This document shows, in pieces, positions 1 through 64,000 of a stretch of 64,000 nucleotides of DNA (positions are counted from its first letter, which is position 1; every line of letters starts with the position of its first letter). Source of the stretch: Lysobacteraceae bacterium (lineage in GTDB: Bacteria > Bdellovibrionota > UBA1018 > JAGTJX01); NCBI GenBank assembly GCA_023657465.1, contig JAGTJX010000004.1, positions 154,904 through 218,903 of the forward strand, in the 5' to 3' direction. A model generated the notes under the pieces. The model did not search any database, had not been told where the DNA came from, and worked only from the letters and a program-made list of their open reading frames with translations. Position numbers and translations under genes: made by a program.

Positions 1-1300
1 TCCATGCGCCATGCAGGAACTTCGTAGATGCAATAACGACGAGGACGATTCCAGTCGTTACAGCACCAAGAGCATTGATAGCAATTCCTTTTCTCCAGTG
101 GAGTTCTTTATGTCTCAAGTGATGTACCACCATTCCAGATTGGGAGAGAGTGAAGCTCAAGAAAACTCCGACTGCATACAGAGGAATCAGATGGTGGGTG
201 TCTCCTCCAACGAAGTAAATCAGCATGATCGAGCAAAAGCTTAAGCCCAATACTCCGTTAGAAAACACAAGACGATCGCCTTGGCTTGCAAGTTGTCTAG
301 GGAGATAGCGATCTCTAGCAAGTAGTGAGCTCAATCTAGGGAAGTCAGCGTAAGAAGTATTAGCAGCTAGCATCAGAATCAGAGCCACTGAAATCTGAAG
401 TACGTAGTATAAGTAGTTATCGCCAAAAACAGATCGAGCTAAGCTCGAAATGACAGTTTCTCCGTTGCCCGGAACGATATTAAACCAGTGAGCTAAAACA
501 GTCATTCCAATGAAGACGGTTCCTAATATCACTGACATCCAAGAAAGTGTGATTCTTGCGTTCCTTTGTGCGGGGGAGCGAAAGAGCGGGATTCCGTTTG
601 AAATTGCCTCTACTCCCGTAAGAGCAGCACAGCCCGAAGCAAAGGCTCTTAAGATCAAAAAGAGCCCAATTTCAGGATAGATTTGGTGAGTAACCGGGAC
701 GATGTTTGCGACTTGTTCTGTGAAAACTTTATAAAAACCAACACTGAGCATGGTAAACATTGAAAAAATAAAAAAGTATGTGGGATATGCAAAAATTCCA
801 GAAGACTCGCGCACTCCTCTTAAGTTAGTTAGCATGATGACGAGGATCAGAGCAGAGTCGATTACAATTCTCCACTGACCTAAAGCTGGAAAAGCTGAAA
901 CAATGTTTTCAACACCTGCTGAAACTGACACGGCGACAGTCAGTACGTAGTCAATGAGAAGGGCGCCACCTGCAACAAGCCCAGCTGTTTCTCCTAAGTT
1001 TTCCTTAGCTACGATGTAGGCACCTCCACCGTTTGGATAAGCTTTGATCGTTTGGTGGTAAGAAATCGTAAGAATCAGTAGAAGTGCAATAATCGCGAGT
1101 GAAATCGGAATAGACCAAATCATCGCAGCTGTTGCCACTGCTGCAAGCGGAATGAGAATTTCTTCAGTGGCGTAAGCTACAGAGGAAAGAGCATCTGATG
1201 AGAGAACTGCAAGAGCTTTCCACTTTGGAATCAGTTCTTGGTGAGCTTTTTGTGTGGCAATCGGTGCACCGATAATGAATCGTTTGATTTTTCCAAAACC
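1..1300 (-). CDS. APC-family amino acid permease, partial (runs off the window at the 3' end)
   Basis: Minus-strand translation from the ATG at 1298-1300 gives MGFGKIKRFIIGAPIATQKAHQELIPKW... with about 12 TM segments, typical of amino acid/polyamine permeases. No stop occurs before position 1, so it is absent from the ORF track. Confidence 0.7.
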
Positions 1301-1333
1301 CATTGAATTATGCGTCCTTTATAACGTTTTCAT

Positions 1334-1366
1334 AAAAAAACCGGCTTGGGTCAATACCCAAACCGG
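1334..1366 (-). terminator. Rho-independent terminator downstream of recA
   Basis: Hairpin CCGGCTTGGGT-caat-ACCCAAACCGG at 1341-1366. The A7 run at 1334-1340 reads as U7 on the minus strand, directly after the recA stop. Confidence 0.55.
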
Positions 1367-1392
1367 TTTAGTTTTCTAATATTTTCTAACGA

Positions 1393-2583
1393 TTATCGTT
1401 TGCCGTTTAGCTGAGGTGCGGCTTTGACGTTAGCAGCAGCGGTTGCAGACTTAGCAACAACTGGAGCGCCCGTTGCTGAAACTGCAGGACCTGCAGAAAA
1501 TGCACCGGACACAGGGAGCTTCGCACCAGACTGCTCTGCAGTCTGGTGCTCAATTTTTCCTACGCCAGATTTTGCTAGAACAGCAGTGCGGATCTCAGTT
1601 TGAGCGTCTTTGTGCTCTTTCAGCCATTTGATAGAGTTGTCACGACCTTGGCCGAGACGCTCGTCTTTATAGGTGTACCAAGTTCCGGATTTCTCGATGA
1701 TGTCGAAGTTTGCACCTGCATCAAGAAGATCACCTTCTTTGGAGATTCCTTCACCATAGAGGATGTCGAATTCGACTTCTTTGAAAGGTGGAGCCATTTT
1801 GTTTTTCACGACTTTCACGCGTGTGCGGTTACCGATGACGTTTTCGCCATCTTTCAGAGCGCCGATTCTACGAATGTCCAAACGAACAGATGCGTAGAAT
1901 TTGAGAGCGTTACCACCCGTAGTGGTCTCAGGGTTACCGAACATCACGCCGATTTTCATACGGAGCTGGTTGATGAAGATCACGAGAGTCTTCGAGCGAT
2001 TGATCGATCCAGTGAGTTTACGAAGCGCCTGACTCATGAGACGAGCTTGGAGACCCATGTGTGAGTCACCCATGTCGCCTTCGAGTTCTGCGCGTGGAAC
2101 GAGAGCTGCCACTGAGTCGACGACTAAGAGGTCTACTCCGCCAGAGCGCACGAGCATGTCTGCGATTTCAAGAGCTTGTTCACCTGCATCTGGCTGAGAG
2201 ATGAGGAGGTCGTCTGTCTTCACGCCTAATTTGCGTGCATAACCGACATCAAGAGCGTGCTCAGCATCAACGAATGCTGCTGTTCCGCCTTGTTTTTGAA
2301 TTTCTGCAATCGCGTGAAGCGCGAGAGTGGTTTTACCTGAAGATTCAGGTCCGTAAATTTCGATGATTCTTCCGCGTGGGAGTCCGCCGATTCCTAGAGC
2401 AAGATCGAGGCTCAATGATCCTGTGGAAACCACAGCGAGATCAGCTGGAACGAGAGTTTCGTTCTCACCTAAGCGCATGATCGAACCTTTGCCGAATTGC
2501 TTCTCAATCGCTTGCATTGCAAGTTCGATTGCTTTGTTTTTACTGCCTTCTAATGCTTTGTTAGTATCTTGTTTAAGATCCAT
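1393..2583 (-). CDS. recA: Recombinase RecA
   Basis: Walker [10 protein letters not shown] and conserved RecA core. The likely start is M22 of the track ORF ([14 protein letters not shown]...) with AAGGAAG upstream. The C-terminal tail is Ala/Ser/Gly-rich. Confidence 0.96.
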
Positions 2584-2605
2584 TTTTTCTTCCTTCGTTT
2601 TGTAT

Positions 2606-2628
2606 AAGCACTCCACCATGAAGTGCTT
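2606..2628. promoter_or_regulatory. Inverted repeat AAGCACT-N9-AGTGCTT in the recA 5' leader (candidate SOS operator or leader hairpin)
   Basis: Perfect 7-bp arms lie 24 nt upstream of the recA start on the minus strand. It matches none of the classic LexA boxes I know. Confidence 0.3.
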
Positions 2629-2753
2629 GTCATCCTTGCTCTGCAAAATCTGTGCGGCGAATTTACGGTACCACCACGTGGGGTGCGCGCAACAAAAATG
2701 TCTGACATAATGCGGGGTGTTTTTTGGTGAGTTGAGGGTGGGATCGCGTAGGA

Positions 2754-3293
2754 TTAATTTAAATGAAAGTATGACTGAATAAAATACATGACAGTGAGCG
2801 TTTGGAGTCCCGCAATAATATCATCTGCGATCACTCCGAAGCCTCGCACATACTTCCATTCGTTCGTCGTAGTTTTGGACCATTGGTCGATTTTCCGGAC
2901 TGGCGGAAGCTTAAGAATGTCGAAAAACCTGAAGAGAAAAAATGCGATCGTGAGTGAAGTGAGATTGCCTTGACAGGTAAGTGCGCCGATTGCCATGCCG
3001 ATGACTTCGTCGATGACGATGGACTGGTGGTCAGACGTGTGGGTCAAGTTCACCACTTGTTGTGCAGCCCAGGAGCCGATGATGGTGAGGATGAGAATGT
3101 TGATGATCTGGAATGCGGTCGAGGTTTGTGAAACTTGAAGGAGCCAGACCATTGCAAGACCGACAACTGAACCCGCCGTACCTGGAGCGTAGGGTGAGAG
3201 CCCTGCTCCACCTGCGAGTGCGACTGTGACGCCGATCAATTGATCGATGGTCTTGATCTCACACCAGGGGATGGGGGGTTTTTTAGAGGACAT
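2754..3293 (-). CDS. pgpA: Phosphatidylglycerophosphatase A
   Basis: PgpA-family length and motifs (GTAGS, DEVIGM) with a membrane-associated profile. Confidence 0.8.
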
Positions 3294-3355
3294 GAGTTCA
3301 TTCTACACGGGTCTGAGTTGATAGCGAGAGTCTCAATTGAGTGCGTGAGGTGTTG

Positions 3356-3424
3356 TTTCCAAAAACCGGAAATATAGATTGTTCTCGATTCAGTTACCCC
3401 TGCTTTATTTCCAAAAATAGGAAG
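3356..3424. promoter_or_regulatory. Two copies of inverted repeat TTTCC-N7-GGAA(A/G) upstream of the RAYT-like gene
   Basis: Copy 1 is GTTTCCaaaaaccGGAAAT at 3355-3373 and copy 2 is ATTTCCaaaaataGGAAGT at 3407-3425, 50 bp apart and 50-120 bp upstream of the ATG at 3474. Confidence 0.4.
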
Positions 3425-3473
3425 TAGCCATCCTCGCAGTGATTCGCGGCGGTGTTGGCACTCAAATTGCTGA

Positions 3474-4259
3474 GTGGAGTTCCATATGTGGAATCACAAT
3501 GTGCTCCGAACGTCTCATGGTTTGTCTTTGTTCAGTGACCCTCTCATCGCTGAGGAGAGCTGGAGGTTTCTATCAGAACCGAGAGGCGACATAGCATCAC
3601 TTATCTTGATGCCGAATCACACTCATCTCATTTCGAAGTCGATTGATGCGCAGGATCTATTGTTATCGCTTCGTCAAAGAATCAATCGGAAATTTGGTTT
3701 TGGAGTCCGAAATTGGGACGGAATCACCAAATCCGAGACCATTGCAGATGTTGTGAAACTACGGAGGAGCATTCGCTATGTACATTTGAATCCCGCAAGG
3801 GCGGGTTTGACTCGTGATCCTCTCTTATGGCGATGGTCTACACATAGAGATTGGCTGGGTTATGTATCTCAACCTATTGTTTCGGCTGATGCGATTCATG
3901 CTATGGGTTTTTTAAAGACCAGGGAGAAGTTTCATCATTACGTGAGCGCTGACCCTTCGGTGGATGTTGCTGGAACGCTATTGCCAAAAGCTCCAGAAGT
4001 TTTAGCGCTAAGCCTAGATAGGTTAAAGTCTGTGCTACAAACTTATTATCGATGTTCTTTAGTAGAGTTGGCGGAACCGAGGCATCCTCTCAAAGCGAAA
4101 GCCGTTCCTCTTGTAATCCAGACATTAGAATTAAAGGAAGAAATAGCTGCGAAACTATTTCAGGTCTCTACTAGACAAATTAGAAACCTATCGCACTTAC
4201 CGGTATCAGAAATAATCAAGCAGCGGTTCAAAGAAATGGTTGGAGACCTTAGGTTTTAA
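3474..4259 (+). CDS. IS200/IS605-like HuH (Y1) tyrosine transposase-domain protein (RAYT-like) fused to a C-terminal DnaA-domain-IV-like HTH
   Basis: HuH motif LILMPNHTHLI and catalytic-Tyr motif YVHLNPARAGL match REP-associated tyrosine transposases. The C-terminal ~100 aa carry an HTH (VSTRQIRNLSH). No terminal inverted repeats were recognised, so it is probably domesticated. Confidence 0.7.
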   Translation: MEFHMWNHNVLRTSHGLSLFSDPLIAEESWRFLSEPRGDIASLILMPNHTHLISKSIDAQDLLLSLRQRINRKFGFGVRNWDGITKSETIADVVKLRRSIRYVHLNPARAGLTRDPLLWRWSTHRDWLGYVSQPIVSADAIHAMGFLKTREKFHHYVSADPSVDVAGTLLPKAPEVLALSLDRLKSVLQTYYRCSLVELAEPRHPLKAKAVPLVIQTLELKEEIAAKLFQVSTRQIRNLSHLPVSEIIKQRFKEMVGDLRF

Positions 4260-4292
4260 ATCCGTTTATGCGTCTATGGAATTGATAAGCGT

Positions 4293-5105
4293 CTAAATCC
4301 TAAACATCGCCTTGGCATTAGCACTGGTCACGCGAGCCACTTCATCGAGAGTGACCCCCTTAAGCTCTGCGAGTTTCACAGCCGTGTACCTCACCATCGC
4401 AGGCTCGCACTTCTTCCCGCGCATAGGGATGGGAGCCAGATACGGAGAGTCGGTCTCGACCATGAGTTTCTCCAGAGGAAATGCACGTGCGCACTCCTGG
4501 AGGTCCGTCGCACTCTTAAAGGTGAGTATTCCAGAAAATGAAATGAGGAAACCTAAGTTCATGCACGCTTCGCCGAAGGCACGAGTTCCTGTGAAGCAGT
4601 GAATAGCACCAATGGGCCGTGGAGTTCCGTCTTTGTTTTTTTCTCCCTGCGGAAAGGACTTGGCGTACATCGTGAGCTCAGGCAGTAAGTCTTCCTCTGC
4701 TTCACGTGAGTGAACCACGATGGGTTGTCCTACTTTGAGTGCAAGATCGAGCTGGTCGCGGAGTCGTTTGATCTGAGGTTCACGAGCAGAGTGCTTGTAA
4801 TAATAGTCGAGGCCGATCTCGCCGATCGCTCTGCACTTCTTGTGACGAGCGAACTTCTCGAGCACAGCGATGTCTTCGTCCTTCATGGTTTCAGATTCGT
4901 GAGGGTGCACGCCAGCAGTGAAGTAAACATTGGCGTACTTCTCTGCGATCTCACTCGTTGCCTGTAGGGTTGCGATCTCAGTACCGATCGTGACCATGTG
5001 AGAGACGCCAGACTCAGTCGCTTCACGCACAAGATCGTCAGTCGACTTAGGTGTGTACTCATAGTTTAAGTGGCAGTGAGAATCGATCAGTGTGGGTTCA
5101 GCCAT
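4293..5105 (-). CDS. tatD: TatD-family metal-dependent DNase/hydrolase
   Basis: HCHL, GEIGLDY and HSRE motifs of the TatD/YchF family. Confidence 0.9.
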   Translation of the reverse strand: MAEPTLIDSHCHLNYEYTPKSTDDLVREATESGVSHMVTIGTEIATLQATSEIAEKYANVYFTAGVHPHESETMKDEDIAVLEKFARHKKCRAIGEIGLDYYYKHSAREPQIKRLRDQLDLALKVGQPIVVHSREAEEDLLPELTMYAKSFPQGEKNKDGTPRPIGAIHCFTGTRAFGEACMNLGFLISFSGILTFKSATDLQECARAFPLEKLMVETDSPYLAPIPMRGKKCEPAMVRYTAVKLAELKGVTLDEVARVTSANAKAMFRI

Positions 5106-5126
5106 ATTTAGAAATTTGCCTCAGCA

Positions 5127-6281
5127 CTACTTCTTAAGAAGTCTCTCGACGAGAATTTTCCATGCAGGTGCTGGAAGTCCGCCTGTAATCAAGATTCCAT
5201 TCACATAGAACGTAGGTGTTGATCCAATGCCTAGAGCAATACCCTCTTCGATTTGTTTGTTCAGGCGACCGGCAGTTTCTGCAGATGCTGCACAAGCTTT
5301 GAGTGAAGAATCGTTCACACCGTGAGAGGTCAAGACTGCAAAAATATCCGTCCCCACTTTAGAGACGAGCTTCTGATTATCAAAGAATGTTTCGTAGACC
5401 TTCTCCATCAGTCCACGCGACTGAGCGCAGAGTCCAATGCGAGCGAGTTCACACGCACGCTGGTGCAAGGGGCGAGTGATTTTGCGATTACAAGCTTGAT
5501 CAAGAGGATGGTTCTTGAACACGAATTTAATTTTGTCATGGTACTCGCTTAATATCGGATGCACTGCTTGTGCACCCATTTTGCAAGCTGGACATTCGAA
5601 GTCACTGAACTTAATAATCGTGATCGGAGCATTCTCAGGTCCAGAGATGACTTCGTCCTTCGTATAGCTGACAGCCACAGGTTTAGTGAGCATGATGCTG
5701 TCGATGTACTCGTTCATCTGAGTGGGTGTGACATCCACGAGCGGGTTCATGGACCTGGAGAGGAACCACATGATGGCAAGTGACCCCAGGCCAGCTCCTA
5801 CGGCATGTTTCCATAGTGGAGTGTCGTTAGAAACAGGGATTCCGTTTTGTTTCTGTGCTGAGAATAGAATAGCGAAGTTCACTGCGTTGATCAGATCAAG
5901 CGAGAGGCAAAGAATACACCAGGACTTAATGACTACAGCCATGATCCCCAGATAAACAGCGGATGCTCCTAGAGACACAATGCTCTGGAAAAAAGCAAAC
6001 CGAGCAGCGGCTCTTGAGTTGGAAACGAGAGCCATCAGTAAGAGAGCGAATTGAGCGAATAACCATCCAGCTGCGAGTCCAGAGAGTGGAATGCCTGCGA
6101 TGAGTTCTGCGTAGCGGGAGGTTTCGATGGCGACACAATCGAAGGAACCTACTTGGCAGAAGGATTTGAGGCCACCCATTCCTGAGCGGAGTTGGTAGTA
6201 ATGATTGGTTTGATAAACAGAAACGGCCGCACCAACAAATGTCAGAGCAGCCGCTATGAGTAGCTTCCTTGATTTAGTCAT
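5127..6281 (-). CDS. Vitamin K epoxide reductase (VKOR) domain fused to a DsbA-like thioredoxin domain
   Basis: The N-terminal polytopic membrane domain carries a CxxC (CILC). The C-terminal thioredoxin fold carries CPAC. Confidence 0.8.
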   Translation of the reverse strand: MTKSRKLLIAAALTFVGAAVSVYQTNHYYQLRSGMGGLKSFCQVGSFDCVAIETSRYAELIAGIPLSGLAAGWLFAQFALLLMALVSNSRAAARFAFFQSIVSLGASAVYLGIMAVVIKSWCILCLSLDLINAVNFAILFSAQKQNGIPVSNDTPLWKHAVGAGLGSLAIMWFLSRSMNPLVDVTPTQMNEYIDSIMLTKPVAVSYTKDEVISGPENAPITIIKFSDFECPACKMGAQAVHPILSEYHDKIKFVFKNHPLDQACNRKITRPLHQRACELARIGLCAQSRGLMEKVYETFFDNQKLVSKVGTDIFAVLTSHGVNDSSLKACAASAETAGRLNKQIEEGIALGIGSTPTFYVNGILITGGLPAPAWKILVERLLKK

Positions 6282-6308
6282 GAGGTCATCCTAACCTCAG
6301 AACGCATA

Positions 6309-6671
6309 TTATGCGTAAATTTTTTCTGCGCGTTCTTCACGTTCTTTGCATGCAATGCAAAGAGTCGAAACCGGACGTGCTTCGAGGCGTTTGCGCTCGA
6401 TTGGCTCTTCGCAGTCATCGCACATTCCAAAACTACCGGAATCGATGCGTGAAAGAGCATAGTCAATTTTACTAAGTAATTGACGTTCTCTGTCGCGTAA
6501 TCGGAACAGTAAGCTTTGTGTGAGTTCGCTTGCAGCGAGATCAGTTTCATCAGCAAGCTCTTCTTGCGGAATGACTAGGTCTGCTTTTACAGCGGTTTGA
6601 ATACTTGCAGCTAGTCGAGCTTTTTCGCTCTCCAGCATTTTCTTGAACTTCGTTATCGATCGTGCGTCCAT
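6309..6671 (-). CDS. dksA: DksA/TraR-family C4 zinc-finger transcription factor
   Basis: A coiled-coil N-terminus followed by the CDDCEEPI...CIAC zinc finger. The start was moved to M27 of the track ORF. Confidence 0.8.
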   Translation of the reverse strand: MDARSITKFKKMLESEKARLAASIQTAVKADLVIPQEELADETDLAASELTQSLLFRLRDRERQLLSKIDYALSRIDSGSFGMCDDCEEPIERKRLEARPVSTLCIACKEREERAEKIYA

Positions 6672-6862
6672 GGTTTCCCACCCCCCGTGGTCATTTGACT
6701 TCGTTTTCCTGTAAAGCCAACTACTTACTTCCTGTAAAAATTCTAACACAGTTGTCTAGAGCTGCATGTCAGTCTAGCTACAATCCTAAAAACGTCAATT
6801 ATTTTTTATAAGGCTTTATAAGAATGATGTTCAGTTTTCATTTGTGCTACATTTTTTAGCCT

Positions 6863-7510
6863 ATGTTACATGCGTGGATTACGACTTGGTTTGGGTGGGT
6901 TGAGCATTGGGGTTACGGCGGAGTTATCGTCCTGATGGCTATGGAAAGTTCGATTTTTCCCGTTCCGAGTGAAATCGTCATGCCACCTGCTGCGTTCTGG
7001 GCTGCTCAAGGCAAAATGAATTTCTGGGGAGTCGTCGCTGCAGGTACATTTGGTTCATACATGGGATCAGCGATTACCTATTGGGTTGCTCAATGGGTCG
7101 GCCGTCCATTCATTAATCGATATGGAAAATATTTTTTGCTCAAGCCTTCACAGATCAACAGTGCAGAAGGTTGGATCAGAGACTTCGGTGTCACCGGAGT
7201 CTTCATCGCGCGTCTCTTGCCAGTCATCCGTCACTTGATCTCGATCCCTGCTGGGATATTCAAGATGAACTTCACTTCGTTCAGTGTAGTCACCATCACA
7301 GGAGCCGGGTTCTGGTGTTTCATCCTCTCGTGGTTTGGTGAAGCGGTCATTGGACAGAATCCTGAGCTACTTCAATCGCCGGCTCAGATGTCTCACGTGA
7401 TTAAAGCGAAGCTCCTCTGGTTCGTGGCTGCGGTCTTCGTACTAGGAGCAATGACAATGCTCGTGAAAATCAAAATGAAAAAAATGAATCCTAGTGGAGC
7501 ACGTTCGTGA
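6863..7510 (+). CDS. DedA/SNARE-associated family membrane protein
   Basis: DedA signature region (GRPFINRYGKYF, ARLLPVIRHLISIPAG) with multiple TM segments. Confidence 0.8.
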   Translation: MLHAWITTWFGWVEHWGYGGVIVLMAMESSIFPVPSEIVMPPAAFWAAQGKMNFWGVVAAGTFGSYMGSAITYWVAQWVGRPFINRYGKYFLLKPSQINSAEGWIRDFGVTGVFIARLLPVIRHLISIPAGIFKMNFTSFSVVTITGAGFWCFILSWFGEAVIGQNPELLQSPAQMSHVIKAKLLWFVAAVFVLGAMTMLVKIKMKKMNPSGARS

Positions 7511-8838
7511 GTTTTAATGCCATCATCTTAGCTGCAGGTCAGGGCAAGAGAATGCATTCAGACTTGCCGAAAGTTTGCCACGAAGTTATGGGTCGCCCGA
7601 TGGTGCTTCATGTGTACCATCAACTGAAGAAAGCTGATCCTAGTGCGAGCATCTGTGTGGTCATCGGACATGGACGCGAAGAAGTGAAGAAGTGTTTCAA
7701 GGGTCTTGATGTTTCATTCGCAGTGCAGGAGCAACAACTTGGAACAGGACATGCAGTTCAACAGGCTTTGAATTCTCCATGGGGTGGGAAAATTGGGAAA
7801 GCTCCAGTACTCGTACTCTCTGGAGACACGCCACTCATCACGAGTGAGGCGATCCAAGCGATTGCAGGAGAGAAGTTAGGCAAGACAGTGGTCAGAATGC
7901 TCACGACTCATCTCGATAATCCTACTGGCTATGGACGTGTGATCCGCAAAGGCAAGTCCGTGAAGGCTGTAGTAGAGCAGAAGGATGCAAGCCCAGCGCA
8001 ACAGAAAATCCGTGAAGTGAACACAGGCGTGTATCTTTTTGATTCCGCTTTCCTCCGTGCAAACATCAATCTGATTAATAATAGAAATTCGCAAAGCGAA
8101 TTTTACTTACCCGATGTACTGGGTATTGCAGTGAAGAAGCAGAAACCAGTCGAAGGCGTCATCTACAGCGAGTCCCGAGATCTCTCTGGCGTGAACAATC
8201 CTTGGGAGCTCTCGCTAGCGAATCAAGTGATGGCTGGGAGGATTAACCGCGGACATGCAATGAATGGTGTGTTCTTCATAGATCCAGGCGAAGTCTGGAT
8301 TGATATTGATGTGGAGATTGCATCTGGAACGAAGATTGAACCCAACGTCATCCTCCGTGGAAAAACGGTGATTGGATCCCGCGTGCATCTCAAGGCAGGA
8401 ACCATCATCGCAGATTCTCGCGTGGACTCAGATGCGAGTTTGGGTCCTTATGCCCACATTAGACCTGAGTCGCATGTGGGTAAAGGTGCTAAGATTGGAA
8501 ACTTCGTTGAGCTCAAGAAGGCACGTATCGGAGAGAAGACTGCGATTTCACATCTCTCTTACATTGGTGATGCCATAGTAGGTTCACTTGTGAATATTGG
8601 ATGTGGATTCGTCACTTGTAATTACGATGGTAAGTCGAAACATCAAACCATCATCGAAGATGAAGTTTTTATGGGAAGTGATTGCCAGGTCATAGCTCCT
8701 CTCAAAGTAGGTCTGGGGGCTTATGTCGCTTCCGGCTCAACCCTGACTAAGGATGTACCTGCAGGTTCACTCGCAATTGCTCGTACTCGTCAGGAAAACA
8801 AACTGGATTACGCCAAAAAATTTAAGAAAGGTTCATAA
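7507..8838 (+). CDS. glmU: Bifunctional UDP-GlcNAc pyrophosphorylase / GlcN-1-P acetyltransferase
   Basis: N-terminal LAAGQGKRM nucleotidyltransferase motif and C-terminal left-handed beta-helix hexapeptide repeats. Confidence 0.95.
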   Translation: MSFNAIILAAGQGKRMHSDLPKVCHEVMGRPMVLHVYHQLKKADPSASICVVIGHGREEVKKCFKGLDVSFAVQEQQLGTGHAVQQALNSPWGGKIGKAPVLVLSGDTPLITSEAIQAIAGEKLGKTVVRMLTTHLDNPTGYGRVIRKGKSVKAVVEQKDASPAQQKIREVNTGVYLFDSAFLRANINLINNRNSQSEFYLPDVLGIAVKKQKPVEGVIYSESRDLSGVNNPWELSLANQVMAGRINRGHAMNGVFFIDPGEVWIDIDVEIASGTKIEPNVILRGKTVIGSRVHLKAGTIIADSRVDSDASLGPYAHIRPESHVGKGAKIGNFVELKKARIGEKTAISHLSYIGDAIVGSLVNIGCGFVTCNYDGKSKHQTIIEDEVFMGSDCQVIAPLKVGLGAYVASGSTLTKDVPAGSLAIARTRQENKLDYAKKFKKGS

Positions 8839-8842
8839 GCCT

Positions 8843-10711
8843 ATGTGTGGAGTGGTTGGATATGTGGGTCGCAGACCCGTTCTTGATATTCTTGTTAAGG
8901 GACTTAAGCGCCTCGAATACCGAGGATATGATTCCGCCGGAGTGGCTTACTTCGATAGCGACAAGCTCAAAGTAGAGAAGAGCGAAGGTAAACTCGTCAA
9001 TGTAGAGAAGCTACTCGCAGGAATTGCACCCAAGGGTCTTCAGCTTGGGATCGGTCACACCCGTTGGGCTACTCACGGCAAACCCACCACTCAGAATGCT
9101 CATCCTCACCGCACAGGTCACGTCGTTCTCGTTCATAACGGGATCATCGAAAACTATTTGGAAATCAAAGCAGACCTGAAGAAAAAAGGTTACGAGCCCG
9201 CATCAGAAACCGATAGCGAGCTGTTTGGATTCTTGGTTTTAGATAAAATGAAATCAGGCAAGAAACTCGTGGAATCTGTACGCGAGAGCTTCAAGCTCCT
9301 TCATGGATTCTGCAGTGTCGTCGTGATGTCGGAGCAAGAGCCAGGGAAGTTCGTCGCAGTTCGTAACGGCACCCCGCTTGTCGCAGCAGTGGATCCACAA
9401 GGTGGAGCGTTCTTAGCATCTGATGCTCAAGCGCTACTTGAGTACACTAAGGAAATGATTTTCTTAGAGGATGGAGATGTTCTCGTCGGTGATGAGAGCG
9501 GCATTCATATCAGCACGCTTGCTTCTACTAAGGATGCGGGCAGAAAAGCAGTGACTCTGAATTGGTCAGCTGACAAAATGGACAAGCAAGGCTTCGAGCA
9601 CTACATGCTTAAAGAAATCATGGAACAACCCATGACGATGGTCGATACTCTGAACAGTCTCCTCGATCGCGCTCGCACAGATCCGTTTCCACTCGCAGAG
9701 CAACCCGGAGTAGAAGTCCTGAGATCAGCGAAGGAATTCATTCTCGCTGCATGTGGAACATCATGGCATGCAAGCTTACTCGGTAAATATTGGTTGGAGC
9801 GCTGGGGCGGAGTACCTGCGAATATCGAGTACTCTAGCGAACTCAGGTATCGCGATCCTGTGTTGAGAGCGGGAGCTGTACTCATCGGAACTTCTCAATC
9901 GGGAGAGACCGCGGATACTCTTGCCATCATAAAAGAGATGCGTAAGCGCGGAGTGCCTACGGTCTCTATCACTAACGTTCGAGGAAGTACCATTTCTCGT
10001 GAGTCGAATTACGGATTCTTCACTTCAGCAGGACCTGAGTTCAGTGTCGCTGCGACGAAGTCATTCCTGGCTCAAGCGCTCGTGTTCTTCCTCTGGGCAG
10101 GACATTTGGGATTACGAAGATCTAAGGATATCGCAAGCCAAGTCCAAGTCATCTTCGATCAACTGATCAAGCTTCCTCATCTTCTTGAGAGTATGTTGAA
10201 GCCAGATGGCGTGATGGTGCGAGCTTGTGAAGAAGCCGCTAAAAAATTCCAAAACGCTAAAGGTTTCTTCTTCATCGGTCGTGGATATTCTTTCCCGATC
10301 GCTCTTGAGGGTGCATTGAAACTCAAAGAAGTCGCCTACGTGCACTCAGAAGGTTATGCAGCTGGAGAGTTGAAACATGGACCGATTGCGATGATCGATA
10401 AGGAAATGGTGACGATCGTCCTCGTTCCTCAGGATTCTCTCTATGAGAAGACAGTCTCTAATCTCCAAGAACTCAAAGCTCGAGGATCCAAGATCATCGG
10501 TATTGGTAATGCGGGCGATGAGAAAGTGAAGAAGGATTGCGATGTTTGGATTCCAATCCCTGTAAAGAGTGCAGATAAGGACTTCGATGAGTCACTCTAT
10601 CCGTTCTTGCTTGTGCCTGCTGTGCAGCTTTTCAGTTATTACATGGCAAAACTAAAAGGCACTGACGTCGATCAGCCACGCAACTTGGCTAAGAGCGTGA
10701 CTGTCGAATGA
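8843..10711 (+). CDS. glmS: Glutamine--fructose-6-phosphate aminotransferase
   Basis: N-terminal MCGVVGYVG (Ntn Cys2) followed by two SIS domains. The start was moved to the ATG at 8843. Confidence 0.95.
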   Translation: MCGVVGYVGRRPVLDILVKGLKRLEYRGYDSAGVAYFDSDKLKVEKSEGKLVNVEKLLAGIAPKGLQLGIGHTRWATHGKPTTQNAHPHRTGHVVLVHNGIIENYLEIKADLKKKGYEPASETDSELFGFLVLDKMKSGKKLVESVRESFKLLHGFCSVVVMSEQEPGKFVAVRNGTPLVAAVDPQGGAFLASDAQALLEYTKEMIFLEDGDVLVGDESGIHISTLASTKDAGRKAVTLNWSADKMDKQGFEHYMLKEIMEQPMTMVDTLNSLLDRARTDPFPLAEQPGVEVLRSAKEFILAACGTSWHASLLGKYWLERWGGVPANIEYSSELRYRDPVLRAGAVLIGTSQSGETADTLAIIKEMRKRGVPTVSITNVRGSTISRESNYGFFTSAGPEFSVAATKSFLAQALVFFLWAGHLGLRRSKDIASQVQVIFDQLIKLPHLLESMLKPDGVMVRACEEAAKKFQNAKGFFFIGRGYSFPIALEGALKLKEVAYVHSEGYAAGELKHGPIAMIDKEMVTIVLVPQDSLYEKTVSNLQELKARGSKIIGIGNAGDEKVKKDCDVWIPIPVKSADKDFDESLYPFLLVPAVQLFSYYMAKLKGTDVDQPRNLAKSVTVE

Positions 10712-12387
10712 TGCCCAATACGCGCGCAATGCTCATTGGTGTAGTTGCGGGATTGATCTCGGCACTCATCCGTGGGTTTTGGTTTAAGAGTGGATTGAAT
10801 TGGATTGCATTTCCGATTGTGATCTTGGCTCTTGCAGTATTCTTGGCTCTCTTCGAGCAGATTGCTAAACGTTTCAAATGGCAACCTAAGCGGGCGGGAC
10901 TCGTCACTGGGACTTCAGAGATTCTCGCACACGTGCATCTTCCGCCTGAGAAAACTTTCTCAGAACATAGTTTCTGGAGAGGGATGGAATCTGTTTTGCT
11001 TTCAATGTTTGGAGGACGAGTAGGAGTAGAGGGAGCGGCGACTTCGTTTGCTTATGCCTTCGCTCTTAAGTCGAGAACGAACTCAGCTCAGTGGTTTGAA
11101 CAGCAACGCAGAACGGACGCGGCCTCAGCACTAGCAGCTGGAATTGCTTGTATGTTTGGATCTCCGTTTGCTGCGATCATTCTGCCTCTTGAGCTTAATC
11201 TTGGCGGACGCACACTCTCTGTAGCGTTCAGTGCGGCAGCAGCCGTAGCGACGACTCAGCTTTTCGTTACTCTAGGTTTTACTGAAGCGCTCACGCCTAC
11301 GACTCTTTTTTTAGAGTTTGGAGTTACTCTTGAGCAGAGTTTAAGACTCATTTTCTTCACTCTATCTATCGGTCTTCTTTTTGGGTTTCTGTCCGTATAC
11401 TTCTTAGTTCTTACGAATAGTGGCCGTGAAGGCTGGAACCATTACAGACATAAGCTCTGGTTTTTACCTGCTTCAGTTGGTTGCCTCATACTTTTTGCGA
11501 TACTCGTAGCTTACCCAGAAGGTTTTGGACTGCCTAATGCACTTCTCGAGGGGCTACTTAATCTCAAAGACTCACCCACAGAAATGGCGCTTACCGGACT
11601 TACTCAAATCCTCTCTGCACTCGTTGGAGTGAACTTCTTCGGTACAGTGGGTGTATTCACTCCGATCTTCGTTTCTGGTGCAGGATTTGCTGCGGCACTA
11701 GGGACAATATTTTTTGGAGCATATAGTTTGCCAGCACTCTTAGGTGGTTCTGCTCTTCTCTCTGGGATTTTCAATACACCTCTGACTGCTGCTTTTCTCG
11801 CTTATGAATTATCAGGCAACTGGACAGTGCTTCTTCCTTGCTTCATTGCTGCGTGGGTTTCACGCGAAGTCGTAGTGCGATTCAGAGGGCGAGGATTGGT
11901 CGATGAAGAATTACAGTTTCTCGGTGTAGAGCTTCTTTCAGGTAGGCAGAGATCTATCTTGAAGAGTCTAAAAGTTTCATCGGCAATGGTCACTGACTTC
12001 GATGTTGTCACTCATAACGAATCGCTCACTGAGCTTCATCATCGTATGGAGAAATCTAAGTATCCGTTCCTTCCAGTGATTGGGCAGAACAATAAGTACA
12101 TGGGGATTTTGACTGCAGATATTGTTGAGTACGCTATGAGTGACAAGACTTCTCAGTCGCTCAATCTCGATGCAAAAGATCTTCTTTTCCGCTCTGGTTC
12201 TAGACCTAAATCGATTCAAGTCGATGATCATCTGGATATTGCGTCTGAGTGGTTTGAAGAGACTCCTCTCATTCCGGTTCTTGCTGAGGGAGATAAAATT
12301 GTAGGACTGCTCTTCGTTCACAATGTCCGTATTGCTTATGACCGTGAAGTGGCTAATCGATTCCTTCTCAAACGAAAACAGGATTAA
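10708..12387 (+). CDS. ClC-family chloride channel/antiporter with C-terminal CBS domains
   Basis: GSPFAAIILPLE and GVFTPIFVSGAG selectivity-filter-like motifs plus a CBS pair at the C-terminus. Its ATGATG start overlaps the glmS stop. Confidence 0.85.
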   Translation: MMPNTRAMLIGVVAGLISALIRGFWFKSGLNWIAFPIVILALAVFLALFEQIAKRFKWQPKRAGLVTGTSEILAHVHLPPEKTFSEHSFWRGMESVLLSMFGGRVGVEGAATSFAYAFALKSRTNSAQWFEQQRRTDAASALAAGIACMFGSPFAAIILPLELNLGGRTLSVAFSAAAAVATTQLFVTLGFTEALTPTTLFLEFGVTLEQSLRLIFFTLSIGLLFGFLSVYFLVLTNSGREGWNHYRHKLWFLPASVGCLILFAILVAYPEGFGLPNALLEGLLNLKDSPTEMALTGLTQILSALVGVNFFGTVGVFTPIFVSGAGFAAALGTIFFGAYSLPALLGGSALLSGIFNTPLTAAFLAYELSGNWTVLLPCFIAAWVSREVVVRFRGRGLVDEELQFLGVELLSGRQRSILKSLKVSSAMVTDFDVVTHNESLTELHHRMEKSKYPFLPVIGQNNKYMGILTADIVEYAMSDKTSQSLNLDAKDLLFRSGSRPKSIQVDDHLDIASEWFEETPLIPVLAEGDKIVGLLFVHNVRIAYDREVANRFLLKRKQD

Positions 12388-14622
12388 ATGTTAGATTTAT
12401 TAAACCCAGCACAGAAACAGGCTGCTCTGACAACAGAGGGGCCGCTCCTCGTTCTTGCTGGTGCGGGCTCAGGCAAGACTAAGATGCTCACCTCCAGGAT
12501 TGCTCATCTCATGGAATCGGGCCTTGCTAAGCCTCATGAGATTTTAGCAGTCACATTCACAAACAAAGCAGCAGGTGAAATGCGCGAGCGGGTAGAGCGC
12601 TCGATGGAGAAGTCTCAGACTCCGGTTTATGGAATTCCTGAGATTGGAACCTTTCACGCAGTCTGTGGGAGAATTTTAAGACGTGAGGCAGGATTGCTAC
12701 CGTTTACTAAACCTTATGTGATCTACGATGATTCGGATCAACTCAGTGTGATTAAGTCTGTACTGAAGAAGCTCAATATTGATGACAAGGTAATGTCCGC
12801 TAAATCTTTCCAATATGCTATTGATCGAGCGAAGTGCGATGCAGTTGAGCCAGAGGATATGCAAGCGCCTGGATTCTCTCCATTCGAGCGAGTACTGAAG
12901 GATGTCTATCGTCAGTACAAGGAAGACATGATCGGGAATAACGCGATGGACTTCGGAGAGATCCTCTGTGCAACTTACCGAATCCTGCGCGATCATCCAG
13001 AAGTCCGCGCTCGTTATCAGAAGCGGTTCAAATACATCCATGTCGATGAGTATCAAGACACGAACCGAGTTCAGTATTTGATTTTGAATCTCCTGGCGCA
13101 TCCTTCTCAAGGAGGGCATGGGAATATCTGTGTCGTAGGAGACGAAGATCAGTCCATCTACAAGTGGCGTGGAGCGGATATTAAGAATATTTTGGATTTT
13201 GAAAAAGATTATTTTAATGCTCAAGTCGTGAAACTCGAGCAGAATTATCGATCGACTAAGACCATCATCAGTGCAGCTTCTGATCTCATTGGGCACAATA
13301 CCCAGAGGAAGAATAAGAAACTCTGGACAGACAATGAAGATGGCTCACCGATTGTTCAACTGCAAGTCGCAGATGAGAGAGAAGAAGCCGATGTTGTCGT
13401 AAAAGAGCTCGCACGACTTGCTCGAGATGAGAATCGCTCGATGGATGAGTTTGCGATCTTCTATCGCACGCATGCTCAATCACGACAATTCGAAGATTTT
13501 CTCAGACGAGATAAAATCCCTTATCAGGTTTTAGGTGGTCTTAGATTCTACGACCGAAAAGAGATCAAAGACATTCTCTGTTATTTGAGGCTCATCATCA
13601 ATCCACTAGATAGCGTGAGTGTGAAGCGTGTGATCAATACCCCCGCTCGTGGAATTGGTAAGACGACTGTCGATAAACTCGAAGCACTAGGCAATGGCAA
13701 CCTCTGGTTGGGATTAGAAGCTGTGATGGGAGATCCGTCCCACTTTCCTGCCAAGACGTCGAAGAAGCTCACAGATTTTGCTCAGATGATTCTAGGTTGG
13801 ATCCATGTATCAGCATCCATAAAGGTATCTGAGATGTATCACCGAGTTTTGGATGACATTCAGTACGTAAAAGCTCTCAAAGACGAAGGTACCGAAGAAG
13901 CTGATGCTCGTATCGACAACTTAGAAGAGTTCGATACGCTGGTTGCTGAGTTCGAAGAAGAAGTGTTCAGTGAAGAAGAGAAGCTTGAAGCAGGACAAGC
14001 GCTTGTGCAGTTCTTAGAGCGCACCACGCTCGCATCGGTGACTGATGATGAAGGTAAGATGGTTTCTACAGTGAAGCTCATGAGTCTACATTCATCAAAA
14101 GGCCTTGAATATCCTGTCGTCTTCTTAGTGGGGATGGAAGAAGGCTTGTTTCCATCGATTCGTGAGGGTCAAGAGAAGGATCCAGAAGAACTCGAGGAAG
14201 AGCGCAGGCTTTGTTATGTGGGAATGACTCGTGCACGTGAACGACTCTATCTCAGTCACGCCAATATACGTAGGCAATGGGGTCAGTTTAGTTATCAGTA
14301 TCCATCGCGGTTCTTAGAAGAGATTCCACAGTCTTTCAGGATCATGAGAGATTTCGCTGGTTCAAGGAAGACGGAATCATCCTCTTACACATCATCTTAT
14401 TCGTCTCAAGGTTACCAGGCTCCTAAACTCAGCGTTGTTCCTACTTATGAATCGAGCGACTCCAAGTTTATTGGCAAGCGATTCGATCACCCGGATTACG
14501 GCTATGGAAAAATTGTCAGTAGCGAAGGAAGTGGAGATACGCAGAAGGTGATGGTCGAGTTTAAGGATCAATCTAAGCGCAAGTTTCTTTTCCGCTATGT
14601 GAAGAGTTTCTTAGAAGATTGA
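12388..14622 (+). CDS. uvrD: UvrD/PcrA/Rep-family ATP-dependent DNA helicase
   Basis: Walker A AGAGSGKT, helicase motifs and the C-terminal UvrD Tudor-like tail (GKRFDHPDYGYGKIV). Confidence 0.9.
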   Translation: MLDLLNPAQKQAALTTEGPLLVLAGAGSGKTKMLTSRIAHLMESGLAKPHEILAVTFTNKAAGEMRERVERSMEKSQTPVYGIPEIGTFHAVCGRILRREAGLLPFTKPYVIYDDSDQLSVIKSVLKKLNIDDKVMSAKSFQYAIDRAKCDAVEPEDMQAPGFSPFERVLKDVYRQYKEDMIGNNAMDFGEILCATYRILRDHPEVRARYQKRFKYIHVDEYQDTNRVQYLILNLLAHPSQGGHGNICVVGDEDQSIYKWRGADIKNILDFEKDYFNAQVVKLEQNYRSTKTIISAASDLIGHNTQRKNKKLWTDNEDGSPIVQLQVADEREEADVVVKELARLARDENRSMDEFAIFYRTHAQSRQFEDFLRRDKIPYQVLGGLRFYDRKEIKDILCYLRLIINPLDSVSVKRVINTPARGIGKTTVDKLEALGNGNLWLGLEAVMGDPSHFPAKTSKKLTDFAQMILGWIHVSASIKVSEMYHRVLDDIQYVKALKDEGTEEADARIDNLEEFDTLVAEFEEEVFSEEEKLEAGQALVQFLERTTLASVTDDEGKMVSTVKLMSLHSSKGLEYPVVFLVGMEEGLFPSIREGQEKDPEELEEERRLCYVGMTRARERLYLSHANIRRQWGQFSYQYPSRFLEEIPQSFRIMRDFAGSRKTESSSYTSSYSSQGYQAPKLSVVPTYESSDSKFIGKRFDHPDYGYGKIVSSEGSGDTQKVMVEFKDQSKRKFLFRYVKSFLED

Positions 14623-14623
14623 A

Positions 14624-15526
14624 ATGAATAAATGGATCTTACTCATGGGAGCGTTCATGGTGATGAAGTTAGCACATGCTAAAGTAGTATTACCTTTTAC
14701 AGCCGCAAGCGGTGTGGTGGAGATGAATGGAAAATACTTGCTCATCTCAGACACGGATGCTGTGCTTTATGAAGTAGATAAAGCGGGCAAACTAGTCAAT
14801 GCATATACTGTACCCTGGGAAGAGTTATCCGATGATCCGGTCACGAGGAAGAAGAAGAAACCAGATTTTGAATCACTGACTTTTTTACCTAAGCATGATG
14901 GAGTAGGGTTTCAGGGATTACTCTTACTGCCATCATTCTCTAAGCCGAATAGAGTGCGCGCTGCTTATTTTAAGATCAATAAGTCTTCAGAAATCGTTAC
15001 ACCTCCAGAGATGATTGACCTCACTGAGCTAGAACCTAAGCTGAAGATGCATGCAGCCGAACTCAACATCGAAGGAGTTTCATTCGTAGGGAAGAAGTTG
15101 AGCTTATTCCAAAGGGGCAATGGGAAGAATAACTTCAATGGCGTTTTTGAAATCACTGTGTCTGCAGGAGATCTAATCACAGGTTCAAAGATCGGTAAGT
15201 GGCCAGTTAAATTTAAGAAAATCAAATTAGAAAAAGGATTCAGTATTACCGATGCATTGGATCTAGGATCAGTAGGTATTGTGCTTTCAGCTTGTATCGA
15301 AGAAACCGAAAATACCTATGATGACGGGAAGATCTTGGGATCTGGATTGTTTCTGTACAAGAATGGAAAAACAAAGAAACTGAAGCAGTTCGATGGTGAT
15401 CTGAAGATCGAAGGTGTTACGGGTACATACAATAAGAAAGCAAAGAAACTCAGTCTTGTGATGGTCGATGATCCAGATGATCATAGGAAGAAGAGTTTCT
15501 TTTTAGAAATGGAGATAGCACTATGA
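14624..15526 (+). CDS. Secreted hypothetical protein
   Basis: N-terminal signal peptide (MNKWILLMGAFMVMKLAHA). I recognise no confident domain. Confidence 0.5.
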   Translation: MNKWILLMGAFMVMKLAHAKVVLPFTAASGVVEMNGKYLLISDTDAVLYEVDKAGKLVNAYTVPWEELSDDPVTRKKKKPDFESLTFLPKHDGVGFQGLLLLPSFSKPNRVRAAYFKINKSSEIVTPPEMIDLTELEPKLKMHAAELNIEGVSFVGKKLSLFQRGNGKNNFNGVFEITVSAGDLITGSKIGKWPVKFKKIKLEKGFSITDALDLGSVGIVLSACIEETENTYDDGKILGSGLFLYKNGKTKKLKQFDGDLKIEGVTGTYNKKAKKLSLVMVDDPDDHRKKSFFLEMEIAL

Positions 15527-16509
15527 AGTCGATTCTTTCAGTTTTAATTCTGATTTTTGGGACACACCAAGTTCATTCACATCCGAAACACTCCAAGTAT
15601 CCTACGGACTGGAGAACAGATGAAGATGCTTATGAGTCGTATAGACCCAAAGGCAAAAGAACCTATAGCCATCAGCCTAAGAGCAGAATTCTAAAAGTTT
15701 ATGACTCTGTGTTTTTAAAAACAAAACTCTCAGAGTTCTCTGGTGCACTCCCGGTCAAAATCAATGGCAAAGAAGAGTACATTAAAGAGCGTGAGAGTCA
15801 GGCAGGGAAGAAGTTAGCCCGTGCGTATCTGAGAGATACTCTTGAAGGTTTTGGATACAAAGTGAGAGAGCAGGCTTATTCAAGCAAAGGAACAAACTTA
15901 ATCGCCGATAAAGAAGGCGATAACCCAGACCAAGTAGTCATCGTTTCAGCGCACATGGATAGCGTTGGAAATGCTGGAGCAGATGACGATGGATCAGGTG
16001 TGATCTCTGCAGTCTCAATCATGGGTGCACTTGCGAAAGAAAAACTTAAGTACTCGTTACGTTTTGTAGCGTTTGATGAAGAAGAGATGGGACTTGTAGG
16101 TTCTAGGGCATATGCAAAAAGCTTAGATACAAATAAGGAAGAGGTCATCGGCGTTTTTAATCTAGAGATGACTGCTTTCAATAAACGCAAAGACGGCGCG
16201 TTTCACGTGATTGACTGCGACCGTGATGACTCAGTATCGCTGACCAAGTCCATCGTGAGAGCGGTGAAAGATATTAAACTTCCACTCGTGAGAACGGAAG
16301 CCTGTACCGATCGTAGCGATCACGCTTCATTTTGGGATATTGAAGTGCCTGCTGTAGTCATCAGCCAAAACTTCTTCGGAGGAGATTCGAACCCTTGTTA
16401 TCACCGTGCTTGTGACAAAGTGAGCGACCAGCTCAATTTCGAGTACATGTCGAATATTACAGAGGCTGTGGGTTTGTCAGTAAAACGTGCTGTAATGGGT
16501 ACCCAATAG
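15523..16509 (+). CDS. Secreted M28-family zinc aminopeptidase
   Basis: Signal peptide plus M28 metal-ligand motifs HMDSV, DDDGSG, EEMGLVGS and SDHASF. Confidence 0.85.
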   Translation: MKSILSVLILIFGTHQVHSHPKHSKYPTDWRTDEDAYESYRPKGKRTYSHQPKSRILKVYDSVFLKTKLSEFSGALPVKINGKEEYIKERESQAGKKLARAYLRDTLEGFGYKVREQAYSSKGTNLIADKEGDNPDQVVIVSAHMDSVGNAGADDDGSGVISAVSIMGALAKEKLKYSLRFVAFDEEEMGLVGSRAYAKSLDTNKEEVIGVFNLEMTAFNKRKDGAFHVIDCDRDDSVSLTKSIVRAVKDIKLPLVRTEACTDRSDHASFWDIEVPAVVISQNFFGGDSNPCYHRACDKVSDQLNFEYMSNITEAVGLSVKRAVMGTQ

Positions 16510-16514
16510 AGGGT

Positions 16515-16554
16515 TTGACAACATATAATATATTAGGCATAATATATTATATGT
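16515..16554 (+). promoter_or_regulatory. Sigma70-like promoter with an overlapping 15-bp-arm palindromic operator; leaderless start of the XRE gene
   Basis: TTGACA at 16515-16520, 17 bp, then CATAAT at 16538-16543; the ATG at 16551 falls at the predicted +1. The perfect inverted repeat is ACATATAATATATTA-ggca-TAATATATTATATGT at 16521-16554. Confidence 0.55.
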
Positions 16555-17054
16555 TTGGAGCTCAAATTCGAGAGCAGAGAAAATCGATGAAATTGAGCCA
16601 GAGTGCTCTCTCAAGCCTCTCAGGAGTGAGTGTGCCAATGATCCAGCTCATAGAGTCTGAGAAGGGGAACCCTTCGATCAAGACATTGGTCATGATCTTA
16701 GATTCTCTCCACATGAAGTTAGTATGTAAGGAAGAAAAATTTAATTGGGATCGGTTTGCTAGGCATACAGCTCTACTTTATGAGCAAGGGACAGTCGAGA
16801 GAGCTTTCTGTACTGAGCAAACCCTAGTGAGTTGCCTCATTGCCGCAGGTGAAACCCTTGCTAAAGAAAAAGACCAGAGGAAGAAAGAAGCCTTGGAAAG
16901 TACCCTCTTGGCTCTTGAGTTGTACTACCCTGATTTCTATAGGCAGCTACTAGTTGAATCTTCAGCTTTAAAAAAACTATGTGCTTTCTCGATTTCTGGT
17001 CGACATATCAAGTTGAAGCGAATCGCTTTAGAGAGACTGAAGGACTACCTCTAG
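16551..17054 (+). CDS. XRE-family HTH transcriptional regulator with a C-terminal domain of unknown function
   Basis: N-terminal HTH_3 (QIREQRKSMKLSQSALSSLSGVSVPMIQLIESEKGNPSIKTLVMILDSL). The track ORF begins at a TTG at 16515 inside the operator, so the ATG at 16551 is preferred. Its stop overlaps the next start (TAGATG). Confidence 0.7.
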   Translation: MFGAQIREQRKSMKLSQSALSSLSGVSVPMIQLIESEKGNPSIKTLVMILDSLHMKLVCKEEKFNWDRFARHTALLYEQGTVERAFCTEQTLVSCLIAAGETLAKEKDQRKKEALESTLLALELYYPDFYRQLLVESSALKKLCAFSISGRHIKLKRIALERLKDYL

Positions 17055-17549
17055 ATGAAGACACTGAATGCAAAACTACTAGAGCAGTTTTTAAACCTAG
17101 TCATTAAAAAGCTTGAAGGTGAGTGGGTGCTACTAGGTGGCACTCTTATTCCCGCATTAGGGATCGAATATAGACAGACAGTCGATATTGATTTTGTACC
17201 TGCAGGAGAGATGACCAATAAAACATCATTGGAACTCATGGGCTTGGCAGAGAAGCTGGGAATTGCCGTTGAGTCGATCAATGCATCGGCGGGATTCTTC
17301 TTAAAGAAGATTCCAGATTTCTCTGAGCGTTTAGTCAGCCTGAAGAAGTCCAAGAGTTGCACAATCTACCGACCTACTTTGGATCTCTACCTTGAATTGA
17401 AACTCAATCGCGCTTCTCCCACGGATCTCACGGACTGCATACAATTAATCCAATATTGTAAGAAAATGAAACTAGCTGAAGAGTTAAAGTCTGGGAGCAA
17501 GTTTTTAGAGAAAAAAGACCGTAGAGATATTTTGAGATACTTTGGATAA
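17055..17549 (+). CDS. Minimal nucleotidyltransferase-fold protein (AbiEii/MenT-like motif)
   Basis: Motif LLGGTLIPALGIEYRQTVDIDFV fits the NTase signature hGG-x14-[DE]hDh. It is translationally coupled to the upstream XRE gene. Confidence 0.5.
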   Translation: MKTLNAKLLEQFLNLVIKKLEGEWVLLGGTLIPALGIEYRQTVDIDFVPAGEMTNKTSLELMGLAEKLGIAVESINASAGFFLKKIPDFSERLVSLKKSKSCTIYRPTLDLYLELKLNRASPTDLTDCIQLIQYCKKMKLAEELKSGSKFLEKKDRRDILRYFG

Positions 17550-17550
17550 T

Positions 17551-17646
17551 CCCTACCGGATTAAATGGACAATACTGAATAGAGTGATGGCAGCGTAGTA
17601 GTGAGTGTTCTTTCATAGAAATGTAAGTCCGTCTCTGACGGTTTTT
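17551..17646 (+). repeat. Intergenic repeat family copy R1 (core plus hairpin), ending in a Rho-independent terminator
   Basis: Core TACCGGATTAAATGGA at 17554-17569, then ...GTTCTTTCATAGAAATGTAAG, then CCGTC-tct-GACGG at 17629-17641 followed by TTTTT. It starts 2 nt after the NTase stop. Confidence 0.8.
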
Positions 17647-17783
17647 CACATCGTCTCAGTGATTGCGCTTGCGTATTGCCTCAAAAGTAAGTGTTACTTA
17701 TGAGCAGTAGGTCAACAGGAGTGAGAGTTAATGTAACTTAATTTAATTTAAAACACTGACAGCAAGAAACAATGTTAAAAAAT

Positions 17784-18533
17784 TCATCGTTTGATTTGCG
17801 ATACAACAATGTACCCTCGCGCTTTTGAAACACCCTTGTCTTGTGTATTCATTCCCTTAAAAAAGGTTTCGGTAGAAACCCAATAGGGTGTGTACCACTC
17901 GCGATCAACGTCTAAAACTAGTACTTTTTGTGAAGTTTTGTCATAAGCAGCGATCGGAGAAATATGACCCGCGGGTTCCGATTCCCCAGTAAAAACGGCT
18001 TGATCAAAATTAGCAATAATAAAGTCTTGATCTGTTTTCTCGTTCTCAGTGAAGTCACTTAGATAACCGTTTATAGCGCCTTTTTCTAGTGAATCGACGT
18101 GTATAACTTTAACTTGGTATTGATCTGGGAAATAAATATTGAGTGCTTTTTTTAAAACTTCTGAAAATCGATCCATTGAAAAGCATTTGTGATCTTTCAT
18201 GGCTTGGATCCATTCAGGGTCATTAACTTTTGCAACGATATCGGCTTGTGTAATGTTTTTTGTTTCAGAATCTAAGTCTTGCTTATTTTTAAGGGCATTG
18301 AAGATCGCCGCCATAGAGGCCGTTTGACACATGTTTTCTCCCTGCGGAACATAATGAAAAATCATAGCCCAAAAATCAGGAGCATGATTTTTTTGCAAAT
18401 ACTTATGATCGTCAATGGCTCTTAGAGTTTCAGGTGCGTATTTAGATTTAGAAAAAGCTTGGGGAGCAAGAGTGAAAGCTATTATTAGTAATGGACTAAA
18501 AAAAACGCTTGTTTGTTTTGATACGTATTTCAT
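17784..18533 (-). CDS. Secreted phytochelatin-synthase-like (papain-fold) peptidase
   Basis: Signal peptide plus a conserved PCS catalytic triad context: Cys in QGENMCQTASMAAIFNAL, His in PAGHISPIAAYD, Asp in KVLVLDVDREWYTPYWV. This closely parallels the cyanobacterial PCS-like enzyme. Confidence 0.8.
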   Translation of the reverse strand: MKYVSKQTSVFFSPLLIIAFTLAPQAFSKSKYAPETLRAIDDHKYLQKNHAPDFWAMIFHYVPQGENMCQTASMAAIFNALKNKQDLDSETKNITQADIVAKVNDPEWIQAMKDHKCFSMDRFSEVLKKALNIYFPDQYQVKVIHVDSLEKGAINGYLSDFTENEKTDQDFIIANFDQAVFTGESEPAGHISPIAAYDKTSQKVLVLDVDREWYTPYWVSTETFFKGMNTQDKGVSKARGYIVVSQIKR

Positions 18534-18566
18534 AGCTGTAAATTTTACTCATATTTCTTGGCATTG

Positions 18567-18738
18567 CAATACCAATACTCCCAATAAGCGGTTTAGTAAG
18601 TTTGGCGTCTTTTAAAACCCAGTCTACCGGATTAAATGGAAAATACTTCATAGAGGTTGGGTGGTTGAATTTGGAGCGTTAATCCATAGAAATGGAAGCG
18701 CCCGAAAGTTATTTACCTTCAGGCGTTCGTGATTTTTT
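18567..18738 (+). repeat. Intergenic repeat family copy R2 (5' module plus core plus hairpin)
   Basis: CCAATACTCCCAATAAGCGGTTTAGTAAGTTTGGCG is followed by the core TACCGGATTAAATGGA at 18625-18640, then GGGTGG..GGAGCGTT..TCCATAGAAATGGAAGCGCCCGAAAGT, ending GATTTTTT. Confidence 0.8.
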
Positions 18739-18760
18739 CATTAATATGAGCAGTTGGTGC

Positions 18761-19690
18761 TCAGGGTTTCACATCTTCTCCAATTTCCAGAATTTCAGCA
18801 TCATAGATGGTCTCGCTCATTAGATCGGGAAAATTGGTGATTGAATTACCGTATTCCTTGGAGCCAGGTAAGACACGTACTTGAATCTGTTGATCAGCGA
18901 CTTGGCTCGAAAGTTCGTAATCACGAATCAAAACTTTAACCATGTTTATTTTGGAGTCCGGCATTGGAAATGTTAAGTCTAACTTGTGTTGTGAGCCATC
19001 CAATTTAGGTAGCGTATTCAGCTGTTGGTTATAAAAATACTCATTAAGATCCTTTTTGTTTTGTTCAGAAAGATCTGCAGTTAAATGGATTTCAGAAACC
19101 GGCGGTAAGATACTACTTAGCATTTGTTTCCAAGTATCCGGTAGGAAGCTTTGGTCTGATTTCAGGTCAAAGGCAATAAATAGTTTCTCACCGTTGGTTC
19201 CCGTTAATTTATTCACACGAAGATGATCAATTAAGCCACTTGTACCTGGCTCGGGGAGGGAAAATAAAAGCATCGTGAGAAACGTGTAATTTGTTTTACC
19301 ATTTTTCTTAAGGAGCCCATTAGTTTTCTGTTTTTCCCATTCAGCAATTTTAGTGTTCTGAGTTTCAATGGTATTTGTCTGAGTGACTTTGGCAGTACAC
19401 TGGCCGACTGGAGGTATGATGTTTCCAGGATTTTTTGGATCTACGCCGTGAATATAACCTTCGTTTGTATTATCCTCTAAATCATCTTTTAGATCAGCAA
19501 CGCGAGTGGAATCGTTCATTGGACGTTTATCATTAATGTTGATCCTGTTCAAAACGTCATAGGGCAATTGAAGAAATATGGGTGACTCGCATTGAAAGTT
19601 TTTGAATTCAGTCTTTTGATGAACTTTGACGTGTTCCCCAGCATTTGCTGTGAGCGATACAAGGCATGTAAATATTAATACCTGCTTCAT
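18761..19690 (-). CDS. Secreted hypothetical protein
   Basis: Signal peptide MKQVLIFTCLVSLTANA (start moved to M6 of the track ORF). I recognise no domain. Confidence 0.5.
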   Translation of the reverse strand: MKQVLIFTCLVSLTANAGEHVKVHQKTEFKNFQCESPIFLQLPYDVLNRININDKRPMNDSTRVADLKDDLEDNTNEGYIHGVDPKNPGNIIPPVGQCTAKVTQTNTIETQNTKIAEWEKQKTNGLLKKNGKTNYTFLTMLLFSLPEPGTSGLIDHLRVNKLTGTNGEKLFIAFDLKSDQSFLPDTWKQMLSSILPPVSEIHLTADLSEQNKKDLNEYFYNQQLNTLPKLDGSQHKLDLTFPMPDSKINMVKVLIRDYELSSQVADQQIQVRVLPGSKEYGNSITNFPDLMSETIYDAEILEIGEDVKP

Positions 19691-19783
19691 AAAAATTCCT
19701 TCCACTCTAAATCCAATGGTTACCGAGCATTGTCCGAACCAAAACTCTTCAAATTAACAAGCAAATCAAACGTGTCTAATATT

Positions 19784-19806
19784 GCTCTATAGAGCACATA
19801 ATGTGC
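19784..19806. promoter_or_regulatory. Overlapping palindromes GCTCTATAGAGC and GCACAtaaTGTGC upstream of brnT
   Basis: Perfect 12-bp and 5+5 palindromes sit in the divergent intergenic region 19706-19953. They are candidate operator sites. Confidence 0.3.
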
Positions 19807-19918
19807 CAGGTTTTGCAGAGGTCTTTAGTGGGTAAAATTGAGAAGCAGGTTTGAACCCTGCCTATACCTAGAACAGCTGTCCAATGATTAGTCGGTCCAA
19901 ATATGCTTTATATGCTGC

Positions 19919-19947
19919 TTGACAATTGAGTACAAAAGGCACACAAT
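19919..19947 (+). promoter_or_regulatory. Promoter of brnTA (leaderless)
   Basis: TTGACA at 19919-19924, 17 bp, then CACAAT at 19942-19947; the ATG at 19954 lies 7 nt after the -10. Confidence 0.45.
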
Positions 19948-19953
19948 AGATTC

Positions 19954-20223
19954 ATGAGCTTTAAGTGGGATGAGGCTAAGAACAAGAAGCTAGCCGCTCA
20001 GGGCAGACCGGGATTTGAATTTTTCGTAGAGGCCTTTGATGAAGGGCTTATTTATTTCGAAGGCGAGAATACAAAACGTCCGGGACAGGGTGTTTTTGTC
20101 GTGATCATTAATGAGTATGCTCACGTAGTGCCTTATGAAGACAGAGGAGATCATCTCTTTTTAAGAACACTTTATCCATCCCGTAAGTGGCAGGTAGTAT
20201 ATGAAAAGGAGCAGAAGAAATGA
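19954..20223 (+). CDS. brnT: BrnT-family (DUF497, RelE/ParE-fold) toxin
   Basis: FKWDEAKNKKL...FEFFVEAF at the N-terminus and LFLRTLYPSRK at the C-terminus match DUF497. Its stop overlaps the next start (ATGA). Confidence 0.75.
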   Translation: MSFKWDEAKNKKLAAQGRPGFEFFVEAFDEGLIYFEGENTKRPGQGVFVVIINEYAHVVPYEDRGDHLFLRTLYPSRKWQVVYEKEQKK

Positions 20224-20531
20224 AAAATGCGAATAAAAAGACTTTAGCTGGATATGATCCAAAAAAAGTTAAGCTTTCTCGTGATGAGCAAGAGTTTGAA
20301 GACAACCTTGTGATCGCTGATTATTCTTCTAAGAGCTCAAAATCTGAACGTATGAACATTCGTTTGCCAGAAGAGGACTTGCTCAAGTTACAAAAGCTAG
20401 CGCTCAAGCATGGACTTCCCTACCAAACCTTAGTGGGCTCAGTGATTCATCGCTACGTTACTGATCAGTTGGTGGATTTAGAGGAAGCCAAAAAAATCCT
20501 TGCTGCGCCTCCTGCTAAAAAGAGAGCTTAG
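20220..20531 (+). CDS. brnA: BrnA-family antitoxin (RHH-like)
   Basis: MNIRLPEEDLLKLQKLALKHGLPYQTLVGSVIHRYV matches the BrnA consensus. Confidence 0.75.
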   Translation: MKNANKKTLAGYDPKKVKLSRDEQEFEDNLVIADYSSKSSKSERMNIRLPEEDLLKLQKLALKHGLPYQTLVGSVIHRYVTDQLVDLEEAKKILAAPPAKKRA

Positions 20532-20535
20532 ATTT

Positions 20536-20627
20536 TTACAGGAAATAACGTTCCAAACTTTGAAGCTGGTTTCTATTAAAGAATTGCCAATATTCCCATT
20601 AAGCTTTTTAGTTGATTTGGCGCTCAA
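20536..20627 (+). repeat. Intergenic repeat family copy R3 (5' module only)
   Basis: AAATAACGTTCCAAACTTTGAAGCTGGTTTCTATTAAAGAATTGCCAATATTCCCATTAAGCTTTTTAGTTGATTTGGCG is near-identical to 58812-58875 and related to segments of R2 and R5. It starts 5 nt after the brnA stop. Confidence 0.7.
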
Positions 20628-21488
20628 CTACTTCTTCCGGATTTCTTTGTAATAACCCTTTTCATAAATCTTCATGATCACTCTTTCCGTGAGAAGGGTG
20701 TCGAGACCTTTGCCACCTTGTTCGCGGATCATTTTGCGAGCCTCACTGCTACTGCCAGGCAACACAGATTCATCTTGAATGAAGATATCAGGCTTCGTAG
20801 AATCGTTGTTCTTGTATTGTACAGACTTACCATCGGTAGAGCGTGTGTAGCCTGCGAGAAAATCTGCAGGAAGCTTGGTGCTCACATCGAGAGTCATTGC
20901 AGTCACATCACCTCTAGGAATGAGCACCCAATGGGTAAGCGCGAAGAGTTCCTTCCAGTTTGGCCAAGTCGTAATACTGTTTAAAACATCCGTGCCCGCA
21001 ACCCAGAACAGATTCCTGGCACCGTTGGGATAAATTTCATTCAATCTCTTCAAAGTTTTGGAAGTGTCTTCGAAGATCTTCTCTTTGTATTCAAGATCAG
21101 ATGGACAGAGGTGGAAGACCTTAGCGGAGAGCTCTACCCATTCAGCACATCCATCAGTGGTGATATTGAATTCACTGTAAGGGATCTCTTCTAGCTTTAG
21201 AATCTGTGGCATGTCTTCCATAGCAAGTTTTGTGAGTTCGAGGTTCACGCCATTATTCTCTGATTCTTTCTTATAAGGCATCGCAACCATGAGAGTGCTC
21301 TCAAAGAAGTCTTCTCTGTGCATGAGTCTAGTAATCAGACGTAGATGTGACTTCGTCGGAGGATCGAAACTTCCTCCGAAAATAACATGAGTTTGAGAGG
21401 GAGCATCAGCTAGAGATGATGCTTTCTTAGGTATTGAGCTACAACTGGAAAGCGAAATGATGAGAAGTAAAAAATTTATTTTAGCCAT
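20628..21488 (-). CDS. NadD-family (cytidylyltransferase-fold) nucleotidyltransferase paralog with an N-terminal lipoprotein signal peptide
   Basis: Motifs IFGGSFDPPTKSHLRLI (HxGH region), WVAGTDVLNSITTWPNWKEL and IFIQDESVLPGSSSEARKMI all align to NadD. The N-terminus MAKINFLLLIISLSSC has a lipobox LSSC, and no alternative internal start exists. Confidence 0.65.
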   Translation of the reverse strand: MAKINFLLLIISLSSCSSIPKKASSLADAPSQTHVIFGGSFDPPTKSHLRLITRLMHREDFFESTLMVAMPYKKESENNGVNLELTKLAMEDMPQILKLEEIPYSEFNITTDGCAEWVELSAKVFHLCPSDLEYKEKIFEDTSKTLKRLNEIYPNGARNLFWVAGTDVLNSITTWPNWKELFALTHWVLIPRGDVTAMTLDVSTKLPADFLAGYTRSTDGKSVQYKNNDSTKPDIFIQDESVLPGSSSEARKMIREQGGKGLDTLLTERVIMKIYEKGYYKEIRKK

Positions 21489-22333
21489 TGTCTTACAGGT
21501 TCAACCCAAGCGTAGATGATGAAAAACCAAAACGACATGCGAGCAATGAGATCCCATCGCTTAGTCCTTAAATAGAGAAATGCGAAGAAGAGATGAAATG
21601 CTACTTGAGTCGTAGCAACAGGAATCCACCATCCCGTAAGTATCGATAATGCAATCATTACGGTAGAGATCAGAATCATAGCAACCCAAGTGCGTTCTGC
21701 ACCGATGAGTGAATGATAGTTCTTCAAGATCGAGTGACTGTGAGGATCGAGATTCTTCACGAGTTCTCTATTCATGAGTGTGAGTGCAAATATGCCACCG
21801 ACACCGATGATTTTTTCTTCGTTGATCATCGTCGGTTGAAACGCCGCCACAGAGAAGAGAGTGATCGGAAACAAAACACAATGATCTAAGAAGGAGTGAA
21901 TGAAGGGATGTCCTGAGAGAATGTGTCGGAGGAAATAGTTTTTACCCGCGATTCCCATCCAGGCACCCATCGCTAGGAGAGCGAGTCCAGCAGTAGAAAA
22001 CTCAAGAATGAAAAGGACGATGCCGAAAACCATAAGCCCCGCCCAGCAGAACCAGCGCGCAGCCTTAAGGTCGTTGAGTCTCACAATGCTACGAGCGAGT
22101 GGTTTCTGATGTTGGGTGCGTTGAACGTCTTGGAGATAGTCCCTGGTATCGATCTGTAGCCTAGCTAGAAAAAGAAAAAGCGTAATCCCAATCACCGATA
22201 TAATCGTTTCGGGAATTCCCATCGGGCTCAATTGGAGTCCAGCTCCAGTTAAAACGAGGCCTGCAATGAGGGGAATTTGCTCTTGGAGCGGAAATCGCTT
22301 AATGATGTACCGAGTCCAAGGTTTCACAGTCAC
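21476..22333 (-). CDS. Polytopic membrane protein, possibly a UbiA-family prenyltransferase
   Basis: About 8 TM segments and an Asp-rich motif IDTRDYLQD (DxxDxxxD) after TM2. Its GTG start is uncertain. It overlaps the start of the downstream NadD-like gene by 13 nt, suggesting an operon. Confidence 0.4.
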   Translation of the reverse strand: MTVKPWTRYIIKRFPLQEQIPLIAGLVLTGAGLQLSPMGIPETIISVIGITLFLFLARLQIDTRDYLQDVQRTQHQKPLARSIVRLNDLKAARWFCWAGLMVFGIVLFILEFSTAGLALLAMGAWMGIAGKNYFLRHILSGHPFIHSFLDHCVLFPITLFSVAAFQPTMINEEKIIGVGGIFALTLMNRELVKNLDPHSHSILKNYHSLIGAERTWVAMILISTVMIALSILTGWWIPVATTQVAFHLFFAFLYLRTKRWDLIARMSFWFFIIYAWVEPVRQWLK

Positions 22334-22341
22334 TTAATTTT

Positions 22342-23370
22342 ATGAGTATTTCTGCAATGAATCAAGATTTTTGGATAAAAGACGGAAAACCTGCACTCTT
22401 ACTCGCTCCGATGGAGGGTGTAACTGACGGTCCGATGAGATCGTTTTTCTCTGAAACACAGGCATTTACCCACTTAGTGACTGAATTCCTCCGAGTGAAT
22501 GACTCTCTCTACGGTGATCATGTGTTTCGTAGACACGCACCTGAATCTTCCAATGAATTCCGCACGAGATATGGAACTCCCGTCATTCTGCAGCTACTCG
22601 GTGGCGATGCTCAGAGATTAGCCGAGAACGCAGAAGCTGGAGTGAAGTGTGGAGCACGAGCAATTGATCTGAACTTCGGATGTCCTGCTCCTACTGTGAA
22701 CAGACATGATGGAGGCGCGACTCTGCTCAAGTATCCCGATCGCTTAAAAAATATTGTGAGGACTGTGAGAGATGCAATCCCAGCGCATATTCCCGTGTCC
22801 GCTAAGATGCGACTCGGTTGGGACAATATCAATGATGTGGATCGAAACTTCGATGCACTCATTGAAGGTGGAGTAAGCTCAGTCACCATTCATGGTCGCA
22901 CTAAGATTCAAGGCTACAAACCGCCAGCGTACTGGGAACCGATTGGTAGAATCCGTGCACGATCACCGATTCCAATTATTGCAAATGGAGAGATCTGGAC
23001 GTTTGAAGATTTTCTCCGTTGCCAAGATCAGACAGGATGCACGCACTACATGTTAGGTCGTGGAGCGCTTGCAGATCCAGGATTACCTGTGAGAGTCGCA
23101 AGAGCGCTAGGAATTGAGAGTGTCGCTTCAGTTCCGAAAGCTCAATTATTCGAAGATACCTATAATTCTCTCGACGCATCAGCATGGGTTCCACTCATCG
23201 AGAAGTTCTCGCGCGAGAGTGCCAAAATTTTTCCAAGTGAAGATTACACCGTCAGACGAGTGAAACAATGGATTAATCTCAGCCGCTTTGGCAGAAAGTT
23301 TCCATGGTTTGATCAGATTAAGACTGAGCTGAGTGTAGAATGTATTTTAAATAGGATGGTTGCTATGTAA
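22342..23370 (+). CDS. dus: tRNA-dihydrouridine synthase
   Basis: LAPMEGVTDGPMR FMN-binding motif and a TIM-barrel Dus family profile. Confidence 0.85.
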   Translation: MSISAMNQDFWIKDGKPALLLAPMEGVTDGPMRSFFSETQAFTHLVTEFLRVNDSLYGDHVFRRHAPESSNEFRTRYGTPVILQLLGGDAQRLAENAEAGVKCGARAIDLNFGCPAPTVNRHDGGATLLKYPDRLKNIVRTVRDAIPAHIPVSAKMRLGWDNINDVDRNFDALIEGGVSSVTIHGRTKIQGYKPPAYWEPIGRIRARSPIPIIANGEIWTFEDFLRCQDQTGCTHYMLGRGALADPGLPVRVARALGIESVASVPKAQLFEDTYNSLDASAWVPLIEKFSRESAKIFPSEDYTVRRVKQWINLSRFGRKFPWFDQIKTELSVECILNRMVAM

Positions 23371-23432
23371 CTATAAAAAAGATCAAGTTATGGCATTCAC
23401 AGAAGTCTGTGACCTAAGTAAGTTGATGTTTT

Positions 23433-24086
23433 TTAAACTTGGCCGTTCATCCAAGTGAGTTTGGCGTAGACGATCAATGTGATGAATAGGAAAATCCCAA
23501 TCCAACTCCAGTAAGCTTCCATGGCTTTGTTTTTCTTAGCGACTTTCAATGAGAAGGAAAATGCTTCTTCGTTTGAATTGAGATTACGTAGTGAGCGAAT
23601 GCTTGCAGGTTTACCAAACCCAACAAATCTAGGAACAAGTGAACAATACTTCTTGTAGGAGTCGCCGAAATATCCAATTAGTTTGGTTTCTTCAAATTCG
23701 ATGACGACGTCATAAACAAAAAAGAAAAACAGAGTGAGGGATACGCCAATGATCCAAGCATTCACAGAGACTACTCCACCCAGAGCAATGAGGAATGTTC
23801 CTAAGTAAAGTGGGTTACGTGTGAAGCGGTAAGGTCCACCGACAGAGAGGCTCGAGTCTTTGCGAAGGAAACCTGAAGCCCAGAATCTAAGTGTTGCACC
23901 CAAGAAGCCAATAGCGATGCCCAGTTTGTTTGGATATTGATTGGCAACTAATACTAACCAAACAGAAAACACCCATGCGATCAAAACGCGAACGCGACCT
24001 GAGAGGCTTTCGTTAACGATTTTTCGGAGTTGTTTGATAGCGGCCATAACCGTTCTGAATCTCCCAGATTTTGATGTGTCTGACAA
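23433..24086 (-). CDS. Isoprenylcysteine carboxyl methyltransferase (ICMT/PEMT)-family membrane methyltransferase
   Basis: GPYRFTRNPLYLG signature. The start is uncertain because the track ORF overlaps the upstream GT2 gene by 74 nt. Confidence 0.7.
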   Translation of the reverse strand: MSDTSKSGRFRTVMAAIKQLRKIVNESLSGRVRVLIAWVFSVWLVLVANQYPNKLGIAIGFLGATLRFWASGFLRKDSSLSVGGPYRFTRNPLYLGTFLIALGGVVSVNAWIIGVSLTLFFFFVYDVVIEFEETKLIGYFGDSYKKYCSLVPRFVGFGKPASIRSLRNLNSNEEAFSFSLKVAKKNKAMEAYWSWIGIFLFITLIVYAKLTWMNGQV

Positions 24087-24819
24087 CTCTGTAAACTGCT
24101 TCTAGTAAACTGATGATGACCCCGTGCATCCCGTCTCGGTAGGATTTGTAATAAAACAAATGCTTCAAAAACATGTGAGGAAACGAAAGGCTGAGCCTGA
24201 AAATATTAGTTCTGAGGCCACCTGCCACGTCTTCTTCTGCTTGAAGTGTAGAGTAACGATTGAGTTTGAATAAGAATTTGTCTGTATCCAAGTACAGGTC
24301 ATGATTGCAACCTTCTTGTAAGTAAACGGGCTCAGCAGGATGAACGAGGCGTTCGTGTATGCCACCTTCGAAGTGACAGTTTTTCTTGTTGTAGAAACGG
24401 TCGTGATAGATCGGGTTCCACATTCCGTATTTGATCTTCTTACCTAAGAAATACTCGAAGCGATAAATTCTGTAGCGAGTGTGCTCAGGGCCGCCATCAC
24501 GAGAACGCAACACTTCAATCTTAGCGATGAGCTCAGGTGTGCACTCTTCATCCGCATCTGCAAAATAAACCCAGTCATGTTTTGCAGCTTTAAGAGCTAC
24601 GTTTCTTTGTTCAGAGAATCCAAGCCAGGCTTGGGTGATGAAGCAAAGCTTGCCACTCCAAGCTTTTCCGGAAGCTTCACAGAGTTGTTTGGTTTTGTCA
24701 GTGCTCTCTGAATCTACTACTATGATCTCGTCTGCCCAAGTAAGAGACTGAAGGCATCGCTCGATATAGCGTTCTTCGTTACGAGTAATGATCAGAGCGG
24801 AGACAGGAGTTTTGCTCAT
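24013..24819 (-). CDS. Family 2 glycosyltransferase
   Basis: SALIITRNEE...VVDSESTD...DADE GT-A fold motifs. The start was moved to MSKTPVS at 24819. Confidence 0.75.
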   Translation of the reverse strand: MSKTPVSALIITRNEERYIERCLQSLTWADEIIVVDSESTDKTKQLCEASGKAWSGKLCFITQAWLGFSEQRNVALKAAKHDWVYFADADEECTPELIAKIEVLRSRDGGPEHTRYRIYRFEYFLGKKIKYGMWNPIYHDRFYNKKNCHFEGGIHERLVHPAEPVYLQEGCNHDLYLDTDKFLFKLNRYSTLQAEEDVAGGLRTNIFRLSLSFPHMFLKHLFYYKSYRDGMHGVIISLLEAVYRVVRHIKIWEIQNGYGRYQTTPKNR

Positions 24820-24823
24820 GAGT

Positions 24824-25921
24824 TTATGTAGTGACTTTCCAGAATGCAGTGAGGATCTCGGTTGCAATGAGGAGAACGACGATCGTTTCAAGAATGAGGC
24901 TTCGTCCTGCGTGTACTTCAGCACTTAAGAGTTCTGAAACCCTGGCCATGAGATCCATCTTCTGAGTCACAGATTCTTGCCAGTCTCTGATTCTAAACTT
25001 GGCTGAAGCTCCGCGGAAAATAGTTGCGAGATAGAAGTCACCCACGACTTTAAGCGAGTTATCGATTCGCTCGATGAATTCTGAGAATTCGATAAACCTA
25101 GTGCTCGCTTCACGTGCGAGCTTCGAGAAGCTAGATTTGAAAATACTTCCTCTTGTCTTCTCAATTTCATCGTAGAGATCATAAAGTCTATCGTCGAGTA
25201 GATCGTCGTAGTATCGCATCTCCATCATTTGAGTGAGTGCGAATTCGAGAACTTCAGGGACTTCCTTCTTGCCTGAAGGTTCGTATACAATTGCGCTATT
25301 CCAATCGATGACTGCAAGATCATCAGCTGAATACTGGTAAACAGAGTCGAGAATCGATTGCTTGCTCTTCTCAGATGGTTTGAAATTATTCTCACCCATA
25401 ATGAGTGAAGGGATATCCACTTGATTGAGAAGATCAGAAGCTTGTTCAATGCCCTGTACTTTTTCTAGGAAGTAGATGATGTAATCTTCGAACTGATCCC
25501 AAGTGCGTGGTTTCTGAAGAGCAGGCTTCAGCATCTGAACGAGATCTTTGGATTTGTTTTTGGCGATCTCATCGATGGTTTGGTCAGACTCAAGATGTGC
25601 TGAGTACTCTATGAGCTTAGACCACTGAGTTCCTGGAATAATCGGAATTTGGAAAATCAGAGAGAGAACACCGTAGTCCCAAATCTTAGCGTAAACTTCT
25701 GATCTGATGTTCTGGCCTAGAAAGTTAAAGTCGATCTCCTGAATATTGAGAATCACTGGAGCGTTTTTCATCATGAGGGCATTACGAGGCCCTTTTTTGA
25801 GTTTGAGACGTTCGTTACTGATGGCTTCACTCAAGATCTTCTCAACGACCGAGAGGTTGACCTCTTCGGCAATATCAAATACTCGGTAAATGAGGATGGA
25901 TCCTTTTTCGACTGCGATCAT
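24824..25921 (-). CDS. Hypothetical protein (possibly RMD1/DUF155-like), C-terminal TM helix
   Basis: Protein-like ORF of 365 aa with no confident motif. Confidence 0.35.
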   Translation of the reverse strand: MIAVEKGSILIYRVFDIAEEVNLSVVEKILSEAISNERLKLKKGPRNALMMKNAPVILNIQEIDFNFLGQNIRSEVYAKIWDYGVLSLIFQIPIIPGTQWSKLIEYSAHLESDQTIDEIAKNKSKDLVQMLKPALQKPRTWDQFEDYIIYFLEKVQGIEQASDLLNQVDIPSLIMGENNFKPSEKSKQSILDSVYQYSADDLAVIDWNSAIVYEPSGKKEVPEVLEFALTQMMEMRYYDDLLDDRLYDLYDEIEKTRGSIFKSSFSKLAREASTRFIEFSEFIERIDNSLKVVGDFYLATIFRGASAKFRIRDWQESVTQKMDLMARVSELLSAEVHAGRSLILETIVVLLIATEILTAFWKVTT

Positions 25922-25939
25922 GTTATCGTTAGGAACTTT

Positions 25940-26713
25940 ATGATGAATCGAGTTCTGTTTAAACCTAAAAACTCAAACCAAGTTCATTGGAGCGCGCTAC
26001 GCGTTAATGGAGTAGATGCACGTGATTTTCTGCATCGCATGACAACTGTGAATATGCGTGAGCTTGAGGTGGGGAAGGCTGCAGAGGGATTGCTGCTCAC
26101 TCCGCAAGGTAAAATCCAAGCCTACTTCTATCTCTCGTGTTTGCGTGAAGGCGAGTATGTTCTCGAGTGCGATGCGGGTGCAAATGGGTTTTGGCTTCGC
26201 AATCTTAAGGAGAAACTCGAGTTTTATCACTTTGGGGAAAAGATTGAGTTCACAGTCTTGATCGGAGAGTATGAGTGGCGACTGGGATCAGGTTGGGACT
26301 CTGGAATTGGTGAGAACGAGATCAGTCCGATAGGTGATGGCTGGATAGTGCGTCATTCGGATTCAAAATTTGGCCAGGCTTGGGTGAGTGTTTATTCTCG
26401 TGGGAAAATCACTCGTTCTGAAGCTCTAGAAGTTTCGTGGAGTGATCTCAATGATTTGAGAGTGGAGAATGGCACAGCTTGGTGGGGAATCGAGATTCAG
26501 CCTGATTCTAATCCACTGGATCTCGCTCTTGTGAGTGCGATTGCGGATCAGAAGGGGTGTTATCCAGGACAAGAGGTGATCGAGAAGATCATTGCACTTG
26601 GGTCACCTGCTAAGCGTTTGTGTTTAGTAGTCGATGAGATCGGCGTGAAATCTCTCAGTGTATTATCCAAAACAAAAGCAGTTGTCGGCGGATCTATTCT
26701 GAAAGTTTTTTAA
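25940..26713 (+). CDS. ygfZ: YgfZ-family folate-binding protein (GcvT-like fold)
   Basis: C-terminal signature KGCYPGQE and a GcvT-like N-terminus. Confidence 0.7.
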   Translation: MMNRVLFKPKNSNQVHWSALRVNGVDARDFLHRMTTVNMRELEVGKAAEGLLLTPQGKIQAYFYLSCLREGEYVLECDAGANGFWLRNLKEKLEFYHFGEKIEFTVLIGEYEWRLGSGWDSGIGENEISPIGDGWIVRHSDSKFGQAWVSVYSRGKITRSEALEVSWSDLNDLRVENGTAWWGIEIQPDSNPLDLALVSAIADQKGCYPGQEVIEKIIALGSPAKRLCLVVDEIGVKSLSVLSKTKAVVGGSILKVF

Positions 26714-26822
26714 GACTGACCGTGTGTGCAATGCTTTTTCTTTTCAGGGTCTGATTGATTTATTAAATAAACAATGCTAGTAGAGTCATCATTCAGTAAC
26801 GAATTCATTCGAAGGGGATTTT

Positions 26823-27314
26823 ATGAAATTTAATTTATTAGTGTTATCAGCAGTAGTGAGTATGGCGTCTTCATCCGTGATGGCAGCTCCGTACTATGTC
26901 GATTCAATGAATTGTGTAGGTAAGATTCAAGGTGATCATTCACAAGTTCATCCTAGCTACACTTGGATGATTACGAAGTTCACTTCATTCTTGTCTAAGA
27001 AGAAATCAGGCGGCTACGGTGTTAGTCTCCGCATTGCAAACGATTATTCAAAAACTAAGTCTGGTCTTGATAAAGAGCCAGGCGCAGAAGTTTGGTACAC
27101 CTCTTCATTGCAGCTCCGTAATAATGTGGTCACAAGCCCAGATAGTGATTTTCAGTTCGTAATTAAAAAGGTTTTGAAAGGTGGACACTTTCTCAGAGGA
27201 CAATATAAGCCTAACAACTCAGTAGCAGGTAATGGATACTGGTATGACATATCATGTTTGTCTGAAGTGATTGATAAACCAACACGTGTTTCCGATCAAA
27301 CGAAGAAAGATTAA
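26823..27314 (+). CDS. Small secreted hypothetical protein
   Basis: Signal peptide MKFNLLVLSAVVSMASSSVMA. It appears AT-rich by eye. Confidence 0.45.
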   Translation: MKFNLLVLSAVVSMASSSVMAAPYYVDSMNCVGKIQGDHSQVHPSYTWMITKFTSFLSKKKSGGYGVSLRIANDYSKTKSGLDKEPGAEVWYTSSLQLRNNVVTSPDSDFQFVIKKVLKGGHFLRGQYKPNNSVAGNGYWYDISCLSEVIDKPTRVSDQTKKD

Positions 27315-27337
27315 ATAACAATTCGGTAAGTGAGATT

Positions 27338-27751
27338 ATGAAAAAAATAATATTGAACTTAGTGGCACTATATATCTCCACCAGTCCGGCATTTGCGGAT
27401 TACAGCTGCAAAGTGAATCTAAATGAAAAAGACAGTACAGAATCTAGAAGCGAAACGATGACTATTAAAGTTAGTCCTTCGATTTTTGAGAGTACTTGGA
27501 CACCCTTTGAAATTAACTCTAAAGAGTTTGGCCTAATCAAAGGAGACGTCAACATTTTTGACTCAAAAGGTGGCTCAAGTCCCACTCGCCCATACGATGG
27601 GGTTTTTGTAAATTTACGCATAGATCGATTTAAAGAAATTAGATCAAAAACAAAAAATGGTCGATTCGCTGCAGTCACTTTTTCAAAGTATGACGATAGA
27701 TATATAACACTCGGAATCAATAGATTGTATTTGGAGTGCTTAAAACAATAA
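27338..27751 (+). CDS. Small secreted hypothetical protein
   Basis: Signal peptide MKKIILNLVALYISTSPAFA. It lies adjacent to and co-oriented with the preceding gene. Confidence 0.45.
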   Translation: MKKIILNLVALYISTSPAFADYSCKVNLNEKDSTESRSETMTIKVSPSIFESTWTPFEINSKEFGLIKGDVNIFDSKGGSSPTRPYDGVFVNLRIDRFKEIRSKTKNGRFAAVTFSKYDDRYITLGINRLYLECLKQ

Positions 27752-27816
27752 TCATTAGTTCGCTTCATGCGTGCTGATAATCAGTCTAAATCTCTAGTGG
27801 TTAAAATCTTTTGGAG

Positions 27817-28671
27817 TTACTTCTTCCCCATCACCATGATGTGACGGGTGCCAGGTGCTCCGACCATGCGTGCGAGTTTTTGTAATACAATAGCGATCTT
27901 ACGATTCGAGAGAATCTTTTGAACGATCTTCCATGATTCAATCGCCTTGAATGCGCTTGCGAATTGATACCAAAGTCTATCTCCTAAGAAGCTCTCGCCT
28001 GAGATCTTGAATCCTGCATCTCGAACGAAATTACGAACTTTGTAAAACGCATGGTGGTGAATGTAGTCAGTGAATAATGCCGTGCCTCCAGGCTTAAGCA
28101 CTCGCAAAACTTCGCTCGCAACTTTTGCTTGTGTTGCTTCATCAAGATGCCAGCCGAAGAGTCCATCGCAAACGAGCACACGTTCAAACAATCCGTCTTC
28201 AAACGGAAGTACTGAAGCATCAGCAACTAAGAAATGCACTGCATTTCCAACTCGAGCTCGTGCCTTCGCTACCGCTGTAGCTGAGAGATCCATAGCGAAA
28301 ATTTCGGCGCCGGTTTTCTGTAACTTCTCTGTCATGAGTCCTAGCGAACAACCGAGCTCTAGAACTCTTTGGCCAGGCATGAGTCCAGTGAGCTCGAGCT
28401 GCTCAATCACCCAGTCATGTCTTAATCCTTCGATTGCTCGGTGGGAGTAATTCCAGGGCTCGGATTGCTTCGTGTAATCCCCTTCGAAAATCGCAACGCG
28501 ATTCTCTTGGTCGTGCGCACGATCCATGAGCACAGGAATCCCTAAATTTGATTGAAGAGCGCGGTCTCTGAAGGGCTGACGCAGTGTGTTTGTCCATGGA
28601 GTGGATTGCATGGAATCAGATGTATCAGGATAGGGGGGAAAATGGCAATAGGGGCTTGCTTGTCTCATCAC
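27817..28671 (-). CDS. Class I SAM-dependent methyltransferase
   Basis: Motif I VLELGCSLG, an acidic residue after beta2 (AMDLS), and motif post I. The start is probably an internal Met, because the yhaM-like gene starts 18 nt away divergently. Confidence 0.65.
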   Translation of the reverse strand: MMRQASPYCHFPPYPDTSDSMQSTPWTNTLRQPFRDRALQSNLGIPVLMDRAHDQENRVAIFEGDYTKQSEPWNYSHRAIEGLRHDWVIEQLELTGLMPGQRVLELGCSLGLMTEKLQKTGAEIFAMDLSATAVAKARARVGNAVHFLVADASVLPFEDGLFERVLVCDGLFGWHLDEATQAKVASEVLRVLKPGGTALFTDYIHHHAFYKVRNFVRDAGFKISGESFLGDRLWYQFASAFKAIESWKIVQKILSNRKIAIVLQKLARMVGAPGTRHIMVMGKK

Positions 28672-28689
28672 GTCAGGCTAGGAAATCAC

Positions 28690-29700
28690 ATGCTAGAGAA
28701 AAATCAATACGTTGCGACTCTTACAGACAAATCCCAAGTTGAATCCATTTTCCTCGTAAAATACTCCTCACTTCAAACCGGCAAAACAGGCAAAGCTTAT
28801 TTGAATCTTGTCCTCATGGATAAGACAGGTGAGCTAGAGGCACGCGTCTGGGATGATGTTCCTCAAGTCGCCTCGATGGCAGTGCGCGATGCGTTCGTCT
28901 GGGTTGAAGGCTCTTGTCAGAACTTCCAAGGTCGCAAACAAATCGTGGTCAAAAAACTTCAAGGACTTCGTGAAGACCAAGTCAAAATCAAAGATTACCT
29001 CAAAGTCGGAGAGTTCGACTCTGAAGAACAATACAAGGAATTAGTCGCATTCGTTCACTCGATGAAGGATCCTTATTATAAGGCTCTCGCTGAATCGATT
29101 CTCATTGATGACGAAGAGATCGTCGCACTCATGAAGAAGGCGCCAGCTGCAAAAACCATTCATCATGCATACCGAGGCGGACTATTGGAGCACGTAGTTG
29201 CGATCACGAAAACTCTCGATTTCCTCTCTGAACTCTACAGCCCTTTTGTGGATCGCGATCTTTTGTTCTTAGGCGGCTTCCTCCATGATCTAGCCAAAAT
29301 TTGGGAACTCAGCTTCGAGCGATCCACTGACTATACTGATGCAGGCAAACTCCTCGGACACTTGGTGATGGGCATCGAACTTGTTGAGAAAAAAGTCATT
29401 GCACTCGATAGCACTTCAGGTAAACTTTCAGGAAAGTTCCCAGAGGAGAAGAAGTTACTCGTCAAGCATATGATCGCATCCCATCACGGTTCTTATGCAT
29501 TTGGATCTCCGAAAGAACCTCAGTGTCTAGAAGCTTTCATTGTTCATGCGATTGATGATCTCGACTCGAAGATCAATTCTATCAGAAAATTTATTGAAGC
29601 AGATACGAATCCAGGAAAATGGACCCTGCTACACAAAGGAATGGAAAGATTTTTCTATAAACCGGAGTGGGCAAGACAGGCGACGGAGCTCAATACATGA
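28690..29700 (+). CDS. yhaM: YhaM-like 3'-5' exoribonuclease (OB-fold plus HD domain)
   Basis: An N-terminal OB fold followed by HD-domain residues (HHAYRGGLLEHV, FLHDLAK, HH). The start was moved to the ATG at 28690. Confidence 0.75.
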   Translation: MLEKNQYVATLTDKSQVESIFLVKYSSLQTGKTGKAYLNLVLMDKTGELEARVWDDVPQVASMAVRDAFVWVEGSCQNFQGRKQIVVKKLQGLREDQVKIKDYLKVGEFDSEEQYKELVAFVHSMKDPYYKALAESILIDDEEIVALMKKAPAAKTIHHAYRGGLLEHVVAITKTLDFLSELYSPFVDRDLLFLGGFLHDLAKIWELSFERSTDYTDAGKLLGHLVMGIELVEKKVIALDSTSGKLSGKFPEEKKLLVKHMIASHHGSYAFGSPKEPQCLEAFIVHAIDDLDSKINSIRKFIEADTNPGKWTLLHKGMERFFYKPEWARQATELNT

Positions 29701-30248
29701 AAAACTTAACAATGATGATCTTGGTGGCGTTGATGGTTTTAGGCGTGGTTTATATCGTAAAACACAGAAAACAGTCCGAACCCGCTAACACTCCTGCATT
29801 CAATGCAGGAGTATCATTGGAATCGCAACCTCCGGGAGAATACGATGGAGAATACACTCTCGACACCTACACTTGTAATGAGCAAAAAGCAAAAGAACAA
29901 AAAGTACCTGAAGCCCAAGTCACTCGTTTAAAAATTCGTGGGATGAATGGAAGGATCAACAAAAAAGTAGATGTTTGCGATGTCGCTCAGTACCTGACTC
30001 TAGTGCCAAATGAGAGCATCAAGAACCCAGCTATCAAATCAGTTCAGTTCAAGCAAAACCGATTGGAGTGTTCTCCAGAGTGTAAGTGTTACCCATTATT
30101 AATTGGTACTAGTCTCGGAGTATTTAATCTGACTAAGAAGGAAATTCAGGTCGTTGAGCGCGTGAGATCTGAAAAAGTATTCTGTAACGGAAAGCTTCCC
30201 GTTATTTTCAAATACAGTGCGTCAGTAAATTCTGCCGACAAAAAATAG
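29697..30248 (+). CDS. Membrane-anchored hypothetical protein
   Basis: An N-terminal TM segment (MKNLTMMILVALMVLGVVYIV) and a Cys-containing C-terminus. Its ATGA start overlaps the yhaM stop. Confidence 0.45.
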   Translation: MKNLTMMILVALMVLGVVYIVKHRKQSEPANTPAFNAGVSLESQPPGEYDGEYTLDTYTCNEQKAKEQKVPEAQVTRLKIRGMNGRINKKVDVCDVAQYLTLVPNESIKNPAIKSVQFKQNRLECSPECKCYPLLIGTSLGVFNLTKKEIQVVERVRSEKVFCNGKLPVIFKYSASVNSADKK

Positions 30249-30410
30249 ATTTTTATCCTCTCAACTTGATCCTATTTAATCCAGGTATTATTTCGTCAAC
30301 CGCTTGACTGAATAGAGAATTATTACACAAACATTATTTGATTACGTGATCGACTCTCATTATTCTATTTAATATTATTTAATAAATTGAATTTGTCGGA
30401 AGGATCACGG

Positions 30411-31637
30411 ATGATGCGACTATTAATCATTATATTAACGGCAATGACTGCCACTTCAAATGCAGTGGGTTCTGCAGAAAAAACAAAACAAAAAGAATGG
30501 ACGTTCTTAGTTTTTTTAAACGGCTTCAATAATCTTGATCGTTTCGGATTAGAAGACATCAACGAGATGGAGATGGTCGGATCCACTGACAAAGTAAACG
30601 TTGTCGTTCAATGGGCAAGCATGAGCTCAAGAAAAGTAAAACGACTCTATATCCAGAAAGATAACGACAAATATAAAATCACTTCTCCAGTCATTGAAGA
30701 TTTAGGTTCAGCGGACATGGGAAGTTACAAAGAATTAGAAAACTTCGTTAAATGGGGCGCTGAGAAGTATCCTGCGAAACACTACTTCGTTGACATCTGG
30801 AACCATGGCAATGGTTGGCAGGTCGATGCAGAGGGTAATGTTGCACAAGGTGTAGAGCCAGGTGTGAGAAATATTTCGTATGATGATATTCACGGCACTG
30901 AGATTACTACCGAACAATTAGGTGTTGCGATGCAAACGTTCGCAAAAGCAATCGAACATAAAGTGGATATCGTGGGTATGGATGCATGCTTGATGGCGAT
31001 GGTTGAAGTCGCTGGAGAGCTAGCATCTTCTACTCAGTTCTTGGCAGCATCAGAAGATTTAGAGCCAGGCCCAGGTTGGCCCTATGATGTATTACTCACT
31101 GAGTGGAACAAGGGAGGAAGAAAATCTCCATCTTTTGTTGGGAAAATTCTCACAAAAGCTTATGTGAAAAGTTATTGGAATGACGATGATATCTCTTTCG
31201 CTTCTTATGATTTGAGTAAGTATGATAAATTTGCTTCTAAAACAAAAGTGCTCTTCTCTCGCTTGCAGCAGTGTAATGCCTCTGATTGGGAGAAGGCTTT
31301 CAAGGAAATCAAAACCTATCCTACTTATACCCATAGTTCTTATGTCGACATGGAATATGCATTCCGTGGATTAGAGAAGACCATGTGTTCTGAGTTTGGA
31401 ATGGGCATAGGAGCTGCTTGGAGAAAAGTACGAACTTCAATGAATAGAATGGTTGATTACAAAGAATCGACTCCAGGTCATAAGTACAGCCCAGCGACGA
31501 TGTCGTTTTGGTTTCCAAAATCATCGTATGAATACAAGAGGTTCAAAACTCGTTACCAAGCCATGCAGTTTGATCGCGATACGGGTTGGACCAAAATCGT
31601 TGAAAACATGATTCCTTTCATGAGTAACTGGCAATAA
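30411..31637 (+). CDS. Secreted clostripain-like (C11 family) cysteine peptidase
   Basis: Signal peptide MMRLLIIILTAMTATSNA. The catalytic His sits in DIWNHGNGW and the Cys in GMDACLMA. SD GGAAGGA precedes the ATG at 30411; the track start at 30387 is a TTG. Confidence 0.75.
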   Translation: MMRLLIIILTAMTATSNAVGSAEKTKQKEWTFLVFLNGFNNLDRFGLEDINEMEMVGSTDKVNVVVQWASMSSRKVKRLYIQKDNDKYKITSPVIEDLGSADMGSYKELENFVKWGAEKYPAKHYFVDIWNHGNGWQVDAEGNVAQGVEPGVRNISYDDIHGTEITTEQLGVAMQTFAKAIEHKVDIVGMDACLMAMVEVAGELASSTQFLAASEDLEPGPGWPYDVLLTEWNKGGRKSPSFVGKILTKAYVKSYWNDDDISFASYDLSKYDKFASKTKVLFSRLQQCNASDWEKAFKEIKTYPTYTHSSYVDMEYAFRGLEKTMCSEFGMGIGAAWRKVRTSMNRMVDYKESTPGHKYSPATMSFWFPKSSYEYKRFKTRYQAMQFDRDTGWTKIVENMIPFMSNWQ

Positions 31638-31679
31638 CGCTAGGCATTGTCATGCGAAATCCGATATAACTGGCTCACG

Positions 31680-34445
31680 ATGCGTAAGCCAGTTGGAGAT
31701 GTACTCGGAAAATCTTACGAGCCTAAAGTCTTTGAAGCGGACCTCTATTCCTATTGGGAAAAAGAGGAATGCTTCAAAGCGGCCGATGAAAACGCGCCGG
31801 GACAAGAATCTTTCTGTATCGTGATTCCTCCACCGAACGTCACAGGCGTTCTCCATATGGGGCACGCACTCACCAATACGATCCAAGATATTCTCACTCG
31901 CTGGAAGCGCATGCAGGGTTTCAACACACTCTGGCTTCCAGGTACTGATCACGCAGGGATTGCAACTCAATCCCAAGTAGAGAAGAAACTGGCTAAAGAA
32001 GGTAGGTCACGTAAAGAGCTCGGACGTAAAGCATTCTTGCAAGAGGTCTGGGCATGGAAAGAAGAGCACGCTTCGTTCATTAAGCAACAGCTGCAGCGTT
32101 TGGGGTCTTCACTGGATTGGAGTCGCGAACGATTCACCATGGATGAAGGATTCTCAGCCGCGGTGAGAGAAGTGTTTGTACGCTTGTATGAAGACGGACT
32201 TATCTACCGAGGCGAGCGAATGATTAACTGGTCAGTCGCTCTACAGACAGCGATCTCTGATCTCGAAGTGATCCCAACAGAGCGCAAGAGTCAGCTCTGG
32301 CATATTAAGTATCCTGTTTCTGGTGGATCTGATTACATCGTGATTGCAACGACACGTCCTGAGACACTTTTGGGCGATACTGCAGTTGCAGTTCATCCTG
32401 AAGACGAGAGATACAAAAAACTTCATGGCAAAAAATTTAAAGTCCCTCTCTCTGATCGCGAGATTCCTCTCATCTTAGACGAATATGTAGATCGTGAGTT
32501 TGGTTCTGGAGGATTAAAAGTCACTCCCTCACATGACTTCAATGATTACGAATTAGGTAAGAAGCACGGACTCCCACTGATGACGGTGATTGGTCTTGAT
32601 GGGAAGATGACTGCAGCAGCTGGCGCATATGCAGGGCTTAAGATTGCAGAGGCTCGCTCGATGGTGATTCAAGACCTCACCGATCAAGGTCTACTCGTTA
32701 AAACAGAAGAAATCGTCAACAAAGTAGGAATCTGTCAGCGTAGTGGAACGGTTGCTGAGCCTATGATCTCCAAGCAGTGGTTTGTGAAGATTGAGAAGCT
32801 AGCTAAGCCCGCGATTGAAGCAGTAGAGACTGGCGCGATTACTTTCACGCCTGAGAATTGGAAAAAAACTTATTTTGAGTGGATGTACAACATCAAGGAC
32901 TGGTGCATCTCTCGTCAGCTTTGGTGGGGACATCAGATACCAGCTTGGCATTGCGTGGATTGTTCAGAGATCACCGTTGCAAGAGTGACTCCTCAAGCGT
33001 GTTCAAAATGTGGCTCCAAAGGAATCAAGCAAGATGAAGATGTGCTCGATACTTGGTTTAGCTCTGGGCTTTGGCCATTTGGTACGCTGGGTTGGCCTGA
33101 AAAGACTCATGCACTGAAAACGTTTTATCCCACTTCCATTCTCGAAACAGGGTTCGATATTATTTTCTTCTGGGTCGCTAGGATGATCATGATGGGTCTC
33201 TATTTCATGAAAGAAGAAAATGGCAAAGGCATCCCACCGTTTAGCAAAGTCTATCTTCACGCCATGGTTCGTGACGAAAAAGGCGAAAAGATGTCTAAGA
33301 CCAAGGGAAATGTCATTGATCCACTCGGTCTCATCGAAGACGATGGAGCGGATTCTCTAAGGTTCACTCTTGCGAGCATGTCTGGCCAAGGCCGGGACAT
33401 TAAGCTCTCTGTAGACCGAGTCGAGGATTACCGCGCGTTCTGTAATAAACTTTGGAACGCTGTGAAGTTCTTCCACTATCAGTGGGACGAGGAACAAGGT
33501 GGACCTACGGATGAGCCTTTAGGTGGTTCTGAGAAATATTTAAAAGATAACTATTCTAAACTCTCTATAGAGAATCAGTGGATCTTATCGAGACTTCAGA
33601 ATGCGACTCTAGAAGTTGAGAAAGGTTTAGAGAATTTTGAATTGAACCGCAGCTCCCAGGCTCTCCATACCTTCACATGGAATGAGCTCTGTGACTGGTA
33701 CATCGAGTTTGCGAAGCTCCCGTTGCGAGAAGGTAGTAAAGCACGTAAACAAACACTTATCACGCTTCATTATGTTCTAGAGAGTACGCTTAATCTTCTC
33801 CATCCTTTCATTCCGTTTGTGACTGAACAGCTCTGGCTCTCACTTCCTTGGAAGAAGGCTCAGACTATTCCAACACGTGCGCGCGATAAGAAGCCAGCTC
33901 TTGAGACGCTCATGTTTCAGAAGTTCTATCAGTCAAGCGAAGCTTGGAGAAACCTAGGTGTCGAAGCAGATATCTATGAACTCAAAGGAATTATTGAAAA
34001 TGTCAGAAATTTTAGGGGTGAAAATAATCTCTCACCTAAGATTGAGTTTCCACTTTATTTAAAAATTAATTCTCAGGAATGGTTACAGAAAATCAAAGTA
34101 CTAGAAAAACAAATTTTAACACTCACTCGATGTTCAAAAATTATTTACGATTCACCTGATATCACTCAAGAAGCTTCAAAATCTGCATTAACAGGTTGTG
34201 CTACGGAGCTTTATATTGTGCTTGAAGGTCTTGTGAACAAGGAAGAAGAGCTCAAGCGGATCACTAAGGAGTTCACAAAAGCTAAGCAGGATCTCGAGTT
34301 TGTGACGAATAAACTCTCTCGACCTGACTTCATTGCTAAAGCTCCTCCTCAGCTTGTAGCTAAAGAAACTCAAAAACAAACGGAGCTCACTGGCCAAGTC
34401 AAAGATCTCGAAGCAGCACTGGCTAAGCTACAGAAGCGCTCATGA
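31680..34445 (+). CDS. valS: Valine--tRNA ligase
   Basis: HIGH (LHMGHAL) and KMSKS motifs and a C-terminal coiled coil. The start was moved to the ATG at 31680; the track begins at an upstream TTG. Confidence 0.95.
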   Translation: MRKPVGDVLGKSYEPKVFEADLYSYWEKEECFKAADENAPGQESFCIVIPPPNVTGVLHMGHALTNTIQDILTRWKRMQGFNTLWLPGTDHAGIATQSQVEKKLAKEGRSRKELGRKAFLQEVWAWKEEHASFIKQQLQRLGSSLDWSRERFTMDEGFSAAVREVFVRLYEDGLIYRGERMINWSVALQTAISDLEVIPTERKSQLWHIKYPVSGGSDYIVIATTRPETLLGDTAVAVHPEDERYKKLHGKKFKVPLSDREIPLILDEYVDREFGSGGLKVTPSHDFNDYELGKKHGLPLMTVIGLDGKMTAAAGAYAGLKIAEARSMVIQDLTDQGLLVKTEEIVNKVGICQRSGTVAEPMISKQWFVKIEKLAKPAIEAVETGAITFTPENWKKTYFEWMYNIKDWCISRQLWWGHQIPAWHCVDCSEITVARVTPQACSKCGSKGIKQDEDVLDTWFSSGLWPFGTLGWPEKTHALKTFYPTSILETGFDIIFFWVARMIMMGLYFMKEENGKGIPPFSKVYLHAMVRDEKGEKMSKTKGNVIDPLGLIEDDGADSLRFTLASMSGQGRDIKLSVDRVEDYRAFCNKLWNAVKFFHYQWDEEQGGPTDEPLGGSEKYLKDNYSKLSIENQWILSRLQNATLEVEKGLENFELNRSSQALHTFTWNELCDWYIEFAKLPLREGSKARKQTLITLHYVLESTLNLLHPFIPFVTEQLWLSLPWKKAQTIPTRARDKKPALETLMFQKFYQSSEAWRNLGVEADIYELKGIIENVRNFRGENNLSPKIEFPLYLKINSQEWLQKIKVLEKQILTLTRCSKIIYDSPDITQEASKSALTGCATELYIVLEGLVNKEEELKRITKEFTKAKQDLEFVTNKLSRPDFIAKAPPQLVAKETQKQTELTGQVKDLEAALAKLQKRS

Positions 34446-35065
34446 AGTTCATCCTCGTTGGACCCAGATTTAACTCTAAGGATGCAACAAAACTTAAAAA
34501 ACTAAACGCCCCTTGGATCGCAGTAGACGGTGGGCTTGATTTCATCAAGAAAATTGGAATAGAGCCACTCTTCGCCATTGGCGACTGGGATTCGCTTAAA
34601 AACAAGAAGCTTCTCAAGCACTGTGATCACATCACGCTTCCAGTGAGGAAAGATCGAAACGATCTCTACTATGCACTTGAAGCATTGAAAGGATTAGATC
34701 CTTCTGAGGTTCATCTCTTTGGATTCGATCTTGGGAGACTCGATCATGAAATGTCAAACCTTTTTGAGATCTCTGCGTTCATAGAGAATAATCAAAAAAT
34801 TAAAGTCATCTATCTAAGAAGAGATGAACAGCTTCACTTCGTATCTCAGGCCAAACATTCACTTAACCTCAAACAGAATCAAATCGTGTCGTTCTTCTCG
34901 ATGGGTGAAAAGCCAGCTCGTGATGTTTCGCTCACAGGATTTGAGTACGCTCTCAAGGGTGAAACACTTTATCCATCATCACATGCTCTCAGTAATAGGG
35001 CGATCAAGAAGAAATGTCAGATTTCTGTCGCAACAGGTGTCTTGATGATTGTGATTAATCAATGA
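34442..35065 (+). CDS. thiN: Thiamine pyrophosphokinase
   Basis: GDWDSL motif and TPK family size. Its ATGA start overlaps the valS stop. Confidence 0.75.
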   Translation: MKFILVGPRFNSKDATKLKKLNAPWIAVDGGLDFIKKIGIEPLFAIGDWDSLKNKKLLKHCDHITLPVRKDRNDLYYALEALKGLDPSEVHLFGFDLGRLDHEMSNLFEISAFIENNQKIKVIYLRRDEQLHFVSQAKHSLNLKQNQIVSFFSMGEKPARDVSLTGFEYALKGETLYPSSHALSNRAIKKKCQISVATGVLMIVINQ

Positions 35066-35082
35066 GACAATAAGATTTAAAC

Positions 35083-36819
35083 ATGAGTAATTTAGAGACT
35101 TTAAAATTCAGAAGCGATCCGGGCGTGCTCTTTTCTCAGCATGCGATGGCTCCTGGAGCTATCTCAAACTTCGAAGCGATTAGATCCAAGGTTGTGGACT
35201 CTGTCGTCGAACGCACGATGAATGATTTCTCTCCTGCACAGTATGAAATGCTGCTAGGTGAATCACTCTTCTCCGAGCGTCGAAGGATCTATAAGCAGAA
35301 GAATGCAACGCTCGAATATCTTTTTATTCGAAAAAGAATCAAAGCGGATGAAAAACTTTGGAAGAAAGTTCAGCAAGGACTTCTCAAGTCAGTGGTCGAG
35401 AGCGACCGCAAGAAACTCATGCGAGATGCAGTCACTCACTATGCTGATGAAATCGGCGGGCACTTCAGTCCCAAGGTTTATAACTTTACGACTCGTACAC
35501 TTCCATTGGCATTCAATTGGCTACTCAATGCTGCAAGTCTCAAACGTATTGCACCTTGGAAACAAGTAGAGATGCTCGACACGAGACTCAGAGTCTATGG
35601 TGAGATTGAGCATCTTCAGAGATTAAGCCAGAAGGGCACGATCCTTCTCGTTCCTACTCACCAGAGTAACATCGATAGCGTGCTCATCGGTTACATCATT
35701 CACCTGATGCAACTGCCTCCCTTCGCGTATGGAGCGGGACTCAATCTCTTCACCAATCCTGTGATCTCCTACTTCATGAGTAATCTAGGAGCCTACACAG
35801 TTGATAGACAGAAGAACTCTCCGCTCTATAAGTCCGTCCTGAAGAACTACAGTACTGAGATCTTGAAGCGTGGAGTTCATTCGATCTTCTTCCCTGCAGG
35901 CGGTCGTGTGAGAAGTGGAGCGATTGAAACCCATGTGAAGTTGGGGTTACTCGGTACCGCTCTTCAAGCACAAATTGAAAACTACCAAGAGAACAAGCCC
36001 AATCCTAACGTCTACATTGTACCGATGACGACGGGCTATCACTTCGTGCTGGAAGCTTCGTCTCTCATTGACGAGTACCTCGAGCAATCCGGTAAACACA
36101 AGTTCATGGCCACTGATGGTGATGAGCCGCTTATTCTTTGGAAGTTTTTGAAATTCTTCTGGAAGCTTTTCTCTCAAGACAGCTCTGTTCAAGTACGTAT
36201 CGGTAGACCACTCGATGTCTTCGGTAACTTCGTCGATGAGAATGGAAGATCCATTGGTCCTAATGGGACAACGATCGATCCTAAGAGTTGGCTCACTTCA
36301 GGTGGAGAGCTTAAGGCTGATACTCAGCGCGATCAGCAGTACATCGTGGGTCTTGGTAAAAAAATCGGTGAGCGTTATCACCGCGAGAACATCGTGCTCA
36401 CTTCGCACCTCTGCGCTTACTCATATTTCAGAATGCTTCGTAAGACCTACAGAGAATTAGATCTTTATCGATTCCTAAGACTCTCGCTCTCTCAAAGAAC
36501 TGTGCTCTTCTCAGACTTCCTCGCTGAAGCAGTGAGTTGCTACAAGCTCGTAAGACACGCAGCGAATCGCGGAGAGCTTTTCCTCTCTGAAGAACTGAGG
36601 GTGCTGAAGCTTGAAGACTGGATACAAGACGGCTTGAGACAACTAGGAATGTTCCATGAATCTAAGGTCATGAGGAAGCAAGATCAGACACTGTACACTG
36701 AAGATATGAATCTACTGTATTACTATCGCAATCGTCTGACAGGTTATGGATTTGATCCACTGGGCAGGGATGAAAACAAATTACTAGGGGAGTTTGATGA
36801 AAAAGGATTTTTGGTCTAA
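35083..36819 (+). CDS. plsB: PlsB-type glycerol-3-phosphate acyltransferase (short form)
   Basis: HxxxxD motif (HQSNID) and FPAGGRVRSG acyltransferase motifs. Confidence 0.7.
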   Translation: MSNLETLKFRSDPGVLFSQHAMAPGAISNFEAIRSKVVDSVVERTMNDFSPAQYEMLLGESLFSERRRIYKQKNATLEYLFIRKRIKADEKLWKKVQQGLLKSVVESDRKKLMRDAVTHYADEIGGHFSPKVYNFTTRTLPLAFNWLLNAASLKRIAPWKQVEMLDTRLRVYGEIEHLQRLSQKGTILLVPTHQSNIDSVLIGYIIHLMQLPPFAYGAGLNLFTNPVISYFMSNLGAYTVDRQKNSPLYKSVLKNYSTEILKRGVHSIFFPAGGRVRSGAIETHVKLGLLGTALQAQIENYQENKPNPNVYIVPMTTGYHFVLEASSLIDEYLEQSGKHKFMATDGDEPLILWKFLKFFWKLFSQDSSVQVRIGRPLDVFGNFVDENGRSIGPNGTTIDPKSWLTSGGELKADTQRDQQYIVGLGKKIGERYHRENIVLTSHLCAYSYFRMLRKTYRELDLYRFLRLSLSQRTVLFSDFLAEAVSCYKLVRHAANRGELFLSEELRVLKLEDWIQDGLRQLGMFHESKVMRKQDQTLYTEDMNLLYYYRNRLTGYGFDPLGRDENKLLGEFDEKGFLV

Positions 36820-37801
36820 ATCGCGCGTGGTTGTATTCGGAGGTGGGAACTGGGGGACGGTCCTCGCTAATCTCGCCACTCGAAATTGTGCCGAAGTGCT
36901 CGTGATCGTGAGAACCGAAGAGCAAGCGCGTTCAGTGAATTCTACCAAGACTAATTCCGAGTATCTTCCTGATTTCAAACTCAGTGACAAAATCAAAGCA
37001 GTCTCTACCTTCGACAAAGCATTCGAAGCGGGTCCTGCGCAAGCTGTGATCTGGGCGATACCATCGAAACCCACACGCGAACAAGCGAAGCTCATGGCGA
37101 AGTACTTCACTGGAGAGGAAATTTTGATCCATGCTACTAAAGGTGTGGAGGCGGGGACATTGAAGAGAATGAGCACCGTGCTGAAGGAAGAAATTCCCTG
37201 TCCTCGTATCGGAGTCCTCTCAGGTCCTAATCTTGCTCATGAAGTAGCGAGAGGGGATCCTGCAGGAACGATCATCGCATCGAGGTTTGAAGAAGTGATT
37301 CAATCTGGACGTGCGATCTTCACTTCTCCTACATTCAAAGTCTTCGGTAGTTCAGACATGATCGGAGTGGAGTGGTGCGGAGTTCTGAAGAACGTGCTTG
37401 CAATCGCTGCGGGATGTGTGGATTCGCTCGGACTAGGATGGAACGCGCGCGCAACACTCCTCACTGGTGGATTAGCTGAGATGGTGAGATTCGGAACAGT
37501 GTTAGGTGCTGAGACGCAGACCTTCTTAGGTCTTGCAGGTTTAGGAGATATGCTAGCGACTTGTAGTTCTCCACTCAGTCGTAACTACAGAGTCGGCCAA
37601 GGTATCGGCCAGGGTAAGACACTCGCTGAAGTAGTCGATTCCTTAGGCAGTGTGGCCGAAGGGGTTTATACCGCAGAGAGTGTGTGGCAATACGCACAGA
37701 CGCGCGATATCAATATGCCTATCACTCGCGGAGTCTATGCACTCACTCATGGTCAGCTCTCTCCCGCTGAATTCGTGAAGCAAACTCTCGCTGCGTATTA
37801 A
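36797..37801 (+). CDS. gpsA: NAD(P)H-dependent glycerol-3-phosphate dehydrogenase
   Basis: VFGGGNWGT Rossmann motif and GpsA catalytic motifs. Confidence 0.9.
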   Translation: MKKDFWSKSRVVVFGGGNWGTVLANLATRNCAEVLVIVRTEEQARSVNSTKTNSEYLPDFKLSDKIKAVSTFDKAFEAGPAQAVIWAIPSKPTREQAKLMAKYFTGEEILIHATKGVEAGTLKRMSTVLKEEIPCPRIGVLSGPNLAHEVARGDPAGTIIASRFEEVIQSGRAIFTSPTFKVFGSSDMIGVEWCGVLKNVLAIAAGCVDSLGLGWNARATLLTGGLAEMVRFGTVLGAETQTFLGLAGLGDMLATCSSPLSRNYRVGQGIGQGKTLAEVVDSLGSVAEGVYTAESVWQYAQTRDINMPITRGVYALTHGQLSPAEFVKQTLAAY

Positions 37802-37814
37802 AAAGCGCTCCTAC

Positions 37815-37863
37815 TTGACATTAACGTCCATAACGTTAATAATGATAACGTTATGGACGTTAA
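37815..37863 (+). promoter_or_regulatory. Promoter plus perfect 18-bp-arm inverted repeat enclosing the start codon of the COG1373 ATPase gene
   Basis: TTGACA at 37815-37820, about 16 bp, then TAATAAT at 37837-37843. The repeat TTAACGTCCATAACGTTA (37821-37838), spacer ataatga, then TAACGTTATGGACGTTAA (37846-37863) places the ATG at 37853 inside arm 2. Confidence 0.5.
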
Positions 37864-39229
37864 TGAAAGAAACCGTAAATTAGCTGCAGGAGAGATCAAT
37901 CGAGATGATCTTTGGCCTAAGGTTGAGGAATGGAGAAACCAACCCCTAAATTTTAAATTCAATTTTGGACTAGATCAGCTGCCCGAGGAGCCTGGGATGA
38001 TCTTTGTTCGTGGCCCTAGACAGTACGGCAAAAGTACATGGCTGGAATTAGCATTACTCGATACAGTCGAAGACTTCGGTAAGGGGTCAGGATATTTTCT
38101 CAATGGAGATGAGCTCATTGATGCAAATGATTTAGAAAAAAACATATTAGAAGTCTCAACTGCATTTAGTAAAAAAGCAAAAGTTAAAAGACTTTTTATA
38201 GATGAAATTACATCAATTATTGGATGGGAAAAGGTCTTAAAAAAAATCGTTGATCGTGGTGAACTAAAAGATGTTCTTTTTGTAACGACGGGTTCAAACG
38301 CAGCAGACTTACGACGAGGAGTCGAGCGTTTGCCGGGACGCAAAGGTAAGCTCAATCGTACCGATTATATTTTTACAGGGATTTCTTATAAAGATTTTTA
38401 TTCACAGTGTTCTAAAACATTCGAAGACAAGACATGGATAGCCTATCTCCTCACGGGTGGTTCACCTATTGCAGCAAAAGAAATTTGGCAGTTCGAGCAC
38501 ATCCCCGATTACTTTTATGAAATTAATCGTGATTGGGTATTAGGTGAACTAGCGAAGAGTGGAAGATCGAGATCCTATGTCCTGTCAGTATTGAAAACAA
38601 TTCTCAATAAAGGAATATCGCGAATAGGGTATCTCGGACTAGCAAAAGAATCAGGGTTGGCTAACAACACATTGGCGGCGGAATATGTTGAGCAATTATC
38701 TGATCTGCTTTGTATTACTGCGTCTCATCAGTGGGATGCTGATAAAGAAGTCACCTTACAGAGAAAACCGTGCAAGTTTCATCCCATTAATTTGTCAATG
38801 GCGCTTTCGTTTTACCCGAATAGACTCAACAGTGTTCATGAATTTGAACAGATATCTGATCAAGAGAAAGCAAAATGGCTAGAGTGGCTCGTAGCTCAAG
38901 AACTCTTTCGTAGGCAGTGCATTCTAGGTCAAAAAATTCCAGATAACCTGCATTATTGGAGCTCAAAGGAACATGAGATTGATTTTGTTTCAAGTCGAGG
39001 AGATTTGTTTGAAGTGAAGTTGGGGCAGTCGAATCCTTTGGAGTTTGCTTGGTTTTCAAAAGTATTTCCTAAGAAGAAATTATTGGTCATCAATAAGAAA
39101 GAATTTGAAACGAGTCATGTCAAAGGAATTACTATAGAGCAATTCTTATTGAGTGACGGATTTCCGCATCCTTACCCAGGAGAGGTAGATGATCCAAATA
39201 TTTATAACGACTACTCTCGTTTTAACTAG
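37853..39229 (+). CDS. COG1373-family AAA+ ATPase (AAA_14 plus DUF4143)
   Basis: Walker A VRGPRQYGKSTWL, Walker B LFIDEIT and a DUF4143-like C-terminus. The gene looks AT-rich by eye relative to gpsA and hpt. Confidence 0.75.
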   Translation: MDVNERNRKLAAGEINRDDLWPKVEEWRNQPLNFKFNFGLDQLPEEPGMIFVRGPRQYGKSTWLELALLDTVEDFGKGSGYFLNGDELIDANDLEKNILEVSTAFSKKAKVKRLFIDEITSIIGWEKVLKKIVDRGELKDVLFVTTGSNAADLRRGVERLPGRKGKLNRTDYIFTGISYKDFYSQCSKTFEDKTWIAYLLTGGSPIAAKEIWQFEHIPDYFYEINRDWVLGELAKSGRSRSYVLSVLKTILNKGISRIGYLGLAKESGLANNTLAAEYVEQLSDLLCITASHQWDADKEVTLQRKPCKFHPINLSMALSFYPNRLNSVHEFEQISDQEKAKWLEWLVAQELFRRQCILGQKIPDNLHYWSSKEHEIDFVSSRGDLFEVKLGQSNPLEFAWFSKVFPKKKLLVINKKEFETSHVKGITIEQFLLSDGFPHPYPGEVDDPNIYNDYSRFN

Positions 39230-39264
39230 TTTTCAGTCAAATCTCTGTCATTGATTCACCCTTA

Positions 39265-39274
39265 GGGGGGGGGG
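39265..39274. repeat. G10 homopolymeric tract in a promoter spacer
   Basis: GGGGGGGGGG lies between TTGATT (39251-39256) and TAGAAT (39275-39280), giving an 18-bp spacer. Confidence 0.8.
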
Positions 39275-39316
39275 TAGAATTAGTGCCAGGAGATATTATA
39301 TGAAAATTTATTAGCG

Positions 39317-39799
39317 ATGTTGGTGATGGTTGGATTTTCTTTTTCTGAGAATGCACTAGCACAAGGGATGTACCCAGGAATGGGAATGGGTGTAGGGTTA
39401 GGCGGAATGCCTGCTGGTTGGTCGTGTAAATTTAAAAGCTGTAATGCAGATGCATATGGAGTTGGCACATATGCGATGGTGGAAAAAAAAGAAACAGCCG
39501 TAACAGTTTGTAAAGAAAAGTTAGAAGCATTCCAAAAAGGCAATCAGTTGTTTACTATGAACCCAATTTCAAGGACTGAGTCTAAAGAAAATAAACAGGC
39601 AAATAAGGCCTTAGCTGTTCTAATGAAAATATCTCAAAAAAAAGTATGGGCTGGTTGTCAGGTTGCCGGTGTAGAGAAGATTCAGCAACAGATGTTTGAT
39701 GAAATGGGCGGAGTATATTCTTCACCATCTCCCTCACCTTCTGGAGATCCAGAGCCATATCCAAGCTCAACTCCTAGTGGAAGAGCGAGAAGGCACTAA
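39317..39799 (+). CDS. Secreted hypothetical protein with Pro/Ser-rich C-terminus
   Basis: Signal-like N-terminus MLVMVGFSFSENALA. It is preceded by the SD-equipped mini-ORF MKIY at 39300-39314, whose stop lies 2 nt before this ATG. Confidence 0.45.
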   Translation: MLVMVGFSFSENALAQGMYPGMGMGVGLGGMPAGWSCKFKSCNADAYGVGTYAMVEKKETAVTVCKEKLEAFQKGNQLFTMNPISRTESKENKQANKALAVLMKISQKKVWAGCQVAGVEKIQQQMFDEMGGVYSSPSPSPSGDPEPYPSSTPSGRARRH

Positions 39800-40335
39800 T
39801 TCGGATACTTAAGATAATGAATGTCTTTGAGGTTACGGAATTTCTCTTCGAGATCTAATCCGTAGCCGACTAAGAATGGATCTTCAACGACGCGGCCTAC
39901 GTACTTCACAGGCACATCAGTTGCGACGCGTTTTTTAGACTTATCAAGCAGAGTGCAGACCTCAACGGATTCTGGCTCTGCTTTTTTTAATCTCTCATAG
40001 AGAAACTCAAGTGAACGGCCGCTATCAATGATTTCTTCAATGATGAGCACGTGCTTACCGCGAAGATCACTCTGGATGTCCTTCAAGAATGCGACAGTGC
40101 CTGAAGACGCACGAGACTTCTTCCCGTAACTCGTCATTCTGACGAATTCAATTTCTGGATCCATTTCGAGTTTGCGAATGAGATCCGCTGCGAAAATAAT
40201 CGTTCCCTTAAGGACTGCGACGAGAAGTAAGTTTTTGCCTTTATAATCTTTGTTGATTCTGTCTGCGAGAGACTGCACAAGAACTTCGATCTCGTGGTTG
40301 CTTAAGTACTTAGAAAAGTTGCGTTCATCAAGCAT
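39796..40335 (-). CDS. hpt: Hypoxanthine phosphoribosyltransferase
   Basis: PRPP-binding motif VLIIEEIIDSGRSL. Confidence 0.9.
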   Translation of the reverse strand: MLDERNFSKYLSNHEIEVLVQSLADRINKDYKGKNLLLVAVLKGTIIFAADLIRKLEMDPEIEFVRMTSYGKKSRASSGTVAFLKDIQSDLRGKHVLIIEEIIDSGRSLEFLYERLKKAEPESVEVCTLLDKSKKRVATDVPVKYVGRVVEDPFLVGYGLDLEEKFRNLKDIHYLKYPN

Positions 40336-40591
40336 TGGATGGGGGTACAGATTCCTGAGGTTGAGGTTTCACTGTTGCAACAGATTCAATAGATGCACCG
40401 ATCACTGCATCTGGCTTCACTGAGTTGTCATTCACTTTTTTGAACTGAGCTTCTTCCACTCCAGAGATCGCGTCTTTGAAGTTTCTGAACGCTTTGCCCA
40501 ATGAGTGACCGAGTTCTGGAACACGACGTGGTCCAAAAATCAGAAGAATCGCACCAAAAATAAGAAGATGTTCACCAGATATTCCAAACAT
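40328..40591 (-). CDS. tatA: Twin-arginine translocase subunit TatA/E
   Basis: An N-terminal TM segment plus an amphipathic helix, with the TatA consensus FGPRRVPELGHSLGKAFRNFK. Confidence 0.8.
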   Translation of the reverse strand: MFGISGEHLLIFGAILLIFGPRRVPELGHSLGKAFRNFKDAISGVEEAQFKKVNDNSVKPDAVIGASIESVATVKPQPQESVPPSNA

Positions 40592-40620
40592 GATTAAGGA
40601 TATAGCAGAGGCTGCAGGGG

Positions 40621-41961
40621 TTAGGCCACTGATTTTAGAGATTGATCTGACGCGTTATGCTTAGGAAGTCGGATCACAAACGTGGTGTTGGGGTAATTGG
40701 GATCATAGAGGAGTTCGCCGCCCTCTTGGCTGATGATGCCATGGCTAATGCTGAGCCCCATGCCTATACCTGAGCCTACTTCCTTAGTGGTGAAAAATGG
40801 GTCCATGATCTTGGCAGCAACTTTCTTGGGTATCCCTCTGCCGCTATCGATAACCAAGATCTCAACATGATGCTTGGTGTGCTTGGCTTCGATCCTGATC
40901 CACTTCTCTGAAAGCACCTTCATGTGCTCAGCAGAGTTGCTGATGAGATTGTAGAGCACTTGTGAGAGCTGGAGGTTATTACAATAGACGCTCGTGTTTT
41001 CGATCCCGCGTGTTTCGACCTCGATTCCTTGGGATTTGAGTTTCTCTTGAGAGAGAATGAGCGTGTCGTTCACTACATCGATGAGTAAGTGATCGGACTT
41101 GGGTTCTTGGCTGCTCGATCGTGCGAACTTCTTGAGTCCATAGATGACTTTTGCGATTCTTCTCGAAGTCTGAAGAATATTGGTGAGATTCGCGATCAGG
41201 TATTCATTCGTAACACTGCTCTGCTCGATCTTGGATTTTAAGAGTTCGGTGCGTCCGATGATGATGCTCAGTGGATTATTGATCTCATGAGCGATGCCTC
41301 CAGAGATTTCGCCTAAGCTTGCGAGTTTATTGCTCTGAAGGATTTGTAGTTCGTTTTCTTGGAGTTTCTGCTCGAAATAATAATTCATAGCACTAAACCC
41401 TGAAGTCGAGAGTAAGAAATAAATAGTAGCATTGATCACATGAAACTTAGCTCCCCATGCAAGTAATTCAGCTTCAATGGGAATGATCATGCTATGAATT
41501 TGTAGATAACCTAACATAGACAAAATGGTGCAAGCCAGCGCGGTGGACACAAAAAATATTTTTGATTTTAGTTCCTTTGAATCAAAAAGAAGATGAGAAA
41601 AAATAATCATATTAAACCAGTAAGGTTCCATTCCGATTTCTTTTGGATAAAAAAGACAAGTCGCAAGCAATGAGCCTTGTTGAGAAATGATAAATGTATA
41701 GCGAGCTGAGCTGTCGTTCTTTTGGGAATGTAAACTCCAGAAGACAAGTTGACTGATGACGGTAAAAACTCCAATCGATAGTGCGATGAAATTTGGATGG
41801 CCGTTAGATGCGAGAGCGACTGATGATGCAACAGCAGTGATGAATGTCGGAATTGCAATGATGTTTGTAAGCAATGTTACTTTTTGAACATGAAGTGGCT
41901 GACCTTTATGAACTCCTAAGTTCGCCCATTGTTTAAAAAATTGAAAAACTGTGTCGAGCAT
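40621..41961 (-). CDS. Sensor histidine kinase (polytopic N-terminal sensor domain)
   Basis: H-box LASLGEISGGIAHEINNPL, N-box and G2 box GIGMGLSISHGII, plus 6-7 N-terminal TM helices. No adjacent response regulator is present. Confidence 0.85.
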   Translation of the reverse strand: MLDTVFQFFKQWANLGVHKGQPLHVQKVTLLTNIIAIPTFITAVASSVALASNGHPNFIALSIGVFTVISQLVFWSLHSQKNDSSARYTFIISQQGSLLATCLFYPKEIGMEPYWFNMIIFSHLLFDSKELKSKIFFVSTALACTILSMLGYLQIHSMIIPIEAELLAWGAKFHVINATIYFLLSTSGFSAMNYYFEQKLQENELQILQSNKLASLGEISGGIAHEINNPLSIIIGRTELLKSKIEQSSVTNEYLIANLTNILQTSRRIAKVIYGLKKFARSSSQEPKSDHLLIDVVNDTLILSQEKLKSQGIEVETRGIENTSVYCNNLQLSQVLYNLISNSAEHMKVLSEKWIRIEAKHTKHHVEILVIDSGRGIPKKVAAKIMDPFFTTKEVGSGIGMGLSISHGIISQEGGELLYDPNYPNTTFVIRLPKHNASDQSLKSVA

Positions 41962-42025
41962 ACTCTGTATTTTCGGAGTATTCTTAACTAGACTTTAACA
42001 ATCTATTTTTTTCATAATTAAGGCG

Positions 42026-43231
42026 TCAAATGACTGACGCTTTGTCGATTCTTCGAGAAGTTTGATCGCCACGCTCGTTCTGAATGGAGATAAGGTCTCC
42101 TCTGCCGATTTCATTATCGGTCTTCCATCTTGCCTTACGTTTCCCAGTCTGATCACAGAGGTGGAACTCGAGGTCTGATCCTTCCGTGTGAGTGGGGCTA
42201 ACGAGTCTCGCTATTTTAGGGTGAGAAGTCTTGGGAAGGATCTTGGATCGCTCCCTATCGCTCTTAGCAATGACAAGATAACTATAAGGAAGCGACTTCC
42301 TGTCGATCGAGGCCATCTCATCTATCGCTTTCAAATAAGGAGGTCTCCACCAGGTCACTTCTTCGTGGCACCAGTCTCCCGCTTTCTCAAGAGCACCACA
42401 GGATTGGTGACCTAAGCAGGGAAGGAGAATTTTGAGTTTTGATTTTGTTTTCAAAATCCTAGCGATAAGGTGCTTGCGGATCTCTAGGAGCTTACGTGAT
42501 TCTGCTTTGAGAGCAGGTTCAACACCGATCCAGATTCCTTCGGGAGACAAGTGATCGTCGAGTAAGTAGAAGAGTTTTTCAGCGATATACTCGGTCGATT
42601 CAGTCGATTCGTTGAGGAAGTAGCTCGTGAGGATCACATCAAACTCGGGAGCAGTCTTAGGGAGTAATCCTCTCGCCCAATCAATGGTGCGGTGGAACGT
42701 TTGCACACTCGGTGCATAAGGACTACGTGCAGTGATGTGTCTGATCCATTCAGCTCCCAGTTCTAGCGCCTTTCGATCCTTCTCAACGAGAGCAATCGTG
42801 TCTGTCTTAGGGATGAAATCTGGAGAGAGGCGTGAGACTTCGCACCAGCCTGCTGCTGCAGAAGCCGGACCTGCTCCCAGTTCAAGTACGCGGGCGGACT
42901 GAGTGGAGAATTGAAACCCCAAGCGCTCTAATTCACCTAGGACGCTTGCGACTCTGACTAAGTTAGCGGGCATGTAGGCTAGAAAGTAAGCGGTAAGGAA
43001 GTGTGGGCTATCTGAGATCTTCTTCCAGTAGTTCTTGTCTGGGGCTAACTCGCCCTTACGGTTGAAGAGCTCCTGGTACTTCTTCACGTGGGGAATGATC
43101 GAACGTGCGAGGAAGCGCTTATTGGAGAGAGGAGCGTCCTTCTCGATCAATTCTTGGGATAAGAGGAACTCAGTCATCGCTGGTTCTAAGTTCTTTTTCC
43201 ATTCTTCTATCCACTGTGCTTGGATTTTCAT
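42026..43231 (-). CDS. Rsm22-like (COG5459) SAM-dependent methyltransferase with a Cys cluster
   Basis: Class I methyltransferase motif VLELGAGPA and a C-terminal CLGHQSCGALEKAGDWCHEEV cluster. The start was moved to MKIQAQW. Confidence 0.6.
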   Translation of the reverse strand: MKIQAQWIEEWKKNLEPAMTEFLLSQELIEKDAPLSNKRFLARSIIPHVKKYQELFNRKGELAPDKNYWKKISDSPHFLTAYFLAYMPANLVRVASVLGELERLGFQFSTQSARVLELGAGPASAAAGWCEVSRLSPDFIPKTDTIALVEKDRKALELGAEWIRHITARSPYAPSVQTFHRTIDWARGLLPKTAPEFDVILTSYFLNESTESTEYIAEKLFYLLDDHLSPEGIWIGVEPALKAESRKLLEIRKHLIARILKTKSKLKILLPCLGHQSCGALEKAGDWCHEEVTWWRPPYLKAIDEMASIDRKSLPYSYLVIAKSDRERSKILPKTSHPKIARLVSPTHTEGSDLEFHLCDQTGKRKARWKTDNEIGRGDLISIQNERGDQTSRRIDKASVI

Positions 43232-43256
43232 TTTGAGTAGTTTAGCCTTTATAGGC

Positions 43257-45035
43257 ATGAGACTCAACACTGCAACAGTAAAGACAGATCTTGCTCCTGT
43301 TGTAGTCATTTTGGACTCTTCTCTTGGGACTTTACGGCTTTCGGACGAGTTTCAGAGGTTGGGATTCGAAGTCGTACTCATTCCTGGTCAGAGTTTGAAT
43401 GCATTGAAGAAGTGGAAAGCTCCAGCAAACCGACAATGGTTCTCTCACCCGGGTTGGACAGACTGGGGTCAGCGTCCTGAGTGGTCACAGCTCGTTCAGA
43501 AAATGGGGGGGATCGCAATCGGCCCTTCATCCAAGATCATCAATCTCTTCTCTCATCTCATCAACTTCCTCTCAGAAGGTGCCAAGCATCAGATTCCTCA
43601 TGCATTAGCACATCCCTATCCACTCGCATCGATCCCTGAAGCAGTAAATGTAATTAAGGAATATCCGGTAGTATTAAAAAATTTAAGATCACCACAGTTT
43701 GGTTTAGGGCTAGTCGACATCAGTCATGCGGGCGAACTCAAGACCAAGGGATCTCTCTGGCTCGATCATGTGAACGAAGTTGAAGGAGATTCGTTTTTTG
43801 GAATTGAGAGATTCATTGAAGGCTCTAGACTGATTCGCTTTCCATTCAGTAGAGATACGGAAGGTGAAGTGAAGTTTTTCTCTCAGATTGATCACTCTCT
43901 TCAATCCGAATACAGAGCGTACATTCCTATCTGCCCTCCTCAAAATCTCACGACTTCTGTGATCGATGAAGTTAACGAGAAGATGGAGAATTTTATCAAT
44001 GCAATTGGATTCACAGGAGTGGGTTCAATGGATTTCTTAGTGGATGGTTCGAGGTACTACCTCGTGGGCGGTCATTGTGGTTTCAAGCGTGACAGTTGGC
44101 TCTGGGAGAAAGTAGACGGAGTTTCTCCGCTCTCTGAACAGCTTCGCTCTCTCAATCTCAGTCATAAGAGTTCTGCGAAACACACACCCAAATCCAAAAA
44201 CGAAACGACTGCTGCGATGGTTTTCCTCCGAGCAGAAGACCCGATCTATCAGCTTCCTTCTCCTGGAAAGATTTTTGAAAAAGATACGACAGGTAAGGAA
44301 TCGAATTGGATTTGGTCGGATTTGAAGCAGGGAAAAATTGAGGCCTCAGGCTCTGATCTGATCGGTGCTTGGGTGGGAGTAGGAAAGTCACTGAAAGATG
44401 TATTGAAAAGTGCTGAGGATGATCTCTCAAAGCTCTGGATTCATGGATCTCTCCTCACCAATCAGAAATATCTCATTGATGTCTTGAAGCACCCTTGGGT
44501 GAGGGAAGGCGCGTTCTACTTAGGATTCCTCCAGCATGAATTCATTCCGGATCACAGACCGCCTCTCGAAGTCATTCAGTTTGCAGCAGATGTCTGTGCA
44601 TCGCTAGTCAAAGCTCAGTCGTCCTTGAAGTGGTTAGTGCTCGGGTATCGAATCGAAACCAAGCCAGGTATCAAGATTGCTACTCCTGGATCGAAGCGAT
44701 TCGCTGATTTGGATGAGACTCTGTCGTACTCTGTGTACCGAGTGACGGATGATCGTTGGAGTGTGCGTATCGGACTTTGGAGTTTCTGGTGTGTGGAGCA
44801 GAGGAAGTCTACTCAGGGGATTAAGCTCAATGGTTTGGTTGCGGGAGTGGTGAAGCGTCTTGCTGTTTCAAAGGGTAAGCTCACGGAGCCAGGGGACACT
44901 CTTGTAATCGTAGAGTCACTGAGGCGCTGGGTCTCTCATCAGGTCTCGATTCCTGTCAAAGTACTGAGCTGGAAAGTCAAAGTCGGCGAAGCAGTAGAGC
45001 CTGGGCAAATGCTTGCCGAAATAGAGAAACCCTGA
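43257..45035 (+). CDS. Divergent biotin-carboxylase-like ATP-grasp protein with a degenerate C-terminal biotinyl/lipoyl-like domain
   Basis: The layout is collinear with biotin carboxylase (pre-ATP-grasp, ATP-grasp), but catalytic and biotinylation (AMKM) residues are not conserved; the protein ends LAEIEKP. Confidence 0.5.
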   Translation: MRLNTATVKTDLAPVVVILDSSLGTLRLSDEFQRLGFEVVLIPGQSLNALKKWKAPANRQWFSHPGWTDWGQRPEWSQLVQKMGGIAIGPSSKIINLFSHLINFLSEGAKHQIPHALAHPYPLASIPEAVNVIKEYPVVLKNLRSPQFGLGLVDISHAGELKTKGSLWLDHVNEVEGDSFFGIERFIEGSRLIRFPFSRDTEGEVKFFSQIDHSLQSEYRAYIPICPPQNLTTSVIDEVNEKMENFINAIGFTGVGSMDFLVDGSRYYLVGGHCGFKRDSWLWEKVDGVSPLSEQLRSLNLSHKSSAKHTPKSKNETTAAMVFLRAEDPIYQLPSPGKIFEKDTTGKESNWIWSDLKQGKIEASGSDLIGAWVGVGKSLKDVLKSAEDDLSKLWIHGSLLTNQKYLIDVLKHPWVREGAFYLGFLQHEFIPDHRPPLEVIQFAADVCASLVKAQSSLKWLVLGYRIETKPGIKIATPGSKRFADLDETLSYSVYRVTDDRWSVRIGLWSFWCVEQRKSTQGIKLNGLVAGVVKRLAVSKGKLTEPGDTLVIVESLRRWVSHQVSIPVKVLSWKVKVGEAVEPGQMLAEIEKP

Positions 45036-45047
45036 GAATCTAAGAGT

Positions 45048-45341
45048 ATGCCAGCTTACAAAAAACATGTCCCGCTTCCGGGAAAATCTGCAAAAGTTAT
45101 TTATGCAAAAATTGAATCTGAGATTGATCGATTTCTCTCAAAAACTCCTCTAGGAAAATATGAACTCAAGCGCAATGTTGATCTGTTGCAGATTGAAGTG
45201 AAGTCTTCGATGTTCACTGCAGTCCTCAAATGTGAAGAAGGCATTGTGATTTTGGATGGATCACTGAGTCTGATGGCGACGCCATTTAAAGGCGCTCTCG
45301 ACGAAGGCATCGATAAGTGGATCAAGAAAAACTTCGCATAG
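45048..45341 (+). CDS. Small hypothetical protein (PHA-system-family-like)
   Basis: 97 aa, beginning MPAYKKHVPLPGK and ending WIKKNFA. The family call is a weak resemblance only. Confidence 0.35.
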   Translation: MPAYKKHVPLPGKSAKVIYAKIESEIDRFLSKTPLGKYELKRNVDLLQIEVKSSMFTAVLKCEEGIVILDGSLSLMATPFKGALDEGIDKWIKKNFA

Positions 45342-45358
45342 AGAAAAGCGCAGGCGCA

Positions 45359-46930
45359 ATGGGCATTGCGACTCTCATGAGTCGTGTGTTGGGACTTGTG
45401 CGCGAGCAAGTGTTTGCTCACTTGTTTGGAGCTTCTCATGCAACCGATGCATTCAATATTGCATTCAGAATTCCTAATCTTTTGCGCGATCTCTTCGCGG
45501 AAGGTGCGATGAGTGCAGCGTTCGTACCTACATTTTTAAGAGTGAAGAATGATCAAGGAGACAAGAAGTCATGGCGTATCGCAGGTCTTGTTTTCAGGGT
45601 TTTGTTTTTGTTTGTGAGTGTTCTCACGATATTAGGAGTATTCTTCGCTGATCCGTTGGTTTCTCTTTATGCGAGTGCGTACCGTGCGGTTCCTGGAAAG
45701 TTTGAACTGACAGTACTCATGACGAAGATCTTGTTCCCGTTTTTCCCGCTTGTAGCTCTTGCGGCTGCATTCATGGCAATATTGAACGCTTGTGGAGTGT
45801 TCTTCATTCCTGCATTTTCTTCAGCGATTTTTAATTTGGTTTCGATAGTGACTGGTGTGATCTTCGTTCACTTCGCACCTGGGTTAGGTTTTGAGCCGAT
45901 CATCGGGATGTCTCTAGGAGTAGTGTTCGGAGGAGCTGCTCAGGCATTCATGCAAATGCCTGAGCTGTACAAAGTAGGTTACCGGTGGTCGAAAAAAACT
46001 TCGAATGAGCCCGTGTGGTACAGAGAGCCTGCACTGAAGCGCATGATGATGCTCATGGTTCCAGGCACCATGGGACTTGCAGCAACTCAGATCAATATCT
46101 TGGTCAATAGTGTGCTTGCTACTTCTCAAGGGGCAGGTGCGGTCTCTTGGCTCAATTACTCCTTCAGGCTCATGCAGTTTCCGATCGGTGTGTTCGGTGT
46201 TTCGCTTGCTTCTGCGACTCTTCCTGCGTTCTCTCGCGCATGGGTGAAGAAAGACTACAATGAAGCCACGGGTGCACTGACGAGATCTCTGAGACGTGTG
46301 CTTGCGATCAATCTTCCTGCAGCTGCGGGACTTGCGTTTTTAGGTGTGCCCATCATTCAGCTCATCTTCGAACACGGTAAGTTCACACACGAAGATACTC
46401 TCAGCACAGCTCATGCACTGGCAGCTTACGCTGTGGGACTAGCGGCTTACTCTTCTGTTAAAGTCTTCGTTCCGCTTTTCTATGCACTCGATAATACGAG
46501 AATTCCAGTGATCTCCAGTGTTCTCTCGGTCGTACTCAACCTCATTTTGAATCTGGTTTTCTTGAAGTGGATTGGATTTTTGGGGCTTCCACTTTCGACG
46601 TCCCTCACTGCGATTTTTAATCTCGCCTTCCTCTGGATTGCGATGAAAGTCGTCCTTAGGAAACATGGAGTCAAATGGAGTGGAGCAGAATTAGTTGGCC
46701 CAGTGGCTGGATTCCTTTTGGTTTCTCTCCTCATGGGAATAGTTTGTTCTGGGTTCGACTCGTGGCTAATTACAGTGGTAGGAGGCTCAAAAACAGCTCA
46801 GTTCTTAAGAGTAGGACTTGATGTGACTATAGGAGTCAGCTTTGTTTTTTTCATCGGACGCATCTTCGGATTCAAAGATGAAACTCAGGTACTCATGAGA
46901 CTCGTCAAAAGAATTTTCAAACACTCTTAA
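45359..46930 (+). CDS. murJ: Lipid II flippase MurJ
   Basis: SRVLGLVREQVFAHLFGASHATDAFNIAFRIPNLLRDLFAEGA and 14 TM helices. The ATG at 45359 is preferred over the overlapping GTG at 45317. Confidence 0.9.
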   Translation: MGIATLMSRVLGLVREQVFAHLFGASHATDAFNIAFRIPNLLRDLFAEGAMSAAFVPTFLRVKNDQGDKKSWRIAGLVFRVLFLFVSVLTILGVFFADPLVSLYASAYRAVPGKFELTVLMTKILFPFFPLVALAAAFMAILNACGVFFIPAFSSAIFNLVSIVTGVIFVHFAPGLGFEPIIGMSLGVVFGGAAQAFMQMPELYKVGYRWSKKTSNEPVWYREPALKRMMMLMVPGTMGLAATQINILVNSVLATSQGAGAVSWLNYSFRLMQFPIGVFGVSLASATLPAFSRAWVKKDYNEATGALTRSLRRVLAINLPAAAGLAFLGVPIIQLIFEHGKFTHEDTLSTAHALAAYAVGLAAYSSVKVFVPLFYALDNTRIPVISSVLSVVLNLILNLVFLKWIGFLGLPLSTSLTAIFNLAFLWIAMKVVLRKHGVKWSGAELVGPVAGFLLVSLLMGIVCSGFDSWLITVVGGSKTAQFLRVGLDVTIGVSFVFFIGRIFGFKDETQVLMRLVKRIFKHS

Positions 46931-46977
46931 TTCTGGGTTGTGGGGGGAGTGATTCCTTAGTATCGTGATCCACAATT

Positions 46978-47433
46978 ATGTCAGCTTACACCACAAAAGA
47001 AACCGTTAAGTTACTGTTCAAAAGCATCATCACTCGTTTAGAAAACAAGAAATTAGTGCTTTTCATGCCACAAAATAGAAATGCGATTGTAGACGAAGCG
47101 TACCATGTTTTGGCTCCTTTCGTTCTCTCTGAAGAAGATCTAAGAGAGATGGCGATGAGCAAAGTGAAATCTAAATCAGATGCACTCACTGATGCGGGTG
47201 CAAGCGAGCACCAACAATATAGAACTGCTAAGAACATGCTCCGCGAAGAGCCACTGACAGAAAACGAACTCAACGGCTTCTATTTTCAAGAGAGCTTAAA
47301 GGCTGTTTCTGACAGAGTGAGCACGTTCCTTATGAAGTCCAAAAACGTAGAAGATGTTTTCGGATCTGATGAAGAGATTGGTCTCGCTGTCGTTGACATC
47401 ATCAAAAAATTCAATCCAAGAGATTTACACTGA
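46978..47433 (+). CDS. Hypothetical cytoplasmic protein
   Basis: 151-aa ORF with protein-like composition; unknown family. Confidence 0.4.
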   Translation: MSAYTTKETVKLLFKSIITRLENKKLVLFMPQNRNAIVDEAYHVLAPFVLSEEDLREMAMSKVKSKSDALTDAGASEHQQYRTAKNMLREEPLTENELNGFYFQESLKAVSDRVSTFLMKSKNVEDVFGSDEEIGLAVVDIIKKFNPRDLH

Positions 47434-47541
47434 AAAACTTTTAGACAACTGTCAGTCGTTTAATCGGTCATTCATCTCGATCTGCAATCTGTGAGCTTAC
47501 AGCCATAAAAACTTGGTACGACAGATGCATTATCTGTCTGT

Positions 47542-48045
47542 ATGAACTACAAAATCAAAGTGACAGTGTTTGTGTTGATGTTATTCGCTGGAGTTGCTCA
47601 AGCAGCTCCTACTCAAATCAATGAAGGTGCGCTCAGTACCATCAGTTTAAACAAGCATGGATTAGGGCTTGTTCTGGGTAGTTCTCAAACGGGTATGCCG
47701 GTGGGTTCGATTTACGACAAAGAGAGATATTATCCAGAAGTTCAAACAATCATTAATAAGAAGATCATGGGAGCGATCGAAAAAGGCTTTCAGCCCACAG
47801 GTTATGAGACGCTTTCGGAGAGCCAAGTTTATACTTTGAGCCGTAACAACTACGAGTTGCTCCTCATTTCGGGATACACCGTTCGAGCGAGCGCTGAGAA
47901 AATGCAGATGACCTTCATCATTCCGATTGAAAGACTGCTTAACGATGTGAAGGGTTCTCGCATCAGAGATGGCTACGAATATTGGAAGAGTTTGGATGTT
48001 CATACTCTCGATTCCTTGTCTGAATCAGAGACCCGATTGAAGTAA
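47542..48045 (+). CDS. Secreted hypothetical protein
   Basis: Signal peptide MNYKIKVTVFVLMLFAGVAQA. Confidence 0.45.
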   Translation: MNYKIKVTVFVLMLFAGVAQAAPTQINEGALSTISLNKHGLGLVLGSSQTGMPVGSIYDKERYYPEVQTIINKKIMGAIEKGFQPTGYETLSESQVYTLSRNNYELLLISGYTVRASAEKMQMTFIIPIERLLNDVKGSRIRDGYEYWKSLDVHTLDSLSESETRLK

Positions 48046-48212
48046 AAAACCGTCGAACTTCTAAACAATGTTTAGTTCTTGTGCAGTATTTTAGCCTATT
48101 TTTTTAACTTGTTAGCGCGTGAATTAGGATAAATTATTGATATAAAAGACAAAAAATATATTTGAAATCTTAACAATTTTAGACCGATAATTGCATATCA
48201 TATTAGTCAGGT

Positions 48213-48431
48213 ATGAGTCGTTCGAGAATGTTGTACATCGCTGCGCTTGTGATCGGTTGGGCTGGACTTTGGTTCGGTAGACAAATGCCTCATGTCGTTC
48301 ACAAGGATTTGAAATCGAGTAATAGAGCACTAGCGGCAACAATTCCTAGCGCTGAAGCGGCTAAGATCGCACCTCAAGTCGAAGCCATAGAATCTTTGCC
48401 ACCCCCCATTGAAGTTGAAAAAATTCGTTGA
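48213..48431 (+). CDS. Small single-TM hypothetical protein
   Basis: MSRSRMLYIAALVIGWAGLWFG TM helix. An AT-rich promoter region lies upstream; the call is tentative. Confidence 0.3.
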   Translation: MSRSRMLYIAALVIGWAGLWFGRQMPHVVHKDLKSSNRALAATIPSAEAAKIAPQVEAIESLPPPIEVEKIR

Positions 48432-48444
48432 TACCCTTATCCAG

Positions 48445-50010
48445 ATGATCTTGCACCGCTCCTTGGTATTAGTATCAATAACCACTCTCTTTTCGGCCTG
48501 CGCCACATTCACCAAATCTAATGAAGTAGCTCCATTTGCTACTCCTGGGAAAGTCATTCCAGTTGCGGCACCCGTAGTCACAGAATCTTCGGGTTCTACT
48601 GACATGGTCGTGCTCGGTGTGAAGCTCAAAAACACTTCTTTTGATTATCCAGTAGTCATCAACCCTTTGGTTGAAGAATGGGTAGAGTATTTCACTGGCC
48701 GTGGTCGTCCTCACTTCGAGAGATACCTTGAGCGCTCAGAGCATTTTATTCCTTATATTTTGCCGATCTTAAAAGAGAAGGGTCTCCCTGGAGATCTCGT
48801 GTATCTCGCAATGATCGAAAGTGGATTTCATAACCACGCTAAATCTCACGCGAGAGCTGTGGGTACTTGGCAGTTTATTTCTGCTACAGGTAAGCGCTAC
48901 GGTTTGAAGATCAATTGGTGGGTGGATGAACGCCGTGACATTCAGAAGTCTACGATCTCAGCAGGAATGTATTTGAAAACTCTGCACGATCTCTTCGATA
49001 GCTGGGAATTAGCAGCTGCAGGATACAATTCAGGTGAATCAAAAATCGATCGCGCGATCAAGCGCTACGGAACGAGAGACTTCTGGAAGTTAGTGAGACA
49101 TAATTATCTCCGTCCAGAAACCAAAAATTACGTTCCTAAGATCATGGCAGCAGCGATTGTTGCTAAGAACAGAACTCAGTTTGGATTCCCTGAGAAGTAC
49201 AACTCGGCTCCTTCACTCGACGATGAGGCTCCTTCAGTGGATGACGAAGCGAACTTGGCTACTGTTGTTCTCGACAAAGACAAAAACGATGACGGCGTAG
49301 AAGACGACGAATTCCAAGCAGAAGATCTCGCAGACCTTCTTGAAGACGATGAGTTTAATCTTGAAGACGAAGATGATCTTCTTGCTAAGGCACAAGTGGC
49401 TCAAGCACCAGCGCTCTCACTTCCTAATATGCCTCACGTGAGCAAAAAGGGTGTCTTAGGCAGCGAGACGATTCTCGAATTTGAGATCCCTTCACCAGCA
49501 GATTTGCAAACCATTGCAAACGCCGCGGGACTTTCTTATCTCAGCGTCAAGAACCTCAATCCTGAAGTCTTGAGATGGTGTACGCCTCCGTCAGAGAGAA
49601 CTTACAAAATCAAATTACCGGCGAGTGTGAAAGATCGTTTCTTATCGACTTACAATCATCCTGCTTATCCAAGAGTTGTGAATTTCATGACTCACAAAAT
49701 TAAACGTGGCGAGACCTTAAGTGGAATCGCTGGTCACTACAAAATCAAAGTAGACCCGATCAAAGAACTCAATGCAGGCCGCAGTTTTGGAGTGGGAACA
49801 GAGCTAGTACTTCCAATGCCTACCGATAGAAATCGTAGCTACGCAAGTTTAGATCTTTACGATGCACCTGAGCGTAGTAGACGAGGTCGTAGATCGTCTC
49901 GTCGTCGCGGGATCGTCAGAAGAACTATAAAAAAAAGTTACTCCATCGGAGCGAAGCAGCGCAAGGCCGCTAGGTTACGGTACGAACGCGTGACAGCAGC
50001 CGGTACTTAG
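48445..50010 (+). CDS. mltD: MltD-like membrane-bound lytic murein transglycosylase lipoprotein with an acidic linker and C-terminal LysM
   Basis: Lipoprotein signal [22 protein letters not shown] catalytic region ES...[10 protein letters not shown], an acidic repeat region, and a LysM ([14 protein letters not shown]). The track start at 48409 is a TTG. Confidence 0.8.
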
Positions 50011-50024
50011 GCTATTTTCAGCCC

Positions 50025-51218
50025 ATGAGTATATGGGTACAGAAATACGGCGGTACCTCTGTCGGAACCCCTGAGCGCATCAAGCAAGTCGCAAAACGAA
50101 TCGCGAAAACTCACGAGTCAGGCAAGAAACTCGTCGTCGTTGTTTCCGCTATGGGATGCACAACTGATGACCTACTCAAGCTAGCAGCTGATATATCGAG
50201 CAAACCCGAACCCAGAGAAATCGACATGCTCCTCACCGCAGGTGAGCGTATCTCAATGGCACTCCTCTCGATGGCACTTGAAGATTTGGGTGTGCATGCA
50301 ATCTCGCTTACAGGATCTCAAAGTGGAATCATCACTGACGGAAGTCATAGGCGGGCTAAGATTAAAAAAATTCTAGGCGACCGAGTTCGCTCTTCCTTGG
50401 ATCAAGGAAAGGTCGTCATCGTAGCTGGATTCCAAGGTGTGAGTGAGGCGAAGGAGATTACGACTCTCGGTCGCGGTGGATCTGATACGACCGCTGTAGC
50501 ACTTGCTGCGGCTCTCGGAGCCGAGCAATGTGAGATCTACACAGATGTAGACGGAGTTTACTCTACAGACCCTAACCTCATTGCGAGTGCGAAGTTTTAT
50601 ACAAACGTGAGTTACGACTTCATGATCGAAATGTCGATGCGAGGAGCAGGAGTATTGCACCCGAGATGCGTGGGACTTGCTAAGAAGTACAAAGTTCCAG
50701 TCTCAGTGATTAATAGCTTAAAAGAAAATAGGGAGAAGAAAACCGTGATTACAGAAAACATGGAAGACGTAGGGATTGCAGGAGTCACTGGGGATGATGA
50801 GCAAGTATTAGTGCACATTGAGCTTGCGAGACCGACTGTTTTCTCAGCGCTCTTTGATTCGATGAAAGATTCAAATCTCCAGGCGCTGTCTCCAATTTAT
50901 TTTGGGAAGAATGTTTTGTTCTTCACGAATCAAGAGGGCATCCCTGTGCTGAAGAAAATTGTGTCTAAACTGCAGGCCGATGGCTTCATAGATTCAATCA
51001 AGATTCAGGATGAAATCGTACCTGTTTCTATTGTGAGTAATACAGTGGCACAGGGCGGCGAAATGGTGAGTAAAATCCTCAGTCTTCTTGCTGAAAACCA
51101 TATTCCTGTTACAGTATCTATGACTTCGCCATTATCGCTTTGTGTAGGTGTACAACGCACAAAAATGAAGGACGCATTGGAGATATTGCATGCAGAAATC
51201 AATGATCGTAGTCGGTGA
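50025..51218 (+). CDS. lysC: Aspartate kinase
   Basis: KYGGTSV N-terminus, an amino-acid kinase fold and C-terminal ACT domains. Confidence 0.9.
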
Positions 51219-52323
51219 CGGTTTTTCAGCTCTCACCTCAGTTCTTCTTTCTTTAGAGAACATCGAGACTTGTTCAAATGTGGTTTGGATTTCAGGTACA
51301 GGTTCTAGGCTTGTTCCTCCAACTAATTCTATTGATATGGGCAAGGGCGCACTCATGCTTGAGAAGCTCATGCAGATCTACGGTATGGACTCAGAAGGTC
51401 TCATCCGTGGGAAGTTCTTAAGAGAGTTTAGAAACAAGTCCTTCCGTGAACCTGTGTGGAATGCAGCTCCAACTCCTGACTTCAAGCGCGAGTCGCTTCT
51501 GGAGTGGGTATCAGATGGAGAGATGCATCTCGTGTCCCTCTTCGAAGTGAAGTTCAATGAGTCGCTTTTAGAAGTGTTTGAGGCATTACGATCAATTGCT
51601 TTGAAACATGATCGCGTGAAGCGCTATGAAGGATTCCCAGTTAAAAAAATTGAAAATGCTCACGGACAGTACGCTGTCACTCTTGCAAACGGTGAGACTG
51701 TTTATGGAGAGTCGATGATCTATGCAGATCGACTTTCAAGCTTAAGAGATATTGAGACTGCGATGGTGATTCAAGTCGATGGTAAGAAGTTAAAGCCACT
51801 TGAGCTAGAGAGAAAATGTGATGCGAGATCTGTACTTCAGATCGAGATTGAGCACAAGACTCCGATTGGTTCGAAAGTGAACGAGCACTTCTTCACCGCT
51901 CTTCACCATGAATCTGACGATACATACAATCATCAGGTTTGGGGTTACTTCACTGAAGATGGTAAGCGCAGTATCTGGAGTGTGGTTCTTGCTCCAGGAG
52001 ATGCAGATGATAATCATCAAATAAGCAAGCGCTTGCGCAGAATGAAGCAAGCTCTTAATAAAACCTTTTCTGAAGGCTGGCTACCAGAAGGCGTGCAGAC
52101 GTTCACGGACATCATCTCAAAAGAGAACGTTCGCATGGAAGATGCCATTTTGTTTTCAAAAGTAGAACCTTTTGATTCTCCACTCATGATTGAGTGTGAG
52201 GCTGGTAAGATTCCTCTCTTCACTGATGGTTTCGGAATGAGTTTTGCGATTCAATCAGCGGCGGAGACTGTGCTAGGGAATCTCCTCGCAGCCAATACCA
52301 ACGGCGTAATCAGTTTAGGATGA
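51190..52323 (+). CDS. Hypothetical protein with an N-terminal Rossmann-like GxGxxA motif
   Basis: [14 protein letters not shown] dinucleotide-binding-like start. It overlaps the lysC end by 29 nt. Family unknown. Confidence 0.4.
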
Positions 52324-52859
52324 TGAGACTGTAGAGTTTCTATTGCATCAGTAATAGTCCTCCCTGTTGTAGAGAAATCATCTGAAACGATCACCGATTC
52401 ACCCATAATACATCTTGCTTGAGAATTAACTCTAAAACTATTTTCCTGGATCATGCGATCGAGTAGGGACTGAGTTGCTTTTCTTTCGGTCTCTTCTGTT
52501 TTTAATTCTAGAGCATTGAGAATAGGCACTTGAAAAAATTTTGAGAGGAGTTGAGAGAACCTCTGAGAAGATCCGCCTCGCATATTCCATTGTCTGGAGA
52601 ACCTCTGAGGGATGGGAATGATGTACTTAGGCTTGATCTCGCAACGATTCATTGATTGCAGTCGTTTGATGATGAGTTTGTCCCAAGCGCTTCCTCCACT
52701 TTTCTTCCAGACTTTCAGTAGTGGATAATTAAAATCTGTGATCGTGAAGAGTGCAGGGGCGTGAGGAGGACAGGAATCCAGTGACTCATAGCAAATCTCG
52801 CAGAGTGGGAAAAATAGTATGAAAGTGAGCGCATCTCCACAGCCTGGACATTGGATCAT
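52251..52859 (-). CDS. comF: ComF-family protein (double zinc ribbon plus phosphoribosyltransferase domain)
   Basis: An N-terminal CPGCG...CEIC zinc ribbon and the PRTase motif VIVSDDFSTTGRT. Confidence 0.7.
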   Translation of the reverse strand: MIQCPGCGDALTFILFFPLCEICYESLDSCPPHAPALFTITDFNYPLLKVWKKSGGSAWDKLIIKRLQSMNRCEIKPKYIIPIPQRFSRQWNMRGGSSQRFSQLLSKFFQVPILNALELKTEETERKATQSLLDRMIQENSFRVNSQARCIMGESVIVSDDFSTTGRTITDAIETLQSHHPKLITPLVLAARRFPSTVSAAD

Positions 52860-52920
52860 GAGTGTAAGGGATGCAATCTCTGTGCAAGCCCGGCGTCTTC
52901 CATGTTAGGATTGGGGCTCA

Positions 52921-53451
52921 ATGAATGCCGCTTTTAAAACTACAGGACTGAAATTCAGACTCATACTGAGCATTCTCTTTTTGTTTCCAGCGACCTCACA
53001 AGCCATCGACATTAATTGGCTCCACTTCAGAGGTGCTGGAGTGCTCATGTTACAAAACGGCGGGAACCTTGTCACAGGATCCTTGTCTTGGAATCCGCTC
53101 ATCTCAATTCAGTCCTTAGATACTTCAATCAGAGATTTGTTTGGTATCAGGCTTCATGCCGGAGCCATGGGAATCAAAAACCCATCAAATGAATACTCGT
53201 TTGCACTAGACTACCAAGCGCTCTGGGCAACTCGGTTTGAGACGATGTCCTTCGAAATTGGCCCTGGGGTTCAGAACTTCGTCGCCCAAGGGGGCTCGCG
53301 TATGACCGTAAATTCGAACTTGGACATGGATTTTGGGTTCTCAAGAGGTATCATGAGGGCATTAAGGCAGCTCGTGATCGGATATTCTGCTGTCATCGAC
53401 AATACGTACTTCACACATCAAGTCAGATTAGGTATTGGCATTCAACTGTGA
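52921..53451 (+). CDS. Secreted hypothetical protein, possibly a small beta-barrel outer membrane protein
   Basis: Signal peptide ...FPATSQA and alternating hydrophobic beta-strand-like segments. Confidence 0.4.
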   Translation: MNAAFKTTGLKFRLILSILFLFPATSQAIDINWLHFRGAGVLMLQNGGNLVTGSLSWNPLISIQSLDTSIRDLFGIRLHAGAMGIKNPSNEYSFALDYQALWATRFETMSFEIGPGVQNFVAQGGSRMTVNSNLDMDFGFSRGIMRALRQLVIGYSAVIDNTYFTHQVRLGIGIQL

Positions 53452-55256
53452 TCTTAATCAATGCCCACGAGCTTCGTAAATCTTTCACCGCTAGACCTCT
53501 GTTTAATGGTCTGACCTTCACCATTGAATCTAAAGACCGTATTGGTCTCATTGGGCCAAATGGCGCGGGCAAGTCCACACTCATGAAGATCCTCATCGGT
53601 AAAGAGCAACCTGACTCAGGCACGCTCTCGATCAGATCGGGTACTAAGATTGCATACCTAGAACAGAAACCTACGCTCGACCAAGACACAACTGTGTATG
53701 CGACTCTCATGGAAGGCTCGCACGACGCTTACGACTGGCAGGAGATGTCGAGAGCTGACGCTCTGATCTCTAGGCTGGGACTTGATGGCGACGCTGTCGT
53801 GGGCAATCTCTCAGGCGGTTGGCAGAAGCGCGTGGCGCTGGGGCGTGAGCTCATGAAGCAGCCTGATCTACTCCTACTCGATGAGCCTACCAACCATCTC
53901 GATGTCGAGAGCATCATGTGGCTTGAAGATTTCTTAGAGCAATCTTCATTTGCAGTACTCACGATCACGCACGATCGTTTGTTCTTAAACCGCGTATCGA
54001 ATCGAATCATGGAACTCGATCGCAGGAACCCGGGCGGCATTCTCTGTGTCGAGGGAGATTACACGAAGTACTTGGAAGCCAAAGAAGAGCGCATCCACAA
54101 TCAAACCGAACGCGAAGTGAGATTGAAGAACGTTTTAAGACGCGAGACCGAGTGGTTGAGACGTGGAGCTAAGGCTCGTACGACGAAGCAACAAGCGCGA
54201 ATTCAACGTCATGGTGAACTCTCCAGTGAAGTGAATGAACTCAGTGATCGTAACAAAACCCAAAAAGTCAGAATGGACTTTGGCGCTGCTGAGAAGAACC
54301 CAAAGCGACTCATTGAAGCTTTGAAAGTTTCTAAGTCGTATGATGGCAATCTCGTCGTTCCAGAGCTCACACTCTTACTCACTCCACACAGCAGACTAGG
54401 ACTTCTCGGTCGAAACGGATCGGGTAAGTCGACGCTGATTAAACTGTTATTAGGCAGGGAGACTCCAGATCAGGGTGTTGTGAAACATGCCGACGCTCTC
54501 CAAGTTGCTTATTTCGAGCAGAATCGCGAAAGTCTAGATCCTAAGAAAACACTTCTTAAGACTTTATGCCCAACAGGTGACTACGTAGACTTCCAAGGCC
54601 GTCCTGTGCACATCAAGGGTTACCTCGATCGATTCAAATTCACTCCTGAACAAATGGACATGGAAGTAGGCAAGCTTTCAGGCGGTGAACAGGCAAGAAT
54701 TCTCATTGCGAAGCTCATGCTCCGTCCTGCAAACGTTCTTGTTCTTGATGAACCAACTAACGACCTCGATATGGAGACGCTCGATGTCCTTCAGGATGTC
54801 TTGGCTGAATTCAATGGCTCCGTCATTCTGGTTTCTCACGACAGGTTTTTCTTAGATTCTGTTTCTACCGACATCATTGCTATCGGCCCTGGAGAAAGTG
54901 GCGATAAGGAAATCCTGACGTTCAAGGGAGTTCTTCAGTGGGAAGAGTGGAAGCGTTCTGTTGGGATCAAAGAAACTAAGAAGAAGAACGTGAATCAAAA
55001 CTTAGACAAAGTCACAACAGCTCCTGGTAAGAAGAAAAAACTCTCGTTTACTGAACAGCATGAGTTCGACAAGATGGATGCAACCATTAAAGCAGCAGAA
55101 AAGAAATTAGAAGACATCGTGACGGAAAGTCACTCTCCCGAAGCAGCCGGATACTCAGTGAAGAAGCTCCAAGAGATCAGCGCTCAGATTGCACTCGCTC
55201 AGAAGGAAGTCGACCGACTCTATGCGAGATGGGAAGAACTCGAAGCGAAGAAGTAG
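53448..55256 (+). CDS. uup: ABC-F family ATPase (Uup-like, two ABC domains plus C-terminal coiled-coil)
   Basis: Two Walker A motifs (GPNGAGKST, GRNGSGKST) and two LSGG signatures without TM domains, plus a lysine-rich coiled-coil tail. The GTG start overlaps the previous stop. Confidence 0.9.
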   Translation: MILINAHELRKSFTARPLFNGLTFTIESKDRIGLIGPNGAGKSTLMKILIGKEQPDSGTLSIRSGTKIAYLEQKPTLDQDTTVYATLMEGSHDAYDWQEMSRADALISRLGLDGDAVVGNLSGGWQKRVALGRELMKQPDLLLLDEPTNHLDVESIMWLEDFLEQSSFAVLTITHDRLFLNRVSNRIMELDRRNPGGILCVEGDYTKYLEAKEERIHNQTEREVRLKNVLRRETEWLRRGAKARTTKQQARIQRHGELSSEVNELSDRNKTQKVRMDFGAAEKNPKRLIEALKVSKSYDGNLVVPELTLLLTPHSRLGLLGRNGSGKSTLIKLLLGRETPDQGVVKHADALQVAYFEQNRESLDPKKTLLKTLCPTGDYVDFQGRPVHIKGYLDRFKFTPEQMDMEVGKLSGGEQARILIAKLMLRPANVLVLDEPTNDLDMETLDVLQDVLAEFNGSVILVSHDRFFLDSVSTDIIAIGPGESGDKEILTFKGVLQWEEWKRSVGIKETKKKNVNQNLDKVTTAPGKKKKLSFTEQHEFDKMDATIKAAEKKLEDIVTESHSPEAAGYSVKKLQEISAQIALAQKEVDRLYARWEELEAKK

Positions 55257-55432
55257 CACAGCTTTTTTTAGTCCAGACTTTGGACGTGAAGTCTGATCTT
55301 CGAACAGAAATTAATCCATATTCAATAAAACATAGTTTAGCTCGGCATAGTTTTTGTACTTAGGAGTGCAGCCAAACTGAGCAGAGTGAGTGTGAAGAGA
55401 GAGTGGCATTGCCATTTTATTTGAGCACTTTG

Positions 55433-55456
55433 GCTCCTTTCCAAAAGAAAGGAGGT
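55433..55456 (+). promoter_or_regulatory. SD-sequestering hairpin in the 5' UTR of the small ORF
   Basis: CTCCTTTC (55434-55441), loop caaaa, then GAAAGGAG (55447-55454). This perfect 8-bp stem places the whole AAGGAGG Shine-Dalgarno in the 3' arm. Confidence 0.6.
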
Positions 55457-55460
55457 CTTT

Positions 55461-55595
55461 ATGGATGATAACGAGTTTGCCAACCGTTATTATACGTATC
55501 GTACGCAGTTAGAGAAACTTAAGCAGAAAACATGGCTCCTGATCGTCATAGCCCGCTTTCTGTTGTTTCTCATTGCACTTGCTCATCGTTTTTAG
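55461..55595 (+). CDS. Small membrane peptide (44 aa), candidate type I toxin-like ORF
   Basis: ATG at 55461 with SD AAAGGAGG 7 nt upstream. MDDNEFANRYYTYRTQLEKLKQKTWLLIVIARFLLFLIALAHRF has a polar N-terminus and a C-terminal TM helix. It is absent from the ORF track because it falls under the length cutoff. Confidence 0.45.
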   Translation: MDDNEFANRYYTYRTQLEKLKQKTWLLIVIARFLLFLIALAHRF

Positions 55596-55709
55596 GTGAG
55601 CCACTATAAATGACGATAGTGACGAGGCCTAGGGATACAGCGTAAACCTGGAGCTTTCATGATGAGGTCTGCTTGGTTTGGTCCAACTAAACATTAATTC
55701 CTGCAGCCC

Positions 55710-55800
55710 ATAGTACCTGATTAAATGGAATTTCTATCTGGAAGAAGAGTGGGCGGAGTTGGGAGCGTTCTTTCATAGAAATGAAAACGCCCGAAAGTGA
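55710..55800 (+). repeat. Intergenic repeat family copy R4 (core plus hairpin)
   Basis: Core TACCTGATTAAATGGA at 55714-55729, then GGGCGG..GGAGCGTTCTTTCATAGAAATGAAAACGCCCGAAAGT. It is about 75-80% identical to R2 over ~95 nt. Confidence 0.8.
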
Positions 55801-55828
55801 ATTATGTAATCAGAGCAATGTAGTGCTC

Positions 55829-56764
55829 TTATTCATCATTTCGTCCTACTGAGTGAAAAGCAGACCCTGGCGCAAAAATTGCTAACCACCTGAGCCAGGC
55901 CGCTAAACCTGTTCCTTGGAATAGCCCTTCTGCCTCTCCTACTGTTGCAAGCGGAGTGAGGTTATCACCTGAAGTGATCAATGCTTTCAACGCAATGTCC
56001 GCATTGTATTCCGCTGTACTTAATGATTTCTGTGATTCAGAGCCAAACGCGGCTCCTTGTGCAGCTAGAGCGAGGTCTAGACGAATTTTGTTATTTTCAT
56101 CTCCAAAAGCATCAACTATGAAAGCCCGTTTTGGGTCTCTTCCTATTGTAGTGGATTTAAACTGATAGCCCAATTGCGAAAGCCATGCAGCTAATGCTGA
56201 TGATGTCTTTCTTGCATGAAAAGCAGTCATCCAAAAGTGGTAGGGCTTAGAGTTATCAAAGCTGATCTTCACATTTTTAGGAATTGAGTAAAGCTGCTGA
56301 AATCGTATTTGAGCGCTAGCATCGAGAACAGAAACACCTAATGCAAGAATTTGAAAAAAGATGCCTGTATATTTTCTTGTGTCTTTAAATGAAGATGAAA
56401 AACCGCGGAGTCTAAGGTTGATATTAGGGCCTCCAGTTGAGAGAATAGCTAACGCTTCCCAAGAGTATTGATATGCCTCATCGTCTGTAGCGCCTGCTTT
56501 CTTCATATTACTTTGCATATCTAAGAAAAAATCCGAGCTTCTAGTCAATGAACCAGTTTTAATTTTTTCGAAGATCTCAAGAGTCATCAGGCGAATTCCT
56601 TCAATCATGACAGGGTTTTGGTACATCCCTATGATTTCATTTAACAGAGTGATTGGAGGCTGAGAGGTTGGAGACATATCATTCAATATTTTTTGTAATG
56701 CCCTTTTACAGGACTCGATTTTAAGAAGAGACCCATGAAGAGTGCAGAGGCCATAGAGGTGCAA
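55829..56764 (-). CDS. Hypothetical protein
   Basis: 311-aa ORF, probably co-transcribed with the upstream secreted protein. Unknown family. Confidence 0.45.
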   Translation of the reverse strand: MHLYGLCTLHGSLLKIESCKRALQKILNDMSPTSQPPITLLNEIIGMYQNPVMIEGIRLMTLEIFEKIKTGSLTRSSDFFLDMQSNMKKAGATDDEAYQYSWEALAILSTGGPNINLRLRGFSSSFKDTRKYTGIFFQILALGVSVLDASAQIRFQQLYSIPKNVKISFDNSKPYHFWMTAFHARKTSSALAAWLSQLGYQFKSTTIGRDPKRAFIVDAFGDENNKIRLDLALAAQGAAFGSESQKSLSTAEYNADIALKALITSGDNLTPLATVGEAEGLFQGTGLAAWLRWLAIFAPGSAFHSVGRNDE

Positions 56765-56788
56765 AGCAGGTGGGCTGATCTTCTCTTT

Positions 56789-57283
56789 TTACTTTTTGAG
56801 GAAGGCTAAAAAGTACTCATAGAGCTCAGTTTTTTTCGCGGGAAGCGTTGTAAATTTTGTTTTTTTACTGAGTACCATTTCGATACTTTTCCAATCGATG
56901 GGATCTGGGTTTGAAAAATAAAACTGTTGATCAAATGCAAAACGTCGAATTTTCTCTATCGGAATCAATGATAGCTGCCATGTTGTGATTTTAGTGGATT
57001 TAAAAATTTTAGGATTAAATGTTTCAGGTGAATGAAAGATTGATTCAAGTGTTCCATCTTTGAGCCCAAAAACAGTATCTTGCCCAGATAAAACGACAGA
57101 TCGGGCAAAAGAACTGATCTCAATGTTTTTTATATCCTCTTGAAGAGTTGCTAAGGTTGTCTTACCCAGGAGACTTGAGCAAAGTTTTCTTGTTCCCTCA
57201 TAAATACCCCGCGGGTAAGAAGGTAAGTCTGTACCTGCAATAAGTGAGGTAAAGAATATAAGCTTTAGAATGATCAAGATCAT
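56789..57283 (-). CDS. Secreted hypothetical protein
   Basis: Signal peptide MILIILKLIFFTSLIAG. It appears AT-rich by eye. Confidence 0.45.
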   Translation of the reverse strand: MILIILKLIFFTSLIAGTDLPSYPRGIYEGTRKLCSSLLGKTTLATLQEDIKNIEISSFARSVVLSGQDTVFGLKDGTLESIFHSPETFNPKIFKSTKITTWQLSLIPIEKIRRFAFDQQFYFSNPDPIDWKSIEMVLSKKTKFTTLPAKKTELYEYFLAFLKK

Positions 57284-57424
57284 GTTTTATTATCGTCAAA
57301 ATGATAGCTAAACTAAAATGGTTTTCACGCATATCCATCAGTATCATTAGATTCTGGTGTGGATCTGTAACTTTTTATTGTGGACCTTCTATTCAATAAA
57401 ACTCATTCTGCGGCACTCACTTTT

Positions 57425-57580
57425 ACCGGAAATATTTGCTAATATTTTCATTAAGCGTTTTAGTTGATCTGGCGGTTTTTGAAATCGAGTCTACCTGATT
57501 AAATGGACACTCTATAATAGAGGAGGAGTGTCTTTTAGTGAACGATACTTCATAGGAATTTGAGGGACTTAATGCCAATT
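57425..57580 (+). repeat. Intergenic repeat family copy R5 (5' module plus core plus degenerate hairpin)
   Basis: TTGCTAATATTTTCATTAAGCGTTTTAGTTGATCTGGCG is followed by the core TACCTGATTAAATGGA at 57492-57507, then ..ATAGAGGAGGAGTG..CTTCATAGGAATTTGAGGG. Confidence 0.75.
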
Positions 57581-57883
57581 CAAAGACTCTTTTCTAAGGC
57601 TCTTACCTTCTTAAATCTTAGAAAAATTGGCCTGGCTGACCCTAGTCATTCCATTGCTCAGTGTTTGTGCCAAAACATTTTCCACTCAAAACGACAACAT
57701 CATTAAAAATACAAAAGTAATTTTCATTTTATTTACCCCTTATGAAAATTGCTAACCGTACTGAGTTATGATTGCGCGGCTTGCAGCAGCTCAATCACAA
57801 CTGAAAAAAGTCAAATGAGACACACCCAGTAACGTGTCAACTCAGACACTTTGTAAATAGTATACCAAAAATGATACCATATA

Positions 57884-58774
57884 ATGATGAGGCATTTGCT
57901 TATTCTAGTATTATCGCTTTCTAACGCTGGCTGTATAATACCGAGACTGAAAGGGAAATCTTCGTCATCTGTATCCACAACCTATTCCGCCACTCCTACA
58001 AGTTGCGATCGAACATCAACATCTATTTCTTGCCCCTCTGGATATGTAGCTGTGCCAGGAAATTCATGTTGGGGAATAAATGATTTTTGTGTAATGCAGT
58101 TTGAAGCCAAAAATGACGGTAGCGGCAATCCTTTTAGTCAGGATGTTACAATCCCTTGGAATTCAATTACTGCTGTTGCAGCAAAGGCTAAGTGTCAAAG
58201 CTTGGGTGCTGCGTACGATTTGATTTCAAACCCAGAATGGATGGTGATTGCAAGAAACGTTGAGAAAGTGTCGATAAATTGGTCGAGCGGTGTAGTGGGC
58301 TCAGGCTGCTTGATGAGTGGTAATTGCTTGAATGGAAATGCATGCAGCTATTCTACAGGTACCTCTGACTTCGGTCCTGTTGCTGGAAGAAATTCTAAGG
58401 CATCTCTTACTCTAAGTTCAGGAAGTTTAATTTGGGACTTTTCTGGAAATCAATGGGAGTTTGTCGACTGGTATCCAGGCTGAGCGCTCGACTTTGGTCC
58501 CACCAGTTGCCCGACAGGATGGATCGAGTTTCCTGCTGCGTTAGCTGCATGCGCAGCTTTAGTGTTTGATGACGTTATGCCAGGTAACCCATCCAATCAG
58601 CTTGCATCGACTTATGACTCCACTTATAGTCTTGGACAATTTACTGGTGGCCCTGGTGGCGCTTATCGAGGAGGTGGGTTTGGTTATTCCAACTCAGGGG
58701 TTTATGCATTGGCAATGGATCATGGAGGCGGAACCAACGCCAACTATGGATTTCGTTGCGTTTATCGCCCTTGA
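57884..58774 (+). pseudogene. DUF1566/FGE-sulfatase-fold (C-type-lectin-like) lipoprotein gene interrupted by one in-frame TGA
   Basis: Track ORFs 57884..58483 and 58562..58774 share a reading frame. The only stop between them is the TGA at 58481-58483, and the intervening codons (ALDFGPTSCPTGWIEFPAALAACAAL) are protein-like. Lipobox LSNAGC; motifs GNQWEFVDW and C-terminal GFRCVYRP are typical of the family. Confidence 0.5.
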
Positions 58775-58809
58775 TAAATAATTTTTTATGACTAAGAAAA
58801 AAGAAATCT

Positions 58810-58880
58810 CTAAATAACGTTCCAAATTTTGAGACCGTTTTCTATTAAGGATTTGCCAATATTTACAGTAACTTAGAAGA
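58810..58880 (+). repeat. Intergenic repeat family copy R6 (5' module only)
   Basis: AAATAACGTTCCAAATTTTGAGACCGTTTTCTATTAAGGATTTGCCAATATTTACAGTAACTTAGAAG is near-identical to R3 at 20543-20610. Confidence 0.7.
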
Positions 58881-59050
58881 GCTATTCATGCCGCCGACAA
58901 GCCTAAATTGAAAGAAGGCTCTAGTGCTTACGATTACTCTGCCGCTTCTGAGTTAGGTAACAGAAAGTTTATTGCCGAGGCCATTGAAGATGCACTTTTG
59001 GATGGAGATGCAGCTCTTGAGATTCCAGAATTCGACAGGAAAGAGTCACC

Positions 59051-60250
59051 CTAAACACTCACCCCAGCAGCCCAACCTGAAGCCCAAGCCCATTGAAAGT
59101 TGTATCCACCTAGCCAGCCTGTGACATCGAGCACTTCACCAATGAAGTATAGTCCTGGTGACTTAGTGCTCTCCATCGTCTTCGATGAAACATCACGAGT
59201 ATCGACGCCACCCTTAGTGACTTCGGCTTTCACATATCCCATGGTAGTTTTAGGTTTTAATTGCCAGTGAGTGAGTGAATCACAGAACTTCTCTAAAACC
59301 TTTTCAGAGATCTCAGGTAGCGTCTTGCCACTGAGTCCATCTCTCTCGCAAAGCTGTTCTGCCAAGCGTGATGGAATGATCTGTCCTAATACATTCTTAA
59401 TGAGCGACTTATTCCCAGCTTTCTTCTCAGAGAGACACCACTCAAGTGGATCTAATTCAGGAGAGAGGTTGATCTCGATCTCCTCTCCATGAGTCCAATG
59501 GAGTGAGCCTTGGAGTGCTGCAGGCCCACTGAGACCAGAATGTGTGAATAAAATGTTCTCACGGAACGAGAGATCTCCAGCAGTGAGGATACAATCAACA
59601 GAGACTCCCGCAAGCTTCGTGAAGAAGGATGATTCTGCACCAAACGTGAATCCATCGAGCGCAGGCTTCGTCTCAACAATCTTATGCCCAAACTGACGAG
59701 CTATATCGTACCCAAGTCCAGTGGCACCTAACTTAGGAAGCGATAGCCCACCTGTAGCAATCACGAGTGAGTGGGTGAGATAGATGCCTTGAGAGGTTTC
59801 CACTCTGTAGCGATTTACAGAGTCGTCCTTCAAGTGCTCTACTTTCAGAATTTTATTCTCGAGATGAAACTCTGCTCCTGCTTTCTCGGTTTCGTTTTTC
59901 AGCATTGCAATGATCTCGCGTGCAGAGACGTCGCAGAAGAGTTGACCCAATTTTTTCTCATGGAACTTGATTCGGTGCTTGGTCACCATCGCGATGAAGT
60001 CATCAGGGGTGTAGCGAGAAAGTGCAGACTTACAAAAGTGTTCATTCTTCGAAACGTAGTTGGCGGGAGATGCGCCGATATTAGTGAAGTTACAACGACC
60101 GCCACCTGAGATGAGGATCTTGCCACCGACTTGATCCTTATGATCGATGAGGATGACTGACTTGCCGCGAGCGCCAGCATGAATCGCGCACATCATTCCA
60201 GCGCCACCTGCGCCTAGAATTAAAACATCAGAACGAAAGTCATGCCCCAT
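59051..60250 (-). CDS. HI0933/YhiN/BaiN-family NAD(P)/FAD-dependent flavoprotein
   Basis: [14 protein letters not shown] dinucleotide-binding motif and a family-typical C-terminus. The start was moved to MGHDF at 60250. Confidence 0.8.
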
Positions 60251-60749
60251 GACATTTTTTGAATTTTTTGCCGCTATCGCAGTGACAAGGATCGTTTCTT
60301 CCGATTTTAGGTTCTTCGCGCACGATAGGTTTCTGTGACTCGTGATGATGATGACCTTGGCCTTCTTCGTGCACGTGCGAATCACCGTCGACGAAGTACC
60401 ATTTGCCGCTTGCCGCATCTTTTCTGAACTCTGCGACTTCGTGATGTTCAATCGTCTTACCTTGAGCCTTATACGTGGCATTGAATTCAACCGTGTTGCC
60501 CTTAGTTTTTAAGATCTTAAGCCCCAACCACTCAGAGTTCTTCGCCCATTCACGTACGTCCTTCTCTACGAACTCTCCACGCTTCTCTGGAGCTGTGGAC
60601 TCTTTCAGAAACGGTACGTTCACTACGACGTGAGCAGAGTATCTGGCTCGCATGAGTGCTTCTGCGCTAGGAGCTAGTTCTTTCTGAGTTACATAAGGTT
60701 CGCAGCATTCAGAGTAAGGTTTTGTGTTTCCGCAATAACAGTTGTTCAA
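60240..60749 (-). CDS. ychJ: YchJ-family (UPF0225) protein with SEC-C motifs
   Basis: N-terminal [13 protein letters not shown] and C-terminal SEC-C motif [17 protein letters not shown], with a His-rich segment. Confidence 0.8.
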
Positions 60750-61769
60750 TTAGACCGCCAATTCAGCTGAGATCTCTAAGTATTGTTTGGTAATTGTTTT
60801 TTTCTTTGAGATCACTTTTGTAAAAGGAACAAAAACAATTTGGTTATTCTCTAGTCCAACTATGACGTTTTTTAAACCATGAATCGCAGCGTGTACTGAG
60901 TAAGCGCCGAGAGTAGAAGCTAAGAACCGATCATGAGCTGAAGGAGCTCCGCCACGTTGGATGTGTCCTAGGATCGCTACTTTTGCTGAGTAGCCTTTCT
61001 TCTCGAACTGCTTCGCAATCTCTGTTGCGTTTCCACCACGGTAGCCTTCAGCGACGACGATGATGCTGGAGAGCTTACCTCGTTTAATTCCGCGGTCGAT
61101 AGACTTGCAGATAGAGCCAAATGGAACTTTGTACTCTGGAATGAGGATCGTCTCAGCTCCACCGCAGATGCCTACTTGGAGTGCTATGAATCCGGCATGT
61201 TTCCCCATGACTTCAACGATGAAGAGTCTATCGTGAGAACTCGCGGTGTCTCTGATACGATCAATGGCTTCAAGCGCAGTGTTCACTGAAGTGTCAAACC
61301 CAATGGTGTCGTCTGAACCGAAGATGTCATTGTCGATGGTTCCAGGAAGACCAATGCAGTTGATGCCGAACTCCTTTGAGAGGAGGTGCGCTCCTGCAAA
61401 CGAACCATCTCCACCGATGACTACAAGAGTATCGATCTTGTGTGCTTTCAAAACTTTTGCGGCTTGCGCGCGACCCGTGCGGTGGAAGAACTCAGGACAG
61501 CGTGAAGTCTTAAGAACAGTTCCACCTCGTTGAATGATATTTGCAACAGACGATGCATTCATAGGAGCGAGTTTGCCTTCGAGAAGTCCTGCGTAACCGC
61601 GTGAGATGCCGAATACTTCGAGATTATTTGCGACAGCGGTTCTCACGACTGCGCGGATAGCAGCGTTCATACCTGGAGCGTCTCCTCCACTACAGAGAAC
61701 AGCGATACGTGCGATGGGTTTCTTGCTTCGAGACTTCAGGTTTTGGCTTGGGAGTCTAAACATGGACAT
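60750..61769 (-). CDS. pfkA: ATP-dependent 6-phosphofructokinase
   Basis: CSGGDAPGMNAAIR and GGDGS motifs. Confidence 0.9.
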   Translation of the reverse strand: MSMFRLPSQNLKSRSKKPIARIAVLCSGGDAPGMNAAIRAVVRTAVANNLEVFGISRGYAGLLEGKLAPMNASSVANIIQRGGTVLKTSRCPEFFHRTGRAQAAKVLKAHKIDTLVVIGGDGSFAGAHLLSKEFGINCIGLPGTIDNDIFGSDDTIGFDTSVNTALEAIDRIRDTASSHDRLFIVEVMGKHAGFIALQVGICGGAETILIPEYKVPFGSICKSIDRGIKRGKLSSIIVVAEGYRGGNATEIAKQFEKKGYSAKVAILGHIQRGGAPSAHDRFLASTLGAYSVHAAIHGLKNVIVGLENNQIVFVPFTKVISKKKTITKQYLEISAELAV

Positions 61770-61804
61770 AGGTTGTCACATGTTACAGTCCCATCCGTTT
61801 TTCT

Positions 61805-62296
61805 TCAAATGTTATGGTAGGGGTGACCGCTTAAAATACTCATAGCTCGGTAGAGTTGTTCACTGAGGATTACACGAGCTAATTCATGAGAGGTGGTCTG
61901 TGGTCCTAAGTTCACACACCAATCTGCTTTTGTACGCAGTTCGTCTAAAAACCCTAAGCTACCACCAATGCAGAAAACAAGTTCTGGCACAGATGAATCT
62001 TGGTAGCTTTCGATTTTTTTAGCCCATCCTTCAGAGGGTAGAGATTTTCCACGTTCATCTAGAAGTACAATCTTCGCTCTGGGGGAGCAGACCTTTGCAA
62101 TTTTTTCTTCTAGTCTTTTGGCTTCGTCGGTTTTGATTTTGAGAGATGCGGCTTGAGACTTTTCAGTGACTTCGGTGGGTTTTAATTCAACCTCTTGAAA
62201 CTCGCAGTAGTGGGAAAGTTTCTTGTTATAAACATCACAAGCTTCTCTGAGCCCCGGTGTTTTTAATTTCCCAAAAACAATGAGAGTGATCTTCAA
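61805..62296 (-). CDS. rlmH: 23S rRNA (pseudouridine1915-N3)-methyltransferase RlmH
   Basis: SPOUT-fold RlmH family size and motifs. Confidence 0.9.
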   Translation of the reverse strand: MKITLIVFGKLKTPGLREACDVYNKKLSHYCEFQEVELKPTEVTEKSQAASLKIKTDEAKRLEEKIAKVCSPRAKIVLLDERGKSLPSEGWAKKIESYQDSSVPELVFCIGGSLGFLDELRTKADWCVNLGPQTTSHELARVILSEQLYRAMSILSGHPYHNI

Positions 62297-62307
62297 AGCG
62301 GGAGTCT

Positions 62308-62766
62308 TTAGTTAATTTCGGAACCCGATGGACCGTAGAATTCTGGTGGCACAACCACTCTACGAGCAGATTCCCAGAGGTTATCAATGCCGTAGTAATC
62401 GCGGATCGCACTTAAGAAAATATGCACAACGATATCGCCGTAATCCATGAGTACCCAGCGACCCTCTGAGCTGCCTTCGATAGTGAGGGCTTTCATTCCT
62501 TGTTCCTTCATCATTTTGTCGATGTTGGTGCAAAGAGCTTGAACTTGTTTTTCGTTTGATCCGCTACAGATCACGAAGAAGTCGGAGAATGCGTTCATGT
62601 CCGTTAAGTCTAAAATTTTGAGGCGTTCACATTTCTTGTCGATCGATGCTTTGGCGCATGCGAGTGCCTTGAGTAATGATCGCTCATGCTCAGGTGGGTA
62701 AGTGAATGGTTTGCCTTCTTTAGTTGTAATTGTCGTCATACTCATGAGATCAGATCTTGGTACCAT
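62308..62766 (-). CDS. rsfS: Ribosomal silencing factor RsfS (Iojap)
   Basis: Iojap-family core (ILDLTDMNAFSDFFVICSGSNEKQVQAL...VVHIF). Confidence 0.85.
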   Translation of the reverse strand: MVPRSDLMSMTTITTKEGKPFTYPPEHERSLLKALACAKASIDKKCERLKILDLTDMNAFSDFFVICSGSNEKQVQALCTNIDKMMKEQGMKALTIEGSSEGRWVLMDYGDIVVHIFLSAIRDYYGIDNLWESARRVVVPPEFYGPSGSEIN

Positions 62767-63352
62767 AGAGGTGGTGCTTCATCAAGCAGTCTTTAACACG
62801 CTGCGAAGTCATTTTTTCGTTAATTTTCCCTGTTTTTTCAATGTCTTGGCGAACCTGACTCGACGAAATCTCGGGGGATTCTGTTTTATAGAAGATGAGC
62901 TCTGTACCTAATCTCAAGCCATAGTGGTTCTGGCCACTAAAGGGATGTCCCTCTCGTTCAAACACCACCCAATGACAGAGCTTCAAAACCGCTGGGAAGT
63001 GATCCCATGAATCAATCTGATTCCACTGATCGCTACCCACGCACATCGTTAGAGGCGATCCGGCAGATCGAAGCTCTTGGAGGGTTTCCCAAGTGGTGGT
63101 TCTCATCTGTGTTGAGGCAGCTCGCTTCACTTCAATATCTCTTACAGAGATTCTAGGATCTAATCCCTCAAACGCTGCACGAGCGAGTTCCAGGCGCACA
63201 GAACCTGCAGTTGAAGTTGTTTTATTGAGATAGGGCTGACCTGTAGGGATGATCCAGAGTTCCTTGAAGTTGAATCTCTCGAGTAGTTCCTTAGCTAAAA
63301 ATTCATGACCTAAGTGTGGAGGATCAAATGTTCCACCGAGAATGGCGATCAC
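62750..63352 (-). CDS. nadD: Nicotinate-nucleotide adenylyltransferase
   Basis: ILGGTFDPPHLGH motif. This is the canonical cytoplasmic copy, sitting in the conserved obg-nadD-rsfS-rlmH block. Confidence 0.9.
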   Translation of the reverse strand: MIAILGGTFDPPHLGHEFLAKELLERFNFKELWIIPTGQPYLNKTTSTAGSVRLELARAAFEGLDPRISVRDIEVKRAASTQMRTTTWETLQELRSAGSPLTMCVGSDQWNQIDSWDHFPAVLKLCHWVVFEREGHPFSGQNHYGLRLGTELIFYKTESPEISSSQVRQDIEKTGKINEKMTSQRVKDCLMKHHLYGTKI

Positions 63353-63355
63353 GAC

Positions 63356-64000
63356 TTAGCCCCCTCGTTTTTTTGTTTTTCTATTCTTAGCGCTTTCGCG
63401 TTTGATGAGTTGATCGGGCATGAGGGTGACTTTCTTGTCACGACCGGATTGCTGTTTTACAAACTGAACTTCACGGTAAATGAGTGTCTTCAGTGTTTCG
63501 ATCCCAACACCATCGAGACCAGAAACGAGGAACGGCTCTTCTTTTAAGATTCCACCTTCACGCACTTTCATGAGTTTCTTGCGGAATAACGATGCAGCGT
63601 CTTCGACCATTTTGGCATCTTCACGGAACAGATCGGTCTTATTGATCACGATCACTTCTGGCTTGTTTAAAAGGTTTTTCTCGAAGAGTTCGAGCTCTTT
63701 ACGGATGGAAGTGTAGTTGTACATCATTCCGTCTACCGCTTCTTCGCAGGTGTCATAAGAGAGAATGTGAGTGGCATCTAAGACATGCATAAAGAGCGAG
63801 CAGCGTTCGACGTGTTTTAAGAATTTAGTGCCTAGGCCTTCACCCCTGTGTGCCCCTTCTATGAGTCCCGGAATATCAGCTACGACATAACTCTGATAAT
63901 CCGCGACGGATACAACGCCCAAGTTAGGAACGAGAGTGGTGAAAGGATAATCAGCGACTTTAGGTCTAGCAGCACTCATTTTTGAAATGAGAGTGGACTT
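63356..64000 (-). CDS. obg: GTPase Obg, partial (N-terminus beyond the window end)
   Basis: The GTPase-domain portion (G boxes NKTD etc.) and C-terminal region are present. The track ORF begins at an internal Met, and the true start lies past 64000. Confidence 0.9.

Follow-up and report, generated by a model that had tools for sequence, protein, structure and literature searches.

The closest described relatives of the module presented here are the AbiE systems of Streptococcus agalactiae and of the lactococcal plasmids, together with MenAT3 and MenAT4 of M. tuberculosis: these are bicistronic toxin–antitoxin operons in which the antitoxin gene comes first, and their second protein is a polymerase-beta-type nucleotidyltransferase (NTase) that carries the motif hGG...R-x-T-x-D-x-D, followed by a conserved lysine and by DxxD. 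In the published account (PMC7319586), the antitoxin is described as a two-domain protein, with an N-terminal DNA-binding autorepressor that acts on inverted repeats of the promoter and a C-terminal domain that neutralises the toxin. Motifs I and II of AbiEii are of the form hG[GS]-x~15-DhD, with an arginine in motif II (G49, G50, R63, D67, D69), and the motif II arginine is specific to AbiEii (PMC3985639); moreover, a threonine or serine phospho-acceptor is located two residues before the first catalytic aspartate in MenT1 (T39), MenT3 (S78) and AbiEii (T65) (PMC11375011; bioRxiv 10.64898/2026.01.19.700257). The MenAT1 system of M. tuberculosis (Rv0078B/Rv0078A) combines a small, bi-lobed toxin, i.e. 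MenT1, with chains of 184-196 residues in which an alpha/beta lobe, that of the NTase, is joined by a bundle of helices, with a short partner, MenA1, of 68 aa, and is reportedly devoid of transcriptional autoregulation.

Here, we describe a two-gene module from the window (the whole 64,000-nucleotide stretch of DNA that was analysed), in which a gene for an XRE-family regulator is directly followed by a gene for a minimal NTase. Our computations have shown how the two genes are built, that their promoter and putative operator are conserved, that they are strictly paired and mobile, and that the second product has the fold and the catalytic signature of an NTase. The original prediction, that of a candidate toxin–antitoxin or abortive-infection system, is partly supported: the two genes form a conserved mobile pair with translational coupling, and we assign a probability of roughly 55% to the reading that the module is an autoregulated AbiE/MenAT-like toxin–antitoxin variant that is built from different, smaller parts. 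Judged from the sequences, the pair probably represents a small variant, as yet undescribed, of a toxin–antitoxin type that is already known, with a putatively toxic NTase.

The module shares with AbiE, MenAT3 and MenAT4 its bicistronic order, with the putative antitoxin gene first, the predicted two-domain build of the antitoxin, and motifs I and II of the NTase. It differs from AbiE in the size of the NTase, which has 164 aa and scores under the AbiEii Pfam threshold, against ~295-300 aa in the canonical systems (279-299 aa for the AbiEii and AbiGii proteins of plasmids); in the partner, which carries an XRE HTH_3 domain instead of the COG5340/AbiEi winged helix and a C-terminal domain that is unrelated in sequence; in its mRNA, which is predicted to be leaderless; and in its location, as it is found only on Bdellovibrionota chromosomes and not on plasmids. 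The expectation that the module would be a distinct small variant, and not a canonical AbiE system, is borne out; the canonical size of about 290 aa that had been quoted for both AbiE proteins fits AbiEii, whereas AbiEi has ~195-200 aa, as given by a coding sequence of 594 nt and by the chain of 195 residues in structure 6y8q. In size, the nearest system is MenAT1, which the module resembles in its small NTase, in a short partner, the helical partner core being here of ~70 residues, and perhaps also in a bi-lobed form of the NTase; the partner domains are without detected sequence similarity, and, unlike MenA1, the partner in the module is joined to an XRE HTH whose putative operator is conserved.

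The NTase gene occupies positions 17055-17549 of the forward strand and encodes a DUF6036-like, MenT/AbiEii-related protein, the putative toxin, with an AF2 model of pLDDT 90.4. The signature hGG-x14-DIDF, as originally reported, is present at L27-G28-G29-x14-D44-I45-D46-F47, and the catalytic core that contains motifs I and II (G28-G29...R40-Q-T42-V-D44-I-D46; positions 17136-17192, forward strand) is well kept in the family: in an alignment of 100 members, the residues of both motifs, R40 and T42 included, either never vary or are conserved in 90% or more of the sequences. The likeness to the AbiEii/MenT motif is supported by profile alignment: R40-x-T42-x-D44-x-D46 aligns with R63-T-T65-I-D67-I-D69 of AbiEii and with R-F-T39-R-D41-V-D of MenT1 (profile E 0.077), which places T42, the putative phospho-acceptor, on T65 of AbiEii and on T39 of MenT1. 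In hhalign, the NTase family matches AbiEii, represented by three plasmid sequences, with a probability of 82.5% and an E-value of 1e-5 (EYRQTVDID over DRRTTIDID), over an N-terminal part of 43 columns that comprises motifs I and II only.

Further along the chain, E114 is followed by a near-invariant K116-L-x-R119, which lies outside the profile alignment and has a lysine-to-arginine spacing of 3, against 7 in motif III of AbiE (KLxAaxxR); next to it, D124-L-T-D127 is at least 90% conserved, but is preceded by a threonine or a variable residue and not by the lysine or arginine of motif IV (+DxxD). The equivalence of K116, R119 and D124xxD127 with motifs III and IV is therefore a matter of inspection only, because the hhalign alignment stops at the 43 N-terminal columns. 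A pairing of ‘ASPQDIQD’ of MenT1 with ‘ASPTDLTD’ of the window NTase was also considered and rejected: the HMMER domain is non-significant (score -1.3) and conflicts with the published position of D152.

When the NTase model was compared with the PDB by Foldseek, the top match was the toxin MenT1 (8an5_B, probability 0.95, E 0.023, TM 0.45), which is a weak match; AbiEi is represented in the fold lists by a single structure, 6y8q, which matched at noise level. Directly after MenT1 come the resistance enzymes LnuA (E 0.25) and ANT(2'')-Ia (E 0.26-0.36, TM 0.47-0.49), which are similar in size and give TM scores close to that of MenT1, and one of the 100 family members is matched by Pfam Aminoglyc_resit; on these grounds, the NTase might act on a small molecule in the manner of the antibiotic-type enzymes, with the XRE protein as a ligand-responsive repressor whose C-terminal domain senses the substrate. 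We regard this as very unlikely, since the sequence signals favour AbiEii, DUF6036 and MenT1 over the resistance enzymes, a resistance-gene context was not found, and the translational coupling and the partner domain that persists in distant loci without an HTH speak for a protein-protein partnership.

Those sequence signals are as follows. Against the window NTase, Pfam AbiEii (PF08843) scores 19.5 bits (gathering score 22.5; E 1e-3) over residues 16-48 only, and Pfam DUF6036 (PF19502), whose profile length of 164 equals the length of the NTase, scores 18.4 bits (gathering score 23.6) over residues 11-129, i.e. profile positions 8-116 of 164. Among the 100 family members, DUF6036 is matched by 79 (best E 7e-11) and AbiEii by 40 at E<0.01 (best E 1.2e-6), while a homologue, P0009, is annotated as DUF6036 (PF19502) in precomputed data; by these sequence comparisons, the NTase family is closer to DUF6036 than to AbiEii. 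No paper on DUF6036 was found in the searchable literature, which thus attributes to it neither a function nor a partner nor a role as a toxin.

The XRE gene (positions 16551-17054, forward strand; AF2 model pLDDT 86) encodes the putative antitoxin, a protein of 167 aa and not of 168 aa as had been counted, in which the N-terminal helix-turn-helix that had been recognised is found at residues 1-57 (positions 16551-16721). Pfam HTH_3 covers residues 6-53 with an E-value of 3e-9, the PDB matches of the protein (HigA, HipB, CylR2, SinR and C-proteins) are confined to this region, and TIGR03070, the model of the Y4mF/HipB-type antitoxins, matches it with E 4e-11, under the cut-off of that model. 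The N-terminal HTH and the operator palindromes that overlap the promoter are features that the module has in common with the XRE-type antitoxins of type II systems such as HipB, HigA and Y4mF; it differs from them in that the partner is an NTase and not a kinase or an RNase, and in its extra C-terminal domain, which is novel.

This C-terminal domain, putatively the one that binds and neutralises the NTase, comprises residues 89-167 (positions 16815-17051, forward strand), and is all-helical, with helices predicted over residues 89-163 in the AF2 model. Its conserved motifs are HYP and GRxIKLxRxAL..YL, and its only invariant residues R110 and R157. The profile of the domain has no Pfam match and no meaningful PDB match (best E 0.85), and Foldseek with the full XRE model returned matches from the HTH part; profile and structure searches have detected no similarity to AbiEi, to MenA1 or to any known antitoxin. 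In the sequence database, 23 of the 24 matches of the profile are XRE HTH fusions of 150-177 aa, and the remaining one is a protein of 75 aa. At three loci (L024, L025 and L027), distant relatives of the NTase have as their neighbour a divergently oriented gene for a free-standing homologue of 75-87 aa, which matches the last ~70 residues of the C-terminal domain and has no HTH. Because the distant relatives keep the domain without the HTH, the constant companion of the NTase is the helical domain and not the HTH, which marks it as the putative real partner of the NTase.

HEPN/MNT systems, assigned to type VII, include NTase antitoxins, and like the present module HepT/MntA consists of two genes with a small pol-beta NTase; it is therefore conceivable that the roles are reversed, with the NTase serving as an antitoxin that nucleotidylylates a toxic C-terminal domain of the XRE protein, and the MntA-type minimal NTases 7bxo, 6m6u and 5yep do occur among the lower Foldseek matches (E 0.5-2.3). 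In HepT/MntA, however, the NTase is accompanied by an RNase of the HEPN type that carries an Rx4-6H motif. A HEPN reading of the C-terminal domain has been rejected, as neither a conserved Rx4-6H motif nor a conserved histidine occurs in the 19-21 aligned partner sequences; a conserved tyrosine, serine or threonine that could accept a nucleotide was not found in the alignments of the domain, and no MNT Pfam family matches any of the 100 NTase family members. Considering, in addition, that the first-encoded DNA-binding autoregulator is normally the antitoxin and that the NTase bears the AbiEii features of a toxin, we hold the reversal of roles to be most improbable.

Upstream of the XRE gene, a -35 hexamer TTGACA (16515-16520) and a -10 hexamer CATAAT (16538-16543), separated by a spacer of 17 bp on the forward strand, together form an 11/12 match to the sigma-70 consensus, the top-scoring one in a scan of 2.2 kb. 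The ATG of the XRE gene (16551-16553) is separated from the -10 hexamer by 7 nt, and because the hexamer ends so close to it, transcription is predicted to start at or adjoining the A of the ATG, yielding a leaderless mRNA; the promoter that had been described is thus present, while its start on the ATG keeps the rank of a prediction. The putative operator at 16520-16555 is a perfect palindrome, AACATATAATATATTA-ggca-TAATATATTATATGTT, which overlaps the spacer, the -10 hexamer and the start codon, as had been noted, with arms of 16 bp (left 16520-16535, right 16540-16555) around a loop of 4 bp instead of the arms of 15 bp first given. The distance of 7 nt between the -10 hexamer and the ATG therefore places the start codon within the right arm. 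The core ATAATA|TATTA is present twice within the palindrome, at 16525-16536 and at 16539-16550, and folded as RNA the palindrome has a computed free energy of -21.9 kcal/mol. The palindrome is far beyond chance: when the 64-kb window was simulated 100 times with a first-order Markov model, no arm exceeded 13 bp.

The comparison with a close relative (locus L001) has revealed that this regulatory block is the best-conserved stretch between the two: 45 of the 46 positions of the block 16515-16560 are identical, against 69% over the module as a whole, and the sole change is located in the loop of the palindrome. The layout of promoter and palindrome is also kept across the diverged homologues. 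In 15 of the 21 distinct homologous upstream regions, a promoter that matches at 8/12 positions or better is followed by the start codon at a distance of 4-9 nt (shuffled controls: mean 1.7, maximum 7), most of the loci have a -35 hexamer of the TTGAxx type 17 bp upstream of the -10, and no Shine-Dalgarno-like motif was found in 19 of these 21 regions. AT-rich palindromes, in the form of perfect inverted repeats whose arms measure 7 bp or more, occur in 13 of the 21 (shuffled controls: mean 0.9, maximum 4).

The two open reading frames abut at TAGATG, the junction from which translational coupling had been proposed, and the pairing is conserved: the XRE gene is directly upstream of the NTase gene in the window and at 23 of 24 related loci (21 distinct), with an overlap of stop and start codons or a zero gap, mostly ATGA, in 17 of the 21 distinct upstream regions. 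A genome scan with an alignment of 9 NTase sequences found 19 loci among 185,579 species representatives, all in Bdellovibrionota, a number that is a lower bound because the scan is tied to one peptide pattern; the NTase family amounts to 283 representative clusters among 1.84 billion representatives, and the distribution of the pair is patchy and rare. Distinct loci do not have flanking ORFs in common. The close relative shares a syntenic backbone with the window (10 shared ORFs, 78% aa identity), where its pair, 63-79% identical to that of the window in amino acids, is located between the genes of DUF6929 and of an M28 peptidase, while the pair of the window follows the M28 gene, in a low-GC islet of 4.1 kb that also contains a second antitoxin-like pair. 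The whole has the generic layout of an autoregulated type II-style toxin–antitoxin system, i.e. an adjacent pair in varying contexts, with the DNA-binding gene first and a palindrome over the promoter. Abortive infection, the other half of the original proposal, found no backing, as PADLOC made no system call and gave sub-significant matches only, and tblastn against plasmid and phage collections matched no relatives; a literature search found no paper in which toxin–antitoxin systems with an NTase are connected with Bdellovibrio.

The same observations bear on a further explanation, namely that the pair is non-toxic and peculiar to Bdellovibrionota, with an NTase that modifies an RNA, a protein or a nucleotide in normal physiology, a dedicated XRE repressor whose C-terminal domain is a regulatory subunit or a sensor, and no role in addiction or defence. 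The confinement of the family to one phylum, its absence from plasmids and phages and the uncharacterised state of DUF6036 are in its favour, as is the degree to which the two genes have diverged between window and close relative, which is about that of the flanks and fits a long vertical residence; moreover, MenT2, a MenT homologue without detectable toxicity, demonstrates that AbiEii-like NTases need not be toxic (PMC10435456). Against it, no two distinct loci have the same genomic context and even close relatives carry the pair at different positions, the pair is as thinly scattered as the above counts indicate, and the overlap of start and stop codons, the tight autorepression layout and a toxin-type signature with a conserved putative phospho-acceptor threonine are all typical of toxin–antitoxin systems; we therefore consider a non-toxic pair rather unlikely.

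For the toxin–antitoxin module, the mechanism that we infer involves the binding of the XRE protein to the palindrome, its interaction with the NTase, the toxicity of the latter, tRNA as its target and the phosphorylation of T42, and would proceed as follows. The strong sigma-70 promoter would start transcription on the A of the ATG or immediately beside it, giving a leaderless bicistronic mRNA, from which the NTase would be translated by termination and reinitiation at TAG-ATG, in a fixed ratio to the XRE protein. The XRE HTH would dimerise on the two AT-rich palindromic sites that overlap the -10 hexamer together with the spacer and the start point, and so switch its own operon off, while the C-terminal helical domain of ~75 aa would bind the NTase. 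The latter is predicted to be a polymerase-beta-type enzyme with the active site of AbiEii/MenT (G28-G29, R40, T42, D44, D46, K116, R119, D124, D127), which, when free, may add nucleotides to the 3' ends of tRNA and halt translation, by analogy with MenT1, MenT3 and AbiEii; neutralisation by the partner domain could consist in covering the active site, in triggering the auto-phosphorylation of T42, or in both.

A more far-reaching version is put forward as tentative and, on balance, doubtful: the module might represent an unrecognised toxin–antitoxin family that is restricted to Bdellovibrionota, in which the smallest known tRNA NTase of the MenT/AbiEii type (164 aa) is neutralised by a new helical domain of ~70 aa, either on its own or as an XRE HTH fusion, that induces the auto-phosphorylation of T42, in a type VII-like manner, with a leaderless mRNA and a promoter that is wholly under its own operator, and with a palindrome hairpin that would bury the AUG in transcripts reading through from the upstream gene.

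Should the NTase prove toxic, the translation-blocking MenT/AbiEii family would reach down to a much smaller scaffold of the DUF6036 type, and the uncharacterised Pfam family DUF6036 would gain a first functional lead; should it not, the module would be an ordinary pair of a repressor and an enzyme, of limited interest. The partner domain, known from free-standing proteins as well as from XRE HTH fusions, offers a natural case in which to ask whether the control of the toxin by antitoxin-induced auto-phosphorylation of the conserved threonine is general and independent of the fold of the antitoxin, while the module itself is a compact, conserved example of predicted leaderless expression combined with predicted operator occlusion, in the predatory Bdellovibrionota, whose toxin–antitoxin and defence repertoires have barely been studied.

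Downstream of the NTase gene, the module adjoins one of the four forward-strand copies in the window of a dispersed repeat of ~80 nt, called R1 (17553-17628), for which neither an Rfam match nor a consensus structure was found. The original prediction had the module end in this repeat and its terminator; both elements are indeed situated there, but R1 is missing on the 3' side of the L001 pair and is therefore not part of the module, which rules it out as a component of the cassette. R1 is followed, at positions 17629-17646 of the forward strand, by a terminator-like hairpin, CCGTCTCTGACGG and then TTTTT, with a stem of 5 bp and a match at the consensus level only.

The pair formed by the XRE gene and the nucleotidyltransferase (NTase) gene is, in the reading that our analysis best supports (probability of roughly 0.55), a toxin–antitoxin module that may work in the manner of AbiE and MenAT. 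The gene of the XRE regulator, the putative antitoxin, occupies positions 16551-17054 and encodes 167 residues, one fewer than originally predicted; the gene of the NTase, the putative toxin (17055-17549), starts immediately after its stop codon. The TAGATG junction, the length of 164 residues of the second protein and its hGG-x14-DIDF signature (L27-G28-G29-x14-D44-I45-D46-F47) are all present in the sequence, as had been claimed. The ATG of the XRE gene is located at 16551-16553 (not at 16552), and this start codon is well supported: residue 6 is where the match to HTH_3 starts, the model is confident for the first helix (residues 2-12), and the homologues align from that methionine.

A scan with the sigma-70 consensus has placed a -35 element, TTGACA, at 16515-16520 and, after a 17-bp spacer, a -10 element, CATAAT, at 16538-16543; with 11/12 matches, this promoter, also proposed originally, is the top-scoring one locally. 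The ATG follows 7 nt past the -10 element, no Shine-Dalgarno-like motif has been found upstream of it, and it lies within the right arm of a palindrome, AACATATAATATATTA-ggca-TAATATATTATATGTT, with arms at 16520-16535 and 16540-16555: the perfect symmetry described in the original prediction holds, while each arm is one base longer than the 15 bp described. When the whole window was simulated 100 times with a first-order Markov model, the longest inverted-repeat arm did not exceed 13 bp. Downstream of the pair, and again as first described, a copy of R1, a dispersed intergenic repeat of ~80 nt, begins at 17553, 3' of the NTase gene, and is followed by a short GC hairpin and a T-run (17629-17646). 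The four copies of R1 in the window (17553-17628, 18624-18700, 55714-55790 and 57491-57570, all on the + strand) have in common the blocks TACC(G/T)GATTAAATGGA and CATAGAAATG; R1 has no match in Rfam, no convincing consensus structure across its copies, and no copy downstream of the pair in L001, a close relative with a syntenic backbone.

The comparison of 21 distinct upstream regions of homologous loci has revealed a conserved regulatory design. A promoter with at least 8/12 matches, whose -10 element ends 4-9 nt ahead of the start codon, is found in 15 regions (500 shuffles: mean 1.7, maximum 7), and a perfect inverted repeat with arms of at least 7 bp between -45 and +6 in 13 (300 shuffles: mean 0.9, maximum 4); 19 of the 21 have no Shine-Dalgarno-like motif. 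The palindromes vary in sequence across loci, but keep their symmetry and their AT-rich cores (...TATTA|TAATA... or ...ATAATA|TATTAT...); in the window and in L001, two such cores, 14 bp apart, jointly form the long palindrome. Between these two loci, 45/46 positions are identical in the block from the -35 element to just beyond the ATG, the sole change being in the loop, against 69% identity over the whole module. A leaderless mRNA and a putative operator that covers the -10 element and the start site thus appear to be traits of the family, the leaderless layout being common and not universal, since L003 (3258-3310) and the upstream region of L017 keep the palindrome and the promoter with a leader of 14-20 nt that carries a GGAG/AAGG Shine-Dalgarno-like motif. 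Short of a binding assay such as EMSA, this family-wide layout is the best evidence for autorepression. When transcription reads through from M28, the gene upstream, the palindrome in the RNA is predicted to form a hairpin (-21.9 kcal/mol, z -6.7) with the AUG buried in it, so that efficient translation would be limited to transcripts initiated at the promoter of the module. The same operator-over-start-codon layout occurs at 37815-37865, where a second promoter with TTGACA precedes a perfect palindrome whose arms are 20 bp long, CATTAACGTCCATAACGTTA-ataatga-TAACGTTATGGACGTTAATG; the palindrome spans the spacer, the -10-like AATAAT and the ATG (37853) of a gene for a 458-aa AAA_14 + DUF4143 ATPase.

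In the structure model of the NTase (pLDDT 90.4, pTM 0.86), four helices follow an alpha/beta lobe, and the top Foldseek match of the model in the PDB is the toxin MenT1 of the MenAT1 complex (8an5_B, probability 0.95, E 0.023, TM 0.45). LnuA and ANT(2'')-Ia rank next, with MntA lower; the TM scores are comparable, and this is what speaks for an NTase of ANT(2'')/Lnu type that acts on small molecules, paired with a repressor that senses a ligand, a reading to which we give little credence. The NTase family is small (283 clusters at E<=1e-3 when 1.84 billion representatives were searched with a profile), its members being mostly ~165-180 aa long among the matches listed. DUF6036 is matched by 79 of 100 members (best E 7e-11), AbiEii by 40 (best E 1.2e-6) and the MNT-antitoxin Pfam families by none; the NTase of the window scores slightly under the Pfam threshold for both AbiEii and DUF6036, and is matched weakly by several PADLOC AbiEii models. 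By these profile matches, DUF6036 is the nearest named family at the family level; our literature search has found no published function for it.

Across the 100 members, G22, D44 and R119 are invariant, and W24, G28, G29, R40, T42, D46, E73, N76, K116, D124 and D127 show conservation of 90% or more. In profile alignments, R40-x-T42-x-D44-x-D46 falls on R-F-T-R-D-V-D of MenT1 and on R63-T-T65-I-D67-I-D69 of AbiEii (three AbiEii/AbiGii genes, carried by plasmids of enterococci and clostridia, entered the comparison; hhalign probability 82.5%, E 1e-5). The arginine within motif II is a feature specific to AbiEii/DUF1814 (PMC3985639), and MenA1, MenA3 and AbiEi neutralise their toxins through auto-phosphorylation of the Thr/Ser two residues ahead of the first Asp (PMC11375011; bioRxiv 10.64898/2026.01.19.700257); in light of this work, the R-x-T-x-D-x-D signature appears meaningful. 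K116-L-x-R119 and D124-x-x-D127, both outside all tool alignments, resemble motifs III and IV with different spacing.

In its model (pLDDT 86), the XRE protein has a helix-turn-helix (HTH, residues 1-55) connected by a linker of low confidence to a C-terminal domain made up entirely of helices (residues 89-163). The HTH is matched by Pfam HTH_3 (E 3e-9) and by a Y4mF/HipB-type antitoxin model (E 4e-11, yet under the cut-off of that model); its PDB relatives are HigA, HipB, CylR2, SinR and controller proteins of R-M systems, and its recognition region is highly conserved among the homologues. A profile of the C-terminal domain, built from 19 sequences, has no match in Pfam or the PDB; in a database of 5.8 billion proteins, 23 of its 24 matches are XRE fusions of 150-177 aa, and the remaining one is a 75-aa protein. 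The domain contains invariant R110 and R157, a (H/Y)-(Y/F/W)-P motif and a C-terminal G-R-x-I-K-L-x-R-x-A-L...Y-L motif. A reversed, HEPN/MNT-like arrangement of the two roles is very improbable: HEPN features are lacking, the Rx4-6H motif being absent from the alignments of this domain, and the NTase motifs are of the toxin type.

The XRE gene is missing from three NTase loci that are more distant (L024, L025/L026 and L027/L028); just upstream of the NTase, they carry a small, divergently oriented gene for 75-87 residues (L024 4711-4962, L025 2729-2956 and L027 20-283, all on the minus strand), whose product has homology to the final ~70 residues of the C-terminal domain (E 2e-8 to 1e-5 when four small ORFs in the neighbourhood were specifically tested, with matches for 3/3 full-length ones), with the pattern R...A...HYP/HWP...K-Q-R-R-I-A-L. 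The helical domain is therefore the constant companion of the NTase, and the HTH an add-on; this architecture fits an antitoxin core that gained a DNA-binding domain for autoregulation, and MenA1, of 68 aa, is likewise a short antitoxin.

In the AbiE/MenAT-like model, the operon would be leaderless, bicistronic and autorepressed, with the N-terminal domain of the XRE protein binding the putative operator. By analogy, its C-terminal domain would bind and neutralise the NTase through occlusion, induced auto-phosphorylation of T42 or both, while free NTase would extend tRNA 3' ends and block translation. The module may resemble AbiE/MenAT in operation, yet it is no member by the usual criteria: the NTase is under the Pfam threshold and about half the size, its motifs III and IV are only approximate, and the putative antitoxin is not AbiEi/COG5340. 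Nothing in our analysis specifically supports the abortive-infection or phage-defence role also considered originally. The module is a plausible, internally consistent candidate, incremental beside the many toxin–antitoxin families that have been predicted computationally.

With each species represented by one genome, a scan has identified 19 related loci, all in Bdellovibrionota (Bdellovibrio, Bacteriovoracaceae, Pseudobdellovibrionaceae and Oligoflexia MAGs), and no relatives have been found in plasmid and phage collections. This restriction to one phylum and absence from mobile replicons favour an enzyme that is specific to the lineage and not toxic, together with its regulator, an explanation that we consider unlikely and still give appreciable weight. 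The XRE gene with its C-terminal domain is located immediately 5' of the NTase gene in the window and in 23/24 loci (genome loci and metagenome contigs), with an ATGA-type overlap or a zero gap in 17 of the 21 distinct upstream regions. A housekeeping operon conserved in all relatives had been named as the contrary outcome, and the pattern is otherwise: distinct loci have no flanking ORFs in common, and within the backbone of UvrD-like, DUF6929, M28 peptidase and cytidylyltransferase-like genes that the window and L001 have in common (78% amino acid identity), the pair lies between DUF6929 and M28 in L001 and after M28 in the window. Such distribution and context are as expected of a selfish or accessory two-gene module, not of a housekeeping operon.

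A stretch of 4.1 kb (16510-20627), with the pair at its start, lies between the M28 and the cytidylyltransferase-like genes, which adjoin in L001 with no counterpart of this stretch; its GC content (0.35-0.42) is below that of the window (0.447). It also holds a phytochelatin-synthase-like gene (17784-18533, minus strand, PF05023 E 2e-26), an unannotated gene for 314 residues, and a second small pair (19954-20531) with an ATGA overlap: an 89-aa protein that begins MSFKWDEAKNKKL, BrnT-like by eye and without a match in the Pfam search, and a 103-aa protein with a sub-threshold CopG_antitoxin match (E 5e-4), possibly a BrnT/BrnA-like toxin–antitoxin pair. Identical NCBI proteins are labelled “MAG: Xanthomonadaceae bacterium” (KA715_13545); since all 19 module-bearing genome loci belong to Bdellovibrionota, and the GC content of the window is 44.7%, this label is probably wrong.

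Follow-up and report, generated by a model that had tools for sequence, protein, structure and literature searches.

The 64-kb stretch of DNA analysed here (the window), part of the chromosome of an uncultured, Bdellovibrio-like bacterium, carries six copies, R1 to R6, of a repeat built from two modules, A and B, and these copies form two clusters. Each cluster occupies a variable spot of low GC content with convergent core genes on either side. The preliminary description had placed a "core" (module B) at R1, R2, R4 and R5 and a "5′ module" (module A) at R3 and R6, where it stands by itself, as well as at R2 and R5, where it is joined to the upstream side of B. This layout was recovered, except that the beginning of module A in R5 moves about 40 nt upstream of the position given, to near 57383. 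Searching the window with nhmmer yielded no additional copies. The elements and the intervening genes are listed below under the names of the proposed cassettes (1a, 1b, 2a and 2b).

17551–17650, + strand: R1, lone arm B, left end of cassette 1a; 16-mer at 17554–17569, terminator-like hairpin at the inner end (17629–17641)
17784–18533, − strand: cargo of cassette 1a, secreted phytochelatin-synthase-like protein (PF05023)
18505–18722, + strand: R2, two-cassette junction made of arm A of 1a (right end, about 18505–18597, inner part diverged), spacer GGCGTCTTTTAAAACCCAGT-CTAC and arm B of 1b (left end; 16-mer at 18625–18640, inner-end terminator-like hairpin at 18699–18725)
18761–20531, mixed strands: cargo of cassette 1b, secreted protein and putative toxin-antitoxin pair
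18761–19690, − strand: secreted protein of cassette 1b, annotated 309 aa, function not assigned
19954–20223 and 20220–20531, + strand: putative toxin-antitoxin pair of cassette 1b
20514–20625, + strand: R3, lone arm A, right end of cassette 1b, ending ...TTGATTTGGCGCTCAA before CTAC
55711–55807, + strand: R4, lone arm B, left end of cassette 2a; 16-mer at 55714–55729
55829–57283, − strand: cargo of cassette 2a, two genes with no function assigned
55829–56764, − strand: gene of cassette 2a, annotated 265 aa
56789–57283, − strand: gene of cassette 2a, 164 aa, N-terminus signal-peptide-like by eye
57381–57666, + strand: R5, two-cassette junction made of arm A of 2a (right end, 57381–57465), spacer GGCGGTTTTTGAAATCGAGT-CTAC and arm B of 2b (left end; 16-mer at 57492–57507)
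57884–58774, + strand: cargo of cassette 2b, consecutive ORFs 57884–58483 and 58562–58774 on the same strand
58791–58898, + strand: R6, lone arm A, right end of cassette 2b

R1 starts 3 nt past the stop codon of an AbiEii-like gene, and the CTAC directly after R3 belongs to the native stop-codon region of a NadD-like gene (20628–21488, − strand). The antitoxin of cassette 1b gave weak CopG/BrnA-type matches. No family was matched by the two ORFs of cassette 2b, which may represent one disrupted gene. The window contains no transposase or recombinase gene.

A rare repeat family with a near-invariant 16-mer

As described before, the 16-mer TACCKGATTAAATGGA occurs four times, at 17554, 18625, 55714 and 57492, always on the + strand. 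By chance, 0.03 occurrences are expected, and none of 100 shuffled sequences contained four matches. Its near invariance was likewise borne out; over the rest of module B, identity between copies reaches only 54–67%. For R2 and R4, the earlier figure of 75–80% identity was too high: we measured 67% over 95 nt, and 82% only over 49 nt. R6 is closest to R3 (83% over 60 nt). The terminator-like hairpin at the end of R1 is indeed followed by TTTTT, and the copies do lie in AT-rich accessory DNA, with a GC content of 38.7% and 40.5% in the two cassette clusters versus 45.3% in the rest of the window, in agreement with the breaks in synteny.

The repeat family is real. It is also rare, being found only in the source metagenome-assembled genome (MAG) and on one metagenome contig, L011, which carries the copies L011a and L011b. 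The arms are the only sequence common to the window and this contig, with 77–93% identity over the matched stretches; roughly 80 nt of extra homology after arm B of R5 is common to L011a only. The repeats have no counterpart among known IS, plasmid or Rfam families.

Inverted homology of A and B and the order of units

Reverse-complemented, module A matches module B imperfectly, a relationship that the preliminary description had missed. When the reverse complement of A was aligned with B, the scores lay far above those of shuffled sequences, for L011a against itself (z = 7.6) as well as for R6 against R2 (z = 5.0) and L011b against R4 (z = 4.9). All three alignments were collinear, the reverse complement of R6 running parallel to arm B of R2. 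The A arm of R2 showed no inverted identity on its own in this comparison, and arm to arm the inverted identity is modest among the eight arms of the window and the three of L011 available for comparison. Profile searches pointed in the same direction. With a profile of B arms only, four of the six best non-self matches, the top two included, were A arms on the opposite strand (E = 9.8e-6, 0.0024, 0.8 and 1.7), and the four best non-self matches of a profile of A arms only were all B arms (E = 0.0069 to 0.18). The L011a junction folds into a hairpin from end to end, while R5 and R2 fold no better than shuffled sequence. About 27 conserved nt continue past the inverted repeat at the right end, a feature not typical for ends of DDE transposons.

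The arms follow a fixed order. All five complete units, four in the window (R1–R2, R2–R3, R4–R5 and R5–R6) and one on the metagenome contig (L011a–L011b), consist of B, then one to three accessory genes, then A. All window arms share the same orientation, and the order B, A+B, A is identical in both clusters. Because every unit reads B-cargo-A, the "composite" copies are junctions of two abutting units. Lone B copies begin at (C)TACC, the sequence at the junctions is AGT-CTAC-CGG, the native CTAC comes directly after R3 and L011b ends in ...GAGCAC, with the tetranucleotide (C/G)TAC present at most junctions. The 16-mer forms the outer tip of the left arm, and its position is precisely the point at which lone half-copies start. 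No target-site duplications could be demonstrated. R2, R5 and L011a share a conserved spacer between A and B, which suggests joint inheritance of A+B as one unit and counts against the cassette interpretation favoured below.

No two units carry related cargo, and some of the cargo genes recur elsewhere in the MAG. A 511,660-bp contig encodes the phytochelatin-synthase-like protein a second time, with 100% identity, and also holds a 94–96% identical copy of the toxin-antitoxin pair; the antitoxin exists in a third, truncated copy as well. The genes for DUF6929, M28, HTH, AbiEii-like, NadD-like and Dus proteins, in contrast, are each single-copy in the MAG; thus, cargo genes are multi-copy and flanking genes are not.

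At both spots, close relatives carry nothing or different genes. The gap between the uup and HI0933-like genes holds unrelated genes in relatives with 95% and 90% uup identity, and the gap between the DUF6929 and NadD-like genes is empty in one relative and holds two other cassettes in another. None of the compared relatives has arms, so no precise empty site of an arm-bounded cassette is demonstrable. At this latter hot spot, the arm-less cassettes (M28) and (HTH + AbiEii-like) also differ in order between relatives; gene flux there therefore needs no arms.

Weighing the explanations

The main idea of the preliminary description was that module B is a structured RNA of the + strand (an sRNA, 3′-UTR or terminator element) with a conserved fold. 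The B copies do all lie on one strand, an intrinsic terminator ends R1, a strong hairpin stands at the end of R2, and one compensatory C-G/U-A change separates R2 from R4 in a 6-bp hairpin. However, two other copies break this very pair, and the claimed covariation gained no statistical support: 70.4% of cells pair in the five copies versus 68.5% in shuffles, 192 of 500 shuffles do as well as the real alignment, and the covariation is no better than in slid controls. RNAalifold returned almost no consensus fold (−1.84 kcal/mol, the covariation term being unfavourable), most of the invariant 16-mer is left unpaired in the prediction, Rfam gave no match at gathering or E-value thresholds, and no consensus promoter was found upstream on the + strand. 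Moreover, module A repeats the same sequence inverted, which is not predicted by an RNA read from one strand. We consider a conserved RNA very unlikely. It is scarcely credible that the repeats are coding remnants at recombination scars, for example a minus-strand N-terminus (MKE...PFNPV) or a plus-strand C-terminus (...LLPEIFANIFIKRFS before the stop). Although short ORFs cross several copies in a shared frame, stop codons break the frames in R2, R4 and L011a, nearly every difference between R5 and L011a is non-synonymous, peptide identity falls below DNA identity, and a six-frame pseudo-protein query matched no protein among 5.8 billion sequences.

Two further explanations start from the palindrome itself. 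A non-coding, MITE-like palindrome of about 200 nt (A-spacer-B) could have inserted repeatedly into intergenic hot spots, with lone arms as decayed halves and the cargo as unrelated neighbours. The imperfect palindrome formed by A+B fits this, as do the absence of a transposase and the conserved spacer in R2, R5 and L011a, which suggests that the junction propagated in one piece. Elements of the ERIC, Correia and BIME types likewise have no transposase and lie at gene 3′ ends, and the A+B junction resembles ERIC/IRU, Correia/NEMIS and RUP in being a non-coding, intergenic palindrome of 100–200 nt at such positions. Those families, however, occur mostly as whole units scattered over the genome in both orientations, whereas five of the eight elements here are half copies that bracket cargo genes, facing their partners across the cargo with B always left and A always right. 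Random decay predicts neither this arrangement nor the common (C)TACC start of lone B copies, and the duplication of cargo but not of flanking genes, together with the poor folding of R5 and R2, also makes such an origin rather unlikely. Integron-type arrays without an integrase (CALIN), in which the A+B palindromes would be attC sites served by an integron integrase encoded elsewhere, share with the present loci the same-orientation arrays of small accessory cassettes including a toxin-antitoxin pair, the imperfect palindromes at cassette boundaries, the chimeric junctions and the lack of a nearby recombinase (PMC4889954). The outer ends of the palindromes (AAATAAC...GTTAT/GTTCT) also loosely recall R″/R′ boxes. 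Decisive against this assignment is that lone copies split near the palindrome centre and not at the R′ box, and that the arrays open with a bare B and close with a bare A, with no whole site after each cassette. In addition, the palindromes of about 190–210 nt exceed attC sites, which measure roughly 57–141 nt. The R-box consensus RYYYAAC/GTTRRRY is poorly matched, palindromic homology extends past the AAC/GTT positions, and most cargo genes are oriented against the array direction. Overall, an integron origin is highly improbable.

Proposed non-autonomous cassettes and their closest counterparts

Combining the inverted homology of A and B, the B-cargo-A order, the accessory loci and the multi-copy cargo without its flanks, we favour, with a probability of roughly 55%, the interpretation that B marks the left end and A the right end of mobile cassettes that carry cargo but are non-autonomous, their enzyme being encoded elsewhere. 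Such cassettes would measure 1–2 kb, be bounded by arms of about 95–125 nt that are imperfect inverted repeats of each other, and carry one to three cargo genes without encoding a transposase or recombinase. They would all point the same way, head-to-tail, in integration hot spots of the chromosome that are bordered by the 3′ ends of convergent core genes. The composites R2 and R5, each a palindrome of about 200 nt, would arise where the right arm of one cassette meets the left arm of the next, and the array ends would remain as lone arms (B at R1 and R4, A at R3 and R6). The enzyme may recognise the conserved arm tips (left, the 16-mer CTACCGGATTAAATGGA; right, TCCATTAAGCGTTTTAGTTGAT), join or cut at (C/G)TAC, and insert the cassette beside an existing cassette end or the stop codon of a core gene; the intermediate, in which A and B are united as a palindrome, would probably be a circular or a single-stranded molecule. 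Of the preliminary interpretation, the 16-mer as a protein or recombinase recognition site thus fits its position at the outer left-arm tip, while the conserved RNA structure is not supported. The data also come close to an IS- or MITE-type terminal repeat, which had been named as the competing explanation, with no match to a known family. No autonomous copy of the element was found.

Mobile insertion cassettes (MICs), such as MIC231 of Bacillus cereus, the qnrS2 MIC and the Tn3-family MICs of Xanthomonas, are IS-derived and consist of two terminal inverted repeats around passenger genes without a transposase (PMC5444012, PMC4337579, PMC3129680). The present cassettes share with them the inverted-repeat arms around one to three passenger genes, the absence of an internal transposase, the multi-copy family with differing cargo and, presumably, mobilisation in trans. 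Unlike MICs, they have no known parent IS or cognate transposase, no demonstrable target-site duplication and unusually long arms that are only about 60–65% complementary; moreover, they are strictly of one orientation and follow each other head-to-tail across a conserved spacer of about 27 nt.

The topology of the arrays, P′ - element - P.P′ - element - P, is the exact product of tandem site-specific integration, as in the accretion of CTX-phi/RS1, other Xer-dependent elements and tandem genomic islands at one att site. The attP of CTX-phi, a folded single-strand hairpin of two inverted half sites, is a further likeness to the present arms. In contrast to these systems, there is no dif-like XerC/XerD site and no integrase here, the elements are only 1–2 kb long, and the shared core comprises perhaps only 3–4 nt. 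Apparent insertion 3′ of a tetranucleotide (here NTAC, in IS608 TTAC), hairpins near the ends and a single orientation of all copies in a stretch with constant GC skew recall the IS200/IS605 family with its non-autonomous PATEs and REP/BIME elements with RAYT transposases, and, as in REPs, the minus strand shows GTAG followed by a hairpin. However, the two ends of IS200/IS605 are not inverted repeats of each other as the present ones are, REPs measure 20–40 nt and occur in hundreds of copies, and no Y1 transposase was seen here. The process that assembles the cassettes would resemble tandem site-specific integration, or HUH/tyrosine-recombinase chemistry on hairpins, more closely than random cut-and-paste transposition.

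Copies, arms and distribution of the repeat family

The 16-mer TACCKGATTAAATGGA occurs at 17554, 18625, 55714 and 57492 of the window, each time on the + strand, against a chance expectation of 0.03, and none of 100 shuffles yielded four matches. The division into two modules made in the preliminary description was borne out by repeat finding, alignments and nhmmer profiles. Module B, which consists of the 16-mer and about 80 nt, is present in copies R1, R2, R4 and R5, while module A immediately precedes B in R2 and R5 and stands by itself in R3 and R6. Both clusters of the window (R1–R3 and R4–R6) are ordered B, A+B, A, and no additional copies came up in the window with a combined A/B profile. 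Identity among the B copies outside the 16-mer is only 54–67%, so the previously noted contrast between a near-invariant core and diverged flanks is real; the identity of R2 and R4 had been put too high and amounts to 67% over 95 nt. The two repeat-bearing regions have a GC content of 38.7% and 40.5%, compared with 45.3% elsewhere in the window.

Comparison of the two modules revealed that the reverse complement of A is collinear with B, with alignment scores far above those of shuffles (z up to 7.6). The alignment spans the tip (TTAAATGGA versus TTAATGGA) as well as the inner motif GAGCGTT.TTTCATAGAAAT. With a profile built from B only, opposite-strand A arms made up four of the six best non-self matches, the top two included (E = 9.8e-6, 0.0024, 0.8 and 1.7). 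The best non-self matches of an A-only profile were the four B arms (E = 0.0069 to 0.18), and the cross-strand matches are thus reciprocal.

Beyond the window, the family was searched for by exact-pattern scans (16-mer + N38-50 + CATAG). Among the GTDB species representatives, six matches were obtained in unrelated phyla, which is the number expected by chance, and scans of three viral collections likewise gave chance matches only. Neither blastn in 'distant' mode against 72,556 plasmids nor a six-frame pseudo-protein query for spurious ORFs over the element against a 5.8-billion-protein collection returned anything. The JGI metagenomes gave five matches, of which a 2.9-kb contig (L011) is the only true member. 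Its features are, in order:

Features of metagenome contig L011
~800-1010: A+B composite (L011a)
between the two repeats, minus strand: cytochrome-c-like gene
~2660-2780: lone A (L011b)

No transposase is encoded on L011, and its right flank ends in a gene with a C-terminus resembling the NadD-like gene of the window. The arms are the sole sequence common to this contig and the window, with 77–93% identity over the matched stretches. The family is therefore rare in current databases, being found only in the source MAG and on this one contig. The window and L011 together contain three whole A+B palindromes and five half copies, which gives eleven known arms, each of about 95–125 nt. The junction of L011a forms an end-to-end hairpin on both strands; significant folding of the R5 and R2 junctions was not found.

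About 80 nt of extra homology past arm B is shared by R5 (57580-57666) and L011a (L011 1010-1092), despite different cargo. Both have an ORF running through this stretch, with mostly non-synonymous differences, and the stretch is probably non-coding element sequence. A sorting of the arms into two subtypes that match within each cassette was also considered; the motif pattern is suggestive, four of four cassettes matching, but overall identities give no clean separation and the sorting is not relied upon here.

Proposed cassette units and their chromosomal sites

Reading from left to right, B is followed by one to three genes and then by A in all five units (R1...R2, R2...R3, R4...R5, R5...R6 and L011a...L011b). 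Since each B is paired with an A across the cargo, the composites represent the right arm of one unit meeting the left arm of the next. Tandem insertion into a chromosomal site would produce such a topology (P' - X - P.P' - Y - P), and random decay of whole palindromic elements would not yield it.

The junctions show a recurrent arrangement. Lone B copies start at (C)TACC, near the palindrome centre, and the three A+B junctions read ...GGCG-(16 nt)-CTAC-CGGATT. NTAC is found 5' of every B arm, all copies having a single orientation. Five left junctions carry CTAC or GTAC, and R3 has CTAC on its right side. The CTAC after R3 lies in the NadD-like gene's native stop-codon region and is present in the empty sites of both relatives. 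The tetranucleotide at the junctions may belong to the element, serve as a specific target or represent a 4-bp duplication. L011b continues through the spacer and ends at ...GAGCAC. Both an extension of about 27 nt at the right end and the lack of any demonstrable target duplication fit a simple transposon poorly.

The native 3' end of the NadD-like gene (20628-20643) reads CTACTTCTTCCGGATT, i.e. the element tip CTACCGGATT plus six extra bases, and the related locus L074 has CTACTTCTTCCTGATT at ~1135-1155, the same as the T variant of the 16-mer. This likeness could reflect target mimicry or chance; the pattern CTAC-N6-CKGATT showed no enrichment in the window. A crossover inside CCGGATT, which is common to the 16-mer and the native 3' end, was rejected because the native sequence runs on to the left of CCGGATT at R3.

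The cargoes of the different units are unrelated to each other, and Pfam and NCBIfam scans of all cargo ORFs detected neither a transposase nor a recombinase domain. The phytochelatin-synthase-like protein of unit 1a (R1–R2) has a 100% identical copy on a 511,660-bp contig of the same MAG. Two genes further on that contig are copies of the toxin-antitoxin pair of unit 1b (R2–R3), with 94% and 96% identity, and the contig of the window itself has a third antitoxin copy, which is truncated, about 140 genes upstream. The DUF6929, M28, HTH, AbiEii-like, NadD-like and Dus proteins, on the other hand, are each single in the collection. Multi-copy cargo next to single-copy flanks speaks against a two-strain mixture and in favour of the cassettes themselves having moved or been duplicated; we predict that arms flank the second-copy cargo loci elsewhere in the MAG. 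In cluster 2, two consecutive + strand ORFs at 57884-58774 (199 and 70 aa, 78 nt apart) have no family match and may be one gene broken by a frameshift.

The window itself is core chromosome, containing the L21/L27 neighbourhood as well as recA, glmS, uvrD and valS. The ABC-F gene uup and an HI0933-like gene border cluster 2 (55257-59050). Relatives whose uup is 95% and 90% identical have unrelated genes in this interval, and DNA homology with them ends exactly at both core genes. Non-conserved DNA extends between the core genes and the outermost arms (55257-55710 and 58899-59050) and may be the remains of further cassettes. Two small ORFs are found in these outer parts:

Small ORFs outside the outermost arms of cluster 2
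55461-55595: 44-aa ORF
58908-59054: 48-aa ORF, annotated (KA715_13765)

Cluster 1 is situated between a DUF6929 gene and the NadD-like gene, an interval whose content varies among genomes. It is empty in L074 (1100-1180), and in L073, another related locus (6130-8250), it holds an HTH + AbiEii-like block followed by an M28 peptidase block. In the window, the interval contains the M28 block and the HTH + AbiEii-like block (together at 15523-17549) and then the region bounded by R1–R3, the first two blocks being in reverse order compared with L073. Both blocks are without A or B arms, so that gene-sized blocks are reshuffled at this hot spot by a route for which the repeats are not needed. No arms were found at either locus in close and distant relatives (L007, L008, L073, L074 and L077-L079). 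An 89-nt intergenic stretch between cassettes in L073, picked out by eye as a junction scar, was not significant.

Directly upstream of the HTH gene, at 16515-16556, is a near-perfect AT-rich palindrome, TTGACAACATATAATATATTAGGCATAATATATTATATGTT, which is conserved in L073 and probably acts as promoter or operator for the HTH + AbiEii-like pair. A third variable spot, which lacks repeats, is located at 26713-27817, where two small ORFs without assigned function lie between GCV_T-like and methyltransferase genes; these ORFs are absent from L074, and L073 has other genes there. All named homologues of the ABC-F (uup) and Dus proteins belong to Bdellovibrionota or Oligoflexia (51–60% identity), and the bin carrying the NCBI label 'Xanthomonadaceae bacterium' is probably mislabelled or mixed.

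Evidence on the proposed RNA fold

The preliminary description explained the repeats by a conserved RNA structure with a covarying hairpin. This was assessed on an alignment of five B copies, four from the window and one from the metagenome. In the two stems proposed, 70.4% of cells are paired compared with 68.5% in shuffles, and 192 of 500 shuffles equal this value, although five copies provide low power. The only C-G/U-A exchange is counterbalanced by two copies in which this pair is broken, and slid controls gave covariation scores similar to those of the proposed stems. The RNAalifold consensus of the five copies reaches only -1.84 kcal/mol, with an unfavourable covariation term of +0.56, and does not contain the proposed hairpin. 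In Rfam, no family matched anywhere in the window at gathering thresholds, and the E-value mode gave chance-level matches only (E = 0.5 to 0.7). A consensus promoter upstream of B was not found on the + strand. Given the poor covariation, the weak consensus, the lack of an Rfam match and the missing promoter, the fold is not considered supported, bearing in mind the little power of five sequences.

The terminator-like hairpin described at the end of R1 is indeed present. Such hairpins are located at the inner ends of arm B in R1 (17629-17641) and R2 (18699-18725); they could terminate neighbouring cargo or flanking genes, and the arms may double as transcription insulators.

Relation to known systems and possible mechanism

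In architecture, the closest class is that of the mobile insertion cassettes (MICs), in which passenger genes are situated between inverted repeats without a transposase (PMC5444012, PMC4337579, PMC3129680). The units described here resemble them in that terminal inverted repeats flank each unit (B...cargo...A in five of five) and passenger genes without a transposase lie between the repeats. They differ in that no parent IS is known for the arms, none having been matched in the window, plasmid, viral, GTDB-representative or metagenome scans, and in their long arms, fixed orientation and stacking, which are unusual for this class. MITEs are short non-coding units with terminal inverted repeats and many whole copies. 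The attC sites of integrons measure about 57–141 nt and carry R''(RYYYAAC) and R'(GTTRRRY) boxes. The array logic of integrons and CALINs (PMC4889954) is similar to that seen here, but the palindrome is longer (~190-210 nt) and its outer motif is AAATAAC...GTTCTTT/GTTAATC, with homology running on beyond. Moreover, the break lies near the palindrome centre at (C)TACC instead of at the R' box, and the arrays have a bare B at their start and a bare A at their end. An attC-like site, our first idea for the A+B composite, was rejected on account of the break-point position and the poor R-box fit.

Two further classes share with the cassettes only a tetranucleotide and a strand bias. Elements of the IS200/IS605 (PATE-like) group have no terminal inverted repeats, carry similar subterminal hairpins at both ends, insert 3' of a fixed tetra- or pentanucleotide and have a Y1 (HUH) transposase. 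The NTAC 5' of the B arms recalls this target, but the cassette ends form inverted repeats with one another and the window encodes no Y1 transposase. REP/BIME sequences are 20–40-nt palindromes with a 5' GTAG, occurring in hundreds of copies along with a RAYT gene. On the minus strand, the arms likewise show GTAG and then a hairpin, but they are about 95–125 nt long with eleven known, and the window contains no RAYT.

On the combined evidence, B and A are best read as the left and right ends of mobile cassettes that are non-autonomous and carry cargo. A caveat to this reading is that cassettes lacking arms have changed their order at the cluster 1 hot spot as well. The near-invariant 16-mer at the outer tip of the left end would be where a recombinase or transposase binds and cuts. 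Four features together point to insertion that is site- and orientation-specific and goes via an intermediate with A and B joined: all copies share one orientation, the units are stacked head to tail, the junction spacer is conserved and (C/G)TAC recurs. We infer that the chemistry is nearer to tandem phage-like or Xer-type integration, or to HUH-type reactions, than to random cut-and-paste transposition; in the window, Pfam identified no transposase or recombinase. More speculatively, and in our estimate improbably, the units could belong to a cassette-capture system of Bdellovibrionota that has not been described previously. Here, small promoter-bearing cassettes would each have a palindromic recombination site of about 200 nt (A-spacer-B). 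A dedicated recombinase with its gene elsewhere would cut this site asymmetrically at a CTAC core, and the cassettes would stack in one orientation beside the stop codons of core genes. The enzyme could be of the HUH/Y1 type, or a tyrosine recombinase that works on folded single-stranded DNA. Such a system would be similar to integrons in logic but different in site architecture and break point.

If an enzyme does act on this long palindrome at a CTAC core, it would represent a new site architecture among the few systems that recombine folded DNA. Should a parent insertion sequence turn up instead, the repeats would belong to an ordinary family of the MIC/MITE kind from an under-sampled lineage. 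Predatory Bdellovibrio-like bacteria are considered poor in classical mobile elements, and little is understood of how they gain accessory genes. In the window, small cassettes with recognisable common ends fill two chromosomal hot spots and encode secreted enzymes and a putative toxin-antitoxin pair. The arms provide a sequence signature for finding such cassettes in other genomes, together with the enzyme that moves them, and for testing if the phylum in general gains genes through the stacking of cassettes at core-gene 3' ends.

Follow-up and report, generated by a model that had tools for sequence, protein, structure and literature searches.

What are the repeats that flank the gene for a phytochelatin-synthase-like peptidase in this genome, and do they mark the boundaries of a mobile gene cassette? 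An earlier note on this DNA had placed one repeat copy (R1) 3' and another (R2) 5' of the minus-strand gene at 17784-18533, in the same orientation and about 1.07 kb apart. It saw in them possible gene-cassette delimiters akin to integron attC sites or REP/BIME punctuation, and pointed to a similar arrangement at 55710-57580. Within the window, by which we mean the whole 64 kb stretch of DNA that was analysed, both copies indeed lie on the plus strand, with starts 1071 nt apart. The copies are real, but the repeat extends further than had been described and has more parts, among them an additional module, B, and a third conserved box. The explanation towards which we lean, tentatively, is that the repeats are the conserved cis-acting ends of non-autonomous gene cassettes that are mobilised in trans, and that two such cassettes stand in tandem in each of two chromosomal islets.

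The repeat unit that was originally recognised, here termed module C, is built around an exact core, TACCKGATTAAATGGA, that is found four times in the 64 kb, starting at 17554, 18625, 55714 and 57492 and in every case on the plus strand; shuffled sequence contains 0.91 matches to this core even with three mismatches permitted. All four copies share one layout, in which the core (box 1) is followed after 42-43 nt by a second invariant box, CATAGRAAT, with hairpins downstream, and a third box, ATGAGCAGTWGGT..CAGG, is common to R1 and R2. The copies are related in blastn comparisons of the intergenic regions that hold them (R1-R2, E = 8e-9; R2-R3, 6e-10; R2-R4, 5e-11). Overall identity is 54-65% (R1-R3 54%, R2-R4 62%, R2-R3 65%) and exact matches between copies extend over at most 17 nt, yet box 1 is invariant at 15 of its 16 positions. 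An invariant box within sequence that has diverged to this extent points to a sequence-specific function rather than to recent duplication.

The four copies differ in detail. R1 (approximately 17551-17722), at the left end of what we term unit 1, comprises box 1 (17554-17569), box 2 (about 17614-17622), a CCGTC/GACGG hairpin with a TTTTT tract (17629-17646) and the third box (17701-17720). R2 (approximately 18624-18768), the left end of unit 2, carries box 1, the box-2 hairpin, an 11-bp hairpin at 18699-18725 and a further hairpin, TGAGCA-N5-TGCTCA, that overlaps the stop codon of the ORF at 18761-19705. In R3 (55713-55830; left end of unit 3) the last hairpin, AGAGCA-N6-TGCTCT, likewise overlaps the stop codon of an ORF, at 55829-56764, and divergence is greatest in R4 (57491-57600; left end of unit 4). 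A small minus-strand ORF over box 1 (...PFNPV... or ...PFNQV...) was rejected as a source of coding conservation, because box 1 is invariant at synonymous positions and its sole variable base is non-synonymous. A pairing between box 1 and box 2 was also discarded, since only R2 allows it to form well and the other copies do not preserve it.

The box-2 hairpin is retained in 71-79% of cells, compared with 25-56% in slid controls, and its pairing is slightly better on the plus strand (79% versus 71%); the strand favoured by G-U asymmetry differs from hairpin to hairpin. Folding of each C copy on both strands gave differing multi-hairpin structures, RNAalifold returned only six pairs at -1.9 kcal/mol, which is essentially no consensus structure, and single-sequence folds of the plus strand had z-scores of -0.4 to -2.2. 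A search of Rfam 15 gave no match at gathering score in the whole window and none overlapping the modules at E <= 5. Consensus scans in either orientation found no promoter-like site common to the C copies, and terminator-like sites were called in only two of the four.

Module C belongs to one system with two further modules, A and B, and both loci follow the order C, genes, B+C, genes, A+B, so that R2 and R4 carry an extra module B on their 5' side. At the first locus, a degenerate module A plus module B (18534-18608, plus strand; module B itself at 18574-18608) forms the right end of unit 1 and resembles 20578-20622 and 57430-57474. This end shares sequence with the region upstream of the peptidase gene, a minus-strand sigma-70-like site, TTGCAA-16-TAAAAT, falling within the overlap. 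A 15-nt linker (18609-18623) leads from this module B to module C of R2; in the aligned sequences, this linker and the one at 57476-57490 agree at 10 of 15 positions. Modules A+B ('D2', 20543-20627, plus strand) form the right end both of unit 2 and of the first islet as a whole. At the second locus the corresponding right ends, also on the plus strand, are a degenerate module A plus module B at 57396-57474 (unit 3) and module A plus a partial module B at 58812-58871 ('D2 prime', the end of unit 4 and of the second islet).

The two kinds of end are related by inversion. At 20570-20583, D2 contains TTCTTTMATAGAAA in exact inverted form, and it is the top non-self nhmmer match of the module C profile, on the minus strand, and D2 prime aligns with the inverted R2 copy of C at z = 7.2. 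When A+B is compared with C, the summed local-alignment score is 310 inverted and 241 direct, against 250 +/- 11 and a maximum of 291 in 500 shuffles, and the chance expectation of an exact inverted 14-mer between them is 0.00. The two ends align collinearly when one is inverted. Judged from these alignments, A+B appears, where A is intact, to be C in inverted and diverged form. The inner right ends (18534-18608 and 57396-57474) do not resemble inverted C to a significant degree, and the left and right ends lack symmetry at their tips, the right end having about 25 extra outer nucleotides. A further similarity downstream of D2, to CTTCCGGATT, was set aside as native coding sequence of the neighbouring CTP_transf-like gene.

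The modules delimit two islets of atypical composition, each placed between convergent conserved genes and holding mostly orphan or unassigned genes. Islet 1 (17550-20627, 3.08 kb) lies between the stop codons of NTase-like and CTP_transf-like genes and has a GC content of 38.7%, compared with 44.6-45.7% in its flanks; islet 2 (55713-58871, about 3.16 kb) lies between ABC-F and HI0933-like flavoprotein genes and has 40.0% GC, compared with 45.8-46.6%. The edges of islet 1 fit the module edges within 1-5 nt, module C of R1 beginning 3 nt past the NTase stop codon and the terminal module B ending 5 nt short of the CTP_transf-like stop codon. The order and orientation of the modules are the same in both loci, even though the cargo is unrelated and encoded on both strands; blastn and tblastx comparisons of the two islets recovered the modules only and no homologous cargo. 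The near-equal lengths of the islets are not accounted for by the cassette-end reading, and we counted them against it.

The cargo of unit 1 is the peptidase gene itself (17784-18533, minus strand), which encodes a papain-fold protein of 249 aa. It matches the Pfam Phytochelatin family PF05023 (E 2e-26; 92.9 bits against a cut-off of 24.9) and the solved structure of Nostoc Alr0975 (E 1e-16). Cys69, His190 and Asp208 are each common to 16 of 18 aligned homologues (17 of 19 sequences counting the window protein), which bears out the intact Cys/His/Asp context read from the DNA earlier. Like Alr0975-type proteins (PF05023), the peptidase has a single catalytic domain with this triad. It is unlike Alr0975 in carrying an N-terminal sequence that, judged by eye, resembles a signal peptide, and probably is one; identity is about 30% over the aligned part and the activity is putative. 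Phytochelatin-synthase homologues with 45-67% identity are found in other gene contexts with tight gaps, and no modules surround the five whose DNA was read (L121, L122, L123/L124, L190 and L191). The closest homologue, P0002 (67%), lies outside this five-locus check and was compared in gene layout only. The existence of homologues elsewhere without modules indicates that the modules are not the own regulatory DNA of the phytochelatin-synthase-like gene.

The remaining cargo is largely orphan or unassigned. In unit 2, a minus-strand orphan ORF (18761-19705) encodes 314 aa with a signal-peptide-like N-terminus; among 5.8 billion proteins it matched only itself, and it fell into no Pfam, NCBIfam or PHROG family. 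It is accompanied by two overlapping small plus-strand ORFs of 89 and 103 aa (19954-20531) that resemble a toxin-antitoxin pair and have their own promoter-like site (19919-19947), the 103-aa product having a weak CopG_antitoxin match (E 5e-4) that is under the curated cut-off. Unit 3 holds two minus-strand ORFs of 311 and 164 aa without family assignment (55829-57283). On the plus strand of unit 4, a lipoprotein-like ORF of 199 aa is followed by one of 70 aa (57884-58781), and the two are possibly one interrupted gene.

Comparison with a close relative supports the islet boundaries. This relative (L125) is collinear with the window from 6863 to 26713, its core proteins are 72-95% identical, and GlmU-like and glycosyltransferase genes are present in both. 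It lacks exactly 17550-20627, the whole of islet 1, and contains no modules, while the CTP_transf-like coding sequence adjoining D2 is retained. At the L125 junction the stop codons of an M28 peptidase gene and the CTP_transf-like gene are 1 nt apart, with the flanking genes conserved and no scar; the junction is thus clean, where a single repeat copy left behind in relatives had been envisaged. The sole candidate for a target-site duplication is the tetranucleotide CTAC, which occurs at 17553-17556 and 20628-20631 in the window, once in the L125 empty site and also at the start of the conserved part of module C in R2 and R4, although 4 nt can recur by chance. The difference at islet 1 may reflect loss from the relative instead of gain in this lineage. 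For islet 2, retrieval based on the ABC-F gene gave relatives of at most 61% identity, which show adjacency of the flanking genes rather than a close comparison; in one distant relative, L133, these genes are only 1.2 kb apart.

The modules are also restricted in their distribution. Profiles of C and of A/B found no further copy by nhmmer in the approximately 58 kb of the window outside the islets, an all-against-all intergenic comparison found no modules in the other approximately 20 intergenic regions, and there were none in 33 kb from two relatives, one of them (21 kb) close. Across the genome collection, the TACCKGATTAAATGGA core, with its 15 specified bases, gave 120 chance matches in unrelated taxa, none with the second box, and was dismissed as too short a pattern. 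The two-box pattern was absent from the viral and metagenome collections, the module A pattern had no match in viral contigs, and the module B pattern had five viral matches in which similarity to the A/B profile was found only around the searched pattern (nhmmer E 5e-5 to 0.02). Neither islet had a blastn match in the phage and plasmid collections, and none of the 50 window proteins contains a transposase, recombinase or Phage_integrase domain.

According to the model that we favour, each unit would begin on the left with module C (about 100-170 nt), which supplies the two invariant boxes and the hairpins, continue with 0.75-1.6 kb of cargo, whose genes may lie on either strand, and finish on the right with some 60-90 nt of modules (A)B, and two units would have been inserted head-to-tail at each of two chromosomal sites. 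Such a head-to-tail pair gives rise to the B-linker-C joints seen at R2 and R4, and leaves each islet with a C by itself on the left edge and an A+B by itself on the right. The phytochelatin-synthase-like gene would then be the cargo of unit 1 (17551-18608), and R1 and R2, which had been taken for the two ends of one cassette, would be the same (left) end of adjacent units, with the peptidase unit closing on its other side in module B at 18574-18608; the termini given here are approximate. A transposase or recombinase encoded elsewhere would recognise the invariant boxes and mobilise the units in trans, and the hairpins adjoining cargo stop codons may in addition terminate or stabilise cargo transcripts. 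The model draws on one genome with four plus four module copies. More generally, the picture of a gene bracketed by direct repeats can arise when each of two neighbouring units supplies the same end, which shifts where the boundary of the cassette is placed.

The same layout, in which the islet edges have half-sites and the interior has full ones, is predicted if each B-linker-C joint serves a site-specific tyrosine or serine recombinase as a single large, imperfectly palindromic site, at which circular cassettes with one full site each cross over near the centre in an integron-like process without attC. The right arm repeats the left in inverted form, all units have one orientation, and in R2 and R3 module C directly adjoins the cargo stop codons, much as attC adjoins the ORFs of integron cassettes. 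However, a conservative crossover inside such a site should preserve the 15-nt linker, which is kept at neither chromosomal junction of islet 1; the arms, at about 75 nt, far exceed usual recombinase core sites; the window has no recombinase gene and the attC features that were tested are absent. We consider a site of this kind unlikely. A rather low probability also attaches to the idea that the modules are regulatory RNA or DNA cassettes, combining terminator or stabiliser hairpins with a leader or promoter, that shuffle accessory genes by recombination between copies in the manner of the promoter-early stem-loop (PeSL) cassettes of T4-type phages, which mediate indels around orphan genes (PMC2839356, PMC4122927). 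Three minus-strand cargo genes do have a hairpin beyond their stop codon, one of these hairpins being terminator-like on the minus strand, module B in R2 and R4 is upstream of minus-strand cargo genes, and the box-2 hairpin is kept above its slid controls. Against this stand the want of a shared promoter-like site, the restriction of terminator-like sites to half of the copies, a module orientation that stays constant while cargo lies on both strands, and a G-U asymmetry that favours different strands in different hairpins. Moreover, RecA-dependent recombination is inefficient over 17 nt of identity, so that the longest exact match between copies is too short for efficient homologous exchange.

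Duplication provides a further account, in which the two loci are a decayed old segmental duplication, or the outcome of repeated local duplications, and the conserved stretches are functionless leftovers. This would explain the common module order and the similar spans of about 3.08 and 3.16 kb, but we judge it improbable: the loci share no homologous cargo by blastn or tblastx, positionally equivalent copies (R1-R3, R2-R4) are no closer to each other than other pairs (R2-R3) are, duplication would not be expected to leave the ends inverted relative to each other, and sharply invariant boxes within sequence of about 60% identity argue for selection. That the copies of module C are genes for small RNAs or antisense RNAs, transcribed from the plus strand and ending at the downstream hairpins, seems very improbable. 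It is in keeping with the plus-strand position of every C copy, with the slightly better plus-strand pairing of the box-2 hairpin and with the canonical small plus-strand terminator of R1 (CCGTC-TCT-GACGG-TTTTT), but there is no Rfam match, no appreciable consensus fold, plus-strand fold z-scores of -0.4 to -2.2 and no conserved upstream promoter, and the presence of modules A and B, their inversion relative to C and the match between module edges and indel boundary are left unexplained. Least of all do we credit genome-wide extragenic punctuation of the REP/BIME type. The copies are intergenic, bear hairpins and lie at gene ends, but within the window and the 33 kb from two relatives they are confined to the two islets, their units are modular and about 100-230 nt long rather than palindromes of 20-40 nt, and the window has no RAYT-like gene. 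The REP/BIME comparison made in the earlier note is accordingly not upheld; its notion of repeats as delimiters of gene cassettes survives in so far as they form the edges and joints of variable, low-GC islets, one of which is absent from the close relative, but without either of the analogies that it named.

The attC analogy fails on the sites themselves. A regular-expression search of both strands for RYYYAAC...GTTRRRY pairs 50-140 nt apart (R'' and R') found none at any repeat copy; the sole pair inside the islets lies within coding sequence and has a weak fold (-5.6 to -6.9 kcal/mol). No single long imperfect hairpin spans the site, the window has no integrase, at the ends of the array the sites break up into two dissimilar halves, and cargo lies on both strands. 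The islets nonetheless resemble integron cassettes, and in particular clusters of attC sites without integrase, in consisting of promoter-poor units of one or a few genes in a single orientation, separated by conserved but diverged sites that ORF stop codons abut, with no adjoining integrase. Another parallel is offered by mobile insertion cassettes (MICs), in which passenger genes are flanked by inverted repeats derived from IS elements or Tn transposons and which have no transposase of their own, such as MIC231 of Bacillus cereus and the TnXax1-type elements with effector genes in Xanthomonas (PMC4337579). The islet units share with these their passengers of about 1-2 kb between conserved non-coding ends that, where module A is intact, seem related by inversion, the lack of an internal transposase, the presence of secreted proteins among the cargo and an empty site in a close relative. 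They differ in that their ends are about 85-170 nt, asymmetric and about 60% alike with non-symmetric tips, in that the inner units show no significant inverted similarity of their ends, and in having no known cognate IS or transposon and no clear target-site duplication. PeSLs are small conserved terminator/promoter cassettes beside the orphan genes of hyperplastic regions, where they give rise to indels and mini-circles (PMC2839356, PMC4122927). The modules are likewise composite non-coding cassettes that flank orphan genes and bound indels between close relatives, but they have no shared promoter/terminator signature, are too diverged for homologous exchange and reside in a bacterial chromosome rather than in a phage.

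If the modules are cassette ends, they provide a sequence handle on accessory units amid the orphan genes of an uncultured and probably predatory lineage, a handle for finding the enzyme that mobilises them, and a way to ask whether repertoires of secreted hydrolases are exchanged as cassettes. It is conceivable, though on balance doubtful, that they represent a new, integron-independent cassette system of Bdellovibrionota-like bacteria, with long asymmetric ends, head-to-tail stacks between convergent core genes, many secreted proteins among its cargo and a dedicated enzyme encoded elsewhere. Were this so, it would constitute a fresh route by which these organisms shuffle their secreted-protein repertoire.

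The 64-kb window has exactly four copies of TACCKGATTAAATGGA, the core of repeat module C, always on the + strand, at 17554 (R1), 18625 (R2), 55714 (R3) and 57492 (R4), against 0.91 matches in shuffled sequence even with three mismatches permitted. A second box, CATAGRAAT, follows the core by 42-43 nt in all four copies, with a hairpin around it that is common to R2 and R3, and a third box, ATGAGCAGTWGGT..CAGG, is shared by R1 and R2. R1 and R2, which start 1071 nt apart on the same strand, flank the minus-strand ORF 17784..18533; this ORF matches Pfam PF05023 at 92.9 bits (cut-off 24.9), is similar to the solved Nostoc Alr0975 protein and retains Cys69, His190 and Asp208, each common to 16 of 18 aligned homologues. 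The earlier note's observation of same-strand repeats bracketing a gene with an intact phytochelatin-synthase-type triad therefore stands. In two homologues, P0090 and P0093, the catalytic Cys, His and Asp are replaced at all three positions by Ala, Val and Glu, and judged by these substitutions both look like catalytically inactive members of the family.

Identity among the C copies is 54-65%, with no positional pairing between the two loci, and the longest exact word common to any two of them is 17 nt, so that neither recent duplication nor present-day homologous recombination between copies is likely. The sharp invariance of their boxes points to a putative sequence-specific ligand. Pairing in the box-2 hairpin reaches 79% of cells on the + strand and 71% on the minus strand (slid controls 25-56%), with one compensatory pair only and from four sequences that carry little statistical power. 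Two minus-strand ORFs of 73 and 51 aa that cross box 1 (...PFNPV..., 17428-17649 and 18496-18651) are probably repeat artefacts, and could be mis-called as genes.

Small-word blastn of locus 1 (17550-20627) against locus 2 (55713-58871), spans of ~3.1 kb each, detected two further modules. Module B (TTGCCAATATTCCCATTAAGC.TTTTAGTTGATTTGGCG) is found next to module C, on its 5' side, in R2 (18574-18608) and R4 (57430-57474), with a similar 15-nt linker between the two modules in both, and recurs at 20578-20622. At 20543 and 58812 the other module, A (AAATAACGTTCCAAAYTTTGA..TTTCTATTAA), comes before B. Both loci therefore share the + strand order C, genes, B+C, genes, A+B. Each locus has its own, unrelated cargo, spread over both strands: in locus 1 an orphan ORF and the peptidase gene (minus) with a small two-gene pair (plus), and in locus 2 two ORFs (minus) with a lipoprotein-like ORF (plus). 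This last ORF, of 199 aa, is followed within 57884-58781 by one of 70 aa ending ...GFRCVYRP, and the two may be one gene split by a frameshift; neither has a Pfam match, and the sole similarity is a weak one to a PHROG of unknown function. The modules are known from one genome, as four C and four A/B copies within the window, where neither profile searches nor a comparison of all 25 intergenic regions with one another yielded others. Self-complementary intergenic stretches at 37819-37865 (47 nt, 89%), 23374-23435 (62 nt, 71%) and 1338-1369 (32 nt, 81%) are probably bidirectional terminators and have no relation to the repeat family.

The right end (A+B) appears from alignment to be an inverted copy of the left end (C). 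The 14-mer TTCTTTMATAGAAA has three mismatch-free occurrences: two on the + strand, in R1 and R3, and one on the minus strand within module A, at 20570-20583 (0.00 expected from shuffles). When both A+B copies were reverse-complemented and aligned jointly with C, they ran collinear with its first ~75 nt. When local-alignment scores were summed over all 16 left/right pairs, the inverted orientation reached 310 and the direct orientation 241, against 250 ± 11 (mean ± sd; maximum 291) for 500 shuffles. This signal stems from the two right ends with an intact module A; the inverted similarity of the inner, B-only ends to C is individually not significant. The top non-self match of the C profile in the window is the A+B region at 20543, on the minus strand (E 0.35, whole window).

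A contig of a close relative, L125, found through the neighbouring M28 peptidase, allowed comparison of islet 1 only. It is collinear with window 6863-26713 (proteins 72-95% identical). Everything in 17550-20627 is missing from it, from R1 through the peptidase gene, R2, the orphan ORF and the small gene pair to A+B. In L125 a single nucleotide parts the stop codons of the M28 gene and the convergent CTP_transf-like gene; the junction shows no scar, and the contig has no module anywhere in its 21 kb. In the window, module C begins 3 nt past the left flanking gene's stop codon and module B ends 5 nt short of the right flanking gene's; the four nucleotides CTAC at both edges could be a target duplication, or merely part of a conserved end. 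Islet 1 might have been lost from the relative rather than gained here, but this is less parsimonious because of the scar-free 1-nt junction, the orphan content and the low GC of the islet (38.7%, with 40.0% in islet 2 and 44.6-46.6% in the flanks). Genes homologous to the peptidase gene (45-67% identity) occupy five unrelated contexts with tight intergenic gaps. Around those whose DNA was compared, similarity ends at the coding sequence and the modules are absent; the closest homologue, P0002, was compared by gene layout alone.

Both islets sit between convergent genes. For islet 2, compared with distant relatives only, the window has 3.8 kb between the flanking ABC-F and HI0933-like flavoprotein genes, and L133, from one of these distant relatives, has 1.2 kb, in which a single unrelated gene lies. 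The ABC-F stop codon is separated from R3 by 456 nt without an ORF (55257-55712), with a terminator-like hairpin at 55434-55454.

Other differences from L125 were also seen. In the window, a toxin-antitoxin-like HTH_3 and nucleotidyltransferase-like gene pair (weak AbiEii/DUF6036 matches; window 16510-17549, L125 8862-9912) and the palindromic promoter region that goes with it (TTGACAACATATAATATATTAGGCATAATATATTATATG) are downstream of the M28 gene, and in L125 they are upstream of it, a displacement of ~1 kb immediately beside islet 1. Divergence is locally higher around the insertion site: within 14624-23370, proteins near islet 1 are 63-80% identical, and GlmS-like, CLC channel and UvrD proteins a few kb off 88-89%. 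Synteny stops at ~26.7 kb (window 26713 onward, L125 17115 onward), a second variable spot without repeat modules, where the window has three small ORFs lacking family matches (26823-28450) and L125 has aldehyde dehydrogenase, glutamine amidotransferase/peptidase C26-family and alcohol dehydrogenase genes. The NCBI label of the source MAG, 'Xanthomonadaceae bacterium', looks wrong: its nearest protein relatives (P0001, P0102, P0103) are labelled Oligoflexia, Bdellovibrionales or Bacteriovoracia, and GC is 44.7%.

The simplest account of the layout, the relatives and the ends is four cassette-like units, 17551-18608, 18624-20627, 55713-57474 and 57491-58871, each of which would begin on the left with module C and finish on the right with (A)B; two such units would follow one another head-to-tail at both sites, between convergent core genes. 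The cassette idea of the earlier note is supported in part, in that repeats delimit units and islet 1 is missing from L125, and in a form other than that proposed: R2 would be the left end of the next unit, abutting module B at the right end of the peptidase unit, rather than the second bound of a peptidase cassette, and the one-copy scar foreseen in a relative is lacking. An integron site was rejected, neither an attC-type core pair nor a long single hairpin being seen at the repeats, and REP/BIME membership, when tested, did not hold, with no further module copies in the window outside the two loci. None of 50 window proteins has an integrase, transposase or other recombinase domain, and recombination is represented among them by RecA alone. 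Rfam gave no family match even at E <= 5, phage and plasmid collections showed no similarity and no tRNA gene was present.

An identical layout would also result if a site-specific recombinase acted at the centre of the B-linker-C palindrome, but the 15-nt linker is absent on both sides where islet 1 joins the chromosome. The hairpins beside cargo stop codons may have a secondary, regulatory-cassette role like that of PeSLs (PMC2839356, PMC4122927); no promoter-like site common to the C copies was found, and terminator-like sites were called in only two of the four. The nearest known system to the four-unit architecture is that of mobile insertion cassettes, in which passenger genes between IS-derived inverted repeats are mobilised in trans (PMC4337579). 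We infer mobility of the units, an enzyme that moves them and their exact termini, and the system is best described as a novel variety of cargo-bearing, non-autonomous mobile cassettes. It would gain in interest if the repeat family and its enzyme turn up genome-wide.
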